A stretch of DNA of 64,000 nt, from NCBI GenBank assembly GCA_964502885.1, contig CAZCXU010000001.1:93352-157351 (forward strand), in the 5' to 3' direction. The notes below the pieces were generated by a model that ran no database searches, was not told the origin of the DNA, and was given only the letters and a program-made list of their open reading frames with translations. A program made the position numbers and the translations under genes. Origin of the DNA: an uncultured Gammaproteobacteria bacterium (GTDB taxonomy: Bacteria; Patescibacteriota; Microgenomatia; CAZETR01; Amesbacteraceae). How positions within the stretch are numbered: the stretch's first letter is position 1; each line of letters starts with the position of its first letter. Shown one piece after another: positions 1 through 64,000 of this stretch.

Positions 1-636
1 GCTGATGCTATCAACGGGACATTAGTTGCCCCTGGAGAAATTTTTTCGTTTAACAAAACGGTTGGGGAAATTTCAGGTGATACCGGGTATAAACAGGCAT
101 ACATAATTAAGGAGGGAAAAACAATTTTAGGAGACGGAGGTGGAGTATGCCAGGTATCGAGCACTTTATTTCGAGCCGCCTTGAATACCGGACTTCCAAT
201 TGAAGAGCGCACCGCACACGCCTACAGGGTTCACTATTATGAGGAGAAATACCAGCCTGGATTTGATGCAACGGTATTTCAGCCTGCTCCGGATTTCAAA
301 TTTAGAAACGATACGTCGAGACACATTCTTATCCAGACAGTGTTTGATGAAAAAGCAAAATATCTGGCTATTGAAATTTATGGGACAAGCGACGGAAGAA
401 AAGCTGAGGTGTCAAAATCGCGAATTTGGGAAGTTACCCCTCCGCCACCTGACCTATACCAGGACGACCCCACCCTGCCACTAGGAAAGATTGTACAAGT
501 CGAGCATTCGGCATGGGGAGCAAAAGTAGCCTTTGATTGGAAAGTGACCCGCGGAGATGAAGTACTACAACAACGTACGTTTTACTCAAATTACAAAAAT
601 TGGCAGGCTGTGTATCTTCGGGGAACAAAAATATAA
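1..636 (+). CDS. VanW domain protein (5' end lies outside the window)
   Basis: The frame is open from nt 1. The motif ...ILGDGGGVCQVSSTLFRAALNTGLPIEERTAHAY... is typical of the VanW family. Stop at 634-636. Confidence 0.65.
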   Translation, partial: ADAINGTLVAPGEIFSFNKTVGEISGDTGYKQAYIIKEGKTILGDGGGVCQVSSTLFRAALNTGLPIEERTAHAYRVHYYEEKYQPGFDATVFQPAPDFKFRNDTSRHILIQTVFDEKAKYLAIEIYGTSDGRKAEVSKSRIWEVTPPPPDLYQDDPTLPLGKIVQVEHSAWGAKVAFDWKVTRGDEVLQQRTFYSNYKNWQAVYLRGTKI

Positions 637-641
637 GATCC

Positions 642-1415
642 TTACGGTTGAAAAACTGATTCGGGAAGAATCGTTACATGCTTGACTTCAGGAAACTGCA
701 AGGCGGATTGTTCTAGACGAGTGCGGTGACTCATCTGAAGACAGGAGCCTCCAGAAGTTAAGCCGGGAATTTCTGAAATGACCAGTACCAATTCACCGTT
801 ACGCAAACTGAGCTCTTTGATGGTAAGGCGGGGATCGATTTCGGATAACTGGCGAGAAAGAGTTTCTCTGATCGGAGTTTTTGACAAACCAAGTTGAACA
901 GGACGAGGAGTTACGACATTGCACAGCTCATCTGAGACGTTTTCCTGACGATCAAAAAGATAAGCAGTACCTACCGCTCGCGCGGAAAACTCTACCGGCA
1001 GCTCGTACGATTTCATATTTTCGGCAAGACCACTGGGGTTATCGTTTTGAAACACTAAGAAACCAGACCCGCTAGAGACAGGTAGACCGTAGGATTGAGT
1101 AAACAGAAGCAACTCGTCTTCGCTGGAGGTTGGGGCAGGCACGGGGATACTTCGCGATAGAAGGATCTCCCTGCCTGAACTGAGAACCTGAACCTGAAAT
1201 TGGCCCTCAAATGTCCAGGATTTGGGGACATAGCCCTTTATCATCAGCACTCCGGTCAGAACAGAGGATGGTTTAGGAAGAAGCAACTGAAAAGCGGGCA
1301 TAGTCTCTGATACTGGCGACATGCGCATTCTGGATTCAGGGAGATTGGTGTAAAACAAAAAAGCGATTATTGTACCAACACCAAGCAAAATACCGATTTT
1401 GAGAAGCGCGCTCAT
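642..1415 (-). CDS. GerMN-domain protein, membrane-anchored (lipoprotein LpqB-like)
   Basis: 257-aa ORF with an N-terminal TM helix followed by a sporulation/germination (GerMN)-like domain; recalled by similarity. Confidence 0.4.
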   Translation of the reverse strand: MSALLKIGILLGVGTIIAFLFYTNLPESRMRMSPVSETMPAFQLLLPKPSSVLTGVLMIKGYVPKSWTFEGQFQVQVLSSGREILLSRSIPVPAPTSSEDELLLFTQSYGLPVSSGSGFLVFQNDNPSGLAENMKSYELPVEFSARAVGTAYLFDRQENVSDELCNVVTPRPVQLGLSKTPIRETLSRQLSEIDPRLTIKELSLRNGELVLVISEIPGLTSGGSCLQMSHRTRLEQSALQFPEVKHVTILPESVFQP

Positions 1416-1429
1416 CGGCTAAAGTATAA

Positions 1430-2485
1430 TTGGCGGGAATGAAACTAGTCAAAGAGACCCAACAGATTATTCCAGAGGCTGTCTCGGTTCTAAATAAAGG
1501 AGGATTGGTAATCTTCCCATGCGAGACGGTGTATGGTGTGGCGGCTGATGCCAGCAACGAGGCGGCAGTGAGAAGACTTAATGCGTACAAACAACGCCCA
1601 ACAGGAAAACCATATGCGATTATGGTTTCGGATATGGCCATGGCGCAACAATATGTAGAAATTAACCAGACTGCCAGAAACTTATATAAAAAGTTTTTAC
1701 CTGGACCGTTAACAATAGTGTCAAAAGGAAAACACAAAGTTGCCTCCGGAGTTGAGTCAGAAAACGGATCCTTGGGAGTGAGAATTCCAGATTACGATTT
1801 TTTACTAAGATTGATTACTTCATTTGGCAAGCCGATAGTCGCAACATCTGCAAACGCCAGTTACAAGAAACGACCTTATAAGCTGGATGATGTTTTTGAA
1901 AATATTTCCCAGGACCAAAAACAACTGATTGATTTGGCTATCGATGCAGGGGAGTTGCCACACAATGAACCGTCTACCGTAGTGGATACGACTTTGGACG
2001 ATGCAACAATACTTCGACAAGGAGAGATCAGATTTTCAGAGGAAAACAGAGTAATAAGCCGAAGCGAAGAGAACACCCAGAATATTGGCAAGGAATTGTG
2101 GCAGAAGTACGAACACTTTTTGCATCAGCGAGCAATCGTATTTGCCCTTTCAGGAGAAATGGGGGCGGGAAAAACGCAACTCACAAAAGGGATAGCCAAA
2201 GCGATGGGAATTACTGACACAGTTGTCTCCCCCACTTTTAGTCTGGAAATCGAATATGACAACTTGGTTCACATAGATGCCTGGAGAATTGAGAACGAGA
2301 AAGAAGTTGAACAAATGGGTTATGTAAAGCGAATTTCGGAAAAGAGCGTCATAGTGATCGAGTGGGCCGAAAAAATCGGAAACTTAATTCGCAGATATGA
2401 TGATGATGCGATTGTGGTTTGGATAAAGATCAAATATGGATTCAGCGAGAATGAACGAATTATCTCCTGGGGGGTTGAGGCTTAA
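1430..2485 (+). CDS. Fused L-threonylcarbamoyladenylate synthase TsaC/Sua5 (YrdC domain) and t6A protein TsaE
   Basis: N-terminal YrdC/Sua5 motifs (VIFPCETVYGVAADASNEAAVRRLNAYKQRP...IMV). C-terminal TsaE/YjeE motifs (GEMGAGKTQLTKGIAKAMGI...VVSPTFSLEIEYD...DAWR). Confidence 0.75.
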   Translation: MAGMKLVKETQQIIPEAVSVLNKGGLVIFPCETVYGVAADASNEAAVRRLNAYKQRPTGKPYAIMVSDMAMAQQYVEINQTARNLYKKFLPGPLTIVSKGKHKVASGVESENGSLGVRIPDYDFLLRLITSFGKPIVATSANASYKKRPYKLDDVFENISQDQKQLIDLAIDAGELPHNEPSTVVDTTLDDATILRQGEIRFSEENRVISRSEENTQNIGKELWQKYEHFLHQRAIVFALSGEMGAGKTQLTKGIAKAMGITDTVVSPTFSLEIEYDNLVHIDAWRIENEKEVEQMGYVKRISEKSVIVIEWAEKIGNLIRRYDDDAIVVWIKIKYGFSENERIISWGVEA

Positions 2486-2486
2486 G

Positions 2487-3539
2487 ATGAAAACGGCTGA
2501 ACTAATATTGGCTATTGATACATCGTGTGATGAAACAGCTGTATCTGTAACATGTGGCACAAATGTACTTGCAAACATAGTCTGGTCTCAGGCGCAGCAA
2601 CACGCGGAATTTGGCGGAGTGATGCCATCGCTGGCGAAACGGATGCACGCAGAGCGCATCACTGAAGTAACACAAAAAGCTCTGGGCCGGGCAGGTATAG
2701 ACAAAAGAGAAATTGACTGTGTGGCGGTCACTACTGGGCCGGGCCTGGCCATTGCGCTGGAGGTAGGAATTCTGGCCGCAAAAACCATTTCTAATGAACT
2801 CGGAATACCCTTACTGGCGATAAATCACATAGAAGGACATCTATTGAGCAACCTGGCTGTGCCACGCAATAAACCCGCAACCTCTTTTGAATTTCCAGCA
2901 TTAGGACTGGTCATTTCCGGGGGACACACAGAATTAGTACATATTAGGAAATTTGGGCAATATCAAATTCTTGCCCAAACGCAAGATGACGCACTAGGAG
3001 AGGCGCTCGACAAAGCAGCCCGAATGTTGGGATTGGGATATCCGGGTGGAGCTGTTTTGGAAAAGATGGCAAAGTTTGGAGATCCAAAGGCTTATTCCCT
3101 GCCATTACCTATGGCGAGGCAGAGAAATTTTGAGGCGTTTAGTTATTCCGGACTAAAAACAGCTTTTTTCAGGTTAACCAATGAAATCGGAACTAAGAGC
3201 TCAACGAGACAACAAACATACAACCTGGCGGCTACTTTTCAAAATCGCGCCTTTCAGCACCTTGAAAAAGTTTGTAGCGCTCAAATAGAAAGACTTGGCA
3301 ATGAAAAGCCAAAATACTTGTGGGTCGGTGGAGGGGTGGCAGCAAATGCTTTACTGCGCAAAAGACTTAGAAGAATGGCAGAAGACTTTGGACTAAAGAC
3401 CAGATTCCCCTATTCAAAAAAACTGATCGGCGATAATGCGGCAATGATAGGTGTTGCCGCTTATTTACGCCGCACTGCTGGCATTGATGACAATATTATC
3501 CAACCAGACAGACGACCGAGATGGACGATTGGAAGCTAA
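2487..3539 (+). CDS. tsaD: tRNA N6-adenosine threonylcarbamoyltransferase TsaD (Kae1/Gcp family)
   Basis: MKTAELILAIDTSCDETAVSV... followed by a Gcp/Kae1-type HxxH/ASKPS-like core. The ATG at 2487 follows the tsaCE stop directly, so the track start at 2436 is probably an upstream extension. Confidence 0.85.
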   Translation: MKTAELILAIDTSCDETAVSVTCGTNVLANIVWSQAQQHAEFGGVMPSLAKRMHAERITEVTQKALGRAGIDKREIDCVAVTTGPGLAIALEVGILAAKTISNELGIPLLAINHIEGHLLSNLAVPRNKPATSFEFPALGLVISGGHTELVHIRKFGQYQILAQTQDDALGEALDKAARMLGLGYPGGAVLEKMAKFGDPKAYSLPLPMARQRNFEAFSYSGLKTAFFRLTNEIGTKSSTRQQTYNLAATFQNRAFQHLEKVCSAQIERLGNEKPKYLWVGGGVAANALLRKRLRRMAEDFGLKTRFPYSKKLIGDNAAMIGVAAYLRRTAGIDDNIIQPDRRPRWTIGS

Positions 3540-3556
3540 GGCTCTATAATGATGGC

Positions 3557-3707
3557 AGTATTGACAATTGAGCGGACCAGTCACCCGCGAGTCACGCCGA
3601 AGAACAGGGTCAACAATGTCTCTAAGTAGAACGGCACAACGAGAAGTAAATAAGGTGGTACCACGAGATCCCGCTCGTCCTTATAATGTTGAGGAAGCGG
3701 GTTTTTT
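3557..3707 (+). promoter_or_regulatory. Putative T-box leader (valine specifier) with intrinsic terminator, upstream of valS
   Basis: AATAAGGTGGTACCACGAG (3649-3667) matches the T-box consensus AAnnnGGGTGGNACCGCG. A terminator hairpin CCCGCT...AGCGGG plus T6 lies at 3670-3707. A GUC (Val) codon sits in a candidate specifier region at about 3608-3610. The candidate promoter has -10 TATAAT at 3545-3550. Confidence 0.4.
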
Positions 3708-3714
3708 GTGAAAT

Positions 3715-5961
3715 ATGGACAAAGCATACGACCACAAAAAATATGAGGACCAAATCTATGAGATGTGGGAGACTAGTGGGGCATTTAAACCTGCAGCAAC
3801 CGGAACTCCATATACAGTTCTAATGCCCCCACCAAACGCAAATGCATCCCTGCACGCCGGCCATGCGATGTATACCATTGATGACATTGTTACCAGGTGG
3901 AAAAGAATGCAGGGCTACTCGACGGTGTGGATTCCAGGAATGGATCATGCAGGGTTTGAGACGCAGTTTGTTTATGAAAAGAACCTGGCTAAAGAAGGTA
4001 AATCGAGATTGAATTTTGACCGGAAAACCCTATATAACAACATCTTCCAGTTTGTAAAAAACAATTCGGGTTTGATATACAAACAGTTTCGGAAACTAGG
4101 GTTATCCGCTGATTGGGACCGCAGCGTATTTACTCTAGACAGACGTGTAGTCGAACGGGTTTATGAAACTTTTAGACGGATGGAAAGAGAGGGTAAGGTT
4201 TACAGGGACAACTACATGGTGAACTATTGCACACACTGCGGAACTTCCCTGTCTGAACTCGAAGTTGATCACGAGGAAAGAGTGGATCCGCTGTACTACT
4301 TAAGGTACGGCCCTTTTGTGTTGGCCACAGTAAGGCCGGAAACAAAGTTTGGAGATACAGCTGTGGCGGTTCATCCGGGCGACAACAGGTATACAAGTCT
4401 GGTAGGTAAGGAGATTGAAGTGGATGGGTTGATTGGAAAATTCAAGGTGAAAGTGATTGCAGATGAAGCTGTTGATCGGGAGTTTGGAACAGGAGCAGTA
4501 AAAGTAACCCCAGCACATGACCCGACTGATTTTGAGATGGGGAAACGTCACAATCTGGAAATAAAACAGGTAATTGGTCTTGATGGGCGATTAAACGAAA
4601 AGTCTGGTAAATATGCGGGTTTGAAAGTAGCTGAGGCGAGAAAGGCTGTTGTTGCGGATTTGCAGAGTGCTGGCTTACTGGAAAAAGTTGATGAGAATTA
4701 CAAACACGCGGTATCCATTTGCTACAAGTGTAAAAGAACGCTCGAACCCACAATCATCCCTAACTGGTTTGTACGCATAAACGATTTGAAAAAACCAGTT
4801 ATTGAAGCAGTAAATCGTGATGAGGTGAGGTTTTTTCCTAAGAAATTTAAGAGATTAATGTTGGACTGGTTAAAGAGAATGCACGACTGGCCCATCAGCC
4901 GGCAAATTGTCTGGGGAATTCGGATTCCGGTGTGGTATGAGTTGGATTTTCAAAAAGAAAATATTTGGGCGGGATGGCTGGATAAAGAGGGAAAGTTTCA
5001 ACAATCATCTGTTAGTCATGCTCTGAAACAGGGCACTCCCCTATCGGAAATTGTGGACGGGCTGCAATGGATCAGAACCAGCACAGGAGAGTCGGCCCCC
5101 AGATATGTGGTTTCAGAGGAGAAACCCGCGGACGGAAAAATATATTTGCCGGAGACAGACACCTTTGACACCTGGTTTTCCTCCAGCCAATGGCCACTAG
5201 TAACCCTGGATGAACATGAGTTTGCCACAAGATTCCCTTCCGATTTCATGGGCACATTGGAGGATATACTCCCCTTTTGGATTTCACGAATGATTTTGTT
5301 TGGAGAATATGTGAAACAAGGTGTTCCATTTAAACAGGTGTACTTGTGGTCAAAAGTGACTGATAGCAAGGGGCAAAAAATGAGCAAAAGCAAAGGAAAT
5401 GTGGTCAATCCGGTTGATTTTATTGATAAATACGGAGCTGATGCGGTAAGAATGGCTCTTGTTTTTGGTGTCGCTCCAGGGAGCTCAATCCCCTTTTCCG
5501 AAGGCAAAATTAGGGGCATGCGTAATTTTGCTAATAAACTTTGGAATGTGGCACGGTTTGTCTTTACGACTATTCAGGATACTGCTCAAGGAGAAGCAAT
5601 TTCCAACGAAGTACAAGAATCTTTGAATAGCCGTCTGGAGACAATTAGACAAAAGTCGGAGCTGGTTCAAAAAAAGGTCTCATTAAGTTTAGAGCACCTA
5701 CGTTTCAATGATGCTGCAGAATATATCTATGAATACGCCTGGCACGAATTCGCTGACAAAGATTTGGAATTTATAAAGACAAGAATTAATTCTGGAGCAC
5801 GAGTAAATGGCAGGTCAAAAAAGGATCTTACGGCTGCATTAATCAATATTCTGACAAGTGTTCACCCGTTAATGCCGTTTGTTTCAGAGGCAATCTGGCA
5901 GGAGGGTATCAGACAAAATCTATCAGGATTTACAGGAATGCTAATAAGAAAAGTCTGGTAG
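3715..5961 (+). CDS. valS: Valine--tRNA ligase (compact, no C-terminal coiled coil)
   Basis: HAGHAMY (HIGH-like) motif, CP1 editing-domain motif VRPETKFGDTAVAVHP, and KMSKSKGN (KMSKS) motif. Confidence 0.9.
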   Translation: MDKAYDHKKYEDQIYEMWETSGAFKPAATGTPYTVLMPPPNANASLHAGHAMYTIDDIVTRWKRMQGYSTVWIPGMDHAGFETQFVYEKNLAKEGKSRLNFDRKTLYNNIFQFVKNNSGLIYKQFRKLGLSADWDRSVFTLDRRVVERVYETFRRMEREGKVYRDNYMVNYCTHCGTSLSELEVDHEERVDPLYYLRYGPFVLATVRPETKFGDTAVAVHPGDNRYTSLVGKEIEVDGLIGKFKVKVIADEAVDREFGTGAVKVTPAHDPTDFEMGKRHNLEIKQVIGLDGRLNEKSGKYAGLKVAEARKAVVADLQSAGLLEKVDENYKHAVSICYKCKRTLEPTIIPNWFVRINDLKKPVIEAVNRDEVRFFPKKFKRLMLDWLKRMHDWPISRQIVWGIRIPVWYELDFQKENIWAGWLDKEGKFQQSSVSHALKQGTPLSEIVDGLQWIRTSTGESAPRYVVSEEKPADGKIYLPETDTFDTWFSSSQWPLVTLDEHEFATRFPSDFMGTLEDILPFWISRMILFGEYVKQGVPFKQVYLWSKVTDSKGQKMSKSKGNVVNPVDFIDKYGADAVRMALVFGVAPGSSIPFSEGKIRGMRNFANKLWNVARFVFTTIQDTAQGEAISNEVQESLNSRLETIRQKSELVQKKVSLSLEHLRFNDAAEYIYEYAWHEFADKDLEFIKTRINSGARVNGRSKKDLTAALINILTSVHPLMPFVSEAIWQEGIRQNLSGFTGMLIRKVW

Positions 5962-5988
5962 GGAAGAAGGCTGATTTGGAGAGGATTA

Positions 5989-6666
5989 TTATTCCGGTTT
6001 TTCGGCTTCTTTCGTTTGTTCGGTGTTCTTTTCGGGGGCTCCATCTTCGATGGGGGCAACTTCTCCCTCGGCAGGTGTCACGGACGGAACAATCTCTTCT
6101 TTGGCTAAGGCTTCGATCTGCACTATGGTGTTTTCCGGACTTGTCACAATCTTCAAGCGTGTAGTGTCGAGACTGAGGTCTCCTACAGTAATATGAGAGC
6201 CTACCTCAGCAAGACTGGAAACATCGACTTGAATATTCTCAGGCATATCCGCAGGTAAGGCTTCGATCTCTACTTCATGCAGTTGCTGAACCATAATTCC
6301 CAACTTGTCTTTTTCTGCCAAAGACTCCCCCACGAGGACAATCTGAACAGGGGCAGTAACCTTTTGCTTAAGATCTACCTGATGAAATGCAACATGAAGG
6401 ACATCCGAAGTCACAGGGTCTCGTGACACCTGACTTACAAAAACAGGTCTGGGATCTTTTTCGGAATCAATATGCAAATAAGCCAAACTTGACTCCCCCA
6501 CTTTGGCATAAAAAGCGGCAAACTCCTTAGTGTTTACCTGGATGTCCAAGCTGGTTATTTTGTTCCCAAAAACATTAGCTGGAACTGTACCACCTAAACG
6601 AAGACGTTTTACTTTTCGACCGACAAGTTCCCTTTTTTGGCAATTAAGATAGTGTTTTTCGGCCAT
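5989..6666 (-). CDS. rplY: 50S ribosomal protein L25 / general stress protein Ctc
   Basis: L25/Ctc-like N-terminal and beta-barrel domains, followed by an acidic C-terminal tail. Confidence 0.75.
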   Translation of the reverse strand: MAEKHYLNCQKRELVGRKVKRLRLGGTVPANVFGNKITSLDIQVNTKEFAAFYAKVGESSLAYLHIDSEKDPRPVFVSQVSRDPVTSDVLHVAFHQVDLKQKVTAPVQIVLVGESLAEKDKLGIMVQQLHEVEIEALPADMPENIQVDVSSLAEVGSHITVGDLSLDTTRLKIVTSPENTIVQIEALAKEEIVPSVTPAEGEVAPIEDGAPEKNTEQTKEAEKPE

Positions 6667-6670
6667 ATAC

Positions 6671-8806
6671 TCAGTTATTCAAGATGAAATCAATGCTAAG
6701 CCTTAGTGGCTTTGAGCTCTGCGTATTATAACTGAGCTCGCCTGCTCTAGCAACTACAGGCGGATAATAGGTTGTCGAGTGCCAACTTGGAGGAAAATTT
6801 ATCGTGGAAGTCAAACGAGAAGTTGATCCTGGCTGATTTAGGAAATGAAGGAGGTAAGTAAATCTGGCAGAAACAGAACTTTTTTCCTCAAATTGAAGTT
6901 GGAACTCTGTGATTGCGTCAAGTTTTGGAATCTTAAACCCAAGCAGACTGATTCCTGACTGAAAATCTGGCTGGGAAACACTAATTGGCCAGGCAACTGA
7001 CCCTGTGAATGATTTTTTAATACTAATATTTTTTGATACTAACACCCAGAAGTACTCATCTCCCAATGCCTTGGACAGGCGGAAGTTGAGGGAGTGGGTA
7101 ATCCCCCCACCGGGCAACAGTACAGTTTCCAAATGATAGTTTGGCGCCATTACTTCAGAAGATGTGGATGTAACTGATGGATAAATTACCGAACTAGCAC
7201 AAGGAAGATGAGAGGTGCAAATTGGCATCGCGACTCCCCCACTCCAATTTATGTGTTGTAAAAGTGTGTCGCTGACGGATTGGTAGGAAATCAGGATGTG
7301 CCGGTTTTCTACCTGTCTGAATAAATAAACCAGGTCTGACATAGTGTCGGGTGTTCCAGTATTTAAATTTGTAAGTTTCTGCCAATCCCCCTCAGACAAA
7401 GAGAATACAAGGTCGGGGGACCAATTTTGAGATTTCTCAACAAACCAGGCGGCATACCTGGCTGAGAGATGAAAATCCGGTGAGTAATTATGATTGGAAA
7501 AATTCCAGATGTTTTTTTCGTAGATATCCTGAAATCCAGCTGGGCTTTGAATCAGGCCATCGATAGACTCAGCTATTTGTTGGGGAGTTTTTTCACTTAT
7601 GACTGAAATGCGGCCAGACATGATTTGCAGTAATTTCAACGACTTTACGATTCCCCCATCTGATGACATGCTGGGGTTTTCTTTTATAAGAGCTAAGACA
7701 TTAATCGGCCGAGATCCGTCAATAATTTGTTGATACGAATTTCCAAGATACACCAACTTACCTATATACGAGAGTATCTCTTTTGTAGTTATTTTGACTG
7801 ACTGCAGACTGGAACTGCTTGAATTGAGCGATGAAACTGTCGAAAGTTTTTCCTGAAAATCTGCAAATGCTGTACGAGCATGTAGTAACTGGCTCATAAG
7901 TGTCTGAGAATTGAATGATTGATTAGTAGCAGCTTGATTGACTTCTCTGATTGACAAATAGGATTGGCTTAATAGGTCAGACAGGTTTTGCGCTAGCGAC
8001 AATGGGAGTGGGTAGTTAAACATCATAGAGAAAAACGGGGAAAGGCCTGACGCTTTTATTAAAGGCCATGATGTTTTTTGGGCCACCGCAGACAACTTGA
8101 GAGCAGATCCAAAATCTGTTTTTGCATAATCGCTCAATGCGAAACCCAAAACAACCTGAAGTGACACTGTGTAGACAAGCAATAGCAATACGAAAACAAC
8201 AAACGACCGAATTATTATTTTTGACCAAGAAATAAATATGTTATGTCTGCGAGGTTTTTCATAAAGTCTTTTTACGAGTACCGGTGATGCCTTAGATGGG
8301 GCAGGAAGTTGTGTCAGGTTGTGCAAATTCTTTTTCAACAATAGCAGCAAAGAGTCCGGAAGTGGATTGTCTGCCGGCACCGGCACCACTTCAAACCGCA
8401 ACGGATACCTGCGGGCAAACTGAGCTACAAACTGAATCGCTGTCTGGACCATATGAGTGGTGGTGCTTTCAACTACCAAAATCAATTTGGCGTTTTGAGA
8501 AACAGCTCCAACGAGTAGGTGATGCAAATATGAAGTGCAGTATATTGACTGATTCAATGAGGGAGGACCAAACCCAACAAAATGATAGATGCACGAGAGG
8601 TGCAGGGGTGTCTGATTTGGAGATGTGCTGCCGATTTCACTGTGAACCTGAATTGTCTGAAGACAGGAAAATTGTACTGCAAGGTTTTTTGAAAGTTGAG
8701 TGACCTCACCAGATATGAGGACTGAATAACGGTTTGTAACTTCATTTGCAACTAATAAATTCTTATGCATTTGTTTATTTATAGCGGGCCATGAAGCGAG
8801 GTGCAA
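6671..8806 (-). CDS. Large hypothetical membrane-anchored protein
   Basis: 711-aa ORF with one predicted TM helix (IIIRSFVVFVLLLLVYTVSLQVVLGF). No motif I recognise. Confidence 0.45.
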   Translation of the reverse strand: MHLASWPAINKQMHKNLLVANEVTNRYSVLISGEVTQLSKNLAVQFSCLQTIQVHSEIGSTSPNQTPLHLSCIYHFVGFGPPSLNQSIYCTSYLHHLLVGAVSQNAKLILVVESTTTHMVQTAIQFVAQFARRYPLRFEVVPVPADNPLPDSLLLLLKKNLHNLTQLPAPSKASPVLVKRLYEKPRRHNIFISWSKIIIRSFVVFVLLLLVYTVSLQVVLGFALSDYAKTDFGSALKLSAVAQKTSWPLIKASGLSPFFSMMFNYPLPLSLAQNLSDLLSQSYLSIREVNQAATNQSFNSQTLMSQLLHARTAFADFQEKLSTVSSLNSSSSSLQSVKITTKEILSYIGKLVYLGNSYQQIIDGSRPINVLALIKENPSMSSDGGIVKSLKLLQIMSGRISVISEKTPQQIAESIDGLIQSPAGFQDIYEKNIWNFSNHNYSPDFHLSARYAAWFVEKSQNWSPDLVFSLSEGDWQKLTNLNTGTPDTMSDLVYLFRQVENRHILISYQSVSDTLLQHINWSGGVAMPICTSHLPCASSVIYPSVTSTSSEVMAPNYHLETVLLPGGGITHSLNFRLSKALGDEYFWVLVSKNISIKKSFTGSVAWPISVSQPDFQSGISLLGFKIPKLDAITEFQLQFEEKSSVSARFTYLLHFLNQPGSTSRLTSTINFPPSWHSTTYYPPVVARAGELSYNTQSSKPLRLSIDFILNN

Positions 8807-8972
8807 CAGATATGCGGGAAAATGCTAGTTAACAATATCTGTGTACTTACACATAATTTATACCTGATACTTACAGTATTTCGAGGCTAAACTTTTCTTG
8901 TTAATGTAAGTACATCAAAAACATGAAAATTCCCGCAAGTTTAATTCGAACTTACCAAATCATTTTGTCAAT

Positions 8973-9404
8973 CTAATTCGCGTCTAAACATCGGTTTACC
9001 AAAGCATCCGGGGCGAAATTCTGTTCACGGGGAATATGGTTAAAACTGACCTGAACATGATGTCTTGTAGAAAGGGAATTCAGCTGGCTTTTGACTTGGG
9101 ACGCTAGTTGCTGCAATGAATGATCTTTGATGCGATAAACCCCATTTAATTGGTTAACTATCAATTGCGAATCCAAATAAATTGAAATGTGTGAAACAGG
9201 ATTTCCCGGTAGAGCAGTGGCCAACCAAGACAGAGCAAGGAGTACGCCGCGATACTCGGCTTGATTGTTGGTAGTTGTACCCAAATATTGATAGTCACTG
9301 AAAATGACTTTTCCGGAGATGTTGGCGGCAACAAAAGCACAGGCTGATGGGCCAGGGTTCCCTCTGGATCCACCATCACAATTTATGGCGATGTGTCCAT
9401 TCAT
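8973..9404 (-). CDS. rnhA: Ribonuclease HI
   Basis: IAINCDGGSRGNPGPSACAFV...NNQAEYRGVLLAL...D motifs of the RNase H fold. Confidence 0.75.
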   Translation of the reverse strand: MNGHIAINCDGGSRGNPGPSACAFVAANISGKVIFSDYQYLGTTTNNQAEYRGVLLALSWLATALPGNPVSHISIYLDSQLIVNQLNGVYRIKDHSLQQLASQVKSQLNSLSTRHHVQVSFNHIPREQNFAPDALVNRCLDAN

Positions 9405-9508
9405 AGATTTTTCGGCGATCGTACAGTCTCGCTGTGTTTTTTCTGTCGAGATAATATTTTTGATTTTATATTAAAGAGTCAATATATACTGGTCGAAATG
9501 TTATTTTG

Positions 9509-10735
9509 TTATCGGTTAGCTGTTTTAATAGTTTCCTGCTGTTTTGAACCCACGACAGATAAGCCTGTCAGAATCATAATTAAAAGAAAATTTTGATGTG
9601 AGGTTAACCAATAGTGATCAAAAAATCCACTAAAAAGGATGAATGTCCAAGAAAAAAGGTGGTTGACAGATAAATTGTGCATCAGCTTCGCGATGCCCCA
9701 GCATAAAGTGACTATCACCACCAGAAATGGAATAACCCCCAATTCAGTGATTAGCAGTAGATAAGTGTTGTGTATAGGCTGCGAGGACACAGCGTAAATA
9801 TTTGGGAAGGAATTGATTGACACATAGACGTAAGCCCCCAGTCCAGTCCCCCAAACAGGATATTTATTTATCAGGTTTTGCCAAATAGGAAGCTGATTTA
9901 GGCGACCAGATAATGATAGCGGGCGAAGCTGAATCCAAACTTGAACAATAAGACCCAAAACAATCATGCAGACAAAAAGCAATTTGGGACGATGTGTGCA
10001 TGTTAACAAACAAAACGATAATAATGCCGCCACCACCGTACCAAATGACCCAGTCAAAAAAATCGCCAACAGACCCAGCAGAATAACAAAATGAGTAAAC
10101 CCTTTTTTTTGAACCGAATGTGTGTGTTTAGGAAAAAGTAACATCAAGCAGACAGCCAAAAAGCCGGCCAGGGCGTTTGGATGGGGAAATGTGGCGTAAG
10201 ATCGAAGATGTGTACCAAAGTACGGGAGTGTATGTTTGGCGACTGCTGAGGAGGATAATGACAAAGGTCGTTCTCCCAGATAATAGAGAAGTCCACCCAC
10301 TTCACCAGACAAGTAGAACTGAGAGACTGACAATAAAGATAACCAAAGTACTGTAAAGGGCAAGATGCGGAAAAATACTTTTGAAAAATAATCCGCAGAA
10401 AGCACATAGGAATATATAAAGCATAAATACAGGAAAAATATTGTTACCTTGTACAGAGATAACAGAGGCACTCTTGATGTGTTTAATACAAATAGCAGGA
10501 TAGCGATGAACAGTAAAACCACGACTCGAAATCTTTGACGGAAAAAAGTGGGATTACGAGGTAGTCGAATTAAGAGAATTAGCATAACCAAAAGATCGAC
10601 AAAGTAGATAGCAGGCGAGAGATAATCTACCGGAAGGCCGAATGGATGCGAAAAATTTGGCCATAAGTGATAAGCCAACTGAGAAGGAAAAATCAGAACA
10701 AAAAGACCAAACAGAAATCGCTCTAGTTTATACAT
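9509..10735 (-). CDS. Polytopic membrane protein, O-antigen ligase/polymerase (Wzy_C)-like
   Basis: 408 aa with about 10-12 TM helices and a periplasmic-loop pattern reminiscent of the WaaL/Wzy family. Confidence 0.3.
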   Translation of the reverse strand: MYKLERFLFGLFVLIFPSQLAYHLWPNFSHPFGLPVDYLSPAIYFVDLLVMLILLIRLPRNPTFFRQRFRVVVLLFIAILLFVLNTSRVPLLSLYKVTIFFLYLCFIYSYVLSADYFSKVFFRILPFTVLWLSLLSVSQFYLSGEVGGLLYYLGERPLSLSSSAVAKHTLPYFGTHLRSYATFPHPNALAGFLAVCLMLLFPKHTHSVQKKGFTHFVILLGLLAIFLTGSFGTVVAALLSFCLLTCTHRPKLLFVCMIVLGLIVQVWIQLRPLSLSGRLNQLPIWQNLINKYPVWGTGLGAYVYVSINSFPNIYAVSSQPIHNTYLLLITELGVIPFLVVIVTLCWGIAKLMHNLSVNHLFSWTFILFSGFFDHYWLTSHQNFLLIMILTGLSVVGSKQQETIKTANR

Positions 10736-10838
10736 GAATAGGCCGATTATATAGTCATGTCAAAACAGAATGACTACATATCTTACACAAAACGAAAATT
10801 TTGTTTTGTGGTCGCTATAGTCTGAGAGGAAAAAACCA

Positions 10839-11300
10839 CTAAGCCTTGGCTGAAACGATGACACTACGGCTTCGACCAGTACCCTGAGAAGATGTGTCTA
10901 CGCGCGGGTGGTTGGCTAAATACAAATGGACAATGCGGCGCTCAGAAGCGGGCATGGGAGGCAAAGAGTGAGGTTGTCCGGTGGCAATAACCCGAGACAC
11001 TGCAGTATCGGCGAGGGAGTGGAGAGTAAACTGGCGGCGTTCACGATAGTCATTAACATTGACAGAAAGATTAAACCATTGCGAGTATTTGGCATGAAGA
11101 TGTTGGTTGAGAATCAACTGCATCGCACCAAGATTTTCTCCATGATAACCAATAAGAAGAGAAGGATTTTCGGTTTGAAGAAGAATCTGATAGGTGTCTG
11201 TTTCCTTGTCGTAATTCACTGTAGCGGTGACGTCAATAGAAAAGCCAAGATGTGCAAGAAGCTCCTGGGCTTGGGCCAAAACATTCGATGTGTGATCCAT
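10839..11300 (-). CDS. Jag/KhpB-like RNA-binding protein (KH + R3H domains)
   Basis: R3H motif ...ERRIVHLYL..., and the conserved position downstream of yidC. Confidence 0.65.
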   Translation of the reverse strand: MDHTSNVLAQAQELLAHLGFSIDVTATVNYDKETDTYQILLQTENPSLLIGYHGENLGAMQLILNQHLHAKYSQWFNLSVNVNDYRERRQFTLHSLADTAVSRVIATGQPHSLPPMPASERRIVHLYLANHPRVDTSSQGTGRSRSVIVSAKA

Positions 11301-11301
11301 T

Positions 11302-12126
11302 TTAGTCGGCTGATTTTAGCAAATTAAATCGTTTTAGCCAAGGTTTGAGCCCGCCCAATCCCGTGATAGAGTATTGCTGCATTGCTCCGGTCAGGGAAAA
11401 AACAAACCAATAAATTACCAGCCCAGCCTGAAATTGATACCCTACTACGAGGGTCATAAGCGGGAAAAGATAGACCATCTGGCGCTGTGCCTCTACTATT
11501 GCATCGTCGGACGACTCAGGTGTGCCATCGGCAATTTTTTTTGCTTTGGCGACTACAGGGGAAAGCATTAGGGAACTGATCAGTTGAGTGACTGCAGACA
11601 GAAAGAGAAACAGTCCAGGAATCGGGAGGGGGACGCCAGGTATATGAAAGACGTCGGCCCTGGTAAGATCCATATATAAGAAATCAGTAGTAAGCTTAAA
11701 ATCAGAGGGGAGTTGATTGAAGGAATACAACTTATCACCGATTTCTGTCGCAATTTTTGAGGGATCTGCTTTGAGCACGATATTAAATACTGAGAAGAGA
11801 GCAATGAGTATGAGTATCTGAATTATCTGAGGCAAGCAACCTGAAGCTGGATTAAGTCCGTGTTCTTTGAAAAGTTGGGCTTGAGCCAGCATAAGCCCTT
11901 GTTTGTCGTTTTTGTACTTTTCCTTGAGTTTGGTAATTTCGGGGGCCAATTCCTGAGTTTTTTTAGTTACTTTGAGTCCTGGTAAAACTAACGGGGTCAT
12001 CACTATGCGGAGAGCGATTGTAAGCAAAATTATTGCTACACCCAAATTTCCGGTCAGTTGAAGGAAAAAAAATAAGGCGTTGAGCAACGGCTGTGTGAGT
12101 AAAGCGTCCCAAAGAGGTGCAAACAT
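11302..12126 (-). CDS. yidC: Membrane protein insertase YidC (short Gram-positive/CPR type)
   Basis: YidC/Oxa1 core with 5 TM helices and the GCLPQIIQI motif, located in the rnpA-yidD-yidC operon. Confidence 0.85.
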   Translation of the reverse strand: MFAPLWDALLTQPLLNALFFFLQLTGNLGVAIILLTIALRIVMTPLVLPGLKVTKKTQELAPEITKLKEKYKNDKQGLMLAQAQLFKEHGLNPASGCLPQIIQILILIALFSVFNIVLKADPSKIATEIGDKLYSFNQLPSDFKLTTDFLYMDLTRADVFHIPGVPLPIPGLFLFLSAVTQLISSLMLSPVVAKAKKIADGTPESSDDAIVEAQRQMVYLFPLMTLVVGYQFQAGLVIYWFVFSLTGAMQQYSITGLGGLKPWLKRFNLLKSAD

Positions 12127-12131
12127 AGTGA

Positions 12132-12338
12132 TTATGGAAGGGGGTCAAATCCGCCAGGGTGCCATGGATGGCAGCGAATAATTCTAAGAACACCCAACCA
12201 AACTCCGTGAAGGATACCATATTTTTCTATGGCTTGATAGGCGTAGCGAGAACAGGTCGGCTGAAATCGACAACCTAACCCTTTATGTGATAGGTATTTC
12301 TGGTAAAAGACTATGGATGAGAGCAGTAATTTGCGCAT
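12132..12338 (-). CDS. yidD: Membrane protein insertion efficiency factor YidD
   Basis: [30 protein letters not shown] motif. Confidence 0.8.
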
Positions 12339-12624
12339 GGGACAACCTGAGACAGGCTGGTTTGGGATAAATAATAATATCTAAGCCTTGATCTGGAATT
12401 ATTTCTGCAATCTCATGATATAAAATCCGACGAAGGCGATTTCTTTGAACAGCTTTTCTGGCAAGCTTTGCCGAGGTGACAACGCTATAACGATTTTGAT
12501 CTCCTGAATTCAGACCAGTCCTTTTGCTTATCAATAAACTTATCGATGGGAATGAAAGATTTCTCCCTGACGACTTGACCTGCAAAAAACTCTTACGGGA
12601 AAGTCTATAAATTCGAGGAGGCAT
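12283..12624 (-). CDS. rnpA: RNase P protein component
   Basis: [12 protein letters not shown] motif (RNR motif of RnpA). Overlaps yidD, which is typical. Confidence 0.8.
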
Positions 12625-12633
12625 GCAAAGTCT

Positions 12634-12768
12634 TTAAGCTGTTAGGCGGCGGCGGCCAACTGCGCGACGGCGCTTAAGAACGTTGCGGCCAGTTCGGCTG
12701 CTCATACGACTACGAAATCCGTGCTTTCGGGCACGCTTGATCTTTTTCGGCTGAAAGGTGTGTTTCAT
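12634..12768 (-). CDS. rpmH: 50S ribosomal protein L34 (44 aa; below the ORF-track length cutoff)
   Basis: Hand translation of the minus strand gives [44 protein letters not shown], which is classic L34, immediately upstream of rnpA. Confidence 0.85.
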
Positions 12769-12916
12769 TGCCATAACGTGGCTATTATATCATTCCAGAA
12801 TCTGGTTATGTCAAAATAGAATAGCCAGATATTTTATATAAAAAATCTGGAATTTGTGTTTGTGCTCGCTATGGTTCTTGACGGATTGTGGATAACTGGT
12901 ATAAGAGTGGCAGTGT
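12769..12916. promoter_or_regulatory. oriC-associated region upstream of dnaA (AT-rich, DnaA box)
   Basis: Perfect DnaA box TGTGGATAA (reverse complement of TTATCCACA) at 12887-12895. An AT-rich stretch lies at 12780-12860. The rpmH and dnaA promoters are divergent here. Confidence 0.5.
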
Positions 12917-14275
12917 ATGGATAAGGAAAAAACCTGGACAAGTGTACTCGCGTCCCTAAAAACTGAAGTGTCTGAGGGAATTTTTAACACCTATCTGAAA
13001 AATACTCACATTGTAGACATCCAGGAAAATGATCAACGAACAATTTTTGAAATAGGATGCAACTCCACATTTATAAGAAACACATTAGACCTTCGCTATC
13101 ACGGACAAATTGCTAGGGAATTATCCAGAGTAACAGGCAAAACAGCAGAGGTGGTAATTAAAGTTGCGGAAAAGAAAATTGAACTTGATGAAAAAGGAAC
13201 TCTTTTTGAGACACCCAAGGCCACCGTTTTTTCTGATGCATGGAGAAAGGCCAACCTGAAAGCTGACTTTACCTTTGAAAATTATGCTGTGTCCGGAAGC
13301 AACCAGATGGCGTATGCGGCCGCACAGGCCGTGGCGAAAAAATTGGGAGAAACATACAATCCATTGTTTATATACGGTGGGGTGGGGGTGGGGAAAACAC
13401 ATTTAATGCAAGCGATAGGTCACGAAGCCTTGCGAAATTCAAATGGACAGGTATTGTTTTGTTCCGGAGAGGAATTTACGAATGACCTAGTCGAAGCTAT
13501 TAGATTTAAAACTACGGATAAAGTTAGATCAAAGTATCGCAAAGTAAAACTTCTCATGATTGATGATGTGCAATTTATTGCCGGAAAACCCACAGTGCAG
13601 GAAGAATTTTTCCATACGTTTAACGCTATACAGCGCGACGGGGGTCAGGTCGTTATGACATCAGATAAGCCCCCCGGAGAAATTGCCAAGCTAGAGGAAA
13701 GGCTGAGAAGCCGGTTTGGGGCTGGCTTAATTGTCGACGTAGGGCCGGCAGACTTTGAATTGAGATCTGCAATTGTTCTAATTAAAGCCAAACAAAGAAA
13801 CATGGAAATCTCAATGGAAACAGCTCAAACGATTGCGGCAAATGTTACCGGAGTGCGAGAACTACAGGGGGCATTAATTAAACTGGAAACAGAAGAGCGA
13901 ATTCGGGGAAAAAAATTAGACATGGAGGAAATTTTGAAACTTTTGAATGTTCAAAACGAAGAAGCTATTAAATCCAGATTTATTACTCCAACTGAAGTCA
14001 TAAACCAGATCGGAAATTATTACGGAGTGGGCGTGCAACAACTTAAGGGTGAGAAAAGAACCAAGACGATTGTTTGGCCACGACAAATATTAATGTTTAT
14101 ATTACGCCACGATCTTAAACTACCATTGGAAGAAGTTGGAAGGCTGCTGGGAGGAAGAGACCACACCACAGTATTGCACGCCACAGACAAAGTCCGAGGG
14201 GAATTGGACCAGAACCATAAATTTGCAGCCGAAATGGCGGATGTTAAAAGAAAAATCTTTGGTGGTGGAGCATAA
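12917..14275 (+). CDS. dnaA: Chromosomal replication initiator DnaA
   Basis: AAA+ motifs GGVGVGKTHLMQAIGHEA, and a C-terminal DNA-binding domain (TTVLHA...). Confidence 0.95.
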   Translation: MDKEKTWTSVLASLKTEVSEGIFNTYLKNTHIVDIQENDQRTIFEIGCNSTFIRNTLDLRYHGQIARELSRVTGKTAEVVIKVAEKKIELDEKGTLFETPKATVFSDAWRKANLKADFTFENYAVSGSNQMAYAAAQAVAKKLGETYNPLFIYGGVGVGKTHLMQAIGHEALRNSNGQVLFCSGEEFTNDLVEAIRFKTTDKVRSKYRKVKLLMIDDVQFIAGKPTVQEEFFHTFNAIQRDGGQVVMTSDKPPGEIAKLEERLRSRFGAGLIVDVGPADFELRSAIVLIKAKQRNMEISMETAQTIAANVTGVRELQGALIKLETEERIRGKKLDMEEILKLLNVQNEEAIKSRFITPTEVINQIGNYYGVGVQQLKGEKRTKTIVWPRQILMFILRHDLKLPLEEVGRLLGGRDHTTVLHATDKVRGELDQNHKFAAEMADVKRKIFGGGA

Positions 14276-14528
14276 CGACATGAACAATTTGTGGACAAAG
14301 TGTGTGCGGGCAGGGGATGGGAGGAAAAAACTTGTGAATAAACACAATAAGTTGTTCACACCTAGTGGATTTTTTTTAATTTATCCACAATAATGTGCAC
14401 AAGTTTACATAGTAGGTTTTACACAAGAAATTAACCCGAAAGTTGAGTGCGATAATGCAAAATAATCAACTTATCCACAATACCTACTACTGAGACGACT
14501 ATTTTAGATATAAAAATATCGATACCGA
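14276..14528. promoter_or_regulatory. Probable oriC (dnaA-dnaN intergenic) with DnaA boxes and AT-rich unwinding element
   Basis: Perfect TTATCCACA at 14381-14389 and 14471-14479. TGTGGACAA (one mismatch) at 14290-14298. A T-rich tract at 14368-14380. Confidence 0.6.
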
Positions 14529-15647
14529 ATGAAAACAACAGTTTTACAAAGTGATCTGGCAAAATGTTTGGGAACAGTCAGCAGAGTGATACCCAGCAGA
14601 GGGCAGTTGCCTGTGTTGGCAAATGTGCTATTGGAGGCACGCAAAGATGGATTGACCCTAGTAGCAACAAATCTGGAACTTGGAATTCGTGTAATGGTGG
14701 GGGGAAAGATTGAGGAGGAGGGTGACATAACTATTCCGGCGAAAAACTTAACTGAATTTGTATCATCGTTGCCTGCAGGGAGCGTTGATCTATCGACTGA
14801 TGGGGAGAAGATGCTTATTAAGGGCGGAAAGCTATCTGCGACCTTTACAGGGATTTCAGCGATGGAATTTCCGGTGGTACCAAAGATCGAAAGTGTACAA
14901 GGTGGACGAATAGTAAAGATTAAAAGGGCGATGATGGAAAAAGTTGCAAAACAAGTTGCTTTTGCTGCAGCTACAGATGAGAGTAGGCCAGTTTTGACAG
15001 GTGTGGTTTTTATGAGTGAGGGAAATATATTGAAAATTACGGCAAGTGATGGATTTCGATTGAGCAGGAGATTTATTGAGATGGAAAGGGGGTTATGGTT
15101 ATCGGATAAAAGGTTGATTCTTCCGGCAAGAACACTATTGGAGATGTCAAGAATTGCAGCAGAGGGTAAAAAGGAAGAGATTGAGATGGCTGAAATAGCT
15201 GAGAATAACCAGGTTATTATGGCTTACGATGGAATTCAGCTTACATCGCGGATACTGGAGGGTAATTTTCCTGATGTAGAAAAGATTATTCCCGTGGATA
15301 CCAGAACAAAGATTACTCTTGATAGGCAGGAAATGCTGCGGGCGGTTAAGGCAGTGGGGATATTTGCAAGGGACAGTTCGAATATTATCAGGCTTAGAAT
15401 TCAAGATGGCGGGATGATGGTGGAGGCAAGCGCTACTCAGACAGGAGAGAGCACTGTTGAATTGGAAGGGGAGAAGACTGGAGACGATGGACAGATTGCT
15501 TTCAATTACCGGTTTGTGTTGGACTTTTTGAATAGTGTGGATAGTGAGAGAGTTACCTTTGGAATGAATGACAGCCTGGCCTCAGGGTTGTTTGGAATTG
15601 ATGGTGACAATGAATTGCTGCACTTGATAATGCCGGTAAGAGTCTAA
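14529..15647 (+). CDS. dnaN: DNA polymerase III beta sliding clamp
   Basis: 372 aa with three-domain clamp architecture. The N-terminus reads MKTTVLQSDLAKCLGTVSRVIPSRGQLPVLANVLLEA. Confidence 0.9.
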   Translation: MKTTVLQSDLAKCLGTVSRVIPSRGQLPVLANVLLEARKDGLTLVATNLELGIRVMVGGKIEEEGDITIPAKNLTEFVSSLPAGSVDLSTDGEKMLIKGGKLSATFTGISAMEFPVVPKIESVQGGRIVKIKRAMMEKVAKQVAFAAATDESRPVLTGVVFMSEGNILKITASDGFRLSRRFIEMERGLWLSDKRLILPARTLLEMSRIAAEGKKEEIEMAEIAENNQVIMAYDGIQLTSRILEGNFPDVEKIIPVDTRTKITLDRQEMLRAVKAVGIFARDSSNIIRLRIQDGGMMVEASATQTGESTVELEGEKTGDDGQIAFNYRFVLDFLNSVDSERVTFGMNDSLASGLFGIDGDNELLHLIMPVRV

Positions 15648-16150
15648 TGCTCTCTCTCTGAACTATTTATGACGTCCCCTATTGGTGGTGATTGGGCTGG
15701 GGTAAAAGTCATAATAAAAGGTTCCTGAATATTGGGCACACGAAGATTAATCGTGTATTTCTGGTTCAGTTTCCAAGGTTGATTGGGCGTAAAATAAATT
15801 GTCATTCTATTTTTATGAATAATCTTTTTGAATGAAATTCCAGAATTTGAGACGATGATTAATTTGTCTATTTCTGAAAGAGTCAGAGGGCGGTTGAATG
15901 CGTAATATATGGCTGTAGTAGATCCTGCAATGGCGGGTTTGTTGGTTACCGGAGAGGTGTAAGTAAGTTTAAGTGGTATGTTTGGATCGATTGTGGGTGA
16001 AATAGTCGCTTGTGGCGGAGTAACTTGCACATTATTCGGAAGGAGGGAATTGTTGGTGGCAGGCTGAGAATCAGCAAAAAAAGAAGCAATACCAAGAACA
16101 ATGATTATGGTTACTAATGTAGTGATAATTTTTTTGATTTTGGAATTCAT
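15644..16150 (-). CDS. Membrane-anchored hypothetical protein; positionally a PrgL/VirB8-like T4SS candidate
   Basis: N-terminal TM helix, a Pro-rich linker and a roughly 100-aa beta-rich domain. It is the last gene of the minus-strand T4SS-like operon. Confidence 0.3.
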   Translation of the reverse strand: MNSKIKKIITTLVTIIIVLGIASFFADSQPATNNSLLPNNVQVTPPQATISPTIDPNIPLKLTYTSPVTNKPAIAGSTTAIYYAFNRPLTLSEIDKLIIVSNSGISFKKIIHKNRMTIYFTPNQPWKLNQKYTINLRVPNIQEPFIMTFTPAQSPPIGDVINSSEREH

Positions 16151-16161
16151 ATTGTAATATT

Positions 16162-17028
16162 TTAACCACCGCAGAAATAATTTTCAGGACGAACCCAAAC
16201 TCCGTCTATCTGTGCCTCTAGGTGAAGGTGTGTATTGTTTCCCTGATCAAATAGTGCGGTAACAACTGTACCAGATATGGCATCTGTAGCGTAGGAAGAT
16301 GGCACCATAACATGAGTAAGTACTAAGTGGACAGATGTTGTGCCAGACGTTGTGTCGCAGTAGATGGTATTTCCGACTGAACCATTGGCGAATCCGTAAC
16401 GACATGACCAATTTACACTGACACCGTTTACTTGTGGAAGGACCACTCTGGTATCAGAGGAGAATACGTCAGCTGCAAAACCATATTCTGAGCACGAAGC
16501 TCCTCCCCCGGGCTGGTTACAGCGATTTCCATCAGGTGGGGTGGAGGTCCGACAACCGGACCCTTGTGGTATAGAGTAACAACTACCTCCGTATACGTCT
16601 TCCCAGTAATAAGAACTACCGTGTCCTCCCGAGCGATTGTGTTCCTGTGTGGGATTGTAAGAACCAAGAGATATGACTCCTCCAGGGATAGGGCAACTGC
16701 TGGGGTCAGCAAAACCTCCTCCGGGATCAAAAACTCCACCACCTCCAAAGCCGAATCCAAAACGAGAAACCGGAGTTACGAATCCTGAGCTGTTAATTAC
16801 TATTACAGCCATTAGGATGAAGCCAAAAAATATCGCCGTTGCCAACAATGCGATGAAAGCTGTTCCCAGTAGAGTGACTGCGTCGGCAATAAGGTGTTTT
16901 TTGAAATCTGTACCAAATGTTAGAAGTTTGCCGTAAGAAAAGCTTGATATTTTGGTGATATTAATGCTAAAAGCTGATCGAAGGCGACCAATGAGAGGAT
17001 TTATGGGGCCAATAGATAAACTAGCCAT
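16162..17028 (-). CDS. Putative membrane-anchored cell-wall hydrolase (M23-like C-terminal motif), Gly/Cys-rich
   Basis: TM helix near the N-terminus, then a GFGFGGGGVFDPGGG tract and a Cys-rich middle. The C-terminal ...GNNTHLHLEAQIDGVWVRPENYF resembles the M23 HLHFE...G..VDP motif. Confidence 0.3.
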   Translation of the reverse strand: MASLSIGPINPLIGRLRSAFSINITKISSFSYGKLLTFGTDFKKHLIADAVTLLGTAFIALLATAIFFGFILMAVIVINSSGFVTPVSRFGFGFGGGGVFDPGGGFADPSSCPIPGGVISLGSYNPTQEHNRSGGHGSSYYWEDVYGGSCYSIPQGSGCRTSTPPDGNRCNQPGGGASCSEYGFAADVFSSDTRVVLPQVNGVSVNWSCRYGFANGSVGNTIYCDTTSGTTSVHLVLTHVMVPSSYATDAISGTVVTALFDQGNNTHLHLEAQIDGVWVRPENYFCGG

Positions 17029-17033
17029 TATTC

Positions 17034-17321
17034 TTAATGATGATTAATTTCTTCAAGTAATATGAGCGGAAGTTTGAGCAAATGATCCTTTTCTTCCTGA
17101 TAAGGGTCGGAGAAATGTTCATCTGTAGAGTGTGTTTCCACTTCGCGGCGAAGCTCTTCTGTGCTTTTGTGGAGGACCTGCCCAGCCCATTGCCAAAGCG
17201 GGTCAGCGTCTGTTTTGAACTGATCAAAATTATGACAGGAATTACAGATTTCAATTACGGCGTTTTCCAGACTGCTGACGACAGATGGATTTATGTAGTC
17301 AGGGTAGGCAAAAGTGTTCAT
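17034..17321 (-). CDS. Hypothetical small protein in the T4SS-like operon
   Basis: 95-aa ORF, acidic, translationally coupled to the VirB4 stop. Confidence 0.3.
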   Translation of the reverse strand: MNTFAYPDYINPSVVSSLENAVIEICNSCHNFDQFKTDADPLWQWAGQVLHKSTEELRREVETHSTDEHFSDPYQEEKDHLLKLPLILLEEINHH

Positions 17322-19183
17322 TTTGATTCAGGAACCAGTATTGGTTTGGTTTGAGTTTCAGCTTGTTTTTGAGCTAATATTTCGGAGGGTTTGGTGGTAA
17401 TTAGCTTGTGTTCGTCCGGGGATGCTACAAAGCGAACAGCTACGTGATTGTTTCCTGCAAAAAACAGACCTTCTCCAACGTTTGCTGACAGGAGAAGGTG
17501 TTTTTCTCCCTCGGAGAGATAGAAGACCTGGGAAATTTTGTCGACTCCCGCTGGTGATTGTTTCATGAGTATTTGTAGGGAAGAACTGGTGACGATGGCT
17601 TTGCCGTAATCAGTGTTCAAAAAGTCTTCTACGTCCTGAGTAATAGTGGTAAGACCGAGAAAATACTTACGAGCGCGTTTGGCGACGCTGTAGAGGAAAC
17701 TGGCTGAGTCGGGATAACGCATGAGATACCAGGCCTCGTCTACCACAAGAATGCGTTTCTTGAGGTCGCGGCGCATTTTTGTCCAGATATAGTCAAGAAT
17801 GAGAAAGATAGCAATGGGCTTGAGAGAATCTTCGAGATCGCGGACAGAAAAAACTGTAAATTGATTTTTTAGTTGAATATTTGATGGCTGATCGACTATT
17901 CCGGTAAAACTTCCCTTTACAAATCGTTCTAGGCGATCAGCAAGAGATAGGGCTATGGGTTCTTCCATGCCAATGAAAGCTTTGTAAAGATCTTCCATTA
18001 GCGGGGGAGTATTTTTTTGTGTAGCGGGATCAGGGGTGATACCTTTCATACGATAAGCGAGATTGAGGGCGCGATCGAGAAGTGCGTCTTCTGTGGGGCT
18101 AAGGTTTCCCATGATGACTTTGAACATGGAATGCAGCGATTGAATTTTGAGATTAAGCTCGTTTTCATCTGAATTTTGGGTAAGAAGGGAAAGATCAAAG
18201 GGGTTGATGCGATTTTGAGAATTGTAGGAGAAATTGATGTAGTCGCCTCCTACGGCATCACAGAGGGCTTTGTATTCGTTTTCAGGATCTATAACGATTA
18301 TTTCTGTACCAAACATCATGGAACGAACCAGTTCAAGTTTAATGGTGTAAGACTTTCCCGCACCGGATTTGGCGAATACTACTGAGTTGGCGTTTTCCAG
18401 AGAGAAGCGATCAAAAATGACCAAACTGCCGTTGTGCTGATTTATTCCATAGAGGATGCCGTCATTGCTGGTGAGCTCTGATGAGGTGAAAGGGAAGGTG
18501 GTGGCCAGAGAGGTGGTGTCCATGTTTCTGGTGACCATAAGATGGTCGATACAGGTGGGGAGGGTGGTTTTGAAACCTTCAGCCTGCTGGAGGAGTGTGG
18601 GTGTAGAGGCCACTAGAAGAGATGAAAGGGAGCTAGTGACCTGTTTACTGGCAGTTTCAAGTTCGGAGGGGGAATCGGCGGGAATGGTGACATAGAGAGA
18701 GAATTGAAAGAAGCGTTCGATGCCTTTGACGAGTTGATCCTGAAGAGCCAGAGCGTCTTCGAGTTTGGCTTGGGTTACAGGATCGACAACGCGGCCGCGT
18801 TGGGCGTCAGTGTTTAGCTCGGCTTCCATTTCGGCAATCTTTCGACGCAGATCGTCGAGCGTGGACTTGCTTTCTACAGGATAGATGAACATGGAAATAT
18901 TTAGTGAATGGTCAAAATTAATGATGGGACTAAGCCAGTTGCTGGAGACGAAGCGGCGGTTTATTGAGGTGAAGTAGGTGCGGAAATATGTGTCGTTGAT
19001 TTTTAATGAATTGAAATCGATGGTAATGTTTTGTGGGGCGATGATATCCTTGACTGTTTTGGCCTGGGATAATTCTTTTTGGGGGAGAGCCATATTTGTG
19101 TCTGGGACGTTACCGGAGACCTGAGTTGCAGGAGTGGCAGTTTTTTTGACGGGGGTAAGGTTAGGGAGTTTTGGTAGCTTCAT
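17318..19183 (-). CDS. Type IV secretion / conjugation ATPase VirB4 family (C-terminal ATPase portion)
   Basis: Walker A VVFAKSGAGKSYTIK, Walker B ILVVDEAWYLM, and the general VirB4/TraE/CagE architecture. Confidence 0.85.
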   Translation of the reverse strand: MKLPKLPNLTPVKKTATPATQVSGNVPDTNMALPQKELSQAKTVKDIIAPQNITIDFNSLKINDTYFRTYFTSINRRFVSSNWLSPIINFDHSLNISMFIYPVESKSTLDDLRRKIAEMEAELNTDAQRGRVVDPVTQAKLEDALALQDQLVKGIERFFQFSLYVTIPADSPSELETASKQVTSSLSSLLVASTPTLLQQAEGFKTTLPTCIDHLMVTRNMDTTSLATTFPFTSSELTSNDGILYGINQHNGSLVIFDRFSLENANSVVFAKSGAGKSYTIKLELVRSMMFGTEIIVIDPENEYKALCDAVGGDYINFSYNSQNRINPFDLSLLTQNSDENELNLKIQSLHSMFKVIMGNLSPTEDALLDRALNLAYRMKGITPDPATQKNTPPLMEDLYKAFIGMEEPIALSLADRLERFVKGSFTGIVDQPSNIQLKNQFTVFSVRDLEDSLKPIAIFLILDYIWTKMRRDLKKRILVVDEAWYLMRYPDSASFLYSVAKRARKYFLGLTTITQDVEDFLNTDYGKAIVTSSSLQILMKQSPAGVDKISQVFYLSEGEKHLLLSANVGEGLFFAGNNHVAVRFVASPDEHKLITTKPSEILAQKQAETQTKPILVPESK

Positions 19184-19832
19184 TTTTGACTGATGGAACG
19201 GGAACTTTTGGTAAGGTAACGTTTGTTCCCATTACATCCTGATTATAGGAATTAAAAAATAACTGTAATAGTTCATTTGAGGTTATTTGGCGCCCTTTAA
19301 GACCTATGCGAGCGAGAAGTCGCAACAAATGATCTCTTTTGGGAACAAGGTTTGTAATGGCCCGATCAACTATATAGTCTTTGGGGAGAGTGGTATTTGC
19401 TGACTTACCTCCCAGAACTTTCAGCGAAGAACCAACACCTAATTCAAGTGAACTAAATGGCAAAGATATGTAGAATTTTTTATCCAACACATTTCCCTGA
19501 CGAACGATGGCTTTGACGAAGTCGCGATATTTAGTAAGCTGTTCCTTGAGCTTTGATGTGGTGATTTGGGCAAGGTGAGTGTCCAGTTTTTCGATATAAC
19601 TGGAAATATCTTTTCGTTTGCTGATGAGAACGATTTGGATGGAAAAAGTGAGTGAGTTTAGAAGCTGTGCGTAGGCATAAATGGTGGCGTCCTGCTCTCT
19701 TTCTGAAAGAAGACCAAAGTTGACGGCGCTAATTTCCATGACCATACAGGCCGAGCCGTCTTTGAGAATGACGATGTCGTTTTGAATATCTTCAATGTCC
19801 AGATGATCTTGTGTGCGGGGGGGGATAGTCAT
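19161..19832 (-). CDS. VirB4 N-terminal (CagE/TrbE/VirB-like) domain encoded as a separate ORF
   Basis: ...DIVILKDGSACMVMEISAVNFGLLSEREQDATIYAYAQLLNSLTFSIQIVLISKRKDI resembles the N-terminal domain of VirB4 homologues. It overlaps the VirB4 start by 23 nt. An alternative upstream start lies at 19907. Confidence 0.4.
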   Translation of the reverse strand: MTIPPRTQDHLDIEDIQNDIVILKDGSACMVMEISAVNFGLLSEREQDATIYAYAQLLNSLTFSIQIVLISKRKDISSYIEKLDTHLAQITTSKLKEQLTKYRDFVKAIVRQGNVLDKKFYISLPFSSLELGVGSSLKVLGGKSANTTLPKDYIVDRAITNLVPKRDHLLRLLARIGLKGRQITSNELLQLFFNSYNQDVMGTNVTLPKVPVPSVKNEATKTP

Positions 19833-19839
19833 ACTTTTT

Positions 19840-20931
19840 TTAGGTTTTTCCGTGAATAATAACAGGGCTAATAATACTGCCTTTGGCTTGAATAGAAACC
19901 GGGTCAAAAGTTAAACCTTCCTTTTCGGCGATGACGTTGTAAGTTCCGGCTGGCAAGGGAATGGCAATTTGGAACTGACCGAGACGATTGGTTCTTAGGG
20001 CCCGTGCAGGAATACCTGTCTTGGTATCAATAATCTCTACAGTTGTTTGTGCTAACGGCTGGGAAGCTGCATCTACAACCATGCCGGTGAGAATATTCGG
20101 ACTGGCAGGATTGGGAAGCTGAGTGGTGACTGTAGCAGATGGGGCTGAAGGAATATTTACAGGTTTGGGAAGCGGGGGAGTGTTAGCAACAACAGCTGAA
20201 ACACCAGAGGAGGTGAGAATTGGTGAGGTAGGAGTGGTGGGTGTAGCTAAAACTGTTTGTGGTGACGCTTCGGCGTGGGGTGTGCCTGCCGATGAGAAAG
20301 AGGTTGAGATGGTTGGAGTTGAGGTGGAATTTTTAACTGGAGATGTAAAGACTGGTTGGGCGCGTGCAGGGGAAGTGGGGATAGGTGCAGAAGAAGGGGC
20401 AGATGTAGGGATAATGGGGGGAACAGTTGAATTAGGAGCGGGTGTGGGAACAATGGAGGAAATGGCTGAGTTAGGAGTAGTTGATGGAGGTAGAGTTTTT
20501 GCGGTGGACATCTGCGGTTCAATTTTTATGGCAGCAGGAATTGGTGCCGGAACGGTGGTGACTGGTTGAGGTGTAGGTGGCGACGGTGGAGCGGCTGTTG
20601 CAGTGGGTGTGATTGGTGGGGGTGGGGCAAGGCTCGCAACGATTTCGTCAGAGATCCAGACATACTCAGTGGGAGAATAGATGGCTTTAAAAAAAGCGAC
20701 GAGCCAAGTGGTAAAGGGTCGATTGTTGATAGGGATAAAGGCCATGAGTGCACCCGTGGTGATGGAAATAAAAACCAGCGGGTATTTGATTATGGGGATT
20801 AATTGGAGACGGAAAATGAGCACCCCCACAACAATGCCTCCTGCCAGCTGGAGAAATTGCTTGAGGGTCATATCGCCCACGAGACGGAACTCGTAGGAGG
20901 AAATATTTTGCGGGACAGGGTGGTTATCCAT
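19840..20931 (-). CDS. PrgI/TcpE-like (VirB3-analog) two-TM protein with Pro/Thr-rich linker and C-terminal carboxypeptidase-regulatory-like beta domain
   Basis: N-terminal SSYEFRLVGDMTLKQFLQLAGG followed by two TM helices. A long PT-rich low-complexity region. The C-terminus reads GMVVDAASQPLAQTTVEIID...YNVIAEKEGL. Confidence 0.4.
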   Translation of the reverse strand: MDNHPVPQNISSYEFRLVGDMTLKQFLQLAGGIVVGVLIFRLQLIPIIKYPLVFISITTGALMAFIPINNRPFTTWLVAFFKAIYSPTEYVWISDEIVASLAPPPPITPTATAAPPSPPTPQPVTTVPAPIPAAIKIEPQMSTAKTLPPSTTPNSAISSIVPTPAPNSTVPPIIPTSAPSSAPIPTSPARAQPVFTSPVKNSTSTPTISTSFSSAGTPHAEASPQTVLATPTTPTSPILTSSGVSAVVANTPPLPKPVNIPSAPSATVTTQLPNPASPNILTGMVVDAASQPLAQTTVEIIDTKTGIPARALRTNRLGQFQIAIPLPAGTYNVIAEKEGLTFDPVSIQAKGSIISPVIIHGKT

Positions 20932-21005
20932 AAGCTGGTTTACATTTATCCTACCGCGTGAAAGAGAGTTTGCAAGCTAATGTTTTCACATACTAGAATA
21001 GAGTC

Positions 21006-21128
21006 ATGGTTGAGCAGGGAAACTTCAAAGATAAGGTTGCTTTTGTGTTTGGTGGTGCAATCCTTGGATTGATGGGATTGGTGGCTATAATCTTGAAGAT
21101 TGTGGGGAGGATTTGTGGCTGTTTCTGA
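21006..21128 (+). CDS. Possible 40-aa hydrophobic micro-protein (not in ORF track)
   Basis: Hand translation gives MVEQGNFKDKVAFVFGGAILGLMGLVAIILKIVGRICGCF*, a single TM helix, in the divergent region between the prgI-like gene and the 926-aa gene. Confidence 0.2.
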   Translation: MVEQGNFKDKVAFVFGGAILGLMGLVAIILKIVGRICGCF

Positions 21129-21181
21129 ATCTATCCTATAGTTGATAATTCGTGGTAAAATGAGAGTGTTATACTAATTTC

Positions 21182-23962
21182 ATGGACGATATGAGCAGCG
21201 AATCTAGACGGTCTGGTAGACTTGATTTTGACTCTGGCTTGGACGCTTCCCAAGTTAACAGAAGTGGGGATGTTGTAGGCCGAAATGTTCAAGAGTGGGG
21301 AGGGCGGGGGAGGCAGGTTGATGCGGAAGATGATAATTTAGAAATTTTCAAAAAAAAGTTGGAAGAAGCGGAGAACTTTTCTAGTATTCAGACTTATGTA
21401 GTGGGATATTTGGAGAGAGCTGAACAGAGAAACATCGTCGAGAGAAACGCAGCTTTGGAATTAATTCTGGAGAGGTCGAGATCATTTAAGGAGGTGGACT
21501 TAGGAATTCAAAGAGCTTTAAAAATCTCTCTAAAGGAGGAAAGGTTTGAAGAGTTGAAACAACTGAAAGACGAACAAGCAGCGTTGATGGTGGTGGCTGA
21601 TTCTTTAGATATGTTTGAAGGGGTAAGGCAGGTGGCTAGAGCAGGCCAGGGGGATTATTTACGAGGGAAGAGAGACGCGGATGAAATCTTTTCTGGAGCT
21701 GTGGGGCCTAATGTGTCAAATATAAGGGGTTCAGAGAAATTGCAAGGAATGGTGGACAGATACCAAGCCACAGCTGTAGGGGTGTGGGAATGGGCAAAAA
21801 GTGTGGCAAAGGGCGCGGATTATGAAGGTCGAACAAAAGAAGGTTTAGAGGCGTTGGGATGGGGAACTATCCCGTTTAGAGAAACATTGAACTTGGCAAG
21901 GGTTATAACGGAAGAAACTGTTTCTCCACCGGAAACTCCCCCCAGAGTTGGTCCATCTGGTGGTGACCCATCTCGAGGACCAGAAAGTGAGATTTTTGCT
22001 GAAAGGGCAAGGAGAGCAGAAGAGTTGTTGATAGCAACGGGATTAAGTAACAATGGTTTGCCAACATCAATTGCTGAGTTGGATGCTATTGAACAAGGGG
22101 CTCCATACATCGAAAAAACAGGCAGACCTTTGTATGGTGGAATTTTGCACAACCTGCTTAATAAATACATGACAGTTTCGGTGACTGAGGGAGAGAAAAG
22201 ATTGGGGTTGGCTAGTAAGGTGGAGGCTAATTTTACTTCTGATGAGTTGCTACTAATTAACGACAGAGATGTGAGGTTTTGGGTTCAAGTGTTTGCCTTT
22301 GGGTTTGGGTTGGGGTCTCGAACGAAAATTAATTCACATTTAAATGAGAATCAGGGTGGTTTTGTGAAGAATGCTTCAGGAGAAGCTCCCATGCAGGGGA
22401 GAAGTGTGGGTGAAATGTTAAATGCAATTGCAGGTAGGGATGTTGAGAATGATGAAAGAATGTGGGGAGAATATCGTATGGAGGCGGGGCGACGGGTGGC
22501 TCCCTCTAAGGATAATACATGGAATAAAGCTTTTGGAAATGTGCAGTATGGTGAATGGGAGGTTTTGCAGGTGGCGATGATGAGAGCAATAGTGTTGCGA
22601 GGGAATCCAGAGATTTCTTCGGATGAACTCGACACAATAATTCGTACTAATAAAAATTTACGTATGGGTTTAGCTGGGGCGAGGATGTATGCAATGGCGA
22701 CACATATGGGAGATCAGTTTGCAGTCGAATCTAAACACTTTTTAGCAACGGCGGCATATTTTGAGTTCCATTTTCAAGCAGCAGCCGTGGATAGATTGGC
22801 AAAATTATCATTACCACACAGGTTTAGGAGTTATATGAATTTAAACTCAGACTTATTTAAGGACTCGCAGGGAAACTGGAGTGATGAAACACTTATGCAT
22901 CGCAGATTATTTGCCCCTGATGTAATGCGATCAGTTATATGTTCTCCTGCTGTGTTTTCGCGAGGAGTACAAGGACCTAATCCGGAAGAATCAAGATATG
23001 AACCACAGGAGACAATCTTAGACTTGGCCATAAGGGGCATAGAAGTTCGACAAGATGCGTTGCAAACAGGGGTAACTCCTACCCGTATTTATAGTTTTGG
23101 AGTAAATGCGGCCGAAAAAATATTTAATTTGGCTTTTGGGGGTGGGACTCCCCCCGAAGGGCCGGATGTAAAGTTTGACAGAGATAAGGGATGGGCGTGG
23201 AATATGGGGCAGGAAATTCTGGCTACAGCGCGGGATTTGGGTTGGATTATGGAATATGAAAATACCATTAAACAAGAAGGGGTGAGTATGACTCCAGCTG
23301 AAGCGTCTCGACGAAGAAGAGCGATAGAACATAATATTCAGAGGTTGGGTATCACTAGGTTTATGGCTGGGTTGGGAATGAGAATAGAAAGAGGCGAAGT
23401 GCACAATTTAACCGATTTGGCGGCTTGGGCGGTGGGGATGGTGCTTGATAGAAGCGCCAAGTTTGTACATCAGATGAATTTGCCGGACGGAAGTGTCAAG
23501 CAGTTGGAGTTTCGCTGGGTATCCAAGGAGGACTCAGAATGGGTTGTAGAACATGGGTTGAATAAAAGAGATGAGAAGTGGGTGGATACGAGAAGCCCTT
23601 GGTCTTATGTTTATGAGTTAGTAACCAGGAGAGCACCTAATCGTAGAGGTGAGTGGGAAACTAAGCAGGGTGGAGAAGATGATTTATTGATTCAGGTATT
23701 GGTAGATAAGGCAGGAGGGGATGCTTCGGAAGCGGCTATGCACAGAAGAGACCAACTGAATCATCGGGTTAGAAAGTGGCGTTGGGGAGTAGGTGACTAC
23801 TTCTTGGGGTGTGGAGGGACTGCTACTAAAGAGGATGTGAGGCTTCGGGAGAGCTTTGAAGAAAAAATTGCGGGTGGTAGGGATATGCCCAAAATAGACA
23901 GGTTAACTCCATATCAAAAGGTGTACAACACATTGGACTTTTCTGATTACGGTAAAAGCTAA
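21182..23962 (+). CDS. Large soluble orphan protein (926 aa) adjacent to the T4SS-like genes
   Basis: Long ORF with no TM helix and no Walker motifs, Gly/Arg/Trp-rich. No family I recognise. Confidence 0.5.
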   Translation: MDDMSSESRRSGRLDFDSGLDASQVNRSGDVVGRNVQEWGGRGRQVDAEDDNLEIFKKKLEEAENFSSIQTYVVGYLERAEQRNIVERNAALELILERSRSFKEVDLGIQRALKISLKEERFEELKQLKDEQAALMVVADSLDMFEGVRQVARAGQGDYLRGKRDADEIFSGAVGPNVSNIRGSEKLQGMVDRYQATAVGVWEWAKSVAKGADYEGRTKEGLEALGWGTIPFRETLNLARVITEETVSPPETPPRVGPSGGDPSRGPESEIFAERARRAEELLIATGLSNNGLPTSIAELDAIEQGAPYIEKTGRPLYGGILHNLLNKYMTVSVTEGEKRLGLASKVEANFTSDELLLINDRDVRFWVQVFAFGFGLGSRTKINSHLNENQGGFVKNASGEAPMQGRSVGEMLNAIAGRDVENDERMWGEYRMEAGRRVAPSKDNTWNKAFGNVQYGEWEVLQVAMMRAIVLRGNPEISSDELDTIIRTNKNLRMGLAGARMYAMATHMGDQFAVESKHFLATAAYFEFHFQAAAVDRLAKLSLPHRFRSYMNLNSDLFKDSQGNWSDETLMHRRLFAPDVMRSVICSPAVFSRGVQGPNPEESRYEPQETILDLAIRGIEVRQDALQTGVTPTRIYSFGVNAAEKIFNLAFGGGTPPEGPDVKFDRDKGWAWNMGQEILATARDLGWIMEYENTIKQEGVSMTPAEASRRRRAIEHNIQRLGITRFMAGLGMRIERGEVHNLTDLAAWAVGMVLDRSAKFVHQMNLPDGSVKQLEFRWVSKEDSEWVVEHGLNKRDEKWVDTRSPWSYVYELVTRRAPNRRGEWETKQGGEDDLLIQVLVDKAGGDASEAAMHRRDQLNHRVRKWRWGVGDYFLGCGGTATKEDVRLRESFEEKIAGGRDMPKIDRLTPYQKVYNTLDFSDYGKS

Positions 23963-24020
23963 TTAAAAAAGTGGTCTGGTGGATGGTTTATTCGGATAAG
24001 TTGTTTATAGAATGCGTAGC

Positions 24021-25751
24021 TTAGGATGTACCACCTGCGGGAGGGACAGGTCTTCGAATGTTGGCTTCTTTGGCTTTGGAGACTTGCTGACCAGCCGAAG
24101 TCAATTGTCCCATGGTGTCTTTGGCCATCTTTTCAACAAAGTCAGAAGGATCTACAGACTTACAGAACATGTTCTTAACCATGGTTGCTATGTTGGGGGC
24201 GAATGACATGGCCCCTACGAAAACTGCATATTGGACGAAAATATTACTGGGCATGTCAAATAAGGGAAAGTTGGCTTGGTTGTTAAAAAAGAAGCCTATG
24301 TCTCCGGCGAATCCTGGGACGGGAGTGCGAGTGTCAAACCCTGCATTAATTAGAATTGCTAAGAGAGCATATGTCACAAAAATTGAGGCATTGCCGATGA
24401 GACAAAGAAGCCATTTTTTAAATCCACCAAAATCAGATTTCTTCGATGGGATAATATCGAAAATAATTATTAGCGGGCCGGCGACAACCAGAAGATTAAA
24501 AGTAATAAAGGCGACCACAAATTGACCAATAATTCTGGCCCAGACGTAAATTGACCAAAGGAAGAAACCAAGAATGAAACCAGCTATGAGAACAACCACT
24601 CCTCCAGAAGCAAGATTAAGCAGTGCAGCTAGAACTATAGTGAGAATTATCAGTACTATGGAAACAACTATCCAAAAGGCAAGGAAATGCCAGACAAAAT
24701 CAAAACCGCCTCCAGCTAAGGTGGACATAGCAAGCGGCAAGTCAGTTATAATTGTCATGCCGATAGCTGTTTGGGCAAAATAAAGCATGCCAATAATTGC
24801 GGAAATGGCTAAGTACATCAGGTCAATTACGAAGCCGGCAATGGCGTATGAAAAGAGAACCAACACAATAGATATGGCAATGCGGGGAATAACCATTTGA
24901 ATTGTTACCGAGACTTGCGGAGATATTTTTGAACGGAACATAACCATAAAACCAGCAATGATGATAATCAGGGTGGTAATTAATAGTGCGATGTTTCGAG
25001 TGGCGATCCAAAATGCTCGGGTAGGAGAGTCTGTCGTTCCGGTACCACCCAAGCCAAGTCTTTCGTAACCACTTCCTTGCGCAAACGTGTCCGAGACAAT
25101 GTTGAGTTTTGAAGCAAGTTGTTTAGTTTCAGACCAGGCTGAGGGGAGGGTGTCAATTTGTGATGAGATATAGTAGGTAAGCTTGAGTACTCCAATATAA
25201 CTTTGACCTATGAATCCATATTTATTAACAAATGCCAGATCAGAAGAAGAAAAATTTTGAGTGACGAGCATGCTGCGGGCAAGATCTATCGCTGTGAGTA
25301 AATCAGTGATGTTTTGCAAAAGGGCTGCTGGATCAGGAGAAGATATAACTGAGGGAAATAACATCGAAGAGAGAGAGTTGAGGATCCAGTTTACTTGAGC
25401 GTAGGTGTAGCGCTCACCAAAAATTTCGTCGGGATTTGTATTGTCGAAAACTTTTTGCTGGAACTCCTGAATTGAAGGATTGTACCAAGGGTGTGGTGTT
25501 ACTTCGGCGAAGAACAAACGGGAGATTTCGTAGATGAGATAGGAGCAACGTGCTGCATCACCGAAAGGGTTGGGGGAAATGGCTTGACAGGCAGCATCTG
25601 CCTGAGCGCACAGCGGCTCGGCGGGATCACAGGTCGGTTGGGCAAGAACCGGTGATGGTGTGATAAATACTGTTAACCCTATGAATAGAAACGAAAGGGT
25701 AAAAAGGTATTTTTTAATCAGCATTGAAAGATGTTTTGTCATGGAAGACAT
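24021..25751 (-). CDS. Polytopic membrane protein with signal peptide and Cys-containing periplasmic N-domain; VirB6/TrbL-like candidate
   Basis: Signal peptide, then a roughly 230-aa extracytoplasmic domain, then about 8 TM helices with large loops, consistent with VirB6-like topology. Confidence 0.35.
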   Translation of the reverse strand: MSSMTKHLSMLIKKYLFTLSFLFIGLTVFITPSPVLAQPTCDPAEPLCAQADAACQAISPNPFGDAARCSYLIYEISRLFFAEVTPHPWYNPSIQEFQQKVFDNTNPDEIFGERYTYAQVNWILNSLSSMLFPSVISSPDPAALLQNITDLLTAIDLARSMLVTQNFSSSDLAFVNKYGFIGQSYIGVLKLTYYISSQIDTLPSAWSETKQLASKLNIVSDTFAQGSGYERLGLGGTGTTDSPTRAFWIATRNIALLITTLIIIIAGFMVMFRSKISPQVSVTIQMVIPRIAISIVLVLFSYAIAGFVIDLMYLAISAIIGMLYFAQTAIGMTIITDLPLAMSTLAGGGFDFVWHFLAFWIVVSIVLIILTIVLAALLNLASGGVVVLIAGFILGFFLWSIYVWARIIGQFVVAFITFNLLVVAGPLIIIFDIIPSKKSDFGGFKKWLLCLIGNASIFVTYALLAILINAGFDTRTPVPGFAGDIGFFFNNQANFPLFDMPSNIFVQYAVFVGAMSFAPNIATMVKNMFCKSVDPSDFVEKMAKDTMGQLTSAGQQVSKAKEANIRRPVPPAGGTS

Positions 25752-25797
25752 TTTTACTTTAGAATAAATAGATCAAACATGCAATAACAGTGGTTGG

Positions 25798-28700
25798 TTA
25801 GGGAAAGGGAAACGGGCAGCTGGGAGCAATCCATTCCCATTTGCCTTGAAGGCCAGGATTTGCGGCGGTACCGTCTCCCAACGCATATAGATCGGATTCG
25901 GCGGTGGGAATGCAGGAGTCACCCACCAGGTATATGGCAGAGAATACCCGTACTCCTCCGTAAGTATTTATTTCAGATGCGCAACGGGATCTGATGGCAT
26001 TTACGGTAAGGAGGTGACCGGTGATTTGCTGATCGAAGTTGTTTGGTGTGTTGTATTGACCGACGTGAACGCCAAAATCTTCTACTGGAGTGTTGGCTTC
26101 GTAATTGCTGGCGTCCGATTCGTTTAACCAAATCAATAGTGAAAGTCCAGGATTTACGCCGGCGGCGTCTGCGCGTGTGACGACGTCGTTGTAGCAAAGT
26201 TCTGCGAAAGTGCCATCCGGAAAATTGGTCCAGCGCCTGGCGATGTCTATGTAGTTAGTGCGATCTACACAGGGTGTGTTGGTTTCGGGAAGATTGGTGT
26301 TGCAGTTTATGCCGCCCGGTGAGTCTATAGGGCTGACTGATCCTACAAAGCCTTTTGGTCGGAGGGCGCGTTGGAGATTGAGGTTTTCACGGGTGGGGAC
26401 ACCAAGAATGTGATCGGCAAGGCTGCCGACCTTGGGAAAATAAAAAGCTCCCCCAGAAGTGCGCAAACCTCCTCCGATACCACCAGAGGCTACATTACGT
26501 CCTGCCGTGACACGGGGATTGATCAAATTTTGCACCTGGCCGTTGTAGGCTGCACTAGTTCCTGCCGGTATGGATACGTCTCTGTTGTTGGTGATGTCGT
26601 AATCGGTTTGTGTGATCTGCCAAATGCAGGAGTAGCCCTGGGATGCCATTGCCTGACAGGCTGTTTCGGTTAATTGGTTAGAACAAATTCCAAGATCTCG
26701 GGGTGAGGTGGTGGTGCAAGCTTCATATGTGCCAGTCAGGGGGAGTTTGGGCATCCAGCGACGAAGGACTGAGTTTGGGCCTGCCACAAGGATGTCATAG
26801 AGCTTTTCGATGTATGGTGTTTTTACAAAAGGATTAACCCGTGCAGCTGATCTCAGGTTGCGGGTTGGCCAGACAGGGCAGTGAGGAGGACGAGGGGCCA
26901 GTGCGGGAGCGGCACGAACAACACGCCACTCACAGTATGGTGACATTCCGGCGGCAGTACACCCAGTTTGGTCCAGGGCCGAACAAACAGAAGCATAACT
27001 ATCGTATCCAGATCTGCTGCGGCAGGCATATTCATCAGTGGGGGCACAACATATTTCGCCAGCATTACCACAATCCAGATCAATTATTTCCCGATTTTCG
27101 CCACATCCGTTTGGACCGGGCGCGCGGCAGTCGTATGTGGAGCTGGCATGGTAGCACTCGCTAATCCAAGGACAGCGTTGTCCGATTTGAATCGTGCAGC
27201 ATTCGCCCCCAGGAAGCTGGTCATTGCATTCATCTCCCTCCAGGGAACAGGGTCTATTGATGCAGTTGCCGGCACCGGCGGGACACGGGTTTGCGTCACA
27301 GCCAATTACGAGTCGGGGTGTGTAGCGGAAGAGCTGACGATATGTAAGATTTCCGTTTAGGACGTTTCCCAGCAGGCGATCTCCGGATGAAGTACGAGTT
27401 TCGGCTTCGTCGCAAGTAAAGTCTGATGGAACATATAACGCAGCGGGCGCAGGTCCGTCAATAATTTCCGTGTTGCGAATGACAGTTCCGCCACCAGAGC
27501 AGCCCCTGAGAATGGAGCCTGCAAAATATCTTTGGCAGAGAACAACTGTTTCGTCGGAGTGTCCTTCGGATGCTCCAAAACCCTGATGGCGGGCAACTCT
27601 TTGGGAAAACATATTGCTATTTTCAGAACTGAACAAGGGAGCGTGTGTGGCGGCAGGGGGTGTTGGCGTTGGAGTAGGTGTGGCCAGAACAACAGTTTGA
27701 CTTGAATAACTGGATCCGGCGAGACGAATACGAATGCTGCCGGGGAGACCGCGACTGACAAACCACTGGCTACTTCCGCCGTAGCGATAATATGAATGAG
27801 GCCATGTAGGTATGATGCCTTCGTAATAGCGTTGCACACTGACACTGGGGTCAACATAGTTACTGAGTGGACCGTAGTCTTGGTTTGTTGTCGGATCAAA
27901 AACATGGAATTGGTTCCAAAGCGCTTCACCCATACCTGGCAAACCGTAATAAACATCTATCAGGTTGTAAGCTGGCAAGTAAAAAGCCCGGAGATAGTCT
28001 GCCGGATTTGTTGATAAAACAGGAGTGGGGATTGGGGGCGGGGGGGGAGGGGCGGTGGGAGGAACAATTACCGGATATGGCTGATGCAAAGCTTGGACGA
28101 GACTTGATAAAGGAACAGCTGATTTCATGTGCGGGAAATAAAGCCGTGAATCAAAGCGGCCTGAAATAAGGGTGGGAAAACTGAGGCCAATAGTGAGAAT
28201 TCGGCCATCGATGTCTACGGGTTGAGCTTCCGGAATAACACTTGCTGTAAACTCACTCACAGTGTCCTCAAGAGTTGAGTAATTGATGTATTTATGTGTC
28301 CAGGTTTCGGTATCGAAATTGCTGGCCACCCAACTAAGGCGGCGACGCAGGGTGCTGCTGACGCAGGGTTCTGCGAGGTCGAGACGTAAAGCTGCAGTGA
28401 TGTTTCCGATGCGACTCAGCAGGTTTCTGCCTAGGGAAAAAAGCATGTTTACATCATCAAGGTTGTTGGCTATCACAGTAAAACCGTAATTTAAAAGTAC
28501 ATTTCTAATTCCGATTGGGTTGAATTGATCGCCCGGAAGTAAGGCAATGTTGACAAGTGCGCCACCAAAATCCTGCATATTATTCATGCCAACTCGACGG
28601 ATGATATCGATCATTCTGACAACATCAAGGAAACTGCCAAATGAGTTTGTAAATATTGCTTCCAGAGCGTCTAAAACATAATCAAAGTCGATGTTCCGCT

Positions 28701-29460
28701 GACAGGAAACCAGATAGTTGTGGTACTGTGACCCTACGTTGTTGCTGGCAACGGTTTCCTTTATGTCATCACGGAAGTCTTTTGGATATAATTTGTTTAT
28801 TGGCCCTGAATAAGAGGTGATGCGTTTAGTGTCGGCCGGATCGAAACCGTTTAAGGGAAGTTTTTCTGACTGGAATACCGTACCATTCAGATACCAATTA
28901 AGATATTGGTTAACTTTGTAATCGTCGGGAATTGCAACTTCGGTCTGGCCGAAAATGGGGAGTTGGGAGTTGGTCGCATTGATAGCGACTGTCCAGCGAA
29001 CTCGTTTGACGTAGCAAATGTCTGTGGATCCTGACTCACAGAGATAGTCGTCAGAACGATCGCCGCCCTCCTGGGTTAGGGGGACACTGATGGGGTTGGC
29101 CGGGAGGACTGAAAGACCACACATGTCAATAACGTCTGAGACCTCATCGTAACCTGAGACATTTAGGGATTTGGCACAATGAAATGAGAGATAGACTTTA
29201 TTGGGATCGTCCGGGGCTTCGGGGACTTTTGCGGGAATGAGGACATCGCAAGGGTTTCCAGGATAGGGTCTTAGCGGATGAAATTCCGGATCGTTTCCGG
29301 TATTTGTGTGGCAAGGATAATTAAATGGAGCCGGCCAGGGGTTACGGGTAAAAAATCCGAGAGTGGGGGTCTGGGCGTGAATAAGATTTAGCCATGGAGT
29401 GATGGCAGAAAAGACTGCTACAACAGAGCTTACTACTAACAACTTAACGGTCGGTTTCAT
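25798..29460 (-). CDS. Giant secreted Cys-rich modular protein (1220 aa), putative surface adhesin or tip protein
   Basis: Signal peptide MKPTVKLLVVSSVVAVFSAITPWLNLIHA. Poly-Pro linkers (PPTAPPPPPPIPTPV, TPTPTPTPP). Dense Cys modules (CDANPCPAGAGNCINRPCSLEGDECND...CCAPTDEYAC). It sits directly upstream of the pilin array. Confidence 0.55.
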   Translation of the reverse strand: MKPTVKLLVVSSVVAVFSAITPWLNLIHAQTPTLGFFTRNPWPAPFNYPCHTNTGNDPEFHPLRPYPGNPCDVLIPAKVPEAPDDPNKVYLSFHCAKSLNVSGYDEVSDVIDMCGLSVLPANPISVPLTQEGGDRSDDYLCESGSTDICYVKRVRWTVAINATNSQLPIFGQTEVAIPDDYKVNQYLNWYLNGTVFQSEKLPLNGFDPADTKRITSYSGPINKLYPKDFRDDIKETVASNNVGSQYHNYLVSCQRNIDFDYVLDALEAIFTNSFGSFLDVVRMIDIIRRVGMNNMQDFGGALVNIALLPGDQFNPIGIRNVLLNYGFTVIANNLDDVNMLFSLGRNLLSRIGNITAALRLDLAEPCVSSTLRRRLSWVASNFDTETWTHKYINYSTLEDTVSEFTASVIPEAQPVDIDGRILTIGLSFPTLISGRFDSRLYFPHMKSAVPLSSLVQALHQPYPVIVPPTAPPPPPPIPTPVLSTNPADYLRAFYLPAYNLIDVYYGLPGMGEALWNQFHVFDPTTNQDYGPLSNYVDPSVSVQRYYEGIIPTWPHSYYRYGGSSQWFVSRGLPGSIRIRLAGSSYSSQTVVLATPTPTPTPPAATHAPLFSSENSNMFSQRVARHQGFGASEGHSDETVVLCQRYFAGSILRGCSGGGTVIRNTEIIDGPAPAALYVPSDFTCDEAETRTSSGDRLLGNVLNGNLTYRQLFRYTPRLVIGCDANPCPAGAGNCINRPCSLEGDECNDQLPGGECCTIQIGQRCPWISECYHASSTYDCRAPGPNGCGENREIIDLDCGNAGEICCAPTDEYACRSRSGYDSYASVCSALDQTGCTAAGMSPYCEWRVVRAAPALAPRPPHCPVWPTRNLRSAARVNPFVKTPYIEKLYDILVAGPNSVLRRWMPKLPLTGTYEACTTTSPRDLGICSNQLTETACQAMASQGYSCIWQITQTDYDITNNRDVSIPAGTSAAYNGQVQNLINPRVTAGRNVASGGIGGGLRTSGGAFYFPKVGSLADHILGVPTRENLNLQRALRPKGFVGSVSPIDSPGGINCNTNLPETNTPCVDRTNYIDIARRWTNFPDGTFAELCYNDVVTRADAAGVNPGLSLLIWLNESDASNYEANTPVEDFGVHVGQYNTPNNFDQQITGHLLTVNAIRSRCASEINTYGGVRVFSAIYLVGDSCIPTAESDLYALGDGTAANPGLQGKWEWIAPSCPFPFP

Positions 29461-29484
29461 GGGCTACACTATTCTAGCAAATCT

Positions 29485-29880
29485 TTAGGAGCAGCCGATG
29501 CCTCTGGCTATACAGATATCAAATATTCCCAAATTGATACCGAGGAAAGTGCCAATAAGGTTGACTATTACGAATGCTGACAAGGTGATTATTAATCCTG
29601 CAAGAGAAAAGATAATTGTATTTCTTGCTTGTTCGGTTTGGGCTTTGTCTGCTCCTGCAGCTAGATACTTGTATCCACCAATAACCAGAAATCCTAAAGA
29701 AATGAAAACAAAAAGGCTGATGATTGCGGTAATCGCAGCGGCTATTACTCTATTTAGGTTCTGGAGCATTGCGGGCGGAGTAGGGTTTGCAATTGTTGTT
29801 TGAGCTTGAGCGACAGTAGGCCATGCTAATACGAATACAGATGCGGCCAACGTGATCAGTGAGCGAATTGTTGTGTACAT
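29485..29880 (-). CDS. T4SS pilin-like protein (VirB2/TrbC-like two-helix), paralog 1
   Basis: Signal peptide, then TM1-GADKAQTEQARNTI-TM2. It ends in a CxxxxxC tail. Confidence 0.55.
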   Translation of the reverse strand: MYTTIRSLITLAASVFVLAWPTVAQAQTTIANPTPPAMLQNLNRVIAAAITAIISLFVFISLGFLVIGGYKYLAAGADKAQTEQARNTIIFSLAGLIITLSAFVIVNLIGTFLGINLGIFDICIARGIGCS

Positions 29881-29960
29881 CTGTTTTTAATATAGGGCAA
29901 AAAAACAACCCCGGCAAGGGCCCGGGGTTGTTTTGGCCATTTCTGGCCGGTTCCAAAAAC

Positions 29961-30326
29961 TTATGAACCAATCGTTGCGAGATTGAATTCGATAAGGTTG
30001 ACGTTGAAGAGAACACGCAGAATGTACAGTAAGGCGTAAGCAGAGAAGACGATTGCCAAACCGATTAAGGCGGCAGTGATCTTCTTGCGAGCTTTTTCGG
30101 TACCTTCTTTGTCTCCACCAGCGAGAATCCATTGTAAACCACCCCAAAGTAGGATGATAAAGGAAGCTACGCCAGCGATACCCAACATAAGATTCAAGAT
30201 GGTTCTCAAGAAATCTGATGGGGTATAGTTCTTCAAAGTGTCGAAACGTGTATCGACGTTAGCCACGCTACCGACATCCGAGTCTGGAATAGGAAGAGCA
30301 AGTTGTGCAAGTAGTCTCATCATCAA
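29961..30326 (-). CDS. T4SS pilin-like protein, paralog 2
   Basis: LGIAGVASFIILLWGGLQWILAGGDKEGTEKARKKITAALIGLAIVFSAYALLYILRVLFNVNLIEF. Confidence 0.6.
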   Translation of the reverse strand: MMMRLLAQLALPIPDSDVGSVANVDTRFDTLKNYTPSDFLRTILNLMLGIAGVASFIILLWGGLQWILAGGDKEGTEKARKKITAALIGLAIVFSAYALLYILRVLFNVNLIEFNLATIGS

Positions 30327-30379
30327 ATCTCACCGCCTTTCAGTGGAAAGTATAACATAAAATCAGTGCCGGAGGCTAA

Positions 30380-30754
30380 TTAGAGGGGTGTGATAGTGTA
30401 CTCAATGAGATTGACGTTGAAGAGGGTACGGATGATATACAGAATCGCATAGGATGAAAATACGATAGCCAATCCTATGAGAGCATAGCTGATTTTGCGG
30501 CGAGCTTTCTCGACTGCGTCTTTGTCGGATCCAGCGGTAATCCATTGAAACCCACCTATTAGGAGGAATAAGAATGCGGCAACACCTGACAGGCCCAGGA
30601 GGGCAAGAATCGACGTGCGGATATAGCTGGCGGGCTGAATATTGTAGGTGTTAGCAAAAGGAGAGTTGGGGTCGCGTAGATCTATTAATTGCTGGGCATC
30701 AATAGAAGGAGGAAAGAGAAGCAAGCTTGCCAGGAGAGCGAGAATCAGTTTCAT
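30380..30754 (-). CDS. T4SS pilin-like protein, paralog 3
   Basis: Signal peptide plus ...WITAGSDKDAVEKARRKISYALIGLAIVFSSYAILYIIRTLFNVNLIEY. Confidence 0.6.
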   Translation of the reverse strand: MKLILALLASLLLFPPSIDAQQLIDLRDPNSPFANTYNIQPASYIRTSILALLGLSGVAAFLFLLIGGFQWITAGSDKDAVEKARRKISYALIGLAIVFSSYAILYIIRTLFNVNLIEYTITPL

Positions 30755-30782
30755 GTGAGTTCGAGTTTATAAGAAAGGGTTG

Positions 30783-31454
30783 TCAGTTACAAGGGATGCA
30801 GGTAATCAGGCCACATCCAGTCGTGCCGAGCGGAGTCCAAGAGCCGTTTGATTCGCATCGGAAACATGGACCATTTATGACAGATGTTGATCCTAACGTG
30901 CCTGCCGGAATGCATCTTCCAGTTGCAGATCCGCCACAGGCACACATGCCGGATGGTGGGGTGATGTCGCAGCCGGGATCTGTGGGGTTAGTACAAGGAA
31001 TCCCTGAATCCCAGGGATCACTACCAGGAGCAGGTGGGTTGGGGTCGTTGATCTGAGAGGAAATTTCCCCGATATGTCCGAGGTTGAATTGAATTAAATT
31101 GATGTTAAAGAGGGTGCGGAGAGCAAAAAGGAAACTGTAGGCTGAAAAAACAATTACCAGTCCAATTAAAGCCTGAACAACCTTTCTGCGGGCTTTTTCA
31201 ATTGCGTCTTTATCACCACCAGCCAGTATCCACTGAATACCGCCGATAAGCAGGAATATAAAAGAAAAAACTCCTGCCAGTTGGAGGAGAAGGTTTAGAA
31301 GTGTGGTCAATATCATTGATGGGGTGAGGCTGCGAATTGTCGTAAAATCCGGATCGACGTTTTGTTCTATGCCAATGTAGTCTTGTGCTTTTGCGGTTGC
31401 AGGCATTAAGAACATAGAAATAACTGTGGAGATGTGAACCAGGTGGTTTCGCAT
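30783..31454 (-). CDS. T4SS pilin-like protein, paralog 4, with C-terminal Cys-rich extension
   Basis: Pilin core (...WILAGGDKDAIEKARRKVVQALIGLVIVFSAYSFLFALRTLFNINLIQF) followed by a 90-aa tail carrying about 11 Cys. Confidence 0.6.
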   Translation of the reverse strand: MRNHLVHISTVISMFLMPATAKAQDYIGIEQNVDPDFTTIRSLTPSMILTTLLNLLLQLAGVFSFIFLLIGGIQWILAGGDKDAIEKARRKVVQALIGLVIVFSAYSFLFALRTLFNINLIQFNLGHIGEISSQINDPNPPAPGSDPWDSGIPCTNPTDPGCDITPPSGMCACGGSATGRCIPAGTLGSTSVINGPCFRCESNGSWTPLGTTGCGLITCIPCN

Positions 31455-31460
31455 GGGTAA

Positions 31461-31802
31461 TTAGAGGTTTCTTAAGGTGAATCCAATCGGATTTACATTA
31501 AATAGGACACGCAATATATAAAGAATGGCGTAGGAAGAAAAGACGATAACTAAACCTATCAGCGCGTTGATGATTTTACGGCGGGCTTTGTCGATACCAT
31601 CTTTGTCGCCACCGGCAGTAATCCACTGAACTCCACCCCAGAGCAGATAAATAAAGAAGCCAACACCAGCAAGACCCAAGAGAAGACTGATGGCTGTAGC
31701 GACATAAGCGGAGGGTTTGAGGTTTGTAATGTAGTCGTAGTTGCTGTCACCAGAATTGACAGTGATGGGAACAAATTGAGCCAATAGGTGTTGGTTGATC
31801 AT
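31461..31802 (-). CDS. T4SS pilin-like protein, paralog 5
   Basis: ...WITAGGDKDGIDKARRKIINALIGLVIVFSSYAILYILRVLFNVNPIGF. Confidence 0.6.
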   Translation of the reverse strand: MINQHLLAQFVPITVNSGDSNYDYITNLKPSAYVATAISLLLGLAGVGFFIYLLWGGVQWITAGGDKDGIDKARRKIINALIGLVIVFSSYAILYILRVLFNVNPIGFTLRNL

Positions 31803-32131
31803 AGTTCAGGAACGTTGAGGGAGAGAATCGAGACGCCAAATAACACTTCGATTATCCAAATGATTACGAATGAAGAAAGAAGTATGGCAATTCCAATAAG
31901 GGCATTACGAATACGGTGTGTGGCTTTCTGGACGCCTTCCTTATCTCCGCCGGCGGTGATATAGGCAAAACCACCCATTAACAAGTTGACGAAAAAATAA
32001 ATTCCACTTAATCCCATGACGGCATTTAAGACGTTTCTTAGTAGCAACTGGACCATGCTGTCAGCCTCGTTGACGTTGATATTTCCGATTTGACTGTTGA
32101 CCGCAGGGTTGACGATGGTAAACAGATACAT
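31799..32131 (-). CDS. T4SS pilin-like protein, paralog 6
   Basis: ...YITAGGDKEGVQKATHRIRNALIGIAILLSSFVIIWIIEVLFGV. Confidence 0.55.
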   Translation of the reverse strand: MYLFTIVNPAVNSQIGNINVNEADSMVQLLLRNVLNAVMGLSGIYFFVNLLMGGFAYITAGGDKEGVQKATHRIRNALIGIAILLSSFVIIWIIEVLFGVSILSLNVPEL

Positions 32132-32134
32132 ATT

Positions 32135-32554
32135 TTAAGGTGAAGCAACAATTAACTGCAATCCGAGACGAAAGATGTCCAATCCCAGGAATCGGCCAAT
32201 GATTCCAATTAGTCCGTATGATCCAACAACTATGAACATACCCAATATGGAAGTGGAAAGACGTTTTTTGCTTACCTCCACGGTATTTTTATCGCCACCG
32301 GCACCAATCCACTGCATTCCGGAAAGGACTATTTGATAGATGAACCAAAGTGACGCGACTATAGTGAGTAAACCGAGGATAGAAGAAACAAATTTTTCCA
32401 ACATATCTCCGGGCCCTCCACCTGTGCCAGTCATAAAAAGTCCTGAATGTCCAAATGTACCCAGAGGTCCGACACCGTCAATGTTTCCCAAGTTGACTTG
32501 AGCTAAAAGGTTTCTCATGGGGTGAATATCCGTGGTGAAATAAGCGTGTTCCAT
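32135..32554 (-). CDS. T4SS pilin-like protein, paralog 7
   Basis: ...WIGAGGDKNTVEVSKKRLSTSILGMFIVVGSYGLIGIIGRFLGL. The real start may be an internal Met. Confidence 0.5.
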   Translation of the reverse strand: MEHAYFTTDIHPMRNLLAQVNLGNIDGVGPLGTFGHSGLFMTGTGGGPGDMLEKFVSSILGLLTIVASLWFIYQIVLSGMQWIGAGGDKNTVEVSKKRLSTSILGMFIVVGSYGLIGIIGRFLGLDIFRLGLQLIVASP

Positions 32555-32874
32555 CCATTAATACCATACAGGAAGAGGCCGATGACGCTGGCGATGACTA
32601 ATGATCCGGTGACTATGGCTAGTCCCAGAAAGGATTGCCAAATGCGCTCGTGGGCTTTTTGGACCATTTTGGGGTCGCCATTTGCGCTTAAGTATCCATA
32701 CCCTGCCAAAATTAGATTGATCAATGTGTATATACCAGCCAGGATTATGGAGAGTCGGATGAGGCTGCTAAGAATTAAGATAAGACCTTCGCCCTGAGTG
32801 CCAGCTGCGAGTCTGGGATTGTTGTATCCGGATGTCCCAAATGGATTGTCGATAGTGCCGAATGCTCCTAACAT
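32515..32874 (-). CDS. T4SS pilin-like protein, paralog 8
   Basis: ...YLSANGDPKMVQKAHERIWQSFLGLAIVTGSLVIASVIGLFL. Confidence 0.5.
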   Translation of the reverse strand: MLGAFGTIDNPFGTSGYNNPRLAAGTQGEGLILILSSLIRLSIILAGIYTLINLILAGYGYLSANGDPKMVQKAHERIWQSFLGLAIVTGSLVIASVIGLFLYGINGWNTLISPRIFTP

Positions 32875-32880
32875 AGTTTT

Positions 32881-33231
32881 TTAGACGAATGGCGGGTCAA
32901 TTAAGTTTACACCTGTAATGGTAGATATAATCTGAAGTATAAAATAAGCACTAATGACTAGCAATAAGCCCAGAACTCCATAAGTGACGGAATTTTTTCC
33001 TTGCTGAACACGTTGTGGAGGGTTGATTTGTCCGCCAAAGATAATTAGTAAGTAACCTCCGTGGATGATGAGATAAATGAAATAAAGACTGGCGATTGCC
33101 ATGGCATTGAGGAGTAAGAGAGAGACAATATCGCCCAATTGACCACGGAAAGGGGAGGTGGCCCCAACGTTGGGATGGTTGACGAAAAACTTGTCTTGCA
33201 AGTTTACTGGCGGGTTAAGAAGCTGAAACAT
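32881..33231 (-). CDS. T4SS pilin-like protein, paralog 9 (divergent)
   Basis: Two hydrophobic helices flanking a ...GGQINPPQRVQQGKNSVTYGVLGLL motif. Confidence 0.45.
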   Translation of the reverse strand: MFQLLNPPVNLQDKFFVNHPNVGATSPFRGQLGDIVSLLLLNAMAIASLYFIYLIIHGGYLLIIFGGQINPPQRVQQGKNSVTYGVLGLLLVISAYFILQIISTITGVNLIDPPFV

Positions 33232-33234
33232 TTT

Positions 33235-33540
33235 TTAGATTAAGTTGGTGCGGGTAATAGTTTGAATTATTTGCAAAATAAAGAAGGCACTAACTACAGT
33301 AAGGAGGCCAAGAAGCGCGTTGGTGATCTGTCTTTTTATCTGCATGAGTTTGGCTTCGTCGCCCAGGCTTCCCATATATGCGAATCCCGCTGTAATCAGA
33401 TGGTAAAGAAAATAGAGTCCGGCTCCGGCCATGGCAAAGAGAATAGTGCGAGAGGCGATTGTTGAGGGTAGTGTGGCACTGGTCGAGAATCGGCCGGAGG
33501 TGTGGATGAAATCGGGAATCTGAGCTAAATGTGAGTTCAT
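33235..33540 (-). CDS. T4SS pilin-like protein, paralog 10
   Basis: ...YMGSLGDEAKLMQIKRQITNALLGLLTVVSAFFILQIIQTIT. Confidence 0.5.
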   Translation of the reverse strand: MNSHLAQIPDFIHTSGRFSTSATLPSTIASRTILFAMAGAGLYFLYHLITAGFAYMGSLGDEAKLMQIKRQITNALLGLLTVVSAFFILQIIQTITRTNLI

Positions 33541-34055
33541 TAGAGTCGGAAACCAAATAAGGAGAGACCTAAGACGTTAAATCCTAAGAAGTTGAGAACG
33601 ACGATGGCGGAAGTGATAAGAATTAAACCTAGTACTGCCGAGGTGAGTGTGTCTTTGGCGGAATTAATTTTTTTAGGGTCGCCTTCAGCGGTGGCAATAG
33701 TGAAACCCGCATATACGATCAGAAGAAGAGTAGCCAGGCCGGCCAAACCAACTGCCCAAGTAGCAATAATCCAGACTGTATTTTGAGTATCGGAGGTGGG
33801 TATACAACCTAAGGCTGTCCTAATAGCACCAGTGCCTGCACAAAAAGGATTTTGAGCATTACATTCTGCTACAGTGTCGCAACAAAGATGTTCCATAGGG
33901 TTTGCACATTGAGGGCGGGCGACACAGGGACTGTAAGTACCCCATATTGTTCGAGAACGGATTTCACACCAGCTGTAAGTTGGATCTGGGAGGGATAATA
34001 CTGACGTGACAAATAAAAGTGTTGTGATAAGTATTCTAAGTGGTGCAGATTTCAC
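33540..34055 (-). CDS. T4SS pilin-like protein, paralog 11, with N-terminal Cys-rich secreted module
   Basis: Signal peptide, then a roughly 70-aa module with 10 Cys, then the pilin core (...FTIATAEGDPKKINSAKDTLTSAVLGLILITSAIVVLNFLGF). Confidence 0.5.
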   Translation of the reverse strand: MKSAPLRILITTLLFVTSVLSLPDPTYSWCEIRSRTIWGTYSPCVARPQCANPMEHLCCDTVAECNAQNPFCAGTGAIRTALGCIPTSDTQNTVWIIATWAVGLAGLATLLLIVYAGFTIATAEGDPKKINSAKDTLTSAVLGLILITSAIVVLNFLGFNVLGLSLFGFRL

Positions 34056-34080
34056 AGATTAAGTTTAGCATAATTCGGGT

Positions 34081-35868
34081 ATGATAATTGGTATGACGAA
34101 AGTGAGACTTACAATAATATGTTTAATAACGTTTTTATGGATAACCATGACATCTTCGGTGCGGGCAGAGGAGTGTGATAATCCAGGAAGTTTGTCTGAT
34201 CCAGTAACAATAACCAGATGCATAGGCAAATTTAATGGAATATTGGAAGCGATTTCGAAAGCAAATTCTAACAACAAGCAGCAGCTGCAGGGGATGCAGC
34301 AACAGATTGCCAAACTACAAGCGCAAATAAAAGCTTTGGAGATGCAAATCGGGGTGCTACAAAAAGGAATATTTGAAAGAGAAGTACGGGTGGGGGTGAA
34401 ACAGGAACTGTTGTCTGCGAAAGTGAGACGTGACTATGTAGTGAAACGAGATCAGCCAATATTGCAGGTGTTGTTTGCTGCTGATGGGGCAGCGGATTTT
34501 TTTCAAGATATGTTTTTGCGGGAGAAGTTGGCGCGGCTGGACCATGCATTGATTGTGTCTGTGGGGGGGGAGATTAAAAATTTGAATGATCAGGCGCAAA
34601 CTTTATCGTCCCAAAAACAAAAACTGGCGAGTCTTCAGGCGCAAGTAGATAAGCAGGCGGATTTTCTACAGGCGGAAGTCGAAAAAGCCAGTAAATATGA
34701 GTCTGATTTGGGAGGGAAGATCTCAGCATTGACCGCTAGGCAACAGGAATTGCTGGCGGAAAAGACTGGGACTATCGCCACTTCGGTCGGAGATGTACCA
34801 CTAGCTGACGATCCGGCCGCGAGACCGGATTACAATCCAGGTTTTTCACCGGCGTTTGCCATGTTTTCGTTCGGGGCGCCACACTTTAAAGGGATGAGCC
34901 AATATGGGGCTTTGGGTAGGGCCAAGGCAGGCCAGAGTTATGAGACCATTCTTAAGGCTTACTATGGTGATGTGAGGATTGTGGATGTGGGAACGGGTTT
35001 TTCGATAAGGACAAGTGCAGGAACAATGCCAATGGAGGATAGATATATGAAGGGGATAGCGGAGATGCCGACGTCGTGGGCAAATGACGGGGGAATGGAG
35101 GCGTTGAAGGCGCAAGCGATAGCGGCCAGAAGCTATGCGTTGAGTTATGTGGGGTGGCGAATGGGTAAACAATCAGCCGGAGGTTCGATTTGTGTGACGG
35201 AAGCGTGTCAGGTATGGAGATCGTCGAAAGCAAACAGTCCCGGAGCGTGGGGAAGTGCTGTTGATCAGACTAAGGGAAAGATTTTGGTGAGTAACAAAAC
35301 GGGAGAAATTATTAGCGCCTGGTATGCGAGTACGTCGGGAGGTTATCAGGAAAGTTATACCACCTTGGGCCATACTACTCCTGGATTTTGGGACACGACA
35401 TCAAATTGGACGAGGTGGGCAGATGGAGCGTATGAGGTAAAAGCAGGAAGTCCGTGGTTTTATAAAGGCTGGTACAAGACCAGGACAGGAAAAACCTGTG
35501 GCAGGGCACATCCGTGGCTTAACCAGGAGGAGTTCTCAGATATGGTGAATGCTGCCATTGTGGTGGAAAGAGGTGGAGATGTGTCGGGAATTTTTCCTGA
35601 AGATGTGAGGAGTTGTTGGGGTGGAAGTGACAATCCATGGTCAAAAGACCGGTTGGCACAGGAAGCGGACAAGCATGGTGGCCGGGTGACGAGTGTCGGT
35701 AGTGTGAGAGTGGAGCATGGAAACAATGGTATTACAAACAAGGTAATACTTTCGACAAATAGAGGAGAAGTTACGATTACCGGAAGTAATTTCAAACGAG
35801 CATTTAATTTGCGCGCCCCAGGAGCTCTAGCTTTGAAGAGTGGACTTTTTAATATCGAAAAGAAGTGA
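34081..35868 (+). CDS. SpoIID/LytB-domain peptidoglycan hydrolase with N-terminal signal/TM and coiled-coil region
   Basis: Coiled-coil Q-rich N-terminus. SpoIID/LytB motifs ...MEALKAQAIAARSYALSY...AWYASTSGGYQESY.... Confidence 0.55.
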   Translation: MIIGMTKVRLTIICLITFLWITMTSSVRAEECDNPGSLSDPVTITRCIGKFNGILEAISKANSNNKQQLQGMQQQIAKLQAQIKALEMQIGVLQKGIFEREVRVGVKQELLSAKVRRDYVVKRDQPILQVLFAADGAADFFQDMFLREKLARLDHALIVSVGGEIKNLNDQAQTLSSQKQKLASLQAQVDKQADFLQAEVEKASKYESDLGGKISALTARQQELLAEKTGTIATSVGDVPLADDPAARPDYNPGFSPAFAMFSFGAPHFKGMSQYGALGRAKAGQSYETILKAYYGDVRIVDVGTGFSIRTSAGTMPMEDRYMKGIAEMPTSWANDGGMEALKAQAIAARSYALSYVGWRMGKQSAGGSICVTEACQVWRSSKANSPGAWGSAVDQTKGKILVSNKTGEIISAWYASTSGGYQESYTTLGHTTPGFWDTTSNWTRWADGAYEVKAGSPWFYKGWYKTRTGKTCGRAHPWLNQEEFSDMVNAAIVVERGGDVSGIFPEDVRSCWGGSDNPWSKDRLAQEADKHGGRVTSVGSVRVEHGNNGITNKVILSTNRGEVTITGSNFKRAFNLRAPGALALKSGLFNIEKK

Positions 35869-35902
35869 AGAGGTTAGAAGATGTTTGGTGTAAAATCAGG
35901 TT

Positions 35903-36628
35903 GTGACTGATCTATACGTTTCTCAGGATAAACATAAGCAAGCGCATGCACATCCTGCGTCTTCTGCTCATGGGCCGCAAGAGAAGAGCGTGACTGAGGG
36001 TGTGACAGCAGGTCAACATGATCAAGTGAGAACACATATCAATGATGTCTTGAAGCGGGTGGGGGAAAAACCCCGCAAAGAACTAGGAGGAGCCTATACT
36101 GTGTTTCCCGGGGTGAAATTTATCCAAAAACAGCAAGATGAGGAAGTGGTATTGATGTTGCGGGCGCACCCGATCACGAATTTTAAGTGGATTGTTACCG
36201 TGATTTTGGCGTTATTGCTTCCAGAGATTCTCATTGCTTTTGGGGCTTTGGCAGAGATTCCCTTCAGGGTTGTATTTGTAGGGAGACTGGTGTGGTATTT
36301 AATGATGTTGGGCTTTTCATTTGAGAAATTTCTGTCGTGGTATTACTCGGTGTTCATTGTGACAAATGAAAGAGTTATTGATATCGATTTTGTCAATTTG
36401 CTATATAGGGTGGTTTCTTATGCCAATCTGGATCACATTGAAGAGCCGGCGATGGTGGCGGGCGGTTTTATCAGGTCAATTTTTAAATATGGGGACGTGT
36501 CTGTGGCTACGGCTGCTGAAAAGTCGACAATCGAGGCTATGGGAGTGCCGCATCCAGATAAGGTGATACGAATCGTTTCTGAGCTGGCGGAGGATTACGA
36601 AAGAGCTCACGGGAGGAGAGACAAATGA
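35903..36628 (+). CDS. Membrane protein with bacterial PH (YdbT/bPH_2-like) domain
   Basis: Two TM helices followed by ...YYSVFIVTNERVIDIDFVNLLYRVVSYANLDHIEE.... Confidence 0.35.
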   Translation: MTDLYVSQDKHKQAHAHPASSAHGPQEKSVTEGVTAGQHDQVRTHINDVLKRVGEKPRKELGGAYTVFPGVKFIQKQQDEEVVLMLRAHPITNFKWIVTVILALLLPEILIAFGALAEIPFRVVFVGRLVWYLMMLGFSFEKFLSWYYSVFIVTNERVIDIDFVNLLYRVVSYANLDHIEEPAMVAGGFIRSIFKYGDVSVATAAEKSTIEAMGVPHPDKVIRIVSELAEDYERAHGRRDK

Positions 36629-36870
36629 ACGAAACAGCAGGTGTGGCGTGGCTACAGAATTTTTTGGTGAGTGGGCCAGAATTAATTCTTAAGGGGTTTT
36701 TGGTAGTGGGGATGCTAATGTATCTATTTTTTGCGCTGGTGGTAATGAAACAGGTGGCAATTATGACGGAAACCTTTGAATCTGAAGTTAACTCAACAGT
36801 GAAATTGTTTGCATGGGGACATTTTCTGTTGACGGTCGTGATTTTGGCTGTGGTGATAGTGGTACTTTAG
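36625..36870 (+). CDS. Small two-TM membrane protein
   Basis: 81-aa ORF, translationally coupled to the previous gene. Confidence 0.3.
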   Translation: MNETAGVAWLQNFLVSGPELILKGFLVVGMLMYLFFALVVMKQVAIMTETFESEVNSTVKLFAWGHFLLTVVILAVVIVVL

Positions 36871-36913
36871 GAGAGGGCAGAGACTTTTGTTTCTGTGATA
36901 TCCTTTTATTGAT

Positions 36914-38773
36914 ATGGAATTAGCCGTGGGAAAAATTTCCGGTAATATGGGTGACAATTTTTGGGGGCAGGTACTGACTTATGCTCCCAATGAAGAAGAC
37001 TTGAAAAATGTCCGTGGAGAGTTGGTTGTGGTATTGGGTATAGATGGGGAGGGTGGGCAAATAGAAACAATGAAAAAAGGGAGGGAGGTATTGAGTGAGA
37101 TTCAAAATGGGTATTTCTCAGGCAAGAAAGAGTCTAATTTTGAATCTCTGAAGGAAGCGGTGGAAACTGGAGTTTCAGGAGATGCGAGGGTGCAGGTCGG
37201 GTGTGTGGCTTTAGCCAGAGATTGCTGGCAAGTTGTGGTTTGGGGCGGAATGGGTGTATGGGTGCAGAACGGAACTAAAAGTGGGTATGTGGTAAGGCCG
37301 GGGAGGGCTTCGGGAGATTTGATTGCTGTGAGCGGAAAGTTGAGTGTGGGAGGTGTGGTGGTTTTGGGCAATCAAGTTTTTTTTGCGGGAATTTCTGAAA
37401 GCGAACTTCCGAAATTTGTTATCCGTGGGGATGTGGACTTTGCCGCTGAGGCAATGAGGGGGGTTTTACAGAAAGCGAGTGGGGTTGGAGGTGGGTGGGT
37501 GGGGGTTGTTTTGAAACAAAATGCTCATAGGGAGACAAAGAAATTTGAGGTAGTAGATAAACAAAAAGAACTTGTTTCTGAAGGGGCTTTTCGGCCAAGC
37601 TATCCAAGCTATGGACAACGACTGCTTAACAAATTCTTGATGGCGGCATCGAGGATTTATGTCAAAAGGGGAGACAGAGAAGATCAGCGGCGAAAAGTGC
37701 GTTATCTGGGGCTAGGGCTAGTGGCTACACTTTTGATAATGGTGGGGGTGGGACATTTTACCGCGAAGAAAAATGATAATTCAAAAAGCGAATCAGTTTT
37801 TTCGTTTGTCTCGGTTGAAGAAAAAATAAATGAAGCCGCTGAGTTGGCCGATCTGAATCCAGCCAGAACTAAGGAGTTACTGATTGATGTGAAGAGTGCG
37901 ATGAGCAATTTGAAAGGAAATAAGAATGATGTTCAAAAAATAGGGGTATTGGAGACCCGATGGAATGAAATCTGGCAAAGAGCTTCCGGGATAGTAAAGT
38001 TGGAAGTGAAAGAAGTTGTGGATCTGACCTTGGTAAGAGAGGGGATGCAGGGGCGGCGGATGGTGAAAGTAAAAGATAAGTTGTTTGTGTTGGATGGGGA
38101 TTTGGGCAGAGTAGTGGAAGTTACATATGCTAACGGATCGGCTAAGGTGGTCGGTGGAGGAAATCCAATCGCACAGGCGACGTTGATTGCCAATTATCTG
38201 GAACGTGTTTTTGTGATGACCCCCAACGGAATGGTTGAGATCGGAGAATCGGTGGTGAAACTGAAGCCTGGTGAAAGTTGGGGAGCTATTGCTGATATGA
38301 AGTTGTTTGGAGGAAATGTGTATTTGCTGGATAGCGAAAAAGGGGAGGTGTGGAGACATCAGGTAAAAGGAGCTGAGTGGGGAAGCGCTCAAAAGTGGCT
38401 GGCGGATGGGAACGGGGGTGCGGCAATTGTGGGCGCAAAATCTATGTTGATAGACGGCAGTATTTATGTAATAGGAAGAAATGGAATGAGTAAGTTTACT
38501 CGGGGAATAGAAGACAGAGTTGCGGTGGAGGGTTTGGATGAAATGTGGGGCGATGGGGTGGTGGCTTGGACAGGAGAAGATGACGAGAATATATATGTGC
38601 TGGATGGTGACAAAAAGCGGATTGTGGTGATTAGTAAACAGGGGGCGTATAAAAAACAATTTGTAGCAGATGTGTTCGCGGGAGCCAGCGATTTAGCTGT
38701 TGATGAGGATCGAGGCGAGATTTTTGTACTTTCCGGTGGTAAAGTCTGGGCTGCAAAGTATGAAAGTAACTAG
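36914..38773 (+). CDS. Membrane protein with N-terminal PP2C/SpoIIE-like (possibly degenerate) phosphatase domain and C-terminal repeat domain
   Basis: LGIDGEGGQ (resembles DGHGG), SGDARVQV (resembles GDSR) and SGDLIAVSGKL motifs, then a central TM helix and a beta-rich C-terminal half. Confidence 0.3.
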   Translation: MELAVGKISGNMGDNFWGQVLTYAPNEEDLKNVRGELVVVLGIDGEGGQIETMKKGREVLSEIQNGYFSGKKESNFESLKEAVETGVSGDARVQVGCVALARDCWQVVVWGGMGVWVQNGTKSGYVVRPGRASGDLIAVSGKLSVGGVVVLGNQVFFAGISESELPKFVIRGDVDFAAEAMRGVLQKASGVGGGWVGVVLKQNAHRETKKFEVVDKQKELVSEGAFRPSYPSYGQRLLNKFLMAASRIYVKRGDREDQRRKVRYLGLGLVATLLIMVGVGHFTAKKNDNSKSESVFSFVSVEEKINEAAELADLNPARTKELLIDVKSAMSNLKGNKNDVQKIGVLETRWNEIWQRASGIVKLEVKEVVDLTLVREGMQGRRMVKVKDKLFVLDGDLGRVVEVTYANGSAKVVGGGNPIAQATLIANYLERVFVMTPNGMVEIGESVVKLKPGESWGAIADMKLFGGNVYLLDSEKGEVWRHQVKGAEWGSAQKWLADGNGGAAIVGAKSMLIDGSIYVIGRNGMSKFTRGIEDRVAVEGLDEMWGDGVVAWTGEDDENIYVLDGDKKRIVVISKQGAYKKQFVADVFAGASDLAVDEDRGEIFVLSGGKVWAAKYESN

Positions 38774-39203
38774 CAAAAAAGCATATTTTAATTATGAGTT
38801 GGGTGAGCGGATGGAGGCGGGTATTGTGTTGACGGGAGCTGAGGCAAAATCGGCGTTTTTGGGACAAATTGATTTGGATGATGCGTATATTAAAATCCGG
38901 TCGGGGCAGCATAAGGGAATGGAAGCCTGGGTTACCAACATGAAGATATTTCCGTACAAGCATGCGGATAACACCAATTATGATCAGGCGCGGATGCGAA
39001 AACTTTTATTGCATCAAAAAGAGATTCTGGAATTGATGAACAAAATGAAGCAAATGAACAGAATTGTCGTGCCGGTTGCCGCATATACTAAAAGCGGGAG
39101 AATAAAAATTGAGTTGGCGCTGGCTAGAGGCAAAAGAGTTTATGAGAAGAGAGAGAAGATTAAGAAGCGAGATCAGGAAAGGGATGCAGAAAGATTGCAA
39201 TGA
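38760..39203 (+). CDS. smpB: SsrA-binding protein SmpB
   Basis: MKVTSKKAYFNYELGERMEAGIVLTGAEAKS..., the canonical SmpB N-terminus, with a basic C-terminal tail. The ORF-track start at 38700 is an upstream extension. Confidence 0.85.
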   Translation: MKVTSKKAYFNYELGERMEAGIVLTGAEAKSAFLGQIDLDDAYIKIRSGQHKGMEAWVTNMKIFPYKHADNTNYDQARMRKLLLHQKEILELMNKMKQMNRIVVPVAAYTKSGRIKIELALARGKRVYEKREKIKKRDQERDAERLQ

Positions 39204-39841
39204 AAATAGTGGTAGTGCCTGGTTATGGTTTGCCGACTGATATTTTTGCGGATGAAATGTACGAGAAGTATTTTCGGGTAGTAAAGAGAAAGATAAATGA
39301 ATATGGAGATGAAGAGATGCACTTAATTTTTTGTGGAGGAAACACCGATTTGGACCCGCCGTATGTGAGAACTGAAGCGGAAGAAATGAAGAAATTGTGG
39401 GAGCTAAAGTTTGGTAAGCCTAATGTGAAAGTGTGGTTGGAAAAAGAAAGCCTATCGAGTTTAGATAACCAGGTGGGGGCGAAAAAGATAATGGAGACAA
39501 ATGGCTGGAAGGTTTTGCCGCTATTGTTTTGTGAACGAACGCGATTGGAAAGAATTCGGCTGATTGCCAAATGGGTGTATGGGGCTGAAGTGGAAGTGAT
39601 TCCGGTGGATTTATATACTGAAGAGCAATTGAAAGATTTGACGCTGATGACGGCAAAGGAAGAAGCGCAGAAGATGGCAGTACTTTGGGCTATACAAAAT
39701 GAAACGAACTTGAACAAATACAGACAGATGTTTGTGGAGAAATTCAGGATTTTGAGAGAGGCGAAACCGTGGGAGAGGGAAGAAAAATTGAAAGAGATGT
39801 ATGGTGAGATGGCGAGGAATGAACAACCGCAAACCAAATGA
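39200..39841 (+). CDS. DUF218 (YdcF/ElyC/SanA-like) domain protein
   Basis: ...HLIFCGGNTD...EAEEMKK... pattern of the DUF218 fold. Confidence 0.4.
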   Translation: MKIVVVPGYGLPTDIFADEMYEKYFRVVKRKINEYGDEEMHLIFCGGNTDLDPPYVRTEAEEMKKLWELKFGKPNVKVWLEKESLSSLDNQVGAKKIMETNGWKVLPLLFCERTRLERIRLIAKWVYGAEVEVIPVDLYTEEQLKDLTLMTAKEEAQKMAVLWAIQNETNLNKYRQMFVEKFRILREAKPWEREEKLKEMYGEMARNEQPQTK

Positions 39842-39872
39842 GGTGTTTGTTGCGGAAGGCGAAGCCGGAATC

Positions 39873-40166
39873 TTAAATGTCTAGTTTGACGGTGGTATCT
39901 TTTAATGCCTGTTTCATCTGGCTTCTACCAAATCCACTCTTCAGAAATTTTTCCCTTGCTAGAGCGTCCTTTCTGGAAATGAAGTATTCGTAATGAATAA
40001 GTTTTAGTGGTCTTCTAAATTTAGTTGCTGTTACCCGACCTTGTGCGTGGAGAATCAGTCTGTGTTTTAGGTCGGACGTGAACCCAATATACAATCTGTG
40101 GTCTTTTTCACTAAAGAGGATGTAGGTATAAAAACGTTCCTTGGAAACGTCTAACGTTTCACTCAT
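39873..40166 (-). CDS. GIY-YIG nuclease-family small protein (UPF0213/YhbQ-like)
   Basis: FYTYILFSEKDHRLYIGFTSDLKHRLILH shows the GIY...YIG motifs. A possible longer start lies at 40202. It abuts the 3' end of the tmRNA gene. Confidence 0.6.
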   Translation of the reverse strand: MSETLDVSKERFYTYILFSEKDHRLYIGFTSDLKHRLILHAQGRVTATKFRRPLKLIHYEYFISRKDALAREKFLKSGFGRSQMKQALKDTTVKLDI

Positions 40167-40240
40167 CAAATATATTATGTGTGTCGCGTCTGACGCGATC
40201 ACCTTGCAAACACGTCTTCTTGCGAAGCCGCGTTTGACGC

Positions 40241-40639
40241 GGTGGAGATGGAGGGAGTTGAACCCTCGTCTGTGTAAGTTTTGAAAACCGGTTTATTACA
40301 AGTTTGTTTGGTATAAAGCTGCCAACAGCTGCTGGTTAGTTGGTCTTTTTTCGATTTAGGATAACCAAAGCCGATCGAAAGCATTCCGATAGGGTTTATC
40401 ACTAAAGAAAAGTTATCGGAAAAACAATTCTTGAGTGTCGGCTTGTCCCTACTTAAGCGTAAAGCATGCGAGGGGCAAACTGAGTGCTGAAGATGGAGTT
40501 GAAAGGATTGACCTTTGCAACAAAACCTTCAACGCGTGCTTTTAAGTTAGCACTTTGTTTTGAATCTGTTTTACGAGTGTGATTCGAACTCGACTTGCCG
40601 ATATTTCAAGGTGCTTATACATCGAAACCCGTCATCCCC
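40241..40639 (-). ncRNA. ssrA: tmRNA (ssrA)
   Basis: On the minus strand the 5' end is GGGGAUGACGGGUUUCGAU... and the 3' end is ...GACGAGGGUUCAACUCCCUCCAUCUCCACC, giving a tRNA-like T-arm and a 7-bp acceptor stem (GGGGAUG/CAUCUCC). Length about 400 nt. smpB lies about 1 kb upstream. Candidate tag frame: ...GCA AAG GUC AAU CCU UUC AAC ... UAC GCU UAA. Confidence 0.55.
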
Positions 40640-40705
40640 GACTAGCCAGGGATTATAGCAATTTGAGGCTGGAAAGTCCAGGCTGCTTGGGTTTATTGTG
40701 AAAGT

Positions 40706-41392
40706 ATGTTGCGGGGGTGGTTGAAAGCACTTTGGGGAGTACTTTTTCCGATCAGGTGTGTGGCCTGTGGTGAGCTGGGGGTTTGGGTGTGCGGGAAGTG
40801 CCAGGTTGGGTTGTGGGAGGAGGAGCAAATTTGCCCAGGGTGCGGACAGGCGAATAAAGGTGGGCTCAGGCACGGGAAGTGTGGCGGACGATCGGACCTT
40901 TTGGGCCTGACAAATATATGGGCGTATGAGGGAATGGCGAAGAAAATAATTACCGTGGCAAAGTATCGAGGTCAGTTCGCGGCCCTGGAGGTATTGTGTG
41001 AATTTGAGATGCAAAGAGATGACTTGGATCGATTCAGAGAGTTTTTGTCCACAAAGCCGATATTAGTGCCTATTCCTTTGTATAAAACCAGGTTTCGGGA
41101 GAGAGGCTTCAACCAGGCGGAAGTGATCGCTGAACTTTTGGCGCAAAAATGGAGTTTGCCTGTAAAGAAGCTGCTAACGCGGGTTCGCGATACTGGGCAT
41201 CAGGCGGGGCGGGAGAGATGGATGAGGATGGTGAGCATCAGGGAAGCATTTCAGGTGAGCGCAAAGGGTACCGTGGCCTCAATAGTGCTGGTAGACGATG
41301 TGTGGACTACGGGAGCTACTATGAATGAGGCGGCCAGAGAGTTGTCGAAAGCGGGTTTTAAACGGATTTGGGGACTTGTACTGGCGCATTGA
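40706..41392 (+). CDS. comF: ComF family phosphoribosyltransferase-domain protein
   Basis: N-terminal Cys4 zinc finger (CVACG...CGKC...CPGCG...HGKCG). C-terminal PRTase motif LVDDVWTTGATM. Confidence 0.7.
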   Translation: MLRGWLKALWGVLFPIRCVACGELGVWVCGKCQVGLWEEEQICPGCGQANKGGLRHGKCGGRSDLLGLTNIWAYEGMAKKIITVAKYRGQFAALEVLCEFEMQRDDLDRFREFLSTKPILVPIPLYKTRFRERGFNQAEVIAELLAQKWSLPVKKLLTRVRDTGHQAGRERWMRMVSIREAFQVSAKGTVASIVLVDDVWTTGATMNEAARELSKAGFKRIWGLVLAH

Positions 41393-42560
41393 CGGGTTGG
41401 GTGACAAAAGCCTTGAGGAATGCCAGGGCGAATGGATCTGGCTCCTGAGGGATTGCTCCTTCTGGCAATTGCGGAACAGTGCTTGGTGGTAGCTCGGGAC
41501 GGGGTATGGGGGCTGTCAGTTCCGGAGTGGGGGTAGTGGGGGGTGGTCCGAGCTCGGATGAATTTGATTGAGCAGTTGTAGTGGGGTTGTTTTCGGACTT
41601 GGGATTGTCTGTGGTTGTTGTGGTGGTGGGTTTGGCTTCAGCAGCTGGCGTAGCGGGGGAAGATGCTTCGGATGGTAGAGCCGGAATGTTTGGGATGGTG
41701 ACTTTTAGCCCCAAATCTTCGATGGCTTTCTGGATGCTTTTTGCCCGAAGAATAGTACCAGCTATTTGGGCATATTCTGCACCATTTTGCATTGAGGAAG
41801 CTGAACCTGAGAAGTCTCCTGCAGCGGCGCGGCCTATTGAAGAGATAATTCCAAGTAAAGCAATGAGTAAGAGCATGAGGGCGTAGGCCTCGGCGGATTT
41901 GTAATTTGATTCTGGATCCTTGTTTTTTATGATGTCAGTAAGTGCGCGTACAACCTGATTTTCAGGGGCGGTGCTGTTTTCGGTGATGATGATCACTTGC
42001 TCGGCTACTGCAGGGAGTGCGGCAGCTGCTAATTGGTCCGGGGTGGTTGCTGGGTTATGGTAAATCTCGGTGAGTGAAGAGAGACCGGCGGTAACCGCAT
42101 TGTCCATCTGTGCTTCCGGTATGATGTTAACCACCGACTGGGCCGCAGAATACTCCGCAGGTTTTGGTTTTTTGGCGAGAGAATCATAAGCATTGTTGAT
42201 GATTTTCATGGCCTCTAAAGCTGCTGGGTCGTTATTTGTGTCCGGATGCCAGCGGCGGGCAGCATCGAAAAAGGCTGAGCGTATCTGATCCGTGGTGGCA
42301 TTTTTTGGAAGACCAAGAATCTCATACGGATCTTGGCCATTCAGGTTTATTTCTGGCTTATTGGGTTTTTGAGCTTGTTCCTGGTTGGCGCGAGGTTGAG
42401 ATTCCGGAGTTGGTGCACGTTGTTCTTTTGGTGTAGTTGGATTTTGATTAATAGTGGAAGATTCGATAGGAGGGGTAAGATTTGAAATAGGGGGGGCTTC
42501 AGTGCCGCTGGCAATTTTATTGAGGACATCGGCAATGGCAGGAGGGGGAAACTCACTCAT
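41358..42560 (-). CDS. J-domain (DnaJ-like) protein with Pro/Thr-rich N-terminal region
   Basis: DPYEILGLPKNATTDQIRSAFFDAARRWHPDTN carries the HPD motif of a J-domain. Confidence 0.55.
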   Translation of the reverse strand: MSEFPPPAIADVLNKIASGTEAPPISNLTPPIESSTINQNPTTPKEQRAPTPESQPRANQEQAQKPNKPEINLNGQDPYEILGLPKNATTDQIRSAFFDAARRWHPDTNNDPAALEAMKIINNAYDSLAKKPKPAEYSAAQSVVNIIPEAQMDNAVTAGLSSLTEIYHNPATTPDQLAAAALPAVAEQVIIITENSTAPENQVVRALTDIIKNKDPESNYKSAEAYALMLLLIALLGIISSIGRAAAGDFSGSASSMQNGAEYAQIAGTILRAKSIQKAIEDLGLKVTIPNIPALPSEASSPATPAAEAKPTTTTTTDNPKSENNPTTTAQSNSSELGPPPTTPTPELTAPIPRPELPPSTVPQLPEGAIPQEPDPFALAFLKAFVTQPVNAPVQVPKSV

Positions 42561-42624
42561 TTATTGATACTAAGTCTAGCATTATTTGGTTTTTGGGGCA
42601 TGATCTGAGAAAATGTGTGGGCTT

Positions 42625-42709
42625 GGAGGATATCCCGAACGGCTGAGGGAATGGTTTGCTAAACCATGAAGGCGCAAGTCTTCGGTGGGTTCGACTCCCA
42701 CATCCTCCG
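42625..42709 (+). tRNA. tRNA-Ser (anticodon GCU)
   Basis: Acceptor GGAGGAT/ATCCTCC. Anticodon stem ATGGT/ACCAT with loop TTGCTAA. Long variable arm. T-arm GTGGG-TTCGACT-CCCAC. Discriminator G. CCA not encoded. Confidence 0.8.
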
Positions 42710-42968
42710 CAAATGAGATTATTAAATAAGAAATCATTATTACTAATATTGCTGGGTGGGATTTTTTACTTGTCATTTTATGTGTTTGGTTTGCTACATC
42801 GTATTGGGTTTCCTATTACACATCCCATTTATGCAGATTGTATTGGACACAAAAGGGTGTTTGAAGATTCAAGGGGTATAAGAAGAGTCGCGTGCTATGG
42901 ATTTATATACAACATCTGGCTTGAGTAAAGGGTTTTTTAGTTGTATTACAATTTGTTGTTTTTGGGGA

Positions 42969-43050
42969 TGTGGGCGGAAGGGGCGAATATTGAACTTCGT
43001 TCAAGAATCTCGCAAGACAGCGGAAGGGGCGAGATGGTGTGCGGTGCTTC
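42969..43050. repeat. Two decayed direct copies of the 3'-terminal segment of tRNA-Ser(UGA)
   Basis: GCGGAAGGGGCGA recurs at about 42975 and about 43022, in addition to the genuine tRNA 3' end at 43097-43110. The 42975 copy extends to about 27 nt (GCGGAAGGGGCGAATATTGAACTTCG versus GCGGAAGGGGCGAGATTCGAACTCGCG). Confidence 0.45.
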
Positions 43051-43095
43051 GCATCCTCCGTTATCTCGCACTCTTTCTTCGCAGCGGAGCTGCTG

Positions 43096-43182
43096 CGGAA
43101 GGGGCGAGATTCGAACTCGCGAGGGTGTTGCCACCCTAGAGGTTTTCAAGACCTCCGCACTCGACCACTATGCGACCCTTCC
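43096..43182 (-). tRNA. tRNA-Ser (anticodon UGA)
   Basis: Minus-strand sequence GGAAGGGTCGCATAGTGGTCGAGTGCGGAGGTCTTGAAAACCTC...GCGAGTTCGAATCTCGCCCCTTCCG. Anticodon loop CTTGAAA. Long variable arm. Discriminator G. Confidence 0.8.
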
Positions 43183-43216
43183 TAGTGCAAATTAGCCTCC
43201 AAAATTATACCATTCA

Positions 43217-43741
43217 GTGTGCTATATTAGATTTATGGTTGAGGAAAATGTTGTGGAGCAGGAAAAAGTTTTGTTGACTTGGGAGGCAGAGAGTCGACCC
43301 TACAATCCAATTGATGAACAGACGAGGCCGGTAGTGCTCGTGTTGGCGGTGCTAGTAGGAATAGTGCTGCTTTTCACCGGCGAGACTATGATAATGATAG
43401 TGTTGGGATCATTAGCTTTTTTGTATGTGGTCTGGAATAAAAACCCGCCGGAAAAGATGGAGTTTACGATTACAAATAAGGGAATAAGAGCTTTTGATAG
43501 GGTGTATATGTGGTGGGAATTCGGGAGGTGGTGGATTGAAGAGAAGCAGAGCGGCAAAGTTCTGATATTGGAGATGATTTCCGGGTTAGTGGGTAGATTG
43601 TACTTGCCTTTGGAGGAGAGAAAGTCTGAAGATGTTAAAAAAGTAATGTCGAAGTATCTGGTATTTGATCAGCCACAAGATACGGCTGCTGACAAACTAG
43701 CAAGGTGGGTGGGGGAGAAGTTTCCTTTGAGAAATAGTTAG
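43217..43741 (+). CDS. Hypothetical two-TM membrane protein
   Basis: 174-aa ORF with TM helices in the N-terminal half. Confidence 0.35.
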   Translation: MCYIRFMVEENVVEQEKVLLTWEAESRPYNPIDEQTRPVVLVLAVLVGIVLLFTGETMIMIVLGSLAFLYVVWNKNPPEKMEFTITNKGIRAFDRVYMWWEFGRWWIEEKQSGKVLILEMISGLVGRLYLPLEERKSEDVKKVMSKYLVFDQPQDTAADKLARWVGEKFPLRNS

Positions 43742-43797
43742 TGATCCTAAGTGACAAGGTGGAAGAGGTAGCGCTGATTGTGGGTGTGGGGGTTGTG

Positions 43798-46476
43798 TCA
43801 ATTGACAACAGATGACACATCAACGACGTAAAAGCCTTTCTCGTTTGGTTCAATATTGCCATATAAGGTAATGGGTTGTCCGGAACCATTATTTTTAGTG
43901 GCGGTAATTTTTACTCCAGAGGTTGTTTTTTCTGCTAATAGGTTGTAATTTCTGTCGCCGTTTTTAGAATAGCTGACATATATACTTGATTTGGTCTTGG
44001 TGTTGAAAAAAACGTAAGCATACATTTTGGACACTGCGGGGTTGGAATCGCCAATGATCAGTATTTCTCCTTCTTTCAAAAAGACCGGATAATCCAAACT
44101 TCCCGAGGAGGATGCAATTGGAACATATTGATAGCTTCTATCTCCTTCAAGATATTTGACACCCTTTGTACGGGGGTTGGAGATCAACGGAAGCCAGTTT
44201 CCTTCAGGAAAGTAGACATTCAGACTGTCTGCGTTTTTAACGAATACCGGCCTGACTAACAAAGCCTTGCCAAACATATATTCATTTTTGGGCTGGGAGG
44301 GACTTGTCATTTCACTGTACTGAGCATTAGCTTTGGGATCGTTTGGATAATCAAACACGAGAGGTCTCATTAAGTGAGAGGTTTTCTCTTCGTAGCCCAG
44401 AGAAGCGTAATCAAATGCATAACGTTGGAGGCGCTGTCTCATTTGCATATTCCAAATAACGATATTTTGTAAGTGTGTATCCGGACCAGTGTCGTTTGAC
44501 AGACTGCCAGTTCTAAGCCGCCAGTAGCCAGGGGAAAACATGGTGACGGGAAACCAGGTTGCCAGTTGGTGTTGTCTGACAAAATGGACTTTTTCGTTTT
44601 CGTCATAGTAGTTTGATATCTGGCCGTTGTCATACTTTCCGACAATACCCCAATTTGTTTGCAGGGGAATACCTGATAGGACAGTGTTGATTGCCATGTC
44701 TGTGCAGTACTTGAATTTATAGATATTGGTACTGACGGACGAATAATTCGGATCTGGATAGTGAGGGGCCCAATAGTCTGTCGAGGTGCAAAGATTGTAA
44801 AATGCATCAGTCTGCGAGAACCAGTTGTTTGGAGTAAAGATTAAAAAGTTTGAACCGTATTGTTGATAATAAGTTTCGAATGGGAGTTTGAAAGCGTCAT
44901 CCCTGTCGTTTTTCAGCTTGCTCCTATCAAATATTGGAGTAGGAGTCGGGGTCGGTTTTGCTGAGAGGTGGGCGATATATCCTTTGTTGTCTGAAACGCG
45001 CATATCATCGTATTTAAATCCGCCAAACGTTTTGTTTGGATCTGTCGATCCGTATGCGCTTTTTAGCAGGGACGTCCATTTTGTTACCACGTCCACATCA
45101 AATACGTTTAATTGATAGTGGTATTTTTGCTTGGTCGTCTGGTTGTAGGTGAAGGTATCACCGTTATAGTAAACAGCTGGAGTTTGAGGAGAGTTCGAAA
45201 CGGTCAACAGAGTCTTGTCTATGGGCATACCGAATTTTGAGGAAACCACGGAAATGTTTGAGTTGTTTATGTCTCCCGGTTGTATCTGCGGTCTCATCCC
45301 CAGAATTGGGATTATCCCTTTGCTTCGAATTTTTGAGAATACATCAGCCAGTCCTGATGGGAATCTGGTTGTATTTTGAGCAAAGGCATCTGTTGCGGCT
45401 GTAAGCATTCTTTCGTCTCCACCGAGCCTGCAACCCACTGAAGCGCTATCGCTAATTCCTTTCCACCACCCTGATCCCAAAGTAAGAGTTGAGAGCTTAA
45501 TATTTTTCGAAGAGTAAAGGTTGACTATGCTGTTGCTGGCGTCGATAACAGTGGAGGCTGTTGGAGCGCATCCAAGTTCCTGGAACGTTTCCCAATTGTT
45601 GCCAAACGTCGCGTACTTCGGTTTTACGTTTAAAAAATTATTTCTGTCTAGATAGGCGAAGTATTTTGAGTAGGCATCCGCAAAAGAGGTCCCCTTTATG
45701 ATTACCAGTGGAGCAGATGACCCCTCCGGATAGAGGTGGTGTTTTTTAAATACTAAGCAAGTTTTGCCTTGTGGGCAATTAAACGCCTCACTGGGATTTT
45801 TGTTTACATTGCGTGTCAGCCTTAACATTTTCACTTCTGGTTGGACGTAAAAGATTATGAGAGACGCACTTGGGATGCTAATAATAGGTGTTCGCCCCCT
45901 GATAGCGTCGCCGTTCCATAGTTCCATTGTTTGGGATTGATTGTTGGAAAGACGGTTGGTTATTTCGTGTCCAAAGCCAAAGTTGGTATCAAGGAAGTCG
46001 TCTAGCTCGGCTTTATTTGATTTGAAAGGTGTTACGCCAAGACCAAATATTTTTGCAGTTGTGCCGCTAATGTGGATTTCGTATCTATCCACTTCACATC
46101 CTGTGGAGCCTAACACACAACTGGAGGAGCCGTTTCTGACGATAAAGCTATTGTTTGCTCCCTTTTCTATTGTGGCGGGGGCTTTTAACTCATAGACGCC
46201 GTTATCGATTTTATTAACAATTGTGTTGGGGGGAGGAGTAATGACCGTTTGGGTGTCGAGTTGGGCCTGGTAAATGGTGGAATTACCGGTTATGGCCGCT
46301 TTGGTTTGGGAGTTTGTTTGGTTTTTTATTGAGACAATTGTCGCAACAAATAAAGCACAGAGACCAACCAGCGATACCAGTGAAGCGAACAGAAACTTTT
46401 TCCTGGTTTGTTTGGGGGGAGTTGAGATTGGTTGTGTTTCCTGAAATATTTCTGGTGGGTTTTCGCTTTGATCCAT
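43798..46476 (-). CDS. Large membrane-anchored/secreted glycoside hydrolase family 31-like protein
   Basis: N-terminal TM helix. The C-terminal half has RPLVFDYPNDPKANAQYSE...YMFGKALLVRPVFVKNADSLNVYFPEGNWLPL, which resembles the GH31 alpha-glucosidase distal region. Confidence 0.4.
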   Translation of the reverse strand: MDQSENPPEIFQETQPISTPPKQTRKKFLFASLVSLVGLCALFVATIVSIKNQTNSQTKAAITGNSTIYQAQLDTQTVITPPPNTIVNKIDNGVYELKAPATIEKGANNSFIVRNGSSSCVLGSTGCEVDRYEIHISGTTAKIFGLGVTPFKSNKAELDDFLDTNFGFGHEITNRLSNNQSQTMELWNGDAIRGRTPIISIPSASLIIFYVQPEVKMLRLTRNVNKNPSEAFNCPQGKTCLVFKKHHLYPEGSSAPLVIIKGTSFADAYSKYFAYLDRNNFLNVKPKYATFGNNWETFQELGCAPTASTVIDASNSIVNLYSSKNIKLSTLTLGSGWWKGISDSASVGCRLGGDERMLTAATDAFAQNTTRFPSGLADVFSKIRSKGIIPILGMRPQIQPGDINNSNISVVSSKFGMPIDKTLLTVSNSPQTPAVYYNGDTFTYNQTTKQKYHYQLNVFDVDVVTKWTSLLKSAYGSTDPNKTFGGFKYDDMRVSDNKGYIAHLSAKPTPTPTPIFDRSKLKNDRDDAFKLPFETYYQQYGSNFLIFTPNNWFSQTDAFYNLCTSTDYWAPHYPDPNYSSVSTNIYKFKYCTDMAINTVLSGIPLQTNWGIVGKYDNGQISNYYDENEKVHFVRQHQLATWFPVTMFSPGYWRLRTGSLSNDTGPDTHLQNIVIWNMQMRQRLQRYAFDYASLGYEEKTSHLMRPLVFDYPNDPKANAQYSEMTSPSQPKNEYMFGKALLVRPVFVKNADSLNVYFPEGNWLPLISNPRTKGVKYLEGDRSYQYVPIASSSGSLDYPVFLKEGEILIIGDSNPAVSKMYAYVFFNTKTKSSIYVSYSKNGDRNYNLLAEKTTSGVKITATKNNGSGQPITLYGNIEPNEKGFYVVDVSSVVN

Positions 46477-46587
46477 TTCTTACTTCGGTAAGCTTAGGCG
46501 TTGTTAATTTATATGTCAACCTTCCGCATTATTTGGACAGTAGAGAGTGGCGTATACAATTTGTATTCTAGTTTTGGAGATTGTTTG

Positions 46588-46659
46588 TGCCCTCAGTAGG
46601 AATTGAACCTACATCAACAGTTCCGGAAACTGCTACTCTATCCGTTGAGCTATGAGGGC
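46588..46659 (-). tRNA. tRNA-Arg (anticodon CCG)
   Basis: Minus-strand sequence GCCCTCATAGCTCAACGGATAGAGTAGCAGTTTCCGGAACTGTTGATGTAGGTTCAATTCCTACTGAGGGCA. Anticodon loop TTCCGGA. Confidence 0.7.
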
Positions 46660-46686
46660 CTTTTTGACGGATTACGTTTGATTTTA

Positions 46687-47886
46687 TCAGCATAATCTAT
46701 CGTAAATCTCTTCGAGAGCATCTGTCATGGAGTCAGTGGTATATTTCTGAGCGTCTTTTGCTGCCTGTTGGCCGATGCGTCTTTGTAGTGAGGTGTCGGA
46801 CATGAGTTTTTCAAGAAGGCCGGCAAGGGCTTCGGGGTTTTGTGGATCAACCAGAAATCCGTTGTAGTTGTCTTTGATGTATTCTGTGGGACCTCCGGTG
46901 TTTGAAGAGATTACTACTTTTCCTGTGGCCATCGCTTCCAAATACATGAGGCCGAATGTCTCGTAGAGGGATGGAACACAAACAATGTCGCTGCCAGCGT
47001 AATATTCTGGCATATCGTCGGGATCAATCGTGTCAATAAAACTGACGTTGGATTTGACACCTGTTTTAGAGAGTTGCGTGTCCAGTGAACTTTTTGCGGC
47101 GGCAACCACTTCGTTTCCGTAGACTTCATTGAAAATACTCACAAACTGATAATTGGTGATACCCTTTGTTGCCAAATGTCCGAGGGCATCAAACACTAAT
47201 CGGAGGTTTTTTTGTTTGTTCAGGTTTCCCGTGGTGAGACTGAACAGGCGAGCAGGGCTAAACAGAATGGTTTGATCAGGCAGAGTACGAAATTTTTGCA
47301 TAACGGGTGAAGGAAGAGCCGATGAAAACTTTTTTACATCTATACCGTTATAAACTGTGGAGATCTTTTTCGCATTTGTGCCCAATTTCAACCATTCGTT
47401 TTTTACGAAATTACTGACACAAATCAAGTGATTCCAAGGGAGATCGCGGAGCGGTTTGGTGATTTCAGGATCTTTTAACTGGGCGTTGTGGGCGTGTTCG
47501 ACAATGGGGAGCGAAAACCCTAGTAGATGAGAGAAAATTGTGAGGATATTATCGACACCAATAGATTTGTCTGCAGAGCCGGATGGGTACGAGCCATTGT
47601 GAAAGTGAATCAGGTCCGGTTTAAGCTGGCTGATGATCTTTGAGAGATCGGCACAAGCAGTTGGCTTATCAATGGGATTTCGTGAGTCAATATATTTTCT
47701 ACGAAACACCCTAATGCCAAAAATGTATTTCTCGTTTTCTGCCGCATCGCTAAGGACGGAGGTAAGAACCGAAACATGATGTCCCCGTCTGACCAATTCT
47801 CTGGCTTGGTTAAGAAGAATGGTTTCAGCGCCTCCGACTTTTGGGTAGAACAACCAACCAACAAAAAGGATCCTTTTAGGATTCAT
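46687..47886 (-). CDS. Glycosyltransferase family 4 (GT-B, retaining)
   Basis: Classic GT4 N-terminus (KVGGAETILLNQARELVRRGHHVSVLT) and C-terminal E-x7-E-type region. Confidence 0.7.
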   Translation of the reverse strand: MNPKRILFVGWLFYPKVGGAETILLNQARELVRRGHHVSVLTSVLSDAAENEKYIFGIRVFRRKYIDSRNPIDKPTACADLSKIISQLKPDLIHFHNGSYPSGSADKSIGVDNILTIFSHLLGFSLPIVEHAHNAQLKDPEITKPLRDLPWNHLICVSNFVKNEWLKLGTNAKKISTVYNGIDVKKFSSALPSPVMQKFRTLPDQTILFSPARLFSLTTGNLNKQKNLRLVFDALGHLATKGITNYQFVSIFNEVYGNEVVAAAKSSLDTQLSKTGVKSNVSFIDTIDPDDMPEYYAGSDIVCVPSLYETFGLMYLEAMATGKVVISSNTGGPTEYIKDNYNGFLVDPQNPEALAGLLEKLMSDTSLQRRIGQQAAKDAQKYTTDSMTDALEEIYDRLC

Positions 47887-48448
47887 AATGAAGATCGAGT
47901 TCTATTAAATCATTGTGAGAGAAATCCGGACGCGGCGAATTACCAATTTTTTCGGCTATCAAACGATTAAACATTGCATGACCCACCAATAAAACATTTT
48001 GATTTTTAATTTTTTTCAAAAATTCTTTGAGCTGGTTAATACGACTGATGAGCGTTTGAATATTTTCTCCGCCGGTGAAGCTCCAATCGTCAGAAATCAA
48101 TGATTGGGAGCGGGAATAGTCTTTGGGGAAGGAGTTGGCTGCCGCTGATGGGGTAAGGCCGCTAAGAACTCCAAAATCCACTTCGTTTAGCAAGGAAGTT
48201 TGTTCGATGGGAACACTTTTTTTGTATATTTTTTCCTGCTGGCGCTGAATGATTAATGCGGTGGCCAAACTCCTTTTTAATGTACTGCTGATTATTGTGT
48301 CGAGTTCGATAAACTCGGTAATTTTTTGGGCAAAAACTCTTAAACCCGCGATGCCGGTCGGATGTAATTCGGTATCTAACCTACTACCCGCAAAGACTCC
48401 GTTTAAATTGTGAGTAGATTTTCCATGACGGATCAGGAGAAATGACAT
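47876..48448 (-). CDS. Histidine phosphatase superfamily (phosphoglycerate mutase-like) protein
   Basis: MSFLLIRHGKSTHNLNGVFAGSRLDTELHPTGI shows the RHG catalytic motif. The start is coupled (TAATG) to the stop of the upstream GT2-HAD gene. Confidence 0.6.
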   Translation of the reverse strand: MSFLLIRHGKSTHNLNGVFAGSRLDTELHPTGIAGLRVFAQKITEFIELDTIISSTLKRSLATALIIQRQQEKIYKKSVPIEQTSLLNEVDFGVLSGLTPSAAANSFPKDYSRSQSLISDDWSFTGGENIQTLISRINQLKEFLKKIKNQNVLLVGHAMFNRLIAEKIGNSPRPDFSHNDLIELDLHYES

Positions 48449-49806
48449 TATTCGATTATAGCCAGTAATTCTGCCAGTATTTGGATGGTTTTGTCGGCAG
48501 ATTCTCGAAGTTCCGGCACAGTTGGCCTGTACGCAATACTTAATCCACATCGGGAGAAAATGGGAAGAATTTTGTTGTTTCCTGCTACGAAAATGGTTTC
48601 TGACGCCTTTACTTTTTGTGACTTTATAGCGGTGTCGAAAGCGCTTAGGAAAGATTCCGTGAGATTTCTTTTTAACCACTTTTGCGACTTGCGGCTAATA
48701 GCTCCCGTAAATTTGCCTTGTTTTGTCTCCAATATGACACTGTTCACATAGTGGGCGCCAATCTGTTTGGCAACCGCTTCGGCAATGGGAGAAAAGTTTG
48801 AAGTGATTATGCCGATGCGATATTTGCGTTTGATAAGCGCTCTTGCCACTTCTCTGGCATAACGAATTAGTTGCAGGTCCCTGGTAAGTTCTCTGACTTT
48901 GGAAACCTCGATATCCCTGAACAGGAGCGCGTTTTTTTTCAAGTATTCATCACCAGAGATTTTTTCGGAAATATATAGCTCGTGGTTATTGACAATGTCG
49001 TTGTGAATACCTAACTTGATGAGAAGTTTGCTGAGTGATGGTAGTCTGAGTAGGGTGTTGTCGAGTGTGAAGATAACCAGCTTGTATTTGTGGCGAATGA
49101 GTCCGGCACGGGAAATCATAGTTTCCAAAACTTGTCGACTCATTTCCTTTACTGTCTCGGCTGAATTGGCACGATTTACCAGATGACCAATGTCTACTTC
49201 TACAATGCGTTGCCCGGACTCTATCGCGTCAAAAAGTAGGCCAATGTCAACCCCGTATCGATCTGAGAATTCAGCTGTTTGCAGAAAGCTCTTTTTTGCG
49301 CATATCTGACCACTGATGGGTTGATTGAAATAAATACTTGGAAAAAGTATTTCCATCATGGGTTTGACCGCAAACTCAGTGACCCGACCTCTTTTTCTGC
49401 TAAATGATCCCCGTGACATATCAACTTCGTCTTTGAGAACAGGTTCGACGATTTTGTAGATTTTTTGACTGGTGATGTTGCCAAGATCTGCGTCCAGAAA
49501 AAGAACGACTTCATTTTTTGCTCTTTTTACACCAGCCAGCAAAGCTTTCCCTTTGCCGCGATTTTTTTCCAGTCTGTGGTAGATAAATCTGGGATCGGTC
49601 TGAAACTGCTTTACTGAATTTATTGTATCGTCGGTACTGCCGTCATCAACAAAGATAAGTTCGTCCAGGTAGGGAACTTTTAACAATTCATTGAGAACAT
49701 GGATGAACAGGGGGTTTTCGTTATAGGATGGGACTACCGCAGTAAATTTTGTGTAGATGAGCTGGCTGTCTGTGGTATTTTCTGGTTGGAGCGCTTCATT
49801 TGACAT
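48448..49806 (-). CDS. Fusion of a GT2-type glycosyltransferase (N-terminal) and a HAD-like hydrolase domain (C-terminal)
   Basis: AVVPSYNENPLFIHVLNEL...FVDDGSTDDT...LFLDADL are GT-A motifs. C-terminal ...IGIITSNFSPIAEAVAKQ...VAGNNKI resembles the HAD-IB fold, with a partly degenerate motif I (FTLDNTLL). Confidence 0.5.
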   Translation of the reverse strand: MSNEALQPENTTDSQLIYTKFTAVVPSYNENPLFIHVLNELLKVPYLDELIFVDDGSTDDTINSVKQFQTDPRFIYHRLEKNRGKGKALLAGVKRAKNEVVLFLDADLGNITSQKIYKIVEPVLKDEVDMSRGSFSRKRGRVTEFAVKPMMEILFPSIYFNQPISGQICAKKSFLQTAEFSDRYGVDIGLLFDAIESGQRIVEVDIGHLVNRANSAETVKEMSRQVLETMISRAGLIRHKYKLVIFTLDNTLLRLPSLSKLLIKLGIHNDIVNNHELYISEKISGDEYLKKNALLFRDIEVSKVRELTRDLQLIRYAREVARALIKRKYRIGIITSNFSPIAEAVAKQIGAHYVNSVILETKQGKFTGAISRKSQKWLKRNLTESFLSAFDTAIKSQKVKASETIFVAGNNKILPIFSRCGLSIAYRPTVPELRESADKTIQILAELLAIIE

Positions 49807-49949
49807 TGTGGCTAATTATAACAGTGATTTAATTGCATCACTTTTATGGAGTGATGACTAAATGTCTTTTGCTCTATGGGGTGTCCAAGTGCGAAGAATT
49901 TATGATTCTTCAAGTTTTGCGAATGAAGGTTTGTGCTGTGCGGGTACTG

Positions 49950-50037
49950 CGGAGAGGGTGGGATTTGAACCCACGAGGAGGTTTTGCCCCCTACAGCTTT
50001 TCGAGAGCTGCGCCTTCGACCACTCGGCCACCTCTCC
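49950..50037 (-). tRNA. tRNA-Ser (anticodon CGA)
   Basis: Minus-strand sequence GGAGAGGTGGCCGAGTGGTCGAAGGCGCAGCTCTCGAAAAGCTG...GTGGGTTCAAATCCCACCCTCTCCG. Long variable arm. Discriminator G. Confidence 0.8.
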
Positions 50038-50099
50038 TGACGTATTGTTCCTTCGACTCCGCTCAGGACTGCGACTTTTTGACTAATCAAAAGTCTTGG

Positions 50100-50171
50100 T
50101 GCACCCGACAGGAATCGAACCTGTATCAACAGTTCCGCAAACTGTCACTCTATCCGTTGAGCTACGGGTGC
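50100..50171 (-). tRNA. tRNA-Arg (anticodon GCG; unusual for bacteria, which normally use ACG/ICG)
   Basis: Minus-strand sequence GCACCCGTAGCTCAACGGATAGAGTGACAGTTTGCGGAACTGTTGATACAGGTTCGATTCCTGTCGGGTGCA. Anticodon loop TTGCGGA. Confidence 0.65.
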
Positions 50172-50224
50172 AGATTTTGTAACGTAGAGTGAATTTTATC
50201 ATTTCCATAAGTTAAAATTGGCAG

Positions 50225-51724
50225 ATGGGCAAAAAAGTAGTCTTTGGGTTGGGTTTATGGGTGGCGGTGTGGGCAAGCTTTTGGTTTATGGGGTGGAAGC
50301 TAATTGACCCTGATTTTGGCTGGCACTTACAGATTGGAAGAAAGTTTTTAGCGGGAGAAATGGTAAAAACTGATCCTTTTTCATATACCATGCCGAGCTT
50401 TCCGTGGATTGATCATGGGAGGGTAACTGATATGGCGATTGCATTTCTGTACGACGGGTGGGGAATGGGAGTCACGGCGGCGGTGTTTGCAGGGATTGGT
50501 ACGGCTGCGTTGATACTGATTATTCCTGTGGGTTTGTGGGTGTGGAGTGTGGTGCCGCTACTGTTTGGCTGGGGAGTATTGGTGATGCGGTCGGGAGTGC
50601 GGCCGCAGATGGAAGATTGGCTGTTTGTGGCGATTATTTGGCGTGCTGTTGAGGCCGGCAGGTGGAAGTTTTTAAGGTGGTTTTTGCCTGTTCTGTTTGT
50701 CATCTGGGTAAATGTTCACGGGGGCTTTTTGTTGGGGTTAATTATTGTGTGTGCGGGAGTGGCGGGTAAGTGGTGGAAAAAACGAAGAATTGTGATATCT
50801 GATGTGATCGTGTGGATACTTTGTCTGTTGGGGACGGGGATAAATTATTATGGATTCAGAATTTGGGAGGAGATTTGGTTGACGGTTTCGGATACGCATT
50901 TGCGGGGCTCGATTGTGGAGTGGCAACCATTTGTGACTCGGGTAGAACTGGGGTTGTGGTTGCTTGGCGGAATGGTGTTTTTTGCTGGTAAAAAGTTTTT
51001 ACGCAATTTATCTGCGAGCAGGTTATTAATTGTTGCAGCGGTGACGGCTGCCGGTTTATCTTCATTACGGCACGCGCCATTTCTAGTCATGATTCTGGTG
51101 ACTTTGGGGGCAGAAATATTTAAAAATTTTTATGATGAGATTAAGTCTGATAAAGAAAAGGTAAAAAGAGCGAAGGTTTTTTATGGTGTGCTTCTAGGAT
51201 TGGGACTAATAATATTTGCAATGGAGGGGGGGGTGACTTTGTGGAAAGCCGGGCGCGGCAGACTTCTAAATTATCCTGATGGAGCAATTGAATATCTAAG
51301 GAAAAGTGAGATTTCAGGAAGACTTTTTTCCACTTATTCGTGGGGAGGATATTTGATATGGAAGCTGCCGGAGCAGAAAGTGTTTGTGGATGGAAGAATG
51401 CCGAGTTGGAGGTGGAAAGCTCCGGAAGGAGAAAGCGATTGGGCTTTTGTGGACCATGAAAAAATTCAATCAGGGGAAAAAAGAATGGAGTTGTTTGATA
51501 AATATAATATCAAGACCGTGTTGTGGGCGAAGCCGGCAGAGAAAAAGGGGATTACTGCTTGGTGGCAGAAAATGTGGGGAGGGCGATCGCAGGTTGGATT
51601 TGATGAAGCGTTGAAAAGCGAAGGATGGAAAGTGGTGTATGAGGATGCTATATCGGTGGTATTAACCTATCCAGTACCAGTTGACAAAAAAGAGAGAAAC
51701 GAGACAGAGTCCCAGAGCGGATAA
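50225..51724 (+). CDS. Polytopic membrane protein, putative GT-C-type glycosyltransferase
   Basis: About 11 TM helices in the N-terminal two thirds, then a soluble C-terminal domain. Sits in a locus of glycosyltransferases. Confidence 0.3.
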   Translation: MGKKVVFGLGLWVAVWASFWFMGWKLIDPDFGWHLQIGRKFLAGEMVKTDPFSYTMPSFPWIDHGRVTDMAIAFLYDGWGMGVTAAVFAGIGTAALILIIPVGLWVWSVVPLLFGWGVLVMRSGVRPQMEDWLFVAIIWRAVEAGRWKFLRWFLPVLFVIWVNVHGGFLLGLIIVCAGVAGKWWKKRRIVISDVIVWILCLLGTGINYYGFRIWEEIWLTVSDTHLRGSIVEWQPFVTRVELGLWLLGGMVFFAGKKFLRNLSASRLLIVAAVTAAGLSSLRHAPFLVMILVTLGAEIFKNFYDEIKSDKEKVKRAKVFYGVLLGLGLIIFAMEGGVTLWKAGRGRLLNYPDGAIEYLRKSEISGRLFSTYSWGGYLIWKLPEQKVFVDGRMPSWRWKAPEGESDWAFVDHEKIQSGEKRMELFDKYNIKTVLWAKPAEKKGITAWWQKMWGGRSQVGFDEALKSEGWKVVYEDAISVVLTYPVPVDKKERNETESQSG

Positions 51725-52852
51725 AATAAAAAGGGGGAGGAAAGTTCGAAGAGAAGAAGTTTTTGTGGCAAGAAATATAAATAAGGGAAAGGAGACGCTT
51801 TGAAAGCGGGTAAATGCGGCCAGATCGCGAACTAACAAGGGGGTAAGAAAGATCGATAAGGATACGCCCCAAAGAACAAGGGGAAGGGTTTTACGGCTAA
51901 GATATAACAAGATGATCACAAAAAAAGCAACGAGGTTGTCAAGCTGGGAAGCGTGAACAGTATGGAAAGGTAGGTCTATTGTTTTCATAAGTAGTATGAG
52001 GTTGAGAATGGGGGCGGGAAGAACCATCGGACTGTACCAAACTGATTGGATGGCGAAGAAATAGATGGGATTATGTGCGGTTAAGTAATTGAATACCATC
52101 CAAACCAACATGGGTAGGCCGATGATTGTCGGATATACAACAGCCGTAAGCGGTTTAATTTTGGTTTCGACTATGGATTTAATCAGAATGAACAGGAAGA
52201 TGAAATTGACCAGAACAACTGTTCCTTTGGTTACATTTATCAGACCCAGCAGGATGGACGCGGGGAGGAACTTCTTTTGTAATAGGAAGTAGCTAAACCA
52301 GACAAGGAACAGCATTAGCAATGATTCCGCGTAATATGAGCGGAAAAAAATGGAAAAAGGGAAGACAAAAAGCAGCCAGGAAGCGCGTATGGCTATTTGT
52401 GGATTGTATAGCCTTGAAATTACAATCATTAAACTGAGAAAATTGCATACAAGAAGGATTTGAGTGAGGATAAAGGCGGCGAGTAACGAGTCTTTGAAAA
52501 TGACTTTGGTGAGCCAGCCTAGTAGTGGAAATGCAGGGAAAAAGGCATACGAAGGATTTTGCATAAGACTTTTGTCGTTGAGTGATTGCTCTGTGGGAGA
52601 AAACGAGTATCCAGAATCAATAATTTTTAAATACCATTGGGCGTCAAACTGGGCCATTCCGTGAAGAAGGTTGAAACCTTTTCCTGTGATGCGGGGATCT
52701 GTGAAGTAGTGGTGGGCATCATTGTGGTATGAAAAGCGGTTGAGGGGGATGAATGTGTGGAAAGTGCCGATAAAAAAGTAAAGAAGTGTATTGAATAGCA
52801 TAAATAACAAAGTGTGGCGAATCAGTATGTGTGGGGTTGGGGGGCCAGCCAT
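51662..52852 (-). CDS. Polytopic membrane protein (putative GT-C / mannosyltransferase-like)
   Basis: 396 aa with about 10 TM helices. Confidence 0.3.
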   Translation of the reverse strand: MAGPPTPHILIRHTLLFMLFNTLLYFFIGTFHTFIPLNRFSYHNDAHHYFTDPRITGKGFNLLHGMAQFDAQWYLKIIDSGYSFSPTEQSLNDKSLMQNPSYAFFPAFPLLGWLTKVIFKDSLLAAFILTQILLVCNFLSLMIVISRLYNPQIAIRASWLLFVFPFSIFFRSYYAESLLMLFLVWFSYFLLQKKFLPASILLGLINVTKGTVVLVNFIFLFILIKSIVETKIKPLTAVVYPTIIGLPMLVWMVFNYLTAHNPIYFFAIQSVWYSPMVLPAPILNLILLMKTIDLPFHTVHASQLDNLVAFFVIILLYLSRKTLPLVLWGVSLSIFLTPLLVRDLAAFTRFQSVSFPLFIFLATKTSSLRTFLPLFILSALGLCLVSLFFVNWYWIG

Positions 52853-52867
52853 GATAAAATTCTACAG

Positions 52868-53000
52868 CAGTGTGGAGTTGGTTTTGGAGAGGTCGCATAC
52901 AGGAGCCTCTATCTTCAACCTCGCGGTTGAAGTTTCTCCTGTATTACTTCCTCTCCTCGTTTCACTTGGAGAGGTCGCATATCAAACTTGCAGTTTGATA
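52868..53000. repeat. Upstream partial copies of the tRNA-Ser(GGA) 5' end plus strong hairpins
   Basis: GGTTTTGGAGAGGTCGCATA at 52871-52890 and TTGGAGAGGTCGCATA at about 52962-52978 duplicate the real tRNA 5' end plus flank (53095-53114). One hairpin is ATACAGGAG...CTTCAACC-tcgc-GGTTGAAG...CTCCTGTAT at about 52886-52935. Another is ATATCAAACT-tgc-AGTTTGATAT at about 52975-52998. Confidence 0.45.
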
Positions 53001-53100
53001 TAGCTTGCCGTGCTTTGTCAAAAATTGTAAAAATTTTTGAGTCGCAGGGCGCACTATAGCAAGCTATTTGACCTTATTTGTAATAAAATTTACTGGTTTT

Positions 53101-53190
53101 GGAGAGGTCGCATAGTGGTCTAGTGCGCACGCTTGGAAAGCGTGTGTCGCCGAAAGGTGACCGCGAGTTCAAATCTCGCCCTCTCCGCCA
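53101..53190 (+). tRNA. tRNA-Ser (anticodon GGA), CCA encoded
   Basis: GGAGAGGTCGCATAGTGGTCTAGTGCGCACGCTTGGAAAGCGTGTGTCGCCGAAAGGTGACCGCGAGTTCAAATCTCGCCCTCTCCGCCA. Anticodon loop TTGGAAA. Long variable arm. Confidence 0.8.
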
Positions 53191-53467
53191 ATTCGGATTC
53201 GAAAAAAGCTTTTTTAACTCCACTGCTGGTTTGTATTTATGGTGACCGTCGCGTCGAACGCGACTAACGCGCCTCGTCCCGTTAAGCGGGACGCGTGGAA
53301 TCACGAACAAATCTTGCCCTCTTTGGCCAATTCGGATTCGAAAAGAGCTTTTTTAACTCCACTGCTGGTTTGTATTTATGGTGACCGTCGCGTCGAACGC
53401 GACTAACGCGCCTCGTCCCGTTAAGCGGGACGCGTGGAATCACGAACAAATCTTGCCCTCCTTTTAA
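53190..53467. repeat. Two near-identical tandem direct repeats of 139 bp immediately 3' of tRNA-Ser(GGA), each ending in a tRNA-3'-end-like motif
   Basis: Unit 1 is 53190-53328 and unit 2 is 53329-53467. They differ at one position (AAAAAAGC versus AAAAGAGC). Each unit reads AATTCGGATTCGAAAA(A/G)AGCTTTTTTAACTCC...GGTGACCGTCGCGTCGAACGCGACTAACGCGCCTCGTCCCGTTAAGCGGGACGCGTGGAATCACGAACAAATCTTGCCCTC. The unit ends resemble the tRNA 3' end CAAATCTCGCCCTCTCCGCC. Confidence 0.75.
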
Positions 53468-53470
53468 ATC

Positions 53471-53899
53471 ATGTCTGAAGTAAAATTGGAGCATATGCGA
53501 ACAAATGTGAGGGTGGGGGCGATAATTGAGAGGGATGGAAAAATGCTTCTTATTCACCGTTGGAAAAACGGAGATGAATATTGGGTATTGGTTGGTGGTG
53601 GGGTAGAAGAGGGAGAAGATTTGGTTGAGGCGTTGAAACGGGAAGTATTGGAAGAGACCTCTTTGCGGTTGAAGAACTGGGAAGTTGAGATAGAACATGA
53701 AGCAATGGGGATGATGCATAAAATTTTCCGTTGTGTTACTGAAGAAGGGGAGCCTGTATTGGGTGGTCCTGAAAAAGAGGCAGATTCTGATGAAAATAGA
53801 TATGTACTGGAGTGGGTAGATTTTTCTACTATTGCTGAGATTGAGGATATTTACCCGAGAGTCACAAGAGAACTAGCCAGGAAACGCATCGCAAAGTGA
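53471..53899 (+). CDS. NUDIX hydrolase
   Basis: Nudix box GGGVEEGEDLVEALKREVLEETSL (GX5EX7REUXEEXGU). Confidence 0.7.
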   Translation: MSEVKLEHMRTNVRVGAIIERDGKMLLIHRWKNGDEYWVLVGGGVEEGEDLVEALKREVLEETSLRLKNWEVEIEHEAMGMMHKIFRCVTEEGEPVLGGPEKEADSDENRYVLEWVDFSTIAEIEDIYPRVTRELARKRIAK

Positions 53900-55194
53900 G
53901 GGGATTGGCCGTAAAATGCATTGAAATGAAGCTACTGACAATTATTGTGCCGGTATTTAATGAGGTTTCCACTCTAGGTGAAGTGAGGAGAAGATTGAAT
54001 GATTTGGTATTGCCTTTTAGTGTAAAAAAACAGATTGTTTGGGTGGATGATAAATCAGCTGATGGAAGCAGGGAAATGCTTTTGAAATGGAAGAAGGAAA
54101 AAAACCGGAAAGAATCTTTTGTGTTTCATCGGAAGAATTCAGGTAAGGGAGCTGCTGTGCAGAGCGGGCTTTTGGAGGCGGTCGGGGATTATGTGGTGAT
54201 ACAGGATGCTGATTTGGAATATCATCCACTTGATATAAAAAAACTGGTAAGTTTAGCAATCAGGAAGAATCTGCTGGCGGTGTATGGGAGCAGGGATAGG
54301 GAGATTAAGAACAAGTATCTCTATCCACATTACTATTGGGGATCACGTTTTTTGTGTTTTTTGATGCGAGTTTTCCATGGCCAGAAACTGACGGATCCGG
54401 AGACTTGCTACAAGCTGATTCATAAAGATGTGCTTAAGTTTATCGGGGTCGAAGAGAAGGGTTTTGGAATGGAGATTGAAATTTCGGCAAAATTGGCCAG
54501 ACTGCGATTGGATATTGGTGAGGTGGGCATTGGATATACACCAAGAAGTTTTTCTCAGGGTAAAAAAATTCGGGCAAAAGACGGGTTGATTGCTATGGGG
54601 CTGATACTGAAGTACTGGCTGTCGGATTTGCATTATGGGTGGTTTGACAGGATTTTGCGAAAATGGCGCAGGGATGCGATTTTTAACGAGTTGAATATTG
54701 ACGAAACTGATGTGGTGATGGATGTGGGCTGTGGAAGGCAGGCTGACTTGGGTTGGAAAATGAGTGGGCAAATAAAACAATATGTGGGAGTGGATATGTC
54801 GGTACCGGAAGTTCGGATCGGCAACATATCTTTACTGAAACGGAATTTAGAAATGGCATTTGTTGTGCCGGATAAAATGCGACCCACGAAGCTGGTTGGG
54901 ATGGCAATTTTGGAGCACCTGAAACATCCGGAAAGTTTCTTAAAAAACTGCCACAAATTATTAAAGCCCGGGGGAATTTTGGCTCTAACCACTCCAGCGC
55001 CACCATTGGCCGATTTAGTTTTGAGAATACTTTCGTGGGTGAAGCTAATTGATGGAGGAGAGATAGACGATCATAAAAAATATTTCGGAATGAGAGAATT
55101 GGAAGAGAAGTTGAAAAGTGCCGGTTTTGAACTGATCAGAAAGAAAAAATTCATAGTGATTTTTAACAACATGGTAATGGCTAGGAAAATATGA
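53896..55194 (+). CDS. Fusion of a GT2 polyprenyl-phosphate glycosyltransferase (DPM1-like) and a class I SAM-dependent methyltransferase
   Basis: N-terminal GT-A motifs: LTIIVPVFNE, VDDKSADGS and IQDADLEYHP. C-terminal VMDVGCGRQADLG...LKPGGILALTTP are methyltransferase motifs I and post-I. Confidence 0.6.
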   Translation: MRGLAVKCIEMKLLTIIVPVFNEVSTLGEVRRRLNDLVLPFSVKKQIVWVDDKSADGSREMLLKWKKEKNRKESFVFHRKNSGKGAAVQSGLLEAVGDYVVIQDADLEYHPLDIKKLVSLAIRKNLLAVYGSRDREIKNKYLYPHYYWGSRFLCFLMRVFHGQKLTDPETCYKLIHKDVLKFIGVEEKGFGMEIEISAKLARLRLDIGEVGIGYTPRSFSQGKKIRAKDGLIAMGLILKYWLSDLHYGWFDRILRKWRRDAIFNELNIDETDVVMDVGCGRQADLGWKMSGQIKQYVGVDMSVPEVRIGNISLLKRNLEMAFVVPDKMRPTKLVGMAILEHLKHPESFLKNCHKLLKPGGILALTTPAPPLADLVLRILSWVKLIDGGEIDDHKKYFGMRELEEKLKSAGFELIRKKKFIVIFNNMVMARKI

Positions 55195-56297
55195 AGATGC
55201 TTGTATTGGTGGCGGTGGTGATATGGTCCTTGGTGTTTGTGTATTTTGGTTATTCGGGGATGGTAACGCAGCCGAATGAGGGAGATAGTCTGGCATATCA
55301 TTTGCCGATTGCGCAGATGATTGGTGCGGGTAGCTGGATGGATAGGAGCAACTTTTTGAAACCATTTTATTTTTATCCTGCCATGGGGGAGACGTTTCTT
55401 TCGGGAATAATGAAAGTTGGGTTGCCGGCGAATTGGTTTAACTGGTTGGGGTGGATAATGTGGTCGGGAATTGTCTATGGATTGTTGAGGATGGCCGGAT
55501 TGGGACGGTCTGAAAGTGTGATAGGAGCTGTGGGGGTGGTGATGTGGCCATCTGTGGTGCGACTTATTCCCAATCAGACTGTGGATATATGGATGGGGGT
55601 GTGGTGGGCTGCTGCTGCAAGACAATTGCTTTTACGGGGTAGAAGCTCGCTTTGGGCTGGGATTTTTTTGGGGATTTTGAGCGGGACGAAAGTTTCCGGG
55701 TTGCTGTTTTCTGTTGTGTTGTGGCTTGTGCTCAGCAGGAGCTGTGATAGAAAATTATGGGCAGCTTGGGTGGTAGTGGGAGGTTTCTGGTATATACGCA
55801 ATCTATTACTAACCGGCAATCCGATTTATCCTGCTAGTGTGTTTGGGTTTGTCGGTGATCCCAATTTTCATCTAATGGATTGGTCAGTGGCAAAGACACT
55901 GAGCAGTTTTGCGGGATGGCGATTGTGGAGTAGTGCGTTGATGTCAGAATATCTGGGATGGATGGGTTTGCTTGTGCTGCCCCTGTGGTTGCGGAACAAG
56001 TGGACGCTACTTGGACTTTTGAATTTGGGTGTTTATTTGTTGCTGCCATCGTGGCCGCAAAACATTGTGTCGGATTTGCGATACGCATTTGTGGTGTTTC
56101 TACCGCTGACCGTGGCAATGTGGAAAGAGGTAAAGAAAAGGCGATTAGAAGTGTGGATGGGGCTAATGACGATTTGTATGGCAGTGATGGAATTGACTCA
56201 GCTGGATTTCCGGCCGAAGTTGTTTGTGGTTGGTCTGGCAATTTCGGGATGGGTGCTTTACCGAAGGAGGGTAGATGTGGAAAAGTTTTTGGCATAA
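55191..56297 (+). CDS. Polytopic membrane protein (putative glycosyltransferase/flippase-like)
   Basis: 368 aa with about 11 TM helices, translationally coupled to the GT2-MTase gene. Confidence 0.3.
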   Translation: MKMLVLVAVVIWSLVFVYFGYSGMVTQPNEGDSLAYHLPIAQMIGAGSWMDRSNFLKPFYFYPAMGETFLSGIMKVGLPANWFNWLGWIMWSGIVYGLLRMAGLGRSESVIGAVGVVMWPSVVRLIPNQTVDIWMGVWWAAAARQLLLRGRSSLWAGIFLGILSGTKVSGLLFSVVLWLVLSRSCDRKLWAAWVVVGGFWYIRNLLLTGNPIYPASVFGFVGDPNFHLMDWSVAKTLSSFAGWRLWSSALMSEYLGWMGLLVLPLWLRNKWTLLGLLNLGVYLLLPSWPQNIVSDLRYAFVVFLPLTVAMWKEVKKRRLEVWMGLMTICMAVMELTQLDFRPKLFVVGLAISGWVLYRRRVDVEKFLA

Positions 56298-57816
56298 TTG
56301 TGGGCCGATGCTACTGGTGGTGGTGTGTGCTTTGTGGAGCGTGAGGGCCTTCCTGAATTGCCTGGACTGTTTTGCAAACTTTGGCCAGGACGGGTACCTG
56401 ATTGGGTGGATTTTGGACCAGGCAGGTAAAAATCTCTACGGGTTACATTTGGGTGGGTGGCAGCAAATATTTGGGGGTAACATATTTTATCCGGAAACCC
56501 AGGTTTTGCTCTATTCAGACTTATTTATTGTAACTAGTTTGTTGACGTATTACTGGGGTCGATTGGTGAACAATCCGATGATTTTGACAGGACTGGCGAT
56601 TGTGGGGGGGCAAGTATTGGTGATGGGGATATCGTATATATGGTGGAAAAAAATGTGTGGTAAAAAATGGATTGCGGCGTTGGCTGCAATAGCTTTCGGA
56701 CTGTCACAGGTTCGAATGCATTACCAAGTGCATTTGCAAATGTGGAATATGCAGTATTGGTTGCTGGGATGTTATTTGATATGGATGTGGGGACAGAACA
56801 AGCATCGAAATATGTGGTTGATAGCGGGTTTGAGTCTAATTGGTCTTCAAGCATGGGAGAGTGTATTGCCGGTATATTTTGCGATGTTGATGGTCGGGGT
56901 AATGTTGTGGAGTGGAGAAGTGAGAAAACATTGGAAAACTGTTTTTGTCGGTATTGTTGTGATGGGGGTTATCGCGATGATTCCGCTGTTTGGATATTGG
57001 CAGGTGAGCAATACTTATAATTTCCAAAGAACAATAAGAGATGCCGCTGCGGGGGGAATGTCGATTGATGATTTATGGGGAAAGTTTTTTAGTCCTGGGT
57101 TACTTATACTGGCTTTGATTACTGGTGTTTCCGGATGGAAAATGAGAGGAACTATTGGGAAGCTAAAGGAAATGAAATGGTTGGTGGTGGTGAGTGCGAT
57201 AAGTTTATTGTTGGCGATGGGGCCGGTGTTGAAGTGGGGCGGAAAGACGGTGAAGTTTAATGGGTGGGCGATTCCTCTACCGTATGCTGCCACATATTAT
57301 GTGGTACCGGGGATGGAAGCGTTTCGAACCCCTTCGCGCTGGATTTGGGTCGCCGTCTGGAGCGGGACGGCATTGGGGACGATAATTTTGGCAAATGTAA
57401 AAAATAAGCGATATATTTATTTGCTTATGTTGTTATCCTTATTTTTAGGTTCGAGTATTAATAGTGTTCGACGGTTTCCAATGAGAAAGGACGTTCCGGA
57501 AGTGTATAAATGGTTAACGGGCCAACCTGATGGTGTCGTGGTGAATTATCCGATGATAGTAGGAGAAGATGCGGCTGTGGAGATGAGCTACAGTATTTAT
57601 CACAAAAAGACATTGGTGGAAGGTTTCTCGGGGTTTGCGCCCCCACAGATTTTGTTGATTAGGAATGAAGTGAATGAGGCTTCTGACAGCGGGAAACTAT
57701 TGGAGATTTCAAAAAGGGTTGGGGCAACATATCTGATTACAAACAAACGGGAAATAAATAACGATGTAAATAAGATAGTCTATGAAGATGATATGAACAG
57801 AGTTTATAAGCTGTAG
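56275..57816 (+). CDS. Polytopic membrane protein with C-terminal soluble domain (putative GT-C family glycosyltransferase)
   Basis: 513 aa. N-terminal about 350 aa holds multiple TM helices. The C-terminal roughly 130 aa is globular. The architecture is similar to the 50225-51724 protein. Confidence 0.3.
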   Translation: MWKSFWHNCGPMLLVVVCALWSVRAFLNCLDCFANFGQDGYLIGWILDQAGKNLYGLHLGGWQQIFGGNIFYPETQVLLYSDLFIVTSLLTYYWGRLVNNPMILTGLAIVGGQVLVMGISYIWWKKMCGKKWIAALAAIAFGLSQVRMHYQVHLQMWNMQYWLLGCYLIWMWGQNKHRNMWLIAGLSLIGLQAWESVLPVYFAMLMVGVMLWSGEVRKHWKTVFVGIVVMGVIAMIPLFGYWQVSNTYNFQRTIRDAAAGGMSIDDLWGKFFSPGLLILALITGVSGWKMRGTIGKLKEMKWLVVVSAISLLLAMGPVLKWGGKTVKFNGWAIPLPYAATYYVVPGMEAFRTPSRWIWVAVWSGTALGTIILANVKNKRYIYLLMLLSLFLGSSINSVRRFPMRKDVPEVYKWLTGQPDGVVVNYPMIVGEDAAVEMSYSIYHKKTLVEGFSGFAPPQILLIRNEVNEASDSGKLLEISKRVGATYLITNKREINNDVNKIVYEDDMNRVYKL

Positions 57817-57845
57817 TCGTCGCAAATACGCTATACAATAATTGT

Positions 57846-59279
57846 ATGAAGCAAACAGTAAAACTGTGGTTTGTGTGGATGGTTGGGGCGGTCATGGTCT
57901 TTGCGGTAACAATGGGCGGGTGCGGATTGGTCGGATACCGATTAATGAGGGCGATATATGACGATCGGCGAGATTCGTTCGCAAAGTATTACCAGGGAAC
58001 CGCCTGGTGCGGAAAAGGGCTGCCATTTTTTGAGCATCTTAAAAAAATATTTGATGGAAAGTATGTAGTATTGCTGCAAAACAATTATGAATTGAGGCCT
58101 ACCGGGGGATTTATGGGAAGCTTTGCAAAAGTGGAATTTCGTGAGGGGGGATTGAAAAATATTTCGGTACAAGATATTTATGAGTTGGATGGAAAACTGC
58201 CCGGACATGTGGAACCTCCGTATCCGGTTCAGGAGGCGTTTGGGCAGGGATGGTGGAAGCTTCGTGATGCCAATTGGGACACTGATTTTGCGACAACGGC
58301 GGCGACTGTGTCCTGGTTTATGGAGCAGGGGGGCGAGAAAGAGATTGACGGAGTAATAGGGATAAATTTGTTTTTGCTAGAAAGGATATTGGCAGCTGTG
58401 GGGGGAGTGGAGGTTACGAGTTATGGTGAGAGGGTTACTGACAAAAACTTATATTCGTTGGCGCAAAAATATGCTGAGACACGCACGCAAGGGAACAAGA
58501 CTGACAAGCGGGGGTTTTTGGGGGCATTGGGGACAGCTCTTTTGGAGAAGCTGAGAGCAGTAGGACTACGAGAGTGGTTGTCTGTGGGGTCTGTGTTGTG
58601 GGGGGAACTGAATCAGCGACAAGTGTTGGTGTGGATGAAAGATGCGGCAATACAAAAAGATGTAGAAAGAATGAGGTGGAGCGGTGGTTTGTCTGAGGGG
58701 TGGGGAGGGGCAGGAGATTATGTATATATAGTAGACAGTAATTTGGGGGCAAATAAATCGGATTGCTGCATCAAAAGAAAACTTATACAGGAGGTGGATA
58801 AGAATGGTGATGGTGTAACAGTGAAGCTGAAACTGGAATGGAAAAATGAAAATGATTTTGAGGTTCCCAAACCGCCAATTTTCTGGGGAGGTAATTACTT
58901 GTCATATACGCGAATAGTGCTACCTAAAGAAGCGGTGAAATTGGTGGATGTCACTGTCGGAGCTGAGAAATTGCGACGAGGAGACGAGAAAGATTTTTTG
59001 GTGAAAACATCATTGCGTAGAGGAATTTCCAAGGAGATATATAAAGTTTCTGAGAGACAGGGTTTTGTGGAAGTCGGTTTTTGGGTAATGGTAAAGGCAC
59101 AACAATTGCAGACTGCCGAAGTGGTATTTGAAAGTGGTAGAAGTCCACGGAGACAATATGAAACGTTTGTGAGAAGACAGCCGGGAATAACTGGTTTTGA
59201 CTATTTGTTGAAGATGGGGGAGAAGGTGCGGGTGGTCACGTATATAGACAAAGATAGTCAATTTAAGGTATTGTGGTAG
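57846..59279 (+). CDS. Membrane-anchored DUF4012-like protein
   Basis: N-terminal TM helix, then ...NNYELRPTGGFMGSFAKVEF..., the conserved RPTGGF core I associate with DUF4012. Confidence 0.4.
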   Translation: MKQTVKLWFVWMVGAVMVFAVTMGGCGLVGYRLMRAIYDDRRDSFAKYYQGTAWCGKGLPFFEHLKKIFDGKYVVLLQNNYELRPTGGFMGSFAKVEFREGGLKNISVQDIYELDGKLPGHVEPPYPVQEAFGQGWWKLRDANWDTDFATTAATVSWFMEQGGEKEIDGVIGINLFLLERILAAVGGVEVTSYGERVTDKNLYSLAQKYAETRTQGNKTDKRGFLGALGTALLEKLRAVGLREWLSVGSVLWGELNQRQVLVWMKDAAIQKDVERMRWSGGLSEGWGGAGDYVYIVDSNLGANKSDCCIKRKLIQEVDKNGDGVTVKLKLEWKNENDFEVPKPPIFWGGNYLSYTRIVLPKEAVKLVDVTVGAEKLRRGDEKDFLVKTSLRRGISKEIYKVSERQGFVEVGFWVMVKAQQLQTAEVVFESGRSPRRQYETFVRRQPGITGFDYLLKMGEKVRVVTYIDKDSQFKVLW

Positions 59280-60130
59280 TAATGAAGCAATTGTTTAAGC
59301 TGCTTACCGCCAGTTTTTGGACGTTTGCGACGACGCTTCTGGTAGTGATGGTGTTTTTTGCAGGTTTCAGGACGGTGGCTGCAGGAGAAGTGGCGGTGGT
59401 GACCAGATTTGGTGAAGTAACAGGTAGGGTGCTTTCTCCGGGAGCAAATTTCATAGTGCCATTTTTTGAATCGACTTTGTATTACAACACTAAAAAGATT
59501 AACTATGAAACTGCTCCGGCAGAAAAGTCACTGAGTTCAAATGCTGACTATCGGGATATTCCCGTAGATACAAACACCAAGGATGGACAGCCTGTGGATA
59601 TCAGCTATACAGTCAGATTTTCTGTTGATCCCACAAAAGCAACTTGGGTGGCACAAAACATAGGCAGCGAACAAGCTTTGATTGAAAAAATTGTAAAAAC
59701 GGAGTCACGTATCTGGACGAGAAATGTCCCGAGAGGATTTTCTGCCGAAGATTTGTATACGGGAGAAGGGTCTTTGCAGGTGCAGCAGGCGATATTTGAA
59801 AAACTGCGGCCGGTATTTGAGTCAAATGGTTTGATATTGGATACGGTGGGGGTCCGGGAAATAACTTTTGACAGGTCTTATGTAGAGGCGATTAAAGCAA
59901 AACAAGTAGAACTGGTGAAAATTGAAGTGGAGAAGAATAAAGCTGCGCAGGAAGAATTTAAAAAGGAACAGAGGATTACCGCTGCAGAGGGACAAGCTAG
60001 AGAACAGGAATTGCAGAGAAGCACAATTTCTGAGGCACTGCTTCGCAAGATTTGGATAGAGAAGTGGGACGGGAAACTGCCCAACTATGTGGGTGGATCT
60101 GATGCCAGTACACTATTACAGATTCCTTAG
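59273..60130 (+). CDS. SPFH/band-7 (stomatin/prohibitin/HflC-like) membrane protein
   Basis: N-terminal TM helix. SPFH core ...FRTVAAGEVAVVTRFGEV...LSPGANFIVPFFES.... C-terminal coiled coil. Confidence 0.7.
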   Translation: MVVMKQLFKLLTASFWTFATTLLVVMVFFAGFRTVAAGEVAVVTRFGEVTGRVLSPGANFIVPFFESTLYYNTKKINYETAPAEKSLSSNADYRDIPVDTNTKDGQPVDISYTVRFSVDPTKATWVAQNIGSEQALIEKIVKTESRIWTRNVPRGFSAEDLYTGEGSLQVQQAIFEKLRPVFESNGLILDTVGVREITFDRSYVEAIKAKQVELVKIEVEKNKAAQEEFKKEQRITAAEGQAREQELQRSTISEALLRKIWIEKWDGKLPNYVGGSDASTLLQIP

Positions 60131-60488
60131 AATTATGGCCAAAGGTAGGTATCATGTGGATGAAATGGAAAGAAAGTGGCTATTGATATGCATAATGATG
60201 GGGGTGGCTTTGTTTTTGGGATTGGTGGCGTGGCAGATGCGGGTGGATAAAATCAACATGTGGTATGACTCCTTGATTGAGAGGGGGAAAACAGCGGAGG
60301 CCACGGAATCAGCAAAACCCAAAGTGGTCGATTTTTTTGCTTGTGGAGACAATTGCCCGGGGCCGGAAAGTAAGTATACGGTGAAAGTGTATGAGGGGGT
60401 GACTTCGAGTGAAGAATGTGCAAAGTGGGGAGGAAGGTGGAAGTCGTTTGTGGGGTGGGGAACAACATACTACTGTCAGGCGCGGTAG
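60087..60488 (+). CDS. Hypothetical membrane-anchored small protein with Cys pairs
   Basis: 133-aa ORF with a TM helix (LLICIMMGVALFLGLVAW) and a C-terminal CGDNCPG...C motif. The start is probably an internal Met. Confidence 0.25.
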   Translation: MWVDLMPVHYYRFLRIMAKGRYHVDEMERKWLLICIMMGVALFLGLVAWQMRVDKINMWYDSLIERGKTAEATESAKPKVVDFFACGDNCPGPESKYTVKVYEGVTSSEECAKWGGRWKSFVGWGTTYYCQAR

Positions 60489-60520
60489 CCACAATTTAGT
60501 GTGATATTATCGGGGGGAAT

Positions 60521-62269
60521 ATGGATCAGGTTGAAGACGTAAAAAGTAAAGTAGACATGGTGCAGTTGGTGGGGGAATACGTGAAACTTAATAAAGCGGG
60601 GAGAAACTATAAGGGATTGTGCCCATTTCATGGGGAAAAAACACCATCATTTATGGTGAATCCGGAATTGCAAATATATAAGTGTTTCGGATGCGGCGAA
60701 GGGGGAGATGCATACCAATTTATACAAAAGATGGAGGGAGTGGAATTTGGCGAGGCATTGAAAATGCTTGCCAAGAGGGTGGGGGTGACTTTGCAAAGCT
60801 ATACGCCCACTAAAGGAGAAGAGCAGCGGGAGAGGTGGTATGGAATAAACCAGATAACAGCTGATTATTATCACTATTTGTTGACCAAGCATGAGGTGGG
60901 TAAACTCGCTCTGGAGTATTTAACAAAACGGGGTATCAGCGAACAATCGATAACCAGTTATCGATTGGGATATGCGCCGGATGGCTGGGACTTTCTGATT
61001 AAGTATCTGGTTTCAAAAAAAGGCTACAAAGTTGAAGATTTAGAGAAAGCCGGATTGGTAGTGCCAAGTCAAAAAGGGGGGTATGACCGGTTTAGGAATC
61101 GGGTAATGTTTCCACTAACCAATCATCGCGGACAGGTGGTTGGGTTTGCCGGCAGAGTGATGCCGGGAGCTGATGAGAAAGCAGGTGGGAAGTATGTTAA
61201 TACACCGGAAACAGAGATCTACCACAAGGGAGATTTGCTTTACGGGTTGGATCAAAATAAAGTGGAAATTAAAAATGCGGGATGGGTGGTGATAGTGGAG
61301 GGGGAGGTGGATTCGATAGCAAGCGTACAGGCGGGAATTAAAAATGTAGTGGCCATTAAGGGATCGGCTTTGACAGCAAGGCAAGTGGAGATATTGAAGA
61401 GATATACAGACACTTTGGTGCTGGCATTGGATGCAGATTTGGCTGGTGATGCTGCGGCGCGGCGGGGAATTGAGATTGCGCAAAAGGCGGGAATGATTAT
61501 CAAAGTTGTCGAATCAGGGTCTTTGGCGGTGAACCCAAATAAATATAAAGATCCAGGAGAATGGGCGATGGCTGACGCGCTTGGTTGGGGTGCGGCTGTT
61601 GCGGCAGCGGTACCAATCTATGACTTTTATATCGAATCGGCGATTGAGAGATATGGATTGGATGTAGTGGGTAAAATGCGGGTAAGTAAAGAAATTTTGC
61701 CGTTGCTTTTTCGTATAGATGATGAGATTACGAAAGGGCATTATATTAAGAAGCTGGCAAAAGTTTTGGATGCTGCGGAGGATGATGTGCGAAAACAGAT
61801 GGGGAAGTTGTCATTTGGCAAAAGTGAAGAGGTGTTGGATGGGCAAGGCGGAGCAAAAACCGGACCGAAGACACGAAGAGAAGTCAAAGAAGAATATGTG
61901 GTGGGGCTGGCGCTGCGGTCTGATTTGACTGAAAAGCTGCTGGCGCCGGAAGTGGTAAATTTGTTTGAAAGTGGAATCTGGAAGCGAATAGTCGATGAAG
62001 TGGGAAAGCATTACCAGCCGGGTATGAAAGTGCGGGATTTGATAGATAGGTTTCCTGCGGAAATACGACAAAAGGCGGAGGAGATAGTGCTGGCGGTCGG
62101 AGAGAGTATCAAAGAGGGGGATTTGGAAAAAGAGTGGGAAACGGCAGTCAGGCTACTTGAAGAGGCGGTCTTGAGGGAAAAGATAGCCAATCTCAGGGGC
62201 AGGGAAGGTAAGGAGGCTGAGGTGGCCAAGCTGGTGGTGCGATTAAACGAGTTGACGCGAGTCGATTAG
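60521..62269 (+). CDS. dnaG: DNA primase
   Basis: Zinc-binding CPFHGEKTPSFMVNPELQIYKCFGCGEGGD and a TOPRIM domain (EGEVDSIA...ALDADLAGD). Confidence 0.9.
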   Translation: MDQVEDVKSKVDMVQLVGEYVKLNKAGRNYKGLCPFHGEKTPSFMVNPELQIYKCFGCGEGGDAYQFIQKMEGVEFGEALKMLAKRVGVTLQSYTPTKGEEQRERWYGINQITADYYHYLLTKHEVGKLALEYLTKRGISEQSITSYRLGYAPDGWDFLIKYLVSKKGYKVEDLEKAGLVVPSQKGGYDRFRNRVMFPLTNHRGQVVGFAGRVMPGADEKAGGKYVNTPETEIYHKGDLLYGLDQNKVEIKNAGWVVIVEGEVDSIASVQAGIKNVVAIKGSALTARQVEILKRYTDTLVLALDADLAGDAAARRGIEIAQKAGMIIKVVESGSLAVNPNKYKDPGEWAMADALGWGAAVAAAVPIYDFYIESAIERYGLDVVGKMRVSKEILPLLFRIDDEITKGHYIKKLAKVLDAAEDDVRKQMGKLSFGKSEEVLDGQGGAKTGPKTRREVKEEYVVGLALRSDLTEKLLAPEVVNLFESGIWKRIVDEVGKHYQPGMKVRDLIDRFPAEIRQKAEEIVLAVGESIKEGDLEKEWETAVRLLEEAVLREKIANLRGREGKEAEVAKLVVRLNELTRVD

Positions 62270-62360
62270 CAGTGTATATTCTAGGATGTTTCGACCATGA
62301 CGCTTGTGGTTGTCCCAATTTTAGATTCGGACAACCCTCGTTGACACAGGCCGTTTTTAT

Positions 62361-63470
62361 ATGGGAAACCAAGATAAAGAAAAAGATAAAGGTGCGCAGG
62401 CTGTGGCGAATCTGATCGCAAAGGGAAAGCATCAGGGGTACCTGACCTTGGATGAAATTTTGGAAGCTTTTCCAGATGCTGAGGATAGAATCGAAGAGCT
62501 GGACGCGATGTTTGCCAAGCTGATTACGGCAAGTGTGGATGTCTTTGAAACGGTTACTGAGAGGGAAGAGGAAGATGAGGAGCGTTCAGTTGCTGATCTG
62601 GAGAAAGAGATTGAGGCATTGACCAAGGTTGAGGGAGTGGTGACTACTGATCCGGTAAGAATGTATTTGCGAGAAATAGGAAAGATCCCACTTTTGAAGC
62701 CAGTGGAAGAAATTTCTTTGGCACAAAAGATTGAAAAAGGTGATAGGAAAGCAAAAAAGAAGCTTACTGAGAGTAATTTGAGGTTGGTGGTGTCAATTGC
62801 AAAAAAATATGTGATGAGAGGTTTGTCGCTGTTGGATTTGATCCAAGAGGGAAATCAGGGGTTGATTCGGGCTGTGGAGAAATATGATTGGCGCAAGGGA
62901 TATAAGTTCTCAACATATGCGACTTGGTGGATCCGCCAGGCTATTACCCGGGCAATTGCTGATCAGGCGAGAACAATTCGTATTCCTGTACATATGGTGG
63001 AGACCATAAATAAGTTGATCAGGACTCAGAGACAACTGATGCAGAGTTTGGGTCGTGAGCCAACAGCGGAAGAAATTGCGACCACTATGGGTGAAATGAC
63101 GGCACATCGCGTGAGAGAGATTCTTAAAATAGCTCAGGATACAACCTCACTGGAAACACCAGTCGGAGATGAAGAAGACTCGATGCTTGGTGATTTCATC
63201 GCGGACACATCGCAACCGTCTCCTATAGAAGCTGCGTCGCGTGAACTTTTGAAAGAAAACATTGAGGAGGTGTTGTCATCTTTGACAGATAGAGAGGCCA
63301 AAGTTTTGCGGATGCGATTTGGTTTGGATGGCAAGAATCCGATGACTTTGGAAGAGGTGGGTCGAGAATTTGGAGTGACACGGGAAAGAATTCGTCAGAT
63401 AGAAGCTAAAGCTTTGCGAAAACTGAAACACCCGTCACGCAGGAAGAAGCTGCAAGACTATCTGGAGTAA
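62361..63470 (+). CDS. rpoD: RNA polymerase sigma-70 factor RpoD/SigA (short form without extended region 1.1)
   Basis: Region 2 motifs ([39 protein letters not shown]) and region 4 motifs ([26 protein letters not shown]). Confidence 0.9.
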
Positions 63471-64000
63471 CCGTTGGGGTGAGTACTGTGCCACCTGTAG
63501 GCGTGAGAGATGATGGTAGCAATATCAGAACTGGTGGGTGTCCAATTAAGCCGTTTTTGAAGTTTGGTGGAATCGGCTACTAACTCCGCAGGGTCACCTT
63601 CGCGGCGAGGCCCAAAGTTGATGGGAAATTCTGTGTGGGTAACATCCTTTACGGTATTGGCGATTTGAAGATTGGAGGTACCTTTTCCGGTACCGACGTT
63701 GAAAACATCTGTCTGGTGACCATTTTTCAGCGCGTCGAGGGCAAGTGAGTGGGCGGAACAAAGGTCGTCAATGTGAATGTAGTCACGAATACAAGTGCCA
63801 TCGGGAGTGGGGAAGTCGTTGCCAAAAATGGTGAATTGTTTATTTTGCATGGCCATCTTGATGGCGATGGGGATGATGTGCCCTTCCGGCTGATGATCTT
63901 CTCCGTAATTTCCATCGGGACTGGCGCCACAGGCATTGAAGTAACGCAAGGAGATAGATTTGATGCCAAATTGGCGGTCATAGTAAGAGAGAAGCTGTTC
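63458..64000 (-). CDS. galE: UDP-glucose 4-epimerase, C-terminal part (the gene continues beyond the window end)
   Basis: ...[27 protein letters not shown]... is typical of GalE. The frame is open to nt 64000. Confidence 0.75.

What the first reader, a model, noticed from the sequence alone, without database searches (positions are those of the whole stretch)
1430..3539. t6A biosynthesis: TsaC(Sua5/YrdC)-TsaE fusion protein followed by tsaD, with no tsaB in the window
A single 351-aa ORF carries a complete YrdC domain and a complete TsaE P-loop domain (GEMGAGKT...SPTF). tsaD follows 1 nt after its stop. Bacterial TsaD normally needs the TsaB partner, and TsaE binds the TsaBD dimer. A covalent TsaC-TsaE arrangement would imply a different assembly logic for this essential pathway, perhaps substrate channelling of threonylcarbamoyl-AMP.
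Basis: partly seen in the sequence, partly recalled or inferred. Interest (0 to 1): 0.5.

Follow-up and report, generated by a model that had tools for sequence, protein, structure and literature searches.

The report
Natural TsaC–TsaE fusion enzyme in Microgenomates
[quoted passage not shown] This is real rather than a sequencing error, and it bears on how the intermediate reaches TsaD. Whether the usual partner TsaB is missing from the genome could not be checked.

Summary
ORF 1439–2485 (+) encodes 348 aa with a complete YrdC/TsaC domain and a complete TsaE P-loop domain, both above NCBIfam equivalog cut-offs. tsaD starts 1 nt after its stop. No TsaB-like ORF lies in the 64 kb window.

It is not a frameshift artefact. 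All 120 best database homologues carry both domains. 38 Microgenomates genomes (Woesebacteria, Amesbacteria, Collierbacteria), two of them closed, have the fusion followed by tsaD. The junction has a nearly fixed length and a conserved sequence. About 26 of the 150 nearest TsaE cluster representatives are such fusions. Sister lineages carry stand-alone tsaE–tsaD in the same synteny.

AlphaFold gives two well-folded domains (pLDDT 94) without a fixed mutual orientation (pTM 0.64). That points to a short tether rather than a rigid tunnel.

Best reading: an ordinary t6A pathway in which TsaC is tethered to TsaE, so TC-AMP is made beside TsaD while TsaE holds it open. This matches a model proposed for T. 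maritima.

"No tsaB" is uninformative for 64 kb. A cultured CPR bacterium has a 130-aa mini-TsaB elsewhere, and genome-wide absence was not testable here. I found the fusion in none of the t6A papers checked. Verdict: a new variant of a known kind, of moderate interest.

The parts
1439..2485 (+). tsaC–tsaE fusion gene (348 aa from ATG 1439; alternative TTG start at 1430 gives 351 aa; stop TAA 2483–2485)
   Evidence: ORF list and sequence. Pfam and NCBIfam hits for both domains. P0001 is 100% identical at 348 aa.
1487..2023 (+). YrdC/TsaC (TC-AMP synthase) domain, aa 20–198 of the 351-aa ORF
   Evidence: PF01300 5.5e-50. TIGR00057 182.6 bits, above the 123.2 cut-off. Best solved relatives are the YrdC domains of Sua5/TsaC2 and MTH1692. 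Foldseek TM 0.81–0.84 to E. coli YrdC and YciO.
2024..2059 (+). Short interdomain junction (…LRQGEIRF-SEENRVIS-RSEENT…)
   Evidence: No indels in 39 sequences. 43 residues between the LRQG Gly and the Walker A Gly in 49 of 60 fusions, down to 32% identity. pLDDT 80–83 in this stretch.
2060..2482 (+). TsaE P-loop ATPase domain (Pfam aa 211–327; the fold continues to the C-terminus)
   Evidence: PF02367 4.5e-29. TIGR00150 83.9 bits, above the 60.1 cut-off. Foldseek TM 0.78 to H. influenzae YjeE 1htw and 0.68 to T. maritima TsaE 6n9a_E.
2153..2176 (+). Walker A motif GEMGAGKT of the TsaE domain
   Evidence: Read from the sequence. G239, G242, G244, K245 and T246 are invariant in 60 fusions.
2228..2239 (+). 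SPTF motif, the loop that dips into the TsaD active site in the T. maritima TsaBDE structure
   Evidence: Sequence. S264 and P265 are invariant. Role taken from PMC6009658.
2270..2287 (+). HIDAWR (HxDxYR-type) motif of TsaE
   Evidence: Sequence. H278 and D280 are invariant and R283 nearly invariant.
2483..2489 (+). TAA–g–ATG junction: tsaD starts 1 nt after the fusion's stop, with GAGG a few bases upstream
   Evidence: Sequence. The same adjacency occurs in all 38 related genomes, a few with one small inserted gene.
2487..3539 (+). tsaD (350 aa), the threonylcarbamoyl transferase subunit; has the NHIEGH metal-binding motif, GGGVAAN and GDNAAM
   Evidence: PF00814 3.7e-78. TIGR03723 343 bits, above the 296.1 cut-off. 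Motifs read from the translation.
3715..5961 (+). valS (748 aa), conserved downstream synteny partner. It is context, not part of the machine.
   Evidence: Pfam tRNA-synt_1 and Anticodon_1. The order VanW – (tsaC:)tsaE – tsaD – valS – L25 – DUF4012 – RNase H recurs in relatives.

Best explanation
This is a genuine, lineage-wide gene fusion in Microgenomates (CPR/Patescibacteria). One polypeptide carries an intact threonylcarbamoyl-AMP synthase (TsaC, YrdC fold). A junction of about 10 residues with almost invariant length links it to an intact TsaE ATPase. The gene is translationally coupled to tsaD.

Shown: the architecture, its conservation, intact catalytic motifs in all three domains, the folds, and the conserved operon.

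Inferred mechanism: the chemistry is the ordinary bacterial t6A pathway. TsaC makes TC-AMP from threonine, bicarbonate and ATP, and TsaD transfers the threonylcarbamoyl group to A37 of ANN-decoding tRNAs. TsaC now rides on TsaE. When the ATP-bound TsaE domain docks at the mouth of the TsaD active site, it holds TsaD open and excludes tRNA. The tethered TsaC domain is then within a few nanometres, so the labile TC-AMP is produced and handed over locally. ATP hydrolysis by the TsaE domain then releases the whole TsaC–TsaE protein, tRNA binds, and t6A is formed.

The tether raises local concentration and fixes 1:1 stoichiometry; it is not a sealed tunnel. A TsaB partner, possibly a miniaturised one as in Saccharibacteria, is probably encoded elsewhere in the genome. 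This was not verified.
For: Both domains pass the curated equivalog cut-offs, and the motifs are intact and invariant across 60 fusions of 32–67% identity.

All 120 best homologues have PF01300 plus PF02367 at about 345–360 aa. 38 genomes carry the fusion followed by tsaD.

Junction length and sequence are conserved. Roughly 26 of the 150 nearest TsaE cluster representatives (50% identity clusters) are fusions, nine of them verified by Pfam.

AlphaFold gives pLDDT 94.2 with both folds confirmed against PDB TsaC and TsaE structures, and pTM 0.64, which indicates a non-rigid domain pair.

Sister lineages have stand-alone tsaE–tsaD at the same locus, so tsaE–tsaD is the conserved core and tsaC was joined to it.

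Published model: TsaE sits at the entrance of the TsaD active site, excludes tRNA and opens TsaD. [quoted passage not shown] A transient four-protein complex was seen in T. maritima but could not be isolated (PMC6009658).

A substrate is present: tRNA-Ser(GCU) in the window has U36-A37-A38.
Against: There is no biochemical evidence. pTM 0.64 means no confident interdomain geometry.

In TobZ the TsaC-like module binds the TsaD-like module on the side opposite to where TsaE binds (PMC6009658). A junction of about 10 residues might therefore not let TsaC reach a TobZ-like docking site while TsaE is bound.

Close relatives function with stand-alone TsaE, so the tether is not obligatory.

Fusion could simply reflect co-expression and genome compaction. 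TsaB status is unknown.
Confidence: 0.6

Rival explanations
1. TsaB-less minimal system. These bacteria have lost TsaB altogether. TsaD forms a Qri7-like homodimer, and the TsaE domain of the fusion docks on the TsaD–TsaD helical bundle. The result would be a two-polypeptide t6A machine (TsaD plus TsaC–TsaE).
For: No TsaB-like ORF was found in the window or within ±10 kb of the fusion in 38 genomes, nor next to stand-alone tsaE in five further CPR lineages. That is about 0.89 Mb in total, searched with a 72-sequence TsaB HMM that does pick up every TsaD.

In Saccharibacteria tsaB follows tsaE; in Microgenomates that slot is occupied by tsaD.

CPR already shrink TsaB to 130 aa. TsaD and TsaB can homodimerise in vitro through the same helices (PMC6009658).
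Against: Only one syntenic region per genome was sampled, and tsaB is dispersed from tsaD and tsaE in most bacterial phyla.

Known reductions lose TsaE first, or lose TsaB and TsaE together. TsaB loss with TsaE retained has not been reported (PMC4615747).

TsaE's α3 helix and β5–β6 loop contact TsaB in the solved complex, and the corresponding region is conserved here.
Confidence: 0.25
2. Neutral or economy fusion. The two genes were merged by genome streamlining, giving co-regulation and 1:1 stoichiometry. There is no kinetic or structural consequence, and the domains act independently as in other bacteria.
For: CPR genomes are compact. Sister lineages do without the fusion. AlphaFold shows no confident interdomain packing. 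A rough tree of TsaE domains mixes fused and stand-alone forms, which is compatible with repeated fusion and fission.
Against: Junction length is almost invariant and the junction sequence, including the first TsaE helix (KELWQKYE), is highly conserved in the window's clade. That is more constraint than expected for a passive linker. The fusion persists across sequences as divergent as 32% identity.
Confidence: 0.25
3. The TsaE domain acts in cis as a surrogate for the SUA5 domain of TsaC2. It would occupy the same C-terminal position and gate or regulate TC-AMP synthesis or release, rather than (or as well as) resetting TsaD.
For: The nearest solved relatives of the YrdC half are Sua5/TsaC2 enzymes. 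Foldseek aligns the whole model to Sua5 chains. The domain order (YrdC, linker, then an α/β domain of about 140 aa) mimics Sua5.
Against: There is no PF03481/SUA5 signal. Whole-chain superpositions on Sua5 have rmsd of 10–13 Å. The linker is much shorter than the Sua5 linker and lacks its conserved gating motif (the second point is my recollection of PMC6004061, not checked here). All the TsaE motifs that contact TsaD (SPTF, Walker A) are invariant.
Confidence: 0.1
4. Assembly or sequencing artefact (a frameshift merging adjacent tsaC and tsaE genes).
For: None found. One cluster contains a 199-aa TsaE-only call beside 367-aa fusions, which shows that split calls occur occasionally.
Against: The identical architecture occurs in all 120 best homologues from NCBI, JGI, ENA and Logan. 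It occurs in 38 genomes, including two closed chromosomes. The junction is conserved and nearly indel-free. An independent read-level assembly encodes the identical protein.
Confidence: 0.01

Closest known systems
Canonical bacterial t6A system: TsaC/TsaC2 plus the TsaB–TsaD–TsaE complex (E. coli, B. subtilis, T. maritima)
   Same: The same three catalytic or regulatory families, all passing equivalog cut-offs, with the same motifs and the same expected chemistry.
   Different: TsaC and TsaE are covalently joined. tsaB is not in the operon or the window, and its presence in the genome is unknown. No stable TsaC–TsaBDE complex could be isolated in the canonical system.
Sua5/TsaC2 (YrdC domain, linker, SUA5 domain)
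   Same: N-terminal YrdC domain followed by a C-terminal α/β domain of similar size. These are the closest solved sequences to the YrdC half.
   Different: The C-terminal domain is a TsaE P-loop ATPase, not a SUA5 domain (no PF03481 hit). The linker is only about 10 residues.
TobZ, HypF and Pandoravirus TsaN (YrdC-like domain fused to a Kae1/TsaD-like domain)
   Same: Covalent coupling of the adenylate-forming YrdC module to another component of a carbamoyl-transfer pathway. The rationale is protection of a labile acyl-adenylate.
   Different: Here the fusion partner is the ATPase, not the transferase. There is no evidence for an internal tunnel, and AlphaFold does not fix the domain orientation.
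Archaeal Kae1–Bud32 fusion (MJ1130, HVO_1895)
   Same: A natural fusion that ties the pathway's regulatory ATPase/kinase to another core subunit.
   Different: There the ATPase is fused to the transferase. Here it is fused to the TC-AMP synthase, and Bud32 and TsaE are unrelated folds.
Other reported bacterial t6A gene fusions: yeaZ::rimI::ygjD, alr::yjeE, hydrolase::yeaZ, TsaC/HemK
   Same: They show that genes of this pathway fuse with neighbours, mostly in Gram-positive-type lineages.
   Different: None joins TsaC to TsaE. The SyntTax survey states that no direct interaction between YrdC and the YgjD complex had been reported.
Saccharibacteria (Southlakia epibionticum) t6A genes
   Same: A CPR bacterium with the pathway compacted into two-gene units.
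   Different: There the pairing is tsaD–tsaC and HIT–tsaE–tsaB, with a 130-aa TsaB and no fusion. All are scored non-essential by Tn-seq.

Membership tests
TsaC / L-threonylcarbamoyladenylate synthase (TIGR00057, PF01300) | Sequence membership above the curated equivalog cut-off | tested here: met
   TIGR00057 182.6 bits against a cut-off of 123.2; PF01300 169.8 bits against 25.1.
TsaC / L-threonylcarbamoyladenylate synthase (TIGR00057, PF01300) | YrdC α/β twisted open-sheet fold | tested here: met
   AlphaFold pLDDT above 90 across the domain. Foldseek TM 0.81 to 1hru (E. coli YrdC) and 0.84 to 1k7j.
TsaC / L-threonylcarbamoyladenylate synthase (TIGR00057, PF01300) | Conserved substrate-binding motifs (T-x-Y-G, K-x-R, PGP-T, S-x-N) | tested here: met
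   PCETVYG, YKQRP, LPGPLT and ATSAN were read in the sequence. T30, Y32, G33, K51, P88, G89, P90, T92, S137 and N139 are invariant or nearly invariant in 60 fusions. The motif list itself is from my knowledge of the family.
TsaC / L-threonylcarbamoyladenylate synthase (TIGR00057, PF01300) | TC-AMP synthesis from Thr, bicarbonate and ATP | not testable with these tools
   Requires an enzyme assay.
TsaE (TIGR00150, PF02367) | Sequence membership above the curated equivalog cut-off | tested here: met
   TIGR00150 83.9 bits against 60.1; PF02367 101.4 bits against 26.6.
TsaE (TIGR00150, PF02367) | P-loop fold with Walker A, SPT(F/Y), HxDxYR and EW motifs | tested here: met
   GEMGAGKT, SPTF, HIDAWR and IEWAEK, invariant in 60 fusions. 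Foldseek TM 0.78 to 1htw.
TsaE (TIGR00150, PF02367) | ATPase activated by binding to TsaB–TsaD | not testable with these tools
   Requires biochemistry.
TsaD (TIGR03723) | Equivalog-level membership and metal-binding HxxxH…D motifs | tested here: met
   343 bits against a cut-off of 296.1. NHIEGH and GDNAAM are in the translation.
Canonical bacterial TsaBDE threonylcarbamoyl-transfer complex | Presence of the dimerisation subunit TsaB (TIGR03725) | tested here: inconclusive
   Absent from the 64 kb window and from ±10 kb in 38 related genomes. A 130-aa TsaB invisible to Pfam exists in another CPR lineage.
Sua5 / TsaC2 | C-terminal SUA5 domain (PF03481) | tested here: not met
   No PF03481 hit. 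The C-terminal domain is TsaE. Superposition on Sua5 chains gives rmsd of 10–13 Å.
TobZ/HypF-type channelling carbamoyltransferases | YrdC-like and Kae1/TsaD-like domains in one polypeptide forming an internal tunnel | tested here: not met
   TsaD is a separate gene. The fused partner is TsaE. pTM 0.64 gives no fixed interdomain cavity.

The most novel reading that the evidence does not exclude
Microgenomates run t6A synthesis with only two polypeptides, TsaD and TsaC–TsaE, and have no TsaB at all. The TsaE domain would then act on a TsaD homodimer. This combination (TsaE kept, TsaB lost) has not been reported for any organism. The fusion would be part of a re-wired minimal bacterial t6A machine, intermediate between the bacterial TsaBDE system and the mitochondrial Qri7-only system.
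Probability: 0.25. Interest if true: 0.65.

Novelty: new variant of a known kind. Interest (0 to 1): 0.42.

Why it matters
Two questions in bacterial t6A synthesis remain open. One is what the TsaE ATPase cycle is for. The other is how the very labile TC-AMP gets from TsaC to TsaD, given that no stable TsaC–TsaBDE complex has been isolated.

A natural, ancient and strongly conserved TsaC–TsaE fusion is 'Rosetta-stone' evidence that TsaC and TsaE act at the same step. That agrees with the proposal that TsaE-bound, open TsaD is the form that receives TC-AMP.

It also offers a practical handle. With the fusion, the elusive loading complex becomes a two- or three-component assembly that could be trapped with a non-hydrolysable ATP analogue for cryo-EM.

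If TsaB turns out to be absent genome-wide, this would additionally define a new minimal bacterial t6A system. Database annotation currently calls these proteins only 'L-threonylcarbamoyladenylate synthase', so the TsaE of these genomes is hidden in annotation-based surveys.

Tried and rejected
1. Frameshift or merging artefact: rejected.

2. TsaB hidden in the window or neighbourhood: searched with phmmer (recalled E. coli YeaZ, Spirochaete TsaB, their N-domains and the window's TsaD), a 72-sequence TsaB HMM, a GPGSFTG motif regex, and Pfam/NCBIfam scans of small unannotated ORFs beside tsaE and tsaD in CPR loci. Nothing was found. The positive control worked: the Spirochaete tsaE–tsaB locus L040 was detected.

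3. ORFs inserted between the fusion and tsaD in some relatives are LigT/2H-phosphoesterase-like or DHDPS-like, not TsaB.

4. Attempts to obtain a CPR TsaB as a probe failed. The metagenome scan returned only ordinary full-length TsaBs close to the Spirochaete query. The viral-contig scans returned giant-virus TsaC genes and no TsaB. Look-ups of seven stand-alone CPR TsaE genes (P0123, P0133, P0135, P0141, P0150, P0178, P0198) showed no adjacent TsaB.

5. Literature and supplement searches for TsaB, COG1214, K14742 or TIGR03725 in CPR gave only the Southlakia table.

6. The AFDB Foldseek library was unavailable, so UniProt naming and taxonomy of the fusion could not be listed.

7. TsaE reps with N-terminal extensions of about 50–100 aa were inspected as possible TsaB–TsaE fusions. 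Three (P0124, P0163, P0202) are truncated TsaC–TsaE fusions, one (P0233) is a chimeric-looking TsaD fragment plus TsaE, and the rest have unassigned N-termini. An M20-peptidase-fragment–TsaE protein (P0189) also turned up. None showed a TsaB-like N-terminus.

8. I ran no further search on TsaB. Only the best 120 hits are listed, so a non-CPR query could not surface CPR TsaBs.
Full report
1. OBSERVATION

The + strand carries one ORF from 1430 (TTG) or 1439 (ATG) to the TAA at 2483–2485. Public databases hold the 348-aa ATG form (P0001, 100% identical).

Pfam finds a full-length Sua5_yciO_yrdC domain (aa 20–198, 5.5e-50) and a TsaE domain (aa 211–327, 4.5e-29). NCBIfam places both halves above the curated equivalog cut-offs: TIGR00057, L-threonylcarbamoyladenylate synthase, 182.6 bits against 123.2; TIGR00150, TsaE, 83.9 bits against 60.1.

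The family motifs can be read directly. YrdC half: PCETVYG, YKQRP, LPGPLT, VRIP, ATSAN. TsaE half: GEMGAGKT (2153–2176), SPTF (2228–2239), HIDAWR (2270–2287), IEWAEK.

tsaD begins at 2487, one base after the stop, behind a GAGG. It is a standard TsaD: TIGR03723 343 bits against a cut-off of 296.1, with NHIEGH and GDNAAM metal ligands.

No TsaB-like ORF exists in the window. This was tested with phmmer using E. coli YeaZ and the window's TsaD against all stop-to-stop ORFs of at least 60 aa, a 72-sequence TsaB HMM, a GPGSFTG motif search, and Pfam on 45 window ORFs.

2. NOT AN ARTEFACT

Several results exclude it.

- All 120 best homologues, out of 4971 with E ≤ 1e-5, carry PF01300 plus PF02367. 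All but two are 340–363 aa (the exceptions are 375 and 388 aa). They come from NCBI, JGI, ENA and Logan assemblies.
- An independent Logan assembly of run SRR12404947 encodes the identical protein followed by tsaD.
- A scan of one genome per GTDB species found the fusion in 38 genomes. They are labelled Woesebacteria, Amesbacteria, Collierbacteria, Microgenomatus, Microgenomates or Patescibacteria; some carry an evidently wrong Proteobacteria label. Two are closed chromosomes, CP011214.1 and CP066686.1.
- Every one of them has tsaD immediately downstream, or after one small inserted gene. The inserted genes are LigT-like or DHDPS-like.
- The junction has no indels in these 39 sequences and is strongly conserved: …LRQG-x-I-K-x-K-D-K-N-E-V-L-S-R-S-E-E-N-T-Q-N-x-x-K-E-L-W-Q-K-Y-E….
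- In 60 fusions reaching down to 32% identity, the distance from the LRQG glycine to the Walker A glycine is 43 residues in 49 cases (range 39–50).

3. HOW WIDE, AND WHERE IT CAME FROM

I searched the TsaE half alone against 1.84 billion cluster representatives. About 26 of the 150 nearest are TsaC–TsaE fusions of 352–483 aa, nine of them re-checked with Pfam. The rest are mostly stand-alone TsaE of about 150 aa.

Some of the closest stand-alone forms are genuine. Four lineages carry VanW – tsaE – tsaD – valS, with L25, DUF4012 and RNase H further downstream on the longer contigs. This is the same synteny as the window but without the YrdC half. tsaE–tsaD is therefore the conserved core of this CPR group, and tsaC was joined to its 5' end.

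A rough neighbour-joining tree of TsaE domains places the stand-alone forms inside the fused ones. That would mean an old fusion with later fission, but the tree is weak.

Two further CPR arrangements were seen: tsaE–polA, and tsaE–HIT–tsaD.

4. STRUCTURE

AlphaFold2 with the 60-sequence alignment gives mean pLDDT 94.2 but pTM only 0.64. The junction residues have pLDDT 80–83.

Foldseek against the PDB matches the N-terminal half to YrdC, YciO and the YrdC domains of Sua5 (TM up to 0.84). It matches the C-terminal half to TsaE/YjeE (TM 0.78 to 1htw, 0.68 to 6n9a_E). Whole-chain alignments to Sua5 have rmsd of 10–13 Å. By sequence, the nearest solved relatives of the YrdC half are Sua5/TsaC2 enzymes and MTH1692.

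I read this as two rigid, canonical domains on a short leash whose mutual orientation is not fixed, at least in the free protein. [quoted passage not shown]

5. MECHANISM (INFERRED)

In the T. maritima TsaBDE structure, TsaE sits at the entrance of the TsaD active site. Its SPTF loop dips into that site. It excludes tRNA and opens, or partly melts, the TsaD pocket.

The authors proposed that TsaE 'prepares' TsaD to receive TC-AMP from TsaC, and that ATP hydrolysis then ejects TsaE so that tRNA can bind. A four-protein complex was seen on native gels but could not be isolated (PMC6009658).

A covalent TsaC–TsaE protein is what that model would predict as an evolutionary shortcut. Whenever TsaE is docked, a TC-AMP synthase is held next to the open TsaD pocket. 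Release of TsaE also removes TsaC. I consider this the best explanation (confidence 0.6 overall; about 0.95 for what the object is, about 0.5 for the tether-delivery mechanism).

There are caveats. The same paper notes that in TobZ the TsaC-like module sits on the opposite face of the TsaD-like module from TsaE, and a junction of about 10 residues may not reach that far. Close relatives manage without the fusion. A purely economical fusion (co-expression, stoichiometry) cannot be excluded.

6. THE tsaB QUESTION

Absence from 64 kb says little. The genes of the YgjD complex are dispersed in most bacterial phyla (PMC3571937).

Nor is there a TsaB within ±10 kb of the fusion in 38 genomes, or beside stand-alone tsaE in the other CPR lineages. 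In total this is about 0.89 Mb, and the HMM used finds every TsaD in it.

However, the only CPR bacterium with a curated gene table I could find is Southlakia epibionticum (Saccharibacteria). It has tsaD–tsaC adjacent, and at a distant locus HIT–tsaE–tsaB. Its TsaB is only 130 aa with no Pfam hit. All four genes are scored non-essential (PMC10633639 supplement). A miniature TsaB elsewhere in Microgenomates genomes is therefore quite possible.

Known reductions lose TsaE alone, or TsaB and TsaE together, never TsaB alone (PMC4615747). My attempts to obtain a CPR TsaB probe failed. I put the TsaB-less reading at about 0.25.

7. COMPARISON WITH WHAT IS KNOWN

The parts are ordinary members of TsaC, TsaE and TsaD. 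The combination is not Sua5 (no SUA5 domain) and not a TobZ/HypF/TsaN-type YrdC–Kae1 fusion. The reported fusions involving t6A genes are:

- Kae1–Bud32
- TsaC/HemK
- yeaZ::rimI::ygjD
- alr::yjeE
- hydrolase::yeaZ
- TsaD–TsaC–SUA5–TcdA

None of them joins TsaC to TsaE. Sources name these proteins only 'L-threonylcarbamoyladenylate synthase'. The architecture is of course visible to anyone who runs Pfam on these genomes, so it is undescribed rather than undiscoverable.

8. VERDICT

This is a real, conserved and undescribed domain fusion within a well-known pathway: a new variant of a known kind. It is moderately interesting. It gives comparative support to one specific model of the TsaE cycle and of TC-AMP hand-over. 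It also offers a natural construct for trapping the loading complex. It would be more interesting if TsaB proves to be absent genome-wide, which a simple HMM and structure search of the closed genomes would settle.

Noticed in passing
window 12917–15644 and the whole window: dnaA (12917–14272) and dnaN (14529–15644) lie about 10 kb from the t6A operon. GC skew nevertheless stays positive over all 64 kb, and cumulative skew rises monotonically with no sign change at dnaA. A paper on another Microgenomates genome reports unusual strand composition disparity (PMC7143001, title only).
   Followed up: no
window 17318–34052: A CPR-type type IV secretion cluster: a TraG/VirB4-like ATPase (17318–19180), a PrgI-like protein (19840–20928), and four T4SS_pilin genes (29485–29877, 30783–31451, 32135–32551, 33540–34052). 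Three large ORFs with no Pfam hit are interleaved: 21182–23959 (926 aa), 24021–25748 (575 aa) and 25798–29457 (1219 aa).
   Followed up: partly
window 40241–40639 (−) and 38700–39200 (+): A tmRNA gene for which ARAGORN predicts an unusually long 28-aa tag peptide (ARVEGFVAKVNPFNSIFSTQFAPRMLYA). smpB is about 1 kb away. The tag call was not verified.
   Followed up: no
window 42625–53190: Four tRNA-Ser and two tRNA-Arg genes are scattered over 10 kb. tRNA-Ser(GCU) at 42625–42710 has U36-A37-A38, the t6A substrate signature.
   Followed up: partly
window 3715–5961; relatives L002–L048: The valyl-tRNA synthetase downstream of tsaD is short: 748 aa here and roughly 680–770 aa in relatives (stop-to-stop ORFs, or gene calls of 687–734 aa). 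Which part is missing was not examined.
   Followed up: no
L003 11057–11641, L005 11015–11521, L010 11024–11530, L032 11037–11567: In several relatives an ORF of 167–194 aa is inserted between the fusion and tsaD. The three scanned (L003, L005, L032) give weak to modest Pfam hits to LigT/2'-5' RNA ligase (2H phosphoesterase) families. L010's was not scanned but is near-identical to L005's. L004 has a DHDPS-like gene in that position.
   Followed up: partly
literature: Southlakia epibionticum SEML1_0047/0048 and SEML1_0713–0715: In this cultured Saccharibacterium TsaB is only 130 aa with no Pfam hit. tsaD–tsaC and HIT–tsaE–tsaB form two separate pairs, and all t6A genes are scored non-essential by Tn-seq (PMC10633639 supplement). 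A HIT gene also sits next to the fusion in L031 (read from the ORF sequence) and next to tsaE in L045 (Pfam HIT).
   Followed up: partly
proteins P0233 and P0189: Two odd TsaE architectures appear on short or unknown contigs. P0233 has about 70 aa of the TsaD N-terminus fused to TsaE, on a 1.4-kb Logan contig. P0189 has an M20-peptidase fragment fused to TsaE. Both are probably chimeric or truncated calls.
   Followed up: partly
window 642–1415 (−): A divergently oriented 257-aa ORF with an N-terminal hydrophobic segment and no Pfam hit ends 23 bp from the fusion's ATG. The promoter of the t6A operon must therefore overlap it.
   Followed up: no

Follow-up and report, generated by a model that had tools for sequence, protein, structure and literature searches.

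The valS gene (valyl-tRNA synthetase) in the window, as we call the whole 64,000-nucleotide stretch of DNA that was analysed, which comes from an ultra-small bacterium of the CPR/Microgenomates type, is preceded by a leader that is most likely a genuine but strongly stripped-down T-box riboswitch, one that would read uncharged tRNA-Val. Judged on sequence and predicted folding, it is probably a tRNA-sensing element that acts by transcription attenuation and uses a decoding half built on a short Stem I. An earlier note on this DNA had proposed a T-box-type leader controlling valS. That proposal is upheld by the overlap between antiterminator and terminator, and by the presence of homologous leaders before valS in four other CPR-type lineages (L081, L089, L161 and L170).

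The spacer between the tsaD stop codon at 3539 and the valS ATG at 3715 is 175 nt. The predicted leader promoter overlaps the end of tsaD and has 10 of 12 consensus matches (Table 1). Transcription is predicted to start close to 3557, giving 158 nt of RNA up to the valS ATG, in agreement with the earlier description of an unusually short leader in a CPR-like genome. Each of the homologous leaders is preceded by a promoter of its own in the same relative place: TTGACA-17-TATAAT in L081, TTGAAT-17-TAAAAT in L170, TTGACA-18-GATAAT in L089 and TGaTATAAT in L161. There is no room for a further promoter between the end of the U-tract and the valS ATG. We prefer the ATG at 3715 to the start of database model P0001, which lies 16 codons later, because the N-terminal ValRS sequence MDKAYDHKKYE is conserved in relatives. 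No other aaRS genes or further T-box cores were found in the 64-kb window, and neither the window nor 27 related loci contained a tRNA-Val gene.

Table 1. Positions of the predicted elements of the valS leader and of valS within the window.
Feature	Position	Strand	Sequence or description	Basis
Predicted leader promoter	3522-3550	+	Sigma-70-type: TGGACG (3522-3527), 17-nt spacer, TATAAT (3545-3550)	
Reduced Stem I	3562-3594	+	K-turn plus short hairpin	MFE, covariation
K-turn C-stem	3562-3565 / 3591-3594	+	UGAC / GUCA	
K-turn bulge	3566-3569	+	AAUU	
K-turn tandem G.A pairs	3570-3571 / 3589-3590	+	GA / GA	
Stem I helix	3572-3575 / 3585-3588	+	GCGG / CCGC, plus A3576.C3584	
Apical specifier loop	3577-3583	+	CCAGUCA; valine codon GUC 3580-3582, then A3583	
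Stem II	3596-3635	+		MFE, module identity, covariation
Stem II closing helix	3596-3599 / 3632-3635	+	GCCG / CGGC	
Stem II S-turn-type internal loop	3600-3604 / 3626-3631	+	AAGAA / GUAGAA	
Stem II distal extension, window-specific	3606-3609 / 3620-3623	+	AGGG / CUCU; loop 3610-3619	
Purine-rich linker	3636-3651	+	ACAACG-AGAAG-U-AAAU	Module comparison
Antiterminator (discriminator core)	3651-3683	+		Rfam local match, fold energies
Antiterminator helix A1	3651-3655 / 3679-3683	+	UAAGG / CCUUA	
T-box bulge, 7 nt, between A1 and A2	3656-3662	+	UGGUACC (UGGNACC type)	
Antiterminator helix A2	3663-3667 / 3674-3678	+	ACGAG / CUCGU; loop 3668-3673	
Intrinsic terminator	3670-3707	+	12 bp plus U6; 2-nt bulge, 6-nt loop	
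Terminator outer helix	3670-3675 / 3696-3701	+	CCCGCU / AGCGGG	
Terminator inner helix	3678-3683 / 3690-3695	+	UCCUUA / UGAGGA	
valS, the putatively regulated gene	3715-5961	+	748 aa	Homologs named valine--tRNA ligase; Pfam tRNA-synt_1 and Anticodon_1

The T-box sequence AATAAGGTGGTACCACGAG lies at 3649-3667 before valS, and a terminator hairpin CCCGCT...AGCGGG (3670-3701) with TTTTTT at 3702-3707 follows it, both just as the earlier note had read them. Within this region AAGGUGGUACCACG agrees with the T-box consensus AGGGUGGNACCGCG (PMC11297988) at 12 of 14 positions, and the exact core GGTGGTACCRCG has a single occurrence in 64 kb when both strands are counted. The antiterminator is the MFE structure of RNA truncated before the 3' half of the terminator, at -9.1 kcal/mol. 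On explicit evaluation it has -7.6 kcal/mol, against -17.3 kcal/mol for the terminator. The two structures have 3674-3683 in common and are thus mutually exclusive. The U6 run ends 7 nt upstream of the valS ATG, and L170, L161 and L081 have an equivalent hairpin with a U5-U7 run; the discriminator is near-identical in L170. The hairpin at 3670-3701 is absent from the list returned by a simple terminator scan, probably as a result of the 2-nt bulge in its stem, yet it is present in every RNAfold fold. The MFE of the leader region as a whole is unexceptional (z=-1.2).

A search of the whole window with the Rfam T-box model RF00230 at its gathering level of 93 bits reported nothing. A permissive search recognised the discriminator alone, with neither Stem I nor Stem II seen by the model in the window; its local match at 3648-3682 covers model positions 183-216 with 26.9 bits (E=3.3e-4, 401-nt search). 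The earlier note had said that its reading would fall if the RF00230 score were sub-threshold and no antiterminator pairing existed. The score is indeed far below gathering, but a local discriminator match is found and the antiterminator pairing is present, so the reading stands.

The leader of L170 aligns to RF00230 from end to end (42.6 bits, E=1.5e-8). The alignment covers the K-turn, to which GGCGUUUGA...AAGCC is assigned, the basal Stem I helix, Stem II (with GAA...AGUA placed there), the IIA/B pseudoknot (CGUUUACugcuUGGCGUAA), Stem III (GCUU...AAGC) and the discriminator, while 73 Stem I model positions are replaced by an apical loop. The L081 leader scores 45.2 bits over its full length, and those of L161 and L089 gave no T-box match even at E<=10. 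With nhmmer the L170 leader has one match to the window, at 3564-3706 (E=9.7e-12). The upstream genes differ, being tsaD in the window and HhH-GPD in L170, and the two ValRS proteins are 62% identical. The decoding modules alone (57-58 nt) gave no nhmmer match in the window, and only the full L170 leader was significant. MAFFT alignment of whole leaders misaligned the middle modules, and a leave-one-out covariance model was dropped; homology was tested instead by nhmmer and by explicit module strings checked against the sequences. The modules of the window, L170 and L161 are collinear, and CCAGUCA, AAGAA and UGGUACC are identical in all three.

The unconstrained MFE fold recovers the C-stem and the Stem I hairpin. 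From the sequence, a K-turn (GA motif) is predicted at the foot of Stem I, with a bulge of 4 nt, not 3. The C-stems vary yet remain paired, with UGAC/GUCA in the window, GGC/GCC in L170 and AAGC/GCUU in L089. In a comparison of five leaders, with helices picked by eye, the Stem I hairpin is 96% paired with double changes in five of five pairs (0/500 shuffles), and slid controls give 28-52%. The loop CCAGUCA is identical in L170 and L161, where it is carried on different stems. L089 has CUAGUCC with GUC in the same register, and the homologous loop of L081 shows ACC, not GUC. A hairpin with an AGUC loop occurs in four of four other T-box-bearing CPR-type leaders; the background is 0.10-0.17 per kb. 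The putative specifier matches the amino acid of the gene that it precedes, GUC at 3580-3582 standing in Stem I before valS, and is one of the C-ending codons that are preferred according to TBDB. The earlier note had envisaged a Stem I with GUC in a specifier loop. There is no long Stem I with an internal loop of this kind, and the codon is instead apical; the window Stem I has 4-5 bp and is capped by a 7-nt loop, and an elbow-binding distal Stem I is absent.

A sole linker nucleotide, C3595, separates Stem I from Stem II, and L170 has none. Stem II carries an S-turn signature, GAA (3602-3604) with AGUA (3625-3628), and may adopt a three-dimensional S-turn. L170 shares AAGAA...GUAGAA with the window without change, and L161 shares AAGAA. 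In a spliced, hand-made alignment the closing helix of Stem II is 96% paired with 12 double-change cells (0/500 shuffles). Beyond Stem II, the purine-rich linker occupies the place of the IIA/B pseudoknot and Stem III of L170. Within it AGAAG (3642-3646) agrees with RRRxG, the purine string described as flanking Stem III (PMC7583486), and AAA (3648-3650) is also present. The vestige of Stem III in the window amounts to at most two possible pairs, G3634.U3647 and C3635-G3646. No IIA helix, and hence no IIA/B pseudoknot, is possible in the window, where Stem II is separated from A1 by only 16 nt. L161 and L089, like L170, have an IIA/B-type pseudoknot.

The decoding half resembles that of the actinobacterial Class III ileS T-boxes (those of Nocardia farcinica and Mycobacterium tuberculosis, whose Stem I is called 'ultrashort'; class definition after PMC10482949 and PMC7583486), yet it is predicted to be valine-specific, occurs in CPR bacteria and is joined to an intrinsic terminator. 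The common features are a short Stem I that lacks the elbow-binding double T-loop motif, a specifier codon in the apical loop followed by A, a K-turn at the base of Stem I, a Stem II with an S-turn/purine motif right after Stem I (linker of 0-1 nt), and a discriminator core with a UGGNACC bulge between A1 and A2. The IIA/B-type pseudoknot extends the likeness in L170, L161 and L089 but not in the window, whose Stem III is moreover only vestigial. The codon is valine (GUC) rather than isoleucine, the hosts are CPR/Microgenomates rather than Actinobacteria, and the apical loop has 7 nt, or 9 nt with A3576.C3584 unpaired, against 5-6 nt in Class III (PMC10482949). The expression platform is not an SD sequestrator but an intrinsic terminator followed by a U-tract, and the genome makes scarcely any use of SD sequences.

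The leader shares its terminator/antiterminator logic, K-turn and Stem II S-turn with Class I T-boxes (Bacillus subtilis tyrS type, RF00230). Class I valS leaders of Chloroflexi and Firmicutes (L106, 94 bits; L111, 85.9 bits) have the same gene and the same GUC codon, and the T-box sequence is AAUCAAGGUGGUACCACGAG in Chloroflexi and AAUAAGGUGGUACCACGAG in the window. The distinction from Class I lies in Stem I, where in the L170 alignment a 7-nt loop stands for the 73 model positions, and in the window's 26.9 of 93 bits. The Class II glyQS leaders are likewise short (about 150-180 nt), transcriptional and free of an IIA/B pseudoknot. However, glyQS is glycine-specific and keeps a long Stem I with the elbow platform, together with Stem III, while lacking Stem II. 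The window leader has the opposite arrangement, with Stem II present and the platform absent. It joins a Class III-like decoding module, familiar from translational ileS leaders of Actinobacteria, to an intrinsic terminator, and so brings together elements that belong to separate T-box classes in textbook accounts.

The mechanism that we propose is built on the established sequence elements, mutually exclusive folds and their energies, leader homology and covariation in Stems I and II. Transcription would start near 3557. Stem I, comprising the K-turn and a hairpin of 4-5 bp, would then offer GUC in its apical loop to the anticodon of tRNA-Val, expected to be GAC, and the leader would thereby bind this tRNA. 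The GAA/AGUA loop of Stem II may clamp the codon-anticodon duplex and so replace the missing elbow-binding platform, a role that we propose by analogy with the solved Class III T-boxes. The 3' ACCA of an uncharged tRNA, which includes the expected discriminator base A73, would pair with UGGU of the UGGUACC bulge, stabilising the weak antiterminator against the stronger terminator and allowing readthrough into valS. A charged tRNA would be unable to pair, and transcription would stop 7 nt before the ATG. The step under regulation is probably termination, not translation. In the window this scheme would have to work without an IIA/B pseudoknot and with a vestigial Stem III; according to reviews, transcriptional T-boxes generally need a long Stem I with the elbow-binding motif.

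The reduced state of the window copy might instead indicate a decaying T-box, in which loss of the pseudoknot and Stem III has abolished tRNA sensing and left a leaky terminator or an inert leader. About 30 nt that hold IIA/B and the 5' strand of Stem III in L170 are deleted in the window. Both elements are reported to be important or indispensable: in published work tRNA binding fell about 1,200-fold when the pseudoknot was deleted, and Stem III is called indispensable. The leader has also been lost frequently in the clade, since 9 of 12 close lineages are without it. Yet at 62% ValRS identity to L170 the promoter, the K-turn, an identical specifier loop and compensatory stem changes are all kept, as are identical S-turn motifs, the near-identical discriminator and the terminator pairing. 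A cell would not easily tolerate a strong constitutive terminator that stands 7 nt ahead of valS, presumably a single-copy gene (64 kb examined), and has no promoter after it; we regard decay as unlikely. We consider it still less probable that the hairpin at 3670-3701 mainly sequesters the translation start, in translational or dual control like that of the actinobacterial Class III/IV T-boxes. The decoding module is of the type of Class III, a mostly translational class, and an SD-like GAGGA (3692-3696) lies within the 3' strand of the hairpin. L170 has AGGAGG 11 nt and L081 GAGGG 12 nt before the AUG, and the competing hairpin of L089 lacks a U-run and ends 2 nt before the AUG. However, a GC-rich stem of 12 bp that runs straight into U6 is the hallmark of intrinsic termination, and the U5-U7 runs of L170, L161 and L081 also count against translational control. 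The GAGGA sequence is 18 nt from the valS AUG, and it is forced to be SD-like in any case because it pairs with UCCUU of helix A1. Use of SD sequences is almost nil, an SD-like motif being suitably spaced in only 4 of the window's 36 genes, and we therefore favour termination over SD masking.

The tRNA could in principle be decoded at another position. The earlier note had pointed to a GUC near 3608, and there is a GTC at 3609-3611, but it is not conserved and falls in an insertion in Stem II (3605-3625) that is specific to the window, where L170 has UUUUU. A helix UUGAC/GUCAA around this codon appears in the MFE of a longer fragment, and L089 has an analogous long-range option, UUGAGU/ACUCAA. 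In that helix the codon is itself base-paired, neither a distal Stem I nor an AG-bulge platform accompanies it, and the MFE fold from the predicted start gives the K-turn, hairpin and Stem II instead. The conserved element is the apical CCAGUCA. A long Stem I helix around 3609-3611, with its codon partly paired, was accordingly rejected, and a specifier at this position is very improbable. It is also barely credible that the resemblance arose by chance, from an ordinary tsaD terminator after a T-box-like 12-mer. The CM score under the gathering threshold and the unexceptional fold energy would fit such an origin, but L170 carries a homolog of the entire leader downstream of another gene, and the same architecture with covarying helices stands before valS in five lineages. 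Furthermore, 130 nt and a promoter separate the terminator from the tsaD stop, and valS is 7 nt away. The nhmmer match and CM alignment of L170, together with the Stem I covariation, effectively refute a chance origin.

The tRNA-sensing attenuator that we prefer has a patchy distribution. ValRS-anchored scans of genome and metagenome contigs reached distant relatives only (<=52% identity); most of the CPR loci had no UGGNACC upstream, L081 and L089 being the only positives. L089 has close relatives at 74-82% ValRS identity (P0122-P0130). Closer ValRS homologs yielded two new positives (L161/L162 and L170) and nine negatives, so that the leader is carried by 3 of 12 close lineages. In the leaderless nine a -10 box lies directly before the ATG. 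It is possible, although we would not count on it, that the window leader of about 150 nt is a fully functional transcriptional T-box despite lacking the elbow platform, the IIA/B pseudoknot and Stem III, all three of which are regarded as essential in the systems studied, making it the most reduced natural T-box, and that the architecture is old in CPR and has repeatedly been lost in favour of a leaderless valS. If the window leader is fully functional, co-transcriptional sensing of tRNA would need no more than a K-turn, a 7-nt specifier loop, an S-turn-bearing Stem II and a string of purines. An active window copy would also be a very small natural tRNA sensor, useful for engineering and for dissecting which T-box parts are required.

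T-boxes are usually described from Firmicutes, Actinobacteria, Chloroflexi and Deinococcus-Thermus, and gene regulation in CPR/Patescibacteria has been described as virtually unknown. A full-text literature search found no paper that mentions a T-box in CPR/Patescibacteria. The window leader and its four relatives suggest that valS expression is coupled to the charging of tRNA-Val in some CPR bacteria of the Microgenomates type. The distribution of T-boxes is probably under-counted in divergent phyla, because Rfam thresholds miss leaders such as these, which score 26.9 to 45 bits or give no match.

The leader occupies a 175-nt spacer between tsaD and valS and is 158 nt long, counted from the predicted RNA start. 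The T-box sequence AATAAGGTGGTACCACGAG lies at 3649-3667, exactly where the earlier note had placed it, and its core GGTGGTACCRCG occurs in exact form just once in the 64-kb window. The terminator CCCGCT...AGCGGG described in that note is also present (3670-3701, then T6 at 3702-3707), and the mutual exclusivity for which it suggested a test is borne out by the folds, since the terminator takes up 3674-3683, which make up the 3' sides of helices A2 and A1. The A1/A2 fold is the minimum free energy (MFE) structure of the RNA lacking the 3' half of the terminator, at −9.1 kcal/mol. On explicit evaluation the A1/A2 antiterminator has −7.6 kcal/mol and the terminator −17.3 kcal/mol. A strong terminator set against a weak antiterminator is the standard arrangement of T-boxes. 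The U-tract ends 7 nt upstream of the ATG, so that expression of valS from the leader promoter requires readthrough.

Scanning the whole window with Rfam at gathering thresholds found a tmRNA and tRNAs, and no T-box. With permissive filters on 3400-3800, the T-box model RF00230 matched 3648-3682 only (model positions 183-216), scoring 26.9 bits (E = 3.3e-4), where gathering requires 93. The model therefore recognises the discriminator alone, and formal membership of the family, for which the earlier note had suggested an Rfam scan, failed on score. The leader of L170 comes from a groundwater metagenome and is aligned by Rfam in full (42.6 bits, E = 1.5e-8), providing an independent key to the anatomy of the window leader. 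In that alignment GGCGUUUGA...AAGCC forms the K-turn, GCUAG/CUAGC the basal Stem I helix, and an apical loop replaces 73 model positions comprising the internal specifier loop and distal Stem I. Next come Stem II (GAA...AGUA), Stem IIA/B (CGUUUACugcuUGGCGUAA), Stem III (GCUU...AAGC) and, last, the discriminator. Using the L170 leader as query, nhmmer gave a single match in the window, 3564-3706 (E = 9.7e-12), running from the K-turn through the terminator, although the upstream neighbor is a HhH-GPD gene on the opposite strand in L170 and tsaD in the window.

The modules of the window leader are listed in the table; their strings were checked against the sequences, and unconstrained RNAfold gave the same fold. 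Distal Stem I is missing, and with it the elbow-binding platform. Two further elements of L170 are missing too, the IIA/B pseudoknot and the 5' Stem III strand. The gap from Stem II to A1 is 16 nt, where at most two Stem III pairs are possible, yet the purines found on either side of Stem III in other T-boxes (RRRxG ... AA; PMC7583486) are retained as AGAAG-U-AAA. The earlier note had proposed as specifier a GUC that is indeed present at 3609-3611. That role is very unlikely: the triplet falls within a distal part of Stem II that is window-specific and replaced by UUUUU in L170, the predicted fold pairs the G of the triplet, and it is not the conserved codon. The leader contains three copies of GUCA (3580, 3591 and 3609) and one UGAC (3562). 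In the MFE structure of a longer fragment UUGAC (3561-3565) pairs with GUCAA (3609-3613) instead of its K-turn partner, and it could in principle pair with the specifier itself (3580-3583); such alternative pairing may be regulatory or fortuitous. A comparable alternative pairing exists in L089.

Features of the window, with coordinates
Feature	Position	Strand	Sequence or remark
tsaD	2436-3539		upstream of leader; Pfam TsaD, E = 4e-78
Promoter-like site	3522-3550		TGGACG-17-TATAAT; predicted RNA start near 3557
K-turn C-stem	3562-65 / 3591-94		UGAC / GUCA
K-turn bulge	3566-69		AAUU
Tandem G.A pairs	3570-71 / 3589-90		GA / GA
Stem I helix	3572-75 / 3585-88		GCGG / CCGC, plus A3576.C3584
Apical loop	3577-83		CCAGUCA; GUC 3580-82, A3583
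Stem I-Stem II linker	3595		C
Stem II closing helix	3596-99 / 3632-35		GCCG / CGGC
Stem II internal loop	3600-04 / 3626-31		AAGAA / GUAGAA
Stem II distal extension	3605-3625		window-specific
Linker to discriminator	3636-51		ACAACG-AGAAG-U-AAAU
Discriminator	3651-3683
Helix A1	3651-3655 / 3679-3683		UAAGG / CCUUA
T-box bulge (7 nt)	3656-3662		UGGUACC; flanked by A1 and A2
Helix A2	3663-3667 / 3674-3678		ACGAG / CUCGU
Terminator + U-tract	3670-3707
Terminator outer stem	3670-3675 / 3696-3701		CCCGCU / AGCGGG
Terminator inner stem	3678-3683 / 3690-3695		UCCUUA / UGAGGA
U-tract	3702-3707		U6
valS	3715-5961	+	downstream of leader
TraG/VirB4-like P-loop ATPase	17318-19183	-
Pfam-unmatched ORFs	6671-8806(-), 21182-23962(+), 24021-25751(-), 36914-38773(+), 50225-51724(+)
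Example ORFs for absent SD and present -10-like hexamer	9509-10735(-), 21182-23962(+), 25798-29460(-), 48448-49806(-), 50225-51724(+)

ValRS-anchored scans of two sequence collections returned distant relatives only. Canonical T-boxes precede valS in Firmicutes and Chloroflexi loci (for example L106, 94 bits, and L111, 85.9 bits, with GUC specifiers), and UGGNACC is absent upstream of valS in most loci of the candidate phyla radiation (CPR) from these scans. The element was found before valS in five CPR-type lineages: the window, L170 (62% ValRS identity to the window), L161/L162 (66%), L081 (48%) and L089 (44%, with relatives of its own named Woesebacteria or Microgenomates). Each of the five leaders has a consensus-like promoter of its own. 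Neither L161 nor L089 gave any Rfam T-box match, and no K-turn was seen in L161.

Comparison of the five leaders supports the decoding hairpin. The loop CCAGUCA is shared by L170 and L161 on different stems (GCUAG/CUAGC and GUUGU/ACAAC), and the specifier hairpin of L089 is GUCUAU-CUAGUCC-AUAGAC. In the alignment 96% of Stem I hairpin cells are paired and both sides have changed in five of five pairs; none of 500 shuffles reached this covariation score, and sliding the partner reduced pairing to 28-52%. Hairpins with an NNAGUCN loop occur in control sequence at 0.10-0.17 per kb. The Stem II closing helices (GCCG/CGGC, GCGGG/CCCGC, GACCG/CGGUC, CGUAC/GUACG and CCGCU/AGCGG) are also 96% paired, with 12 double-change cells and 0/500 shuffles, numbers that are biased toward structure because the alignment was spliced and the helices picked by eye. 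L081 has at 829-864 a hairpin homologous to that of L089, with identical flanks and two compensatory pairs. It carries CCA-ACC-A where other leaders have CCA-GUC-A; ACC is a threonine codon, and the downstream gene is valS. A second ACC lies in the adjacent internal loop, and an alternative fold exposes GUC within GGAGUCU. In L089 the hairpin GCCGAA-ACAAUUC-UUUGGC (2978-3003) competes with helix A1, lacks a U-run and stops 2 nt short of the AUG; it may act translationally or as a weak terminator.

The element was not found in nine other close lineages (L163-L169 and L171-L173, L163 and L164 being copies of one gene), nor in the nearest relatives of L081 and L089 (63-68% ValRS identity). Its distribution is therefore patchy in each sampled sub-clade. 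In L163-L168 (valS starts at 2001, 2001, 2001, 693, 1501 and 40) a TAAAAT or TATAAT box stands 8-13 nt upstream of the start codon of valS, which makes a leaderless valS probable in these relatives. GTGAAAT or GTGAAT occupies that place in the window (3702-3717) and L161. The riboswitch seems to be gained or lost together with a change of valS between the leadered and the leaderless state.

Four classes of T-box are distinguished (PMC10482949). Class I combines a long Stem I, bearing an elbow platform and an internal specifier, with Stem II, which Class II (glyQS type) lacks. In Class III, with Nocardia farcinica ileS as the example, Stem I is short, has a K-turn and presents the specifier in an apical loop of 5-6 nt, and a Stem II with S-turn and pseudoknot is needed. 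Regulation is generally of transcription in Classes I and II, and mostly of translation in Classes III and IV (PMC10482949); a long Stem I with platform is generally required in transcriptional T-boxes, and ultrashort Stem I elements are translational (PMC7583486). The CPR leaders thus possess a Class III-like decoding module. They differ from Class III in being valine-specific, in occurring outside Actinobacteria, in their 7-nt apical loop and in having an intrinsic terminator attached to the module, with a run of U5-U7 in the window, L170, L161 and L081.

We consider it likely that the window leader is a working T-box attenuator of short-Stem-I architecture. The anticodon of tRNA-Val would pair with GUC 3580-3582, and by analogy with solved Class III structures the purines of the Stem II S-turn may clamp the codon-anticodon duplex. 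The ACCA end of uncharged tRNA would pair with UGGU (3656-3659), stabilizing A1/A2; the terminator would then not form and valS would be transcribed. The most serious rival is that this copy is a decaying relic, given that two elements important in studied systems are gone and the leader is readily lost across the clade. We think this improbable, however, as promoter, terminator and all other modules are intact although the ValRS is only 62% identical, and a constitutive terminator immediately upstream of valS would be hard to tolerate. The Stem I-Stem II linker of 1 nt, compared with none in L170, is suggestive in the same direction but falls short of proof.

For the window, translational control by masking of a Shine-Dalgarno (SD) sequence is also unlikely: the terminator's SD-like GAGGA stands 18 nt away from the AUG, and an SD-like motif lies at a usable distance in just 4 of the 36 long ORFs. 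Of the 36, 12 have a -10-like hexamer (TANNWT) ending 5-11 nt upstream of the start codon, compared with about 0.4 per position elsewhere, which suggests that leaderless mRNAs predominate in this genome. With its leader valS is a rarity, and no SD lies between U-tract and ATG.

We found no full-text report of T-boxes in the candidate phyla radiation, Patescibacteria, Saccharibacteria or Microgenomates, within incomplete coverage and with unreported database hits possible; one paper on these groups treats riboswitches solely as potential tools for engineering. According to the TBDB preprint the family is ancestral to Firmicutes, Actinobacteria, Chloroflexi and Deinococcus-Thermus, and in the published TBDB paper the short-Stem-I model was run on Actinobacteria and truncated class I hits. 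Mechanism and parts are known; what is new is their combination, the valine specificity of a short-Stem-I architecture and a phylum-level group for the element.

The closest ValRS proteins (57-69% identity) are named Candidatus Amesbacteria, Roizmanbacteria, Collierbacteria or Patescibacteria group, which places the window in a CPR bacterium of Microgenomates type. P0001, an identical database protein of 732 aa, begins 16 codons downstream (3763 rather than 3715); the N-terminus MDKAYDHKKYE is conserved among relatives, which supports the ATG at 3715 as the start. Elsewhere in the window several large ORFs (499-926 aa) had no Pfam match at E ≤ 1e-5. Compared with the model, the tmRNA gene (40240-40639, minus strand; Rfam 94 bits) contains a long insertion, and its predicted tag peptide, ARVEGFVAKVNPFNSIFSTQFAPRMLYA, is unusually long.

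Follow-up and report, generated by a model that had tools for sequence, protein, structure and literature searches.

The window is a 64-kb stretch of DNA from an ultrasmall bacterium of the Microgenomatia (CPR), a relative of Ca. Amesbacteria, and all calls of presence and absence given here apply to this window. The genes dnaA and dnaN are followed by an extended T4SS locus, and the features discussed below are:

12917-14275, plus strand: dnaA (Pfam Bac_DnaA, 2.7e-59)
14290-14479, no strand: candidate oriC, a cluster of DnaA boxes between dnaA and dnaN (DnaA-box matches)
14529-15647, plus strand: dnaN (Pfam DNA_pol3_beta N-terminal, central and C-terminal domains)
15644-16150, minus strand: 168-aa membrane-anchored protein, Ig-like Big_5 ectodomain (PF13205, TM helix)
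16162-17028, minus strand: 288-aa protein with TM anchor, Gly-rich linker and Cys-rich divergent M23/LytM-like domain (weak M23 similarity)
17034-17321, minus strand: 95-aa acidic cytoplasmic protein, kept only in the closest relatives
17318-19183, minus strand: VirB4-type ATPase without N-terminal domain, 621 aa (NF045971, P-loop_TraG, PDB 4ag5)
19161-19832, minus strand: TrsD-like protein of 223 aa, counted from the ATG at 19832, corresponding to a VirB4 N-terminal domain that has been split off (profile matches)
19840-20931, minus strand: PrgI/VirB3-like 2-TM domain, Pro/Thr/Ser-rich linker and CarboxypepD_reg Ig-like domain, 363 aa (PF12666, PF13620)
21182-23962, plus strand: 926-aa soluble protein, divergently transcribed, no signal peptide or TM helix (position conserved, sequence hypervariable)
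24021-25751, minus strand: VirB6-type polytopic membrane protein, 576 aa, N-terminal extracytoplasmic helical domain (predicted fold)
25798-29460, minus strand: Sec-type secreted protein of 1220 aa, Cys-rich with 40 Cys (sequence features)
29485-29880, minus strand: pilin 1, 131 aa, Sec signal peptide (PF18895 8.5e-6, 26.2 bits, just under the cutoff of 26.6; NF045849 2.7e-7)
29961-30326, minus strand: pilin 2, 121 aa (PF18895 9.1e-11; TrbC 1.7e-5)
30380-30754, minus strand: pilin 3, 124 aa (PF18895 3.3e-8)
30783-31454, minus strand: pilin 4, 223 aa, C-terminal Cys-rich extension of ~100 aa with 10 Cys (PF18895 2.2e-8)
31461-31802, minus strand: pilin 5, 113 aa (PF18895 5.8e-8)
31799-32131, minus strand: pilin 6, 110 aa (PF18895 4.8e-8)
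32135-32554, minus strand: pilin 7, 139 aa (PF18895 0.0019, below cutoff; aligns at the 2-TM core and AGGDK loop)
32515-32874, minus strand: pilin 8, 119 aa (PF18895 6.3e-4, below cutoff; aligns with other pilins)
32881-33231, minus strand: pilin 9, 116 aa (PF18895 2.9e-6)
33235-33540, minus strand: pilin 10, 101 aa (PF18895 0.0027, below cutoff; 45% identity to pilin 9)
33540-34055, minus strand: pilin 11, 171 aa, signal peptide then N-terminal Cys-rich extension with 8 Cys (PF18895 2.7e-9; NF045849 1.6e-8)
34081-35868, plus strand: SpoIID-domain protein, 595 aa, with signal peptide, coiled coil and SpoIID domain (PF08486 1.2e-14)
35903-36870, plus strand: 241-aa membrane protein and 81-aa DUF5657 protein (PF18901 1.2e-16), co-conserved with SpoIID

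All of the ORFs listed in the first-pass annotation are present where it had placed them, and most of its assignments hold. It had put the locus next to oriC, and dnaA and dnaN are indeed identified by their Pfam domains. Perfect TTATCCACA DnaA boxes occur only three times in the 64 kb, flanking dnaA, at 12887 (12887-12895, upstream of the gene), 14381 and 14471; boxes with one mismatch are found at 14290 and 14333. GC skew across the window does not change sign at dnaA, so oriC is placed only by its DnaA boxes and the genes around it. On this gene context, the position beside the origin may give the locus a higher gene dosage.

The VirB4 operon lies on the minus strand, convergent with dnaN, and encodes the PrgI/VirB3-like, TrsD-like, VirB4, 95-aa, M23-like and Ig-domain membrane proteins. 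It was compared with 82 related loci, nearly all of them from Microgenomatia, Amesbacteria and Woesebacteria included. The first three products had already been recognized from the sequence, and profile searches agree. The PrgI-like protein matches PF12666 above cutoff (5.7e-8; 33.6 bits, cutoff 27) and PF13620 at its C-terminus (6.7e-9); it is found in 68 of the 82 loci, with identical architecture in L001 and L083. The TrsD-like ORF aligns to N-terminal positions of the VirB4 models, namely 111-230 of VirB4_plasma (2.5e-8) and 8-94 of CD1110, with a match to TrsD NF041427 (2e-5) that is below cutoff. It is present in 66 of the 82 loci, one orthologue carrying a PF26593 TraC-like domain, and has a homologue in Pontibacillus (1.9e-29). 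The ATPase matches NF045971 conju_CD1110 with 377.5 bits (cutoff 325) over model positions 183-734 of 752, as well as P-loop_TraG (2.5e-29) and PDB 4ag5 (3.6e-54), and its Walker A (GAGKS) and Walker B (VVDEAW) motifs are both intact. It is a member of the CD1110/MPF_FATA-type family; the plasmid-borne VirB4s nearest to it, at 35-37% identity, come from the monoderm Bacillota and Actinomycetota, which fits the Gram-positive-style core that had been proposed.

The remaining products of the operon are less conserved or more divergent. The 95-aa protein has no match in family profile searches, and its homologues directly follow virB4 in L003 (4e-34) and L083 (3.6e-37). The 288-aa protein, annotated earlier as a Gly/Cys-rich hydrolase, bears a weak resemblance to peptidoglycan endopeptidases, of which it is a putative member with an M23 assignment below threshold. 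Homologues just 3' of virB4 in L014 and L037 give sub-threshold matches to PF01551 (1e-5 and 1e-3), those in L010, L037 and L056 bear VanY or NAGPA domains, and the best PDB matches of the family profile are M23 enzymes (8s3m, 0.0026; 3slu, 6muk and SpoIIQ). An NTHLHxE motif is invariant in the family, but the first zinc motif of M23, HxxxD, is not evident. The last gene of the operon, whose end overlaps dnaN by 4 bp, encodes the 168-aa protein, which is barely conserved across the related loci. It is a small membrane-anchored protein, as annotated, with a single N-terminal TM helix (residues 3-30) and a PF13205 domain (7.6e-7; 30.2 bits, cutoff 23.6). Its proposed equivalence to PrgL/VirB8, drawn from position alone, is not supported: the protein matches an Ig-like Big_5 domain, and similarity to VirB8 or PrgL families was not found; a VirB8-like subunit was not identified in the locus.

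The pilin array begins with pilin 11. All 11 of its small ORFs, previously called pilin-like, match PF18895 T4SS_pilin, seven of them above the gathering cutoff. Identity between the paralogues averages 28% with a maximum of 58%, and locus L001 has 13 pilin genes. The 1220-aa giant has the signal-like N-terminal helix and the cysteines expected from its description as a secreted Cys-rich protein. Its N-terminal (~40-260) and C-terminal (~985-1220) modules are conserved around a variable middle, and the latter contains an invariant WLNES..NY..DFG motif. In 51 of the 82 loci a homologue separates the pilin array from VirB6, and homologues carry GDSL-lipase or GH5 domains; fold and family searches gave no assignment. 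The 576-aa protein is polytopic and its predicted fold is closest to TrwI/VirB6 and DotA, in keeping with its earlier label as VirB6-like. On the far side of the array, PF08486 confirms the SpoIID/LytB hydrolase. This gene is a conserved divergent neighbor of the pilins (35 of the 82 loci, a count limited by flank length), with 68-71% protein identity in L083 and L015, and the SpoIID-g241-DUF5657 triplet stands beside the array in about 30 loci.

The 926-aa protein had been described as an orphan, and in the sense of family it is one: family and PDB searches gave no match, and a search of 5.8e9 proteins returned only the protein itself. It is not a random insertion, because each of the 68 loci that cover the gap between VirB6 and PrgI has an opposite-strand gene for a large soluble protein there (427-1282 aa; at least 526 aa in 67 of them). 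These positional equivalents fall into several mosaic clusters. An N-terminal motif, M[PSD]D.MS[PSQ]E, crosses the clusters and is seen in 12 of the 68 (~18%) against 0 of 412 controls. Identity of the 926-aa protein to its relatives is 0-29%, as opposed to 83-89% for VirB4 in the four closest related loci. Any roles for this protein, the giant and SpoIID would follow from position and conservation only.

Among monoderm CD1110-family VirB4 modules, a collinear one is on the Pontibacillus sp. ALD_SL1 plasmid NZ_CP062975 (L084), which encodes two pilin-like proteins, annotated as 'Mbov_0395 family pilin-like conjugal transfer protein', then an 8-TM protein, a PrgI-like protein with two TM helices, TrsD, VirB4 (621 aa, 1.5e-115, 35% identity) and M23. 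Homology between the 8-TM protein and the 576-aa protein is not demonstrated (hhalign probability 32%). The plasmid module has only two pilins, lacks the giant and the divergent large soluble gene, has a PrgI without linker and Ig domain and an M23 protein of 1050 aa, and resides on a Bacillota megaplasmid rather than at an oriC-proximal chromosomal site.

With Enterococcus pCF10 Prg/Pcf and other Gram-positive T4SSs, the MPF_FATA prototypes, the locus shares a PrgI-like VirB3, a PrgJ-like VirB4-family ATPase, a VirB6-like polytopic protein, a cell-wall hydrolase after the ATPase and the lack of an outer-membrane core complex. It differs in having no PcfC-type coupling protein, relaxase, oriT or PrgB adhesin, in its M23-like hydrolase (PrgK of pCF10 is of the SLT/CHAP type), in an Ig-like small membrane protein where no VirB8-fold PrgL is recognized, and in VirB2-like pilins, which are absent from those plasmids. 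The R388/Agrobacterium VirB-type (MPF_T) systems also have a two-helix VirB2-type pilin, VirB3, VirB4 and a VirB6-type subunit, which the predicted fold here resembles in TrwI. The large secreted protein between the pilin genes and virB6 roughly occupies the virB5 place, with no evidence of VirB5 likeness. In contrast to MPF_T, the locus is monoderm, lacks the VirB7, VirB9 and VirB10 core, VirB11 and VirD4, and has a split VirB4 and a pilin amplified to 11 paralogues.

The best counterpart is the published Patescibacteria-clade T4SS, described in two accounts (Quinonero-Coronel et al. 2025, PMC12102498; Wang et al. 2023, PMC10633639, for Southlakia SEML1_0006-0019). Common to both are a VirB4 of MPF_FATA affinity with adjacent TrsD and PrgI/VirB3, a PF18895/PF04956 pilin array of low inter-paralogue identity (published mean 25%, maximum 54%), a peptidase 3' of virB4, no relaxase or T4CP nearby, and a site beside dnaA/dnaN, reported for Microgenomatia and Paceibacteria. 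The survey reports PrgI, TrsD and VirB4 without relaxase, together with arrays of 2-11 VirB2-like pilin genes, the arrays being enriched in Microgenomatia (PMC12102498), and the 11 pilins here are at the top of that range. The idea of an undescribed variant is not upheld, since PMC12102498 already reports this combination. The giant, the hypervariable soluble protein and the SpoIID-g241-DUF5657 neighbors are not mentioned in the passages of the two accounts used for this comparison.

A Pfam search of every sizeable ORF in the 64-kb window revealed neither a coupling protein nor a relaxase, a VirB11 or an integrase, in agreement with the earlier reading that VirD4, relaxase and VirB11 were missing. 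A functional or decayed ICE, whole or in part, with relaxase and coupling protein outside the window, is very improbable. The CD1110 VirB4 family and the TrsD/PrgI genes do have their origin in conjugative elements of monoderms, the view of the genome is confined to 64 kb, and the survey reports 109 relaxases among Patescibacteria genomes and VirD4 homologues far from virB4 in many of them. However, relaxases are near virB4 in only 15 survey cases (PMC12102498). The window has no flanking repeats, no tRNA target was found within or beside the locus, G+C is similar to that of the remainder of the window, and the locus is bordered by the core housekeeping genes rnpA-rpmH-dnaA-dnaN at one end and by conserved CPR genes at the other. 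Across the 82 loci, genes are arranged, in whole or in part, as SpoIID, pilins, giant, VirB6-like, large protein on the opposite strand and PrgI-TrsD-VirB4, and this insertion context recurs class-wide. The layout recurs in most of these loci, as the first-pass annotation had suggested checking, and therefore points to a vertically inherited chromosomal system rather than an ICE.

The other two explanations concern what the machine moves. Import of host or environmental DNA as a nucleotide source or for transformation, by a ComB- or Ced-like functional sub-variant of the same system, is possible but unlikely. H. pylori ComB is an uptake T4SS without a coupling protein, VirB4 matches the archaeal DNA importer CedB NF041017 weakly (5e-11, far under cutoff), and a ComFC-like gene (40706-41392) lies 5 kb away, although unrelated genes and a tmRNA intervene. 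The 2025 paper proposes import of DNA or other macromolecules and reports that the T4SS of class ABY1 has comF, recG and radA in its vicinity (PMC12102498). Against this, no DNA-binding or translocase component was identified in the locus. In Southlakia (Saccharibacteria), moreover, competence runs via T4P and ComEC, and epibiotic growth requires the T4SS with its pilins but not comEC (PMC10633639; PMC12857230); the essential role is therefore not ComEC-linked uptake. We regard as similarly doubtful the export of effectors, one option raised by Wang et al. (PMC10633639), in which the signal-less 926-aa protein would be translocated and the giant would be an envelope-degrading accessory. The invariable presence, mosaic make-up, fast evolution and shared N-terminal motif of the 926-aa equivalents, and the lipase and GH5 domains of giant homologues, are in its favor. 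Yet there is no coupling protein for recruiting cytoplasmic substrates, none of the 59 positional equivalents scanned has a recognizable toxin or enzyme domain, the motif is confined to a minority, and weak constraint alone could explain the fast evolution.

The locus is thus very probably a chromosomal, vertically inherited Patescibacteria-clade T4SS that would form a pilus or conduit powered by VirB4, serving contact with the host and not conjugation. The preference for a pilus or adhesion function in the first-pass annotation accords with the published view, which leans to a role in interaction with the host other than conjugation (PMC10633639, PMC12102498); the function itself we infer. 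On sequence evidence, the core is a monoderm MPF_FATA/CD1110-type inner-membrane set of PrgI/VirB3-like anchor, VirB4 split into TrsD-like N-domain and ATPase body, and VirB6-type subunit. Pilus biogenesis in studied T4SSs needs VirB4 and not VirD4. VirB4, docked onto PrgI and VirB6, would pull pilins out of the membrane and polymerize them into a filament or conduit of mixed pilins that crosses the cell wall, with the M23-like and SpoIID hydrolases clearing its path. The giant and the Cys-rich pilin extensions may lie on or near the filament and contact the host cell surface, and the machine would serve host attachment and macromolecule exchange instead of conjugative DNA export.

This kind of system, Gram-positive-like, with many pilin genes, no relaxase and a site near dnaA, was already described in 2023-2025. 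What the analysis adds is the Pontibacillus collinear module, the hypervariable protein between VirB6 and PrgI, the conserved modules of the giant, and a candidate for VirB6: the subunit called "scarce" in Microgenomatia by the survey (PMC12102498) is probably this 576-aa family, with its VirB6/DotA-like predicted fold.

The T4SS gene cluster beside dnaA and dnaN is a member of an already published kind and adds no new kind of system; its interest lies in the unexplained accessory proteins more than in the system itself. ORF calls and Pfam scans bore out the gene map of the first-pass annotation, the main features of which are as follows.

12917-14275, dnaA (Pfam)
14529-15647, dnaN (Pfam), adjacent to dnaA
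15644-16150, minus strand, 168-aa membrane-anchored protein
16162-17028, minus strand, 288-aa Gly/Cys-rich membrane-anchored protein
17034-17321, minus strand, 95-aa acidic protein
19840-20931, minus strand, PrgI/VirB3-like protein
21182-23962, plus strand, 926-aa soluble protein
24021-25751, minus strand, 576-aa polytopic, VirB6-like protein
25798-29460, minus strand, 1220-aa secreted protein (the giant)
30783-31454, minus strand, pilin 4
33540-34055, minus strand, pilin 11

The 2025 survey (Quinonero-Coronel et al. 2025, PMC12102498) describes 2,474 Patescibacteria virB4 loci, whose VirB4 clade is sister to MPF_FATA. TrsD stands beside virB4, PrgI/VirB3 and VirB6 are present, and relaxases are reported as near-absent. 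VirB2-like pilins form arrays of 2-11 genes (identity mean 25%, maximum 54%), enriched in Microgenomatia and Saccharimonadia, and proximity to dnaA/dnaN is given for Microgenomatia and Paceibacteria. A 2025 FEMS review classed the Patescibacteria T4SSs as monoderm, with potential pili. The window locus has the same constitution: an MPF_FATA-related VirB4, an adjacent TrsD, PrgI/VirB3, a PF18895 pilin array, neither relaxase nor coupling protein within ±25 kb, and a chromosomal position beside dnaA/dnaN. The first-pass interpretation was largely right, with two exceptions: its claim of novelty falls with publication of the same kind of system (PMC12102498), and its naming of the 168-aa protein as PrgL finds no support. 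The homologous cluster of Ca. Southlakia epibionticum is essential to the epibiotic growth of that bacterium, as are its pilins, and no coupling protein or relaxase was recognised there (Wang et al. 2023, PMC10633639); comEC is dispensable in the same organism (PMC12857230).

The first minus-strand operon overlaps the end of dnaN by 4 bp and is transcribed in the order PrgI/VirB3-like protein, 223-aa TrsD-like protein, 621-aa VirB4, and the 95-aa, 288-aa and 168-aa proteins. In classical VirB3/PrgI proteins the length is only about 100 aa. The window protein matches PF12666 (33.6 bits against a cutoff of 27) and is extended by about 180 aa of low-complexity Pro/Thr/Ser linker leading to a CarboxypepD_reg Ig-like domain at the C-terminus, an architecture that recurs in two related loci (L001 and L083). 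The TrsD-like protein matches the N-terminal positions of VirB4 models and matches TrsD below its cutoff, and its orthologues carry PF26593. VirB4 itself reaches 377.5 bits with NF045971 (conju_CD1110; cutoff 325), with only model positions 183-734 covered, and matches the solved VirB4 C-terminal domain (PDB 4ag5) at 3.6e-54 with intact Walker motifs. Its best plasmid-borne relatives, at 35-37% identity, come from the monoderm Bacillota and Actinomycetota, and on its sequence relationships it is assigned to the kin of the monoderm MPF_FATA class. The separation of TrsD from VirB4 is kept in most related loci, which rules out a sequencing frameshift as its cause; a few loci instead have a fused VirB4 without a separate TrsD (L006, 822 aa; L009, 791 aa).

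The 288-aa protein has no Pfam match of its own, and its homologues directly follow virB4 in other loci. Two of these (L014 and L037) match Peptidase_M23 (PF01551) below threshold, and wall-hydrolase domains of the VanY or NAGPA kind are also present in those of L010, L037 and L056. When a five-sequence profile was compared with PDB sequences, the best matches were M23 enzymes at E values of 0.003-0.25 (8s3m at 0.0026; also 3slu, 6muk and SpoIIQ). The alignment contains an invariant NTHLHxE (HLH(L)E) and two further invariant His residues, with HxxxD not clear. These features lend weak support to a putative, divergent M23-like peptidoglycan hydrolase. The 168-aa protein has a Big_5 Ig-like domain by Pfam and shows no similarity to VirB8/PrgL proteins in Pfam or among PDB sequences. 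Of the T4SS families sought by profile, PrgI, VirB4 and T4SS_pilin were matched but VirB6/TrbL and VirB8 were not.

The second minus-strand operon encodes 11 small two-TM proteins, the giant and the 576-aa polytopic protein, and a SpoIID-domain gene (Pfam) is transcribed divergently from the pilin array. All 11 small ORFs match PF18895 (T4SS_pilin), seven of them above the gathering cutoff, and share a 2-TM core with an AGGDK loop; identity within the array averages 28% and reaches 58%. Instead of a Sec-type signal peptide, many array pilins have a very short conserved N-terminus, M-x-x-L-[LI]-A-Q, seen in the window as MMMRLLAQ, MINQHLLAQ and MNSHLAQ. The motif falls within the first 10 residues of 156/538 pilin ORFs across loci L001-L082. 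It is reminiscent of the A-x-A|Q site at which VirB2/TrbC is cleaved, and by this analogy may represent a short leader or processing site. Pilin 4 carries a C-terminal Cys-rich extension (about 100 aa, 10 Cys) and pilin 11 an N-terminal one (about 70 aa, 8 Cys); at least six Cys are found in 69/538 pilins across the related loci. Together, the Cys-rich pilins, the giant and the M23-like protein suggest disulfide-stabilised surface modules.

The 576-aa gene lies between the pilin and giant genes and PrgI, and its product has at least five TM helices by hydropathy. An AF2 model gives long helices over residues 243-471 (pLDDT about 85-94). The protein finds no match to TrbL in Pfam or VirB6 in NCBIfam, and its profile finds none among PDB sequences. 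At least 250 homologues are listed, all unannotated; the named ones among the matches listed belong to Ca. Amesbacteria, Woesebacteria and 'Microgenomates'. The best 150 of 4940 profile matches, all close relatives, contain no bridge to an annotated VirB6/TrbL.

Eighty related loci were collected with a profile of the 576-aa protein and three more by exact-protein look-up; ORFs were called in the first 82 and searched with the window proteins. A class-wide gene order is common to the Microgenomatia loci. SpoIID, a 241-aa membrane protein and DUF5657 run in one direction; the pilin array, the giant and the VirB6-like gene run in the other. These are followed by a large soluble protein on the opposite strand, and then by PrgI, TrsD, VirB4, a hydrolase in some cases, and, further on, dnaN. 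The pilin arrays most often hold 8 genes and at most 13.

Table. Conservation of the window proteins: matches in the first 82 related loci (counts bounded by the 10-kb flanks) and identity to the closest relatives.
PrgI: 68/82 loci
TrsD: 66/82 loci; 68-82%
VirB4: 58/82 loci; 83-89%
SpoIID: 35/82 loci; about 70%
Pilins: 70/82 loci; 36-75%
VirB6-like protein: 33-59%
Giant: 51/82 loci; 32-58%, partial coverage
926-aa protein: 0-29%

The gradient, together with the class-wide order, agrees with a chromosomal system passed on vertically, whose cytoplasmic parts are conserved and whose surface parts evolve fast, and does not agree with an integrative conjugative element. The window has no integrase, no tRNA gene lies within or beside the locus, its borders included, and the gene order is conserved across the related loci of the whole class. 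The Pfam scan, which covered nearly all window ORFs of at least 70 aa and all large ones, gave no match to a coupling protein, relaxase, VirB11, integrase or recombinase in the window ORFs (±25 kb neighbourhood), and the first three of these absences, noted at first pass, thus held. The CPR-typical families DUF5657 and T4SS_pilin and the closest named homologues are signs of a CPR host. Many GTDB representative records with a Microgenomatia-type locus (L003, L005, L008-L012 and others) are titled 'uncultured Gammaproteobacteria bacterium', which looks like a labelling error made at deposition.

Genes of the rpmH/rnpA/yidC/jag type lie upstream of dnaA/dnaN. The 64 kb contain just three perfect DnaA boxes, at 12887 directly upstream of dnaA and at 14381 and 14471 in the dnaA-dnaN spacer, with two one-mismatch boxes beside them, and this placement makes a replication origin at dnaA/dnaN plausible. 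Every 2-kb bin shows positive GC skew (0.04-0.45), and the sign stays the same at dnaA/dnaN, with values of 0.04-0.20 to the left of dnaA against 0.3-0.45 in the plus-strand gene regions to the right. A promoter/terminator scan of the locus gave counts equal to the shuffled expectation. Beyond the SpoIID side, a 619-aa protein (36914-38773) with one TM helix, a repeat-rich C-terminal half and no family match was left out of the system because it was detected in just two related loci (L029 and L072). Just past the T4SS neighbourhood are a GIY-YIG nuclease gene (39873-40202), the tmRNA (40240-40639), which is the RNA gene nearest to the locus, and a ComFC-like gene (40706-41392; double zinc ribbon and phosphoribosyltransferase); comF near a T4SS is mentioned for class ABY1 in the 2025 survey (PMC12102498). 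Elsewhere in the window, four tRNA-Ser and two tRNA-Arg genes cluster at 42600-53200 with glycosyltransferase genes in between, and two DUF4012 proteins are encoded at 6671-8806 and 57846-59279.

Unlike conjugative T4SSs of the pCF10/pIP501 type, the window encodes no PcfC/VirD4-like coupling protein and no relaxase with oriT, and its 168-aa candidate is not recognised as a VirB8-fold (NTF2-like) PrgL/TraM/TcpC. One of the best plasmid-borne relatives of the window VirB4 belongs to a collinear module on a Pontibacillus sp. ALD_SL1 megaplasmid (L084, NZ_CP062975, 351801-361354), which runs pilin-like gene ×2, 8-TM protein, PrgI-like protein, TrsD homologue, VirB4 and M23 endopeptidase. One of its pilin-like genes bears the label 'Mbov_0395 family pilin-like conjugal transfer protein'. 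The annotation shows neither a relaxase nor a coupling protein within ±12 kb, and the module has flagellar genes as neighbours. Its 8-TM protein aligns with the 576-aa family at an hhalign probability of only 32%. Since the module sits on a Bacillota megaplasmid, monoderm T4SS modules with VirB2-like pilins exist outside Patescibacteria. The 2025 survey left open a co-option of the pilin from diderm systems (PMC12102498). The best NCBIfam match of all 10 window pilins tested is, below cutoff, NF045849, a Mycoplasma-ICE pilin-like family, and this, with the collinear Pontibacillus module, suggests a monoderm ancestor that already had the pilin-like gene. The same comparison suggests that a core of pilin, TrsD, VirB4 and M23 enzyme was already present in monoderm elements, so that borrowing from Gram-negative systems would not be needed.

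Set against this familiar core are two accessory proteins. The 926-aa protein is encoded between the two minus-strand operons; it has no match in Pfam, NCBIfam or PDB, and a search of 5.8e9 proteins recovered only itself. Its position is nevertheless constant: in each of the 68 loci among L001-L083 that reach across the gap between the VirB6-like gene and PrgI, an opposite-strand protein of 427-1282 aa is encoded there, the largest being at least 526 aa in 67 of them. The class is signal-less, 63/70 gap proteins of at least 500 aa have no TM helices, and none of the 59 positional equivalents scanned has a Pfam domain. These equivalents are hypervariable and fall into several clusters joined by mosaic similarities; an N-terminal motif, M[PSD]D.MS[PSQ]E (MDDMSSE in the window copy), occurs in 12/68 gap proteins against 0/412 control ORFs.

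The giant has a signal-like N-terminus and 40 Cys, with conserved N-terminal (about 40-260) and C-terminal (about 985-1220) modules around a variable, Cys-rich middle; homologues in the related loci range from about 660 to 1550 aa. In two of these (L010:5358-9815 and L017:5443-9891), GDSL lipase/acylhydrolase and GH5 cellulase domains lie between the conserved terminal modules, an arrangement that points to the middle as a site of swappable enzymatic cargo. An invariant WLNES..NY..DFG motif had raised lysozyme/SLT as a candidate for the C-terminal module, which PDB-profile, Pfam and Foldseek searches did not support. The module profile gave only spurious Vav matches among PDB sequences, Pfam at E≤1 gave nothing relevant on 17 homologues, and AF2 modelled the full-length protein poorly (pLDDT 46), with a best Foldseek match of E=3.

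Pilus biogenesis in the T4SSs that have been studied is driven by VirB4 and does not involve VirD4. By extension, VirB4 and TrsD would dock on PrgI and the VirB6-like protein, and the docked VirB4 would polymerise a mixed-pilin filament or conduit across the wall, its passage eased by the M23-like and SpoIID enzymes. The giant and the Cys-rich extensions of pilins 4 and 11 would offer a candidate host-contact surface. As to cargo, the T4SS as a DNA importer and the T4SS as an effector exporter are both live sub-hypotheses. The 926-aa class, taken at about 570-1280 aa, might be an effector delivered by the T4SS in a system that has no coupling-protein gene close by, and the giant might take the VirB5 position as an adhesin that is associated with the pilus and attacks the host envelope. 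We consider it rather unlikely that the 926-aa class and the giant are two undescribed, conserved accessory components of the Microgenomatia T4SS that set host specificity.

Patescibacteria, which live attached to other microbes, account for a large share of bacterial diversity, and their T4SS is the first found to be essential for the bacterium carrying it. The window locus provides a clean and complete Microgenomatia example. For the missing parts, comparison yields a candidate VirB6 subunit, a protein that may act as tip or adhesin and another that may be an effector, all of them useful starting points for experimental work on the exploitation of hosts by ultrasmall epibionts.
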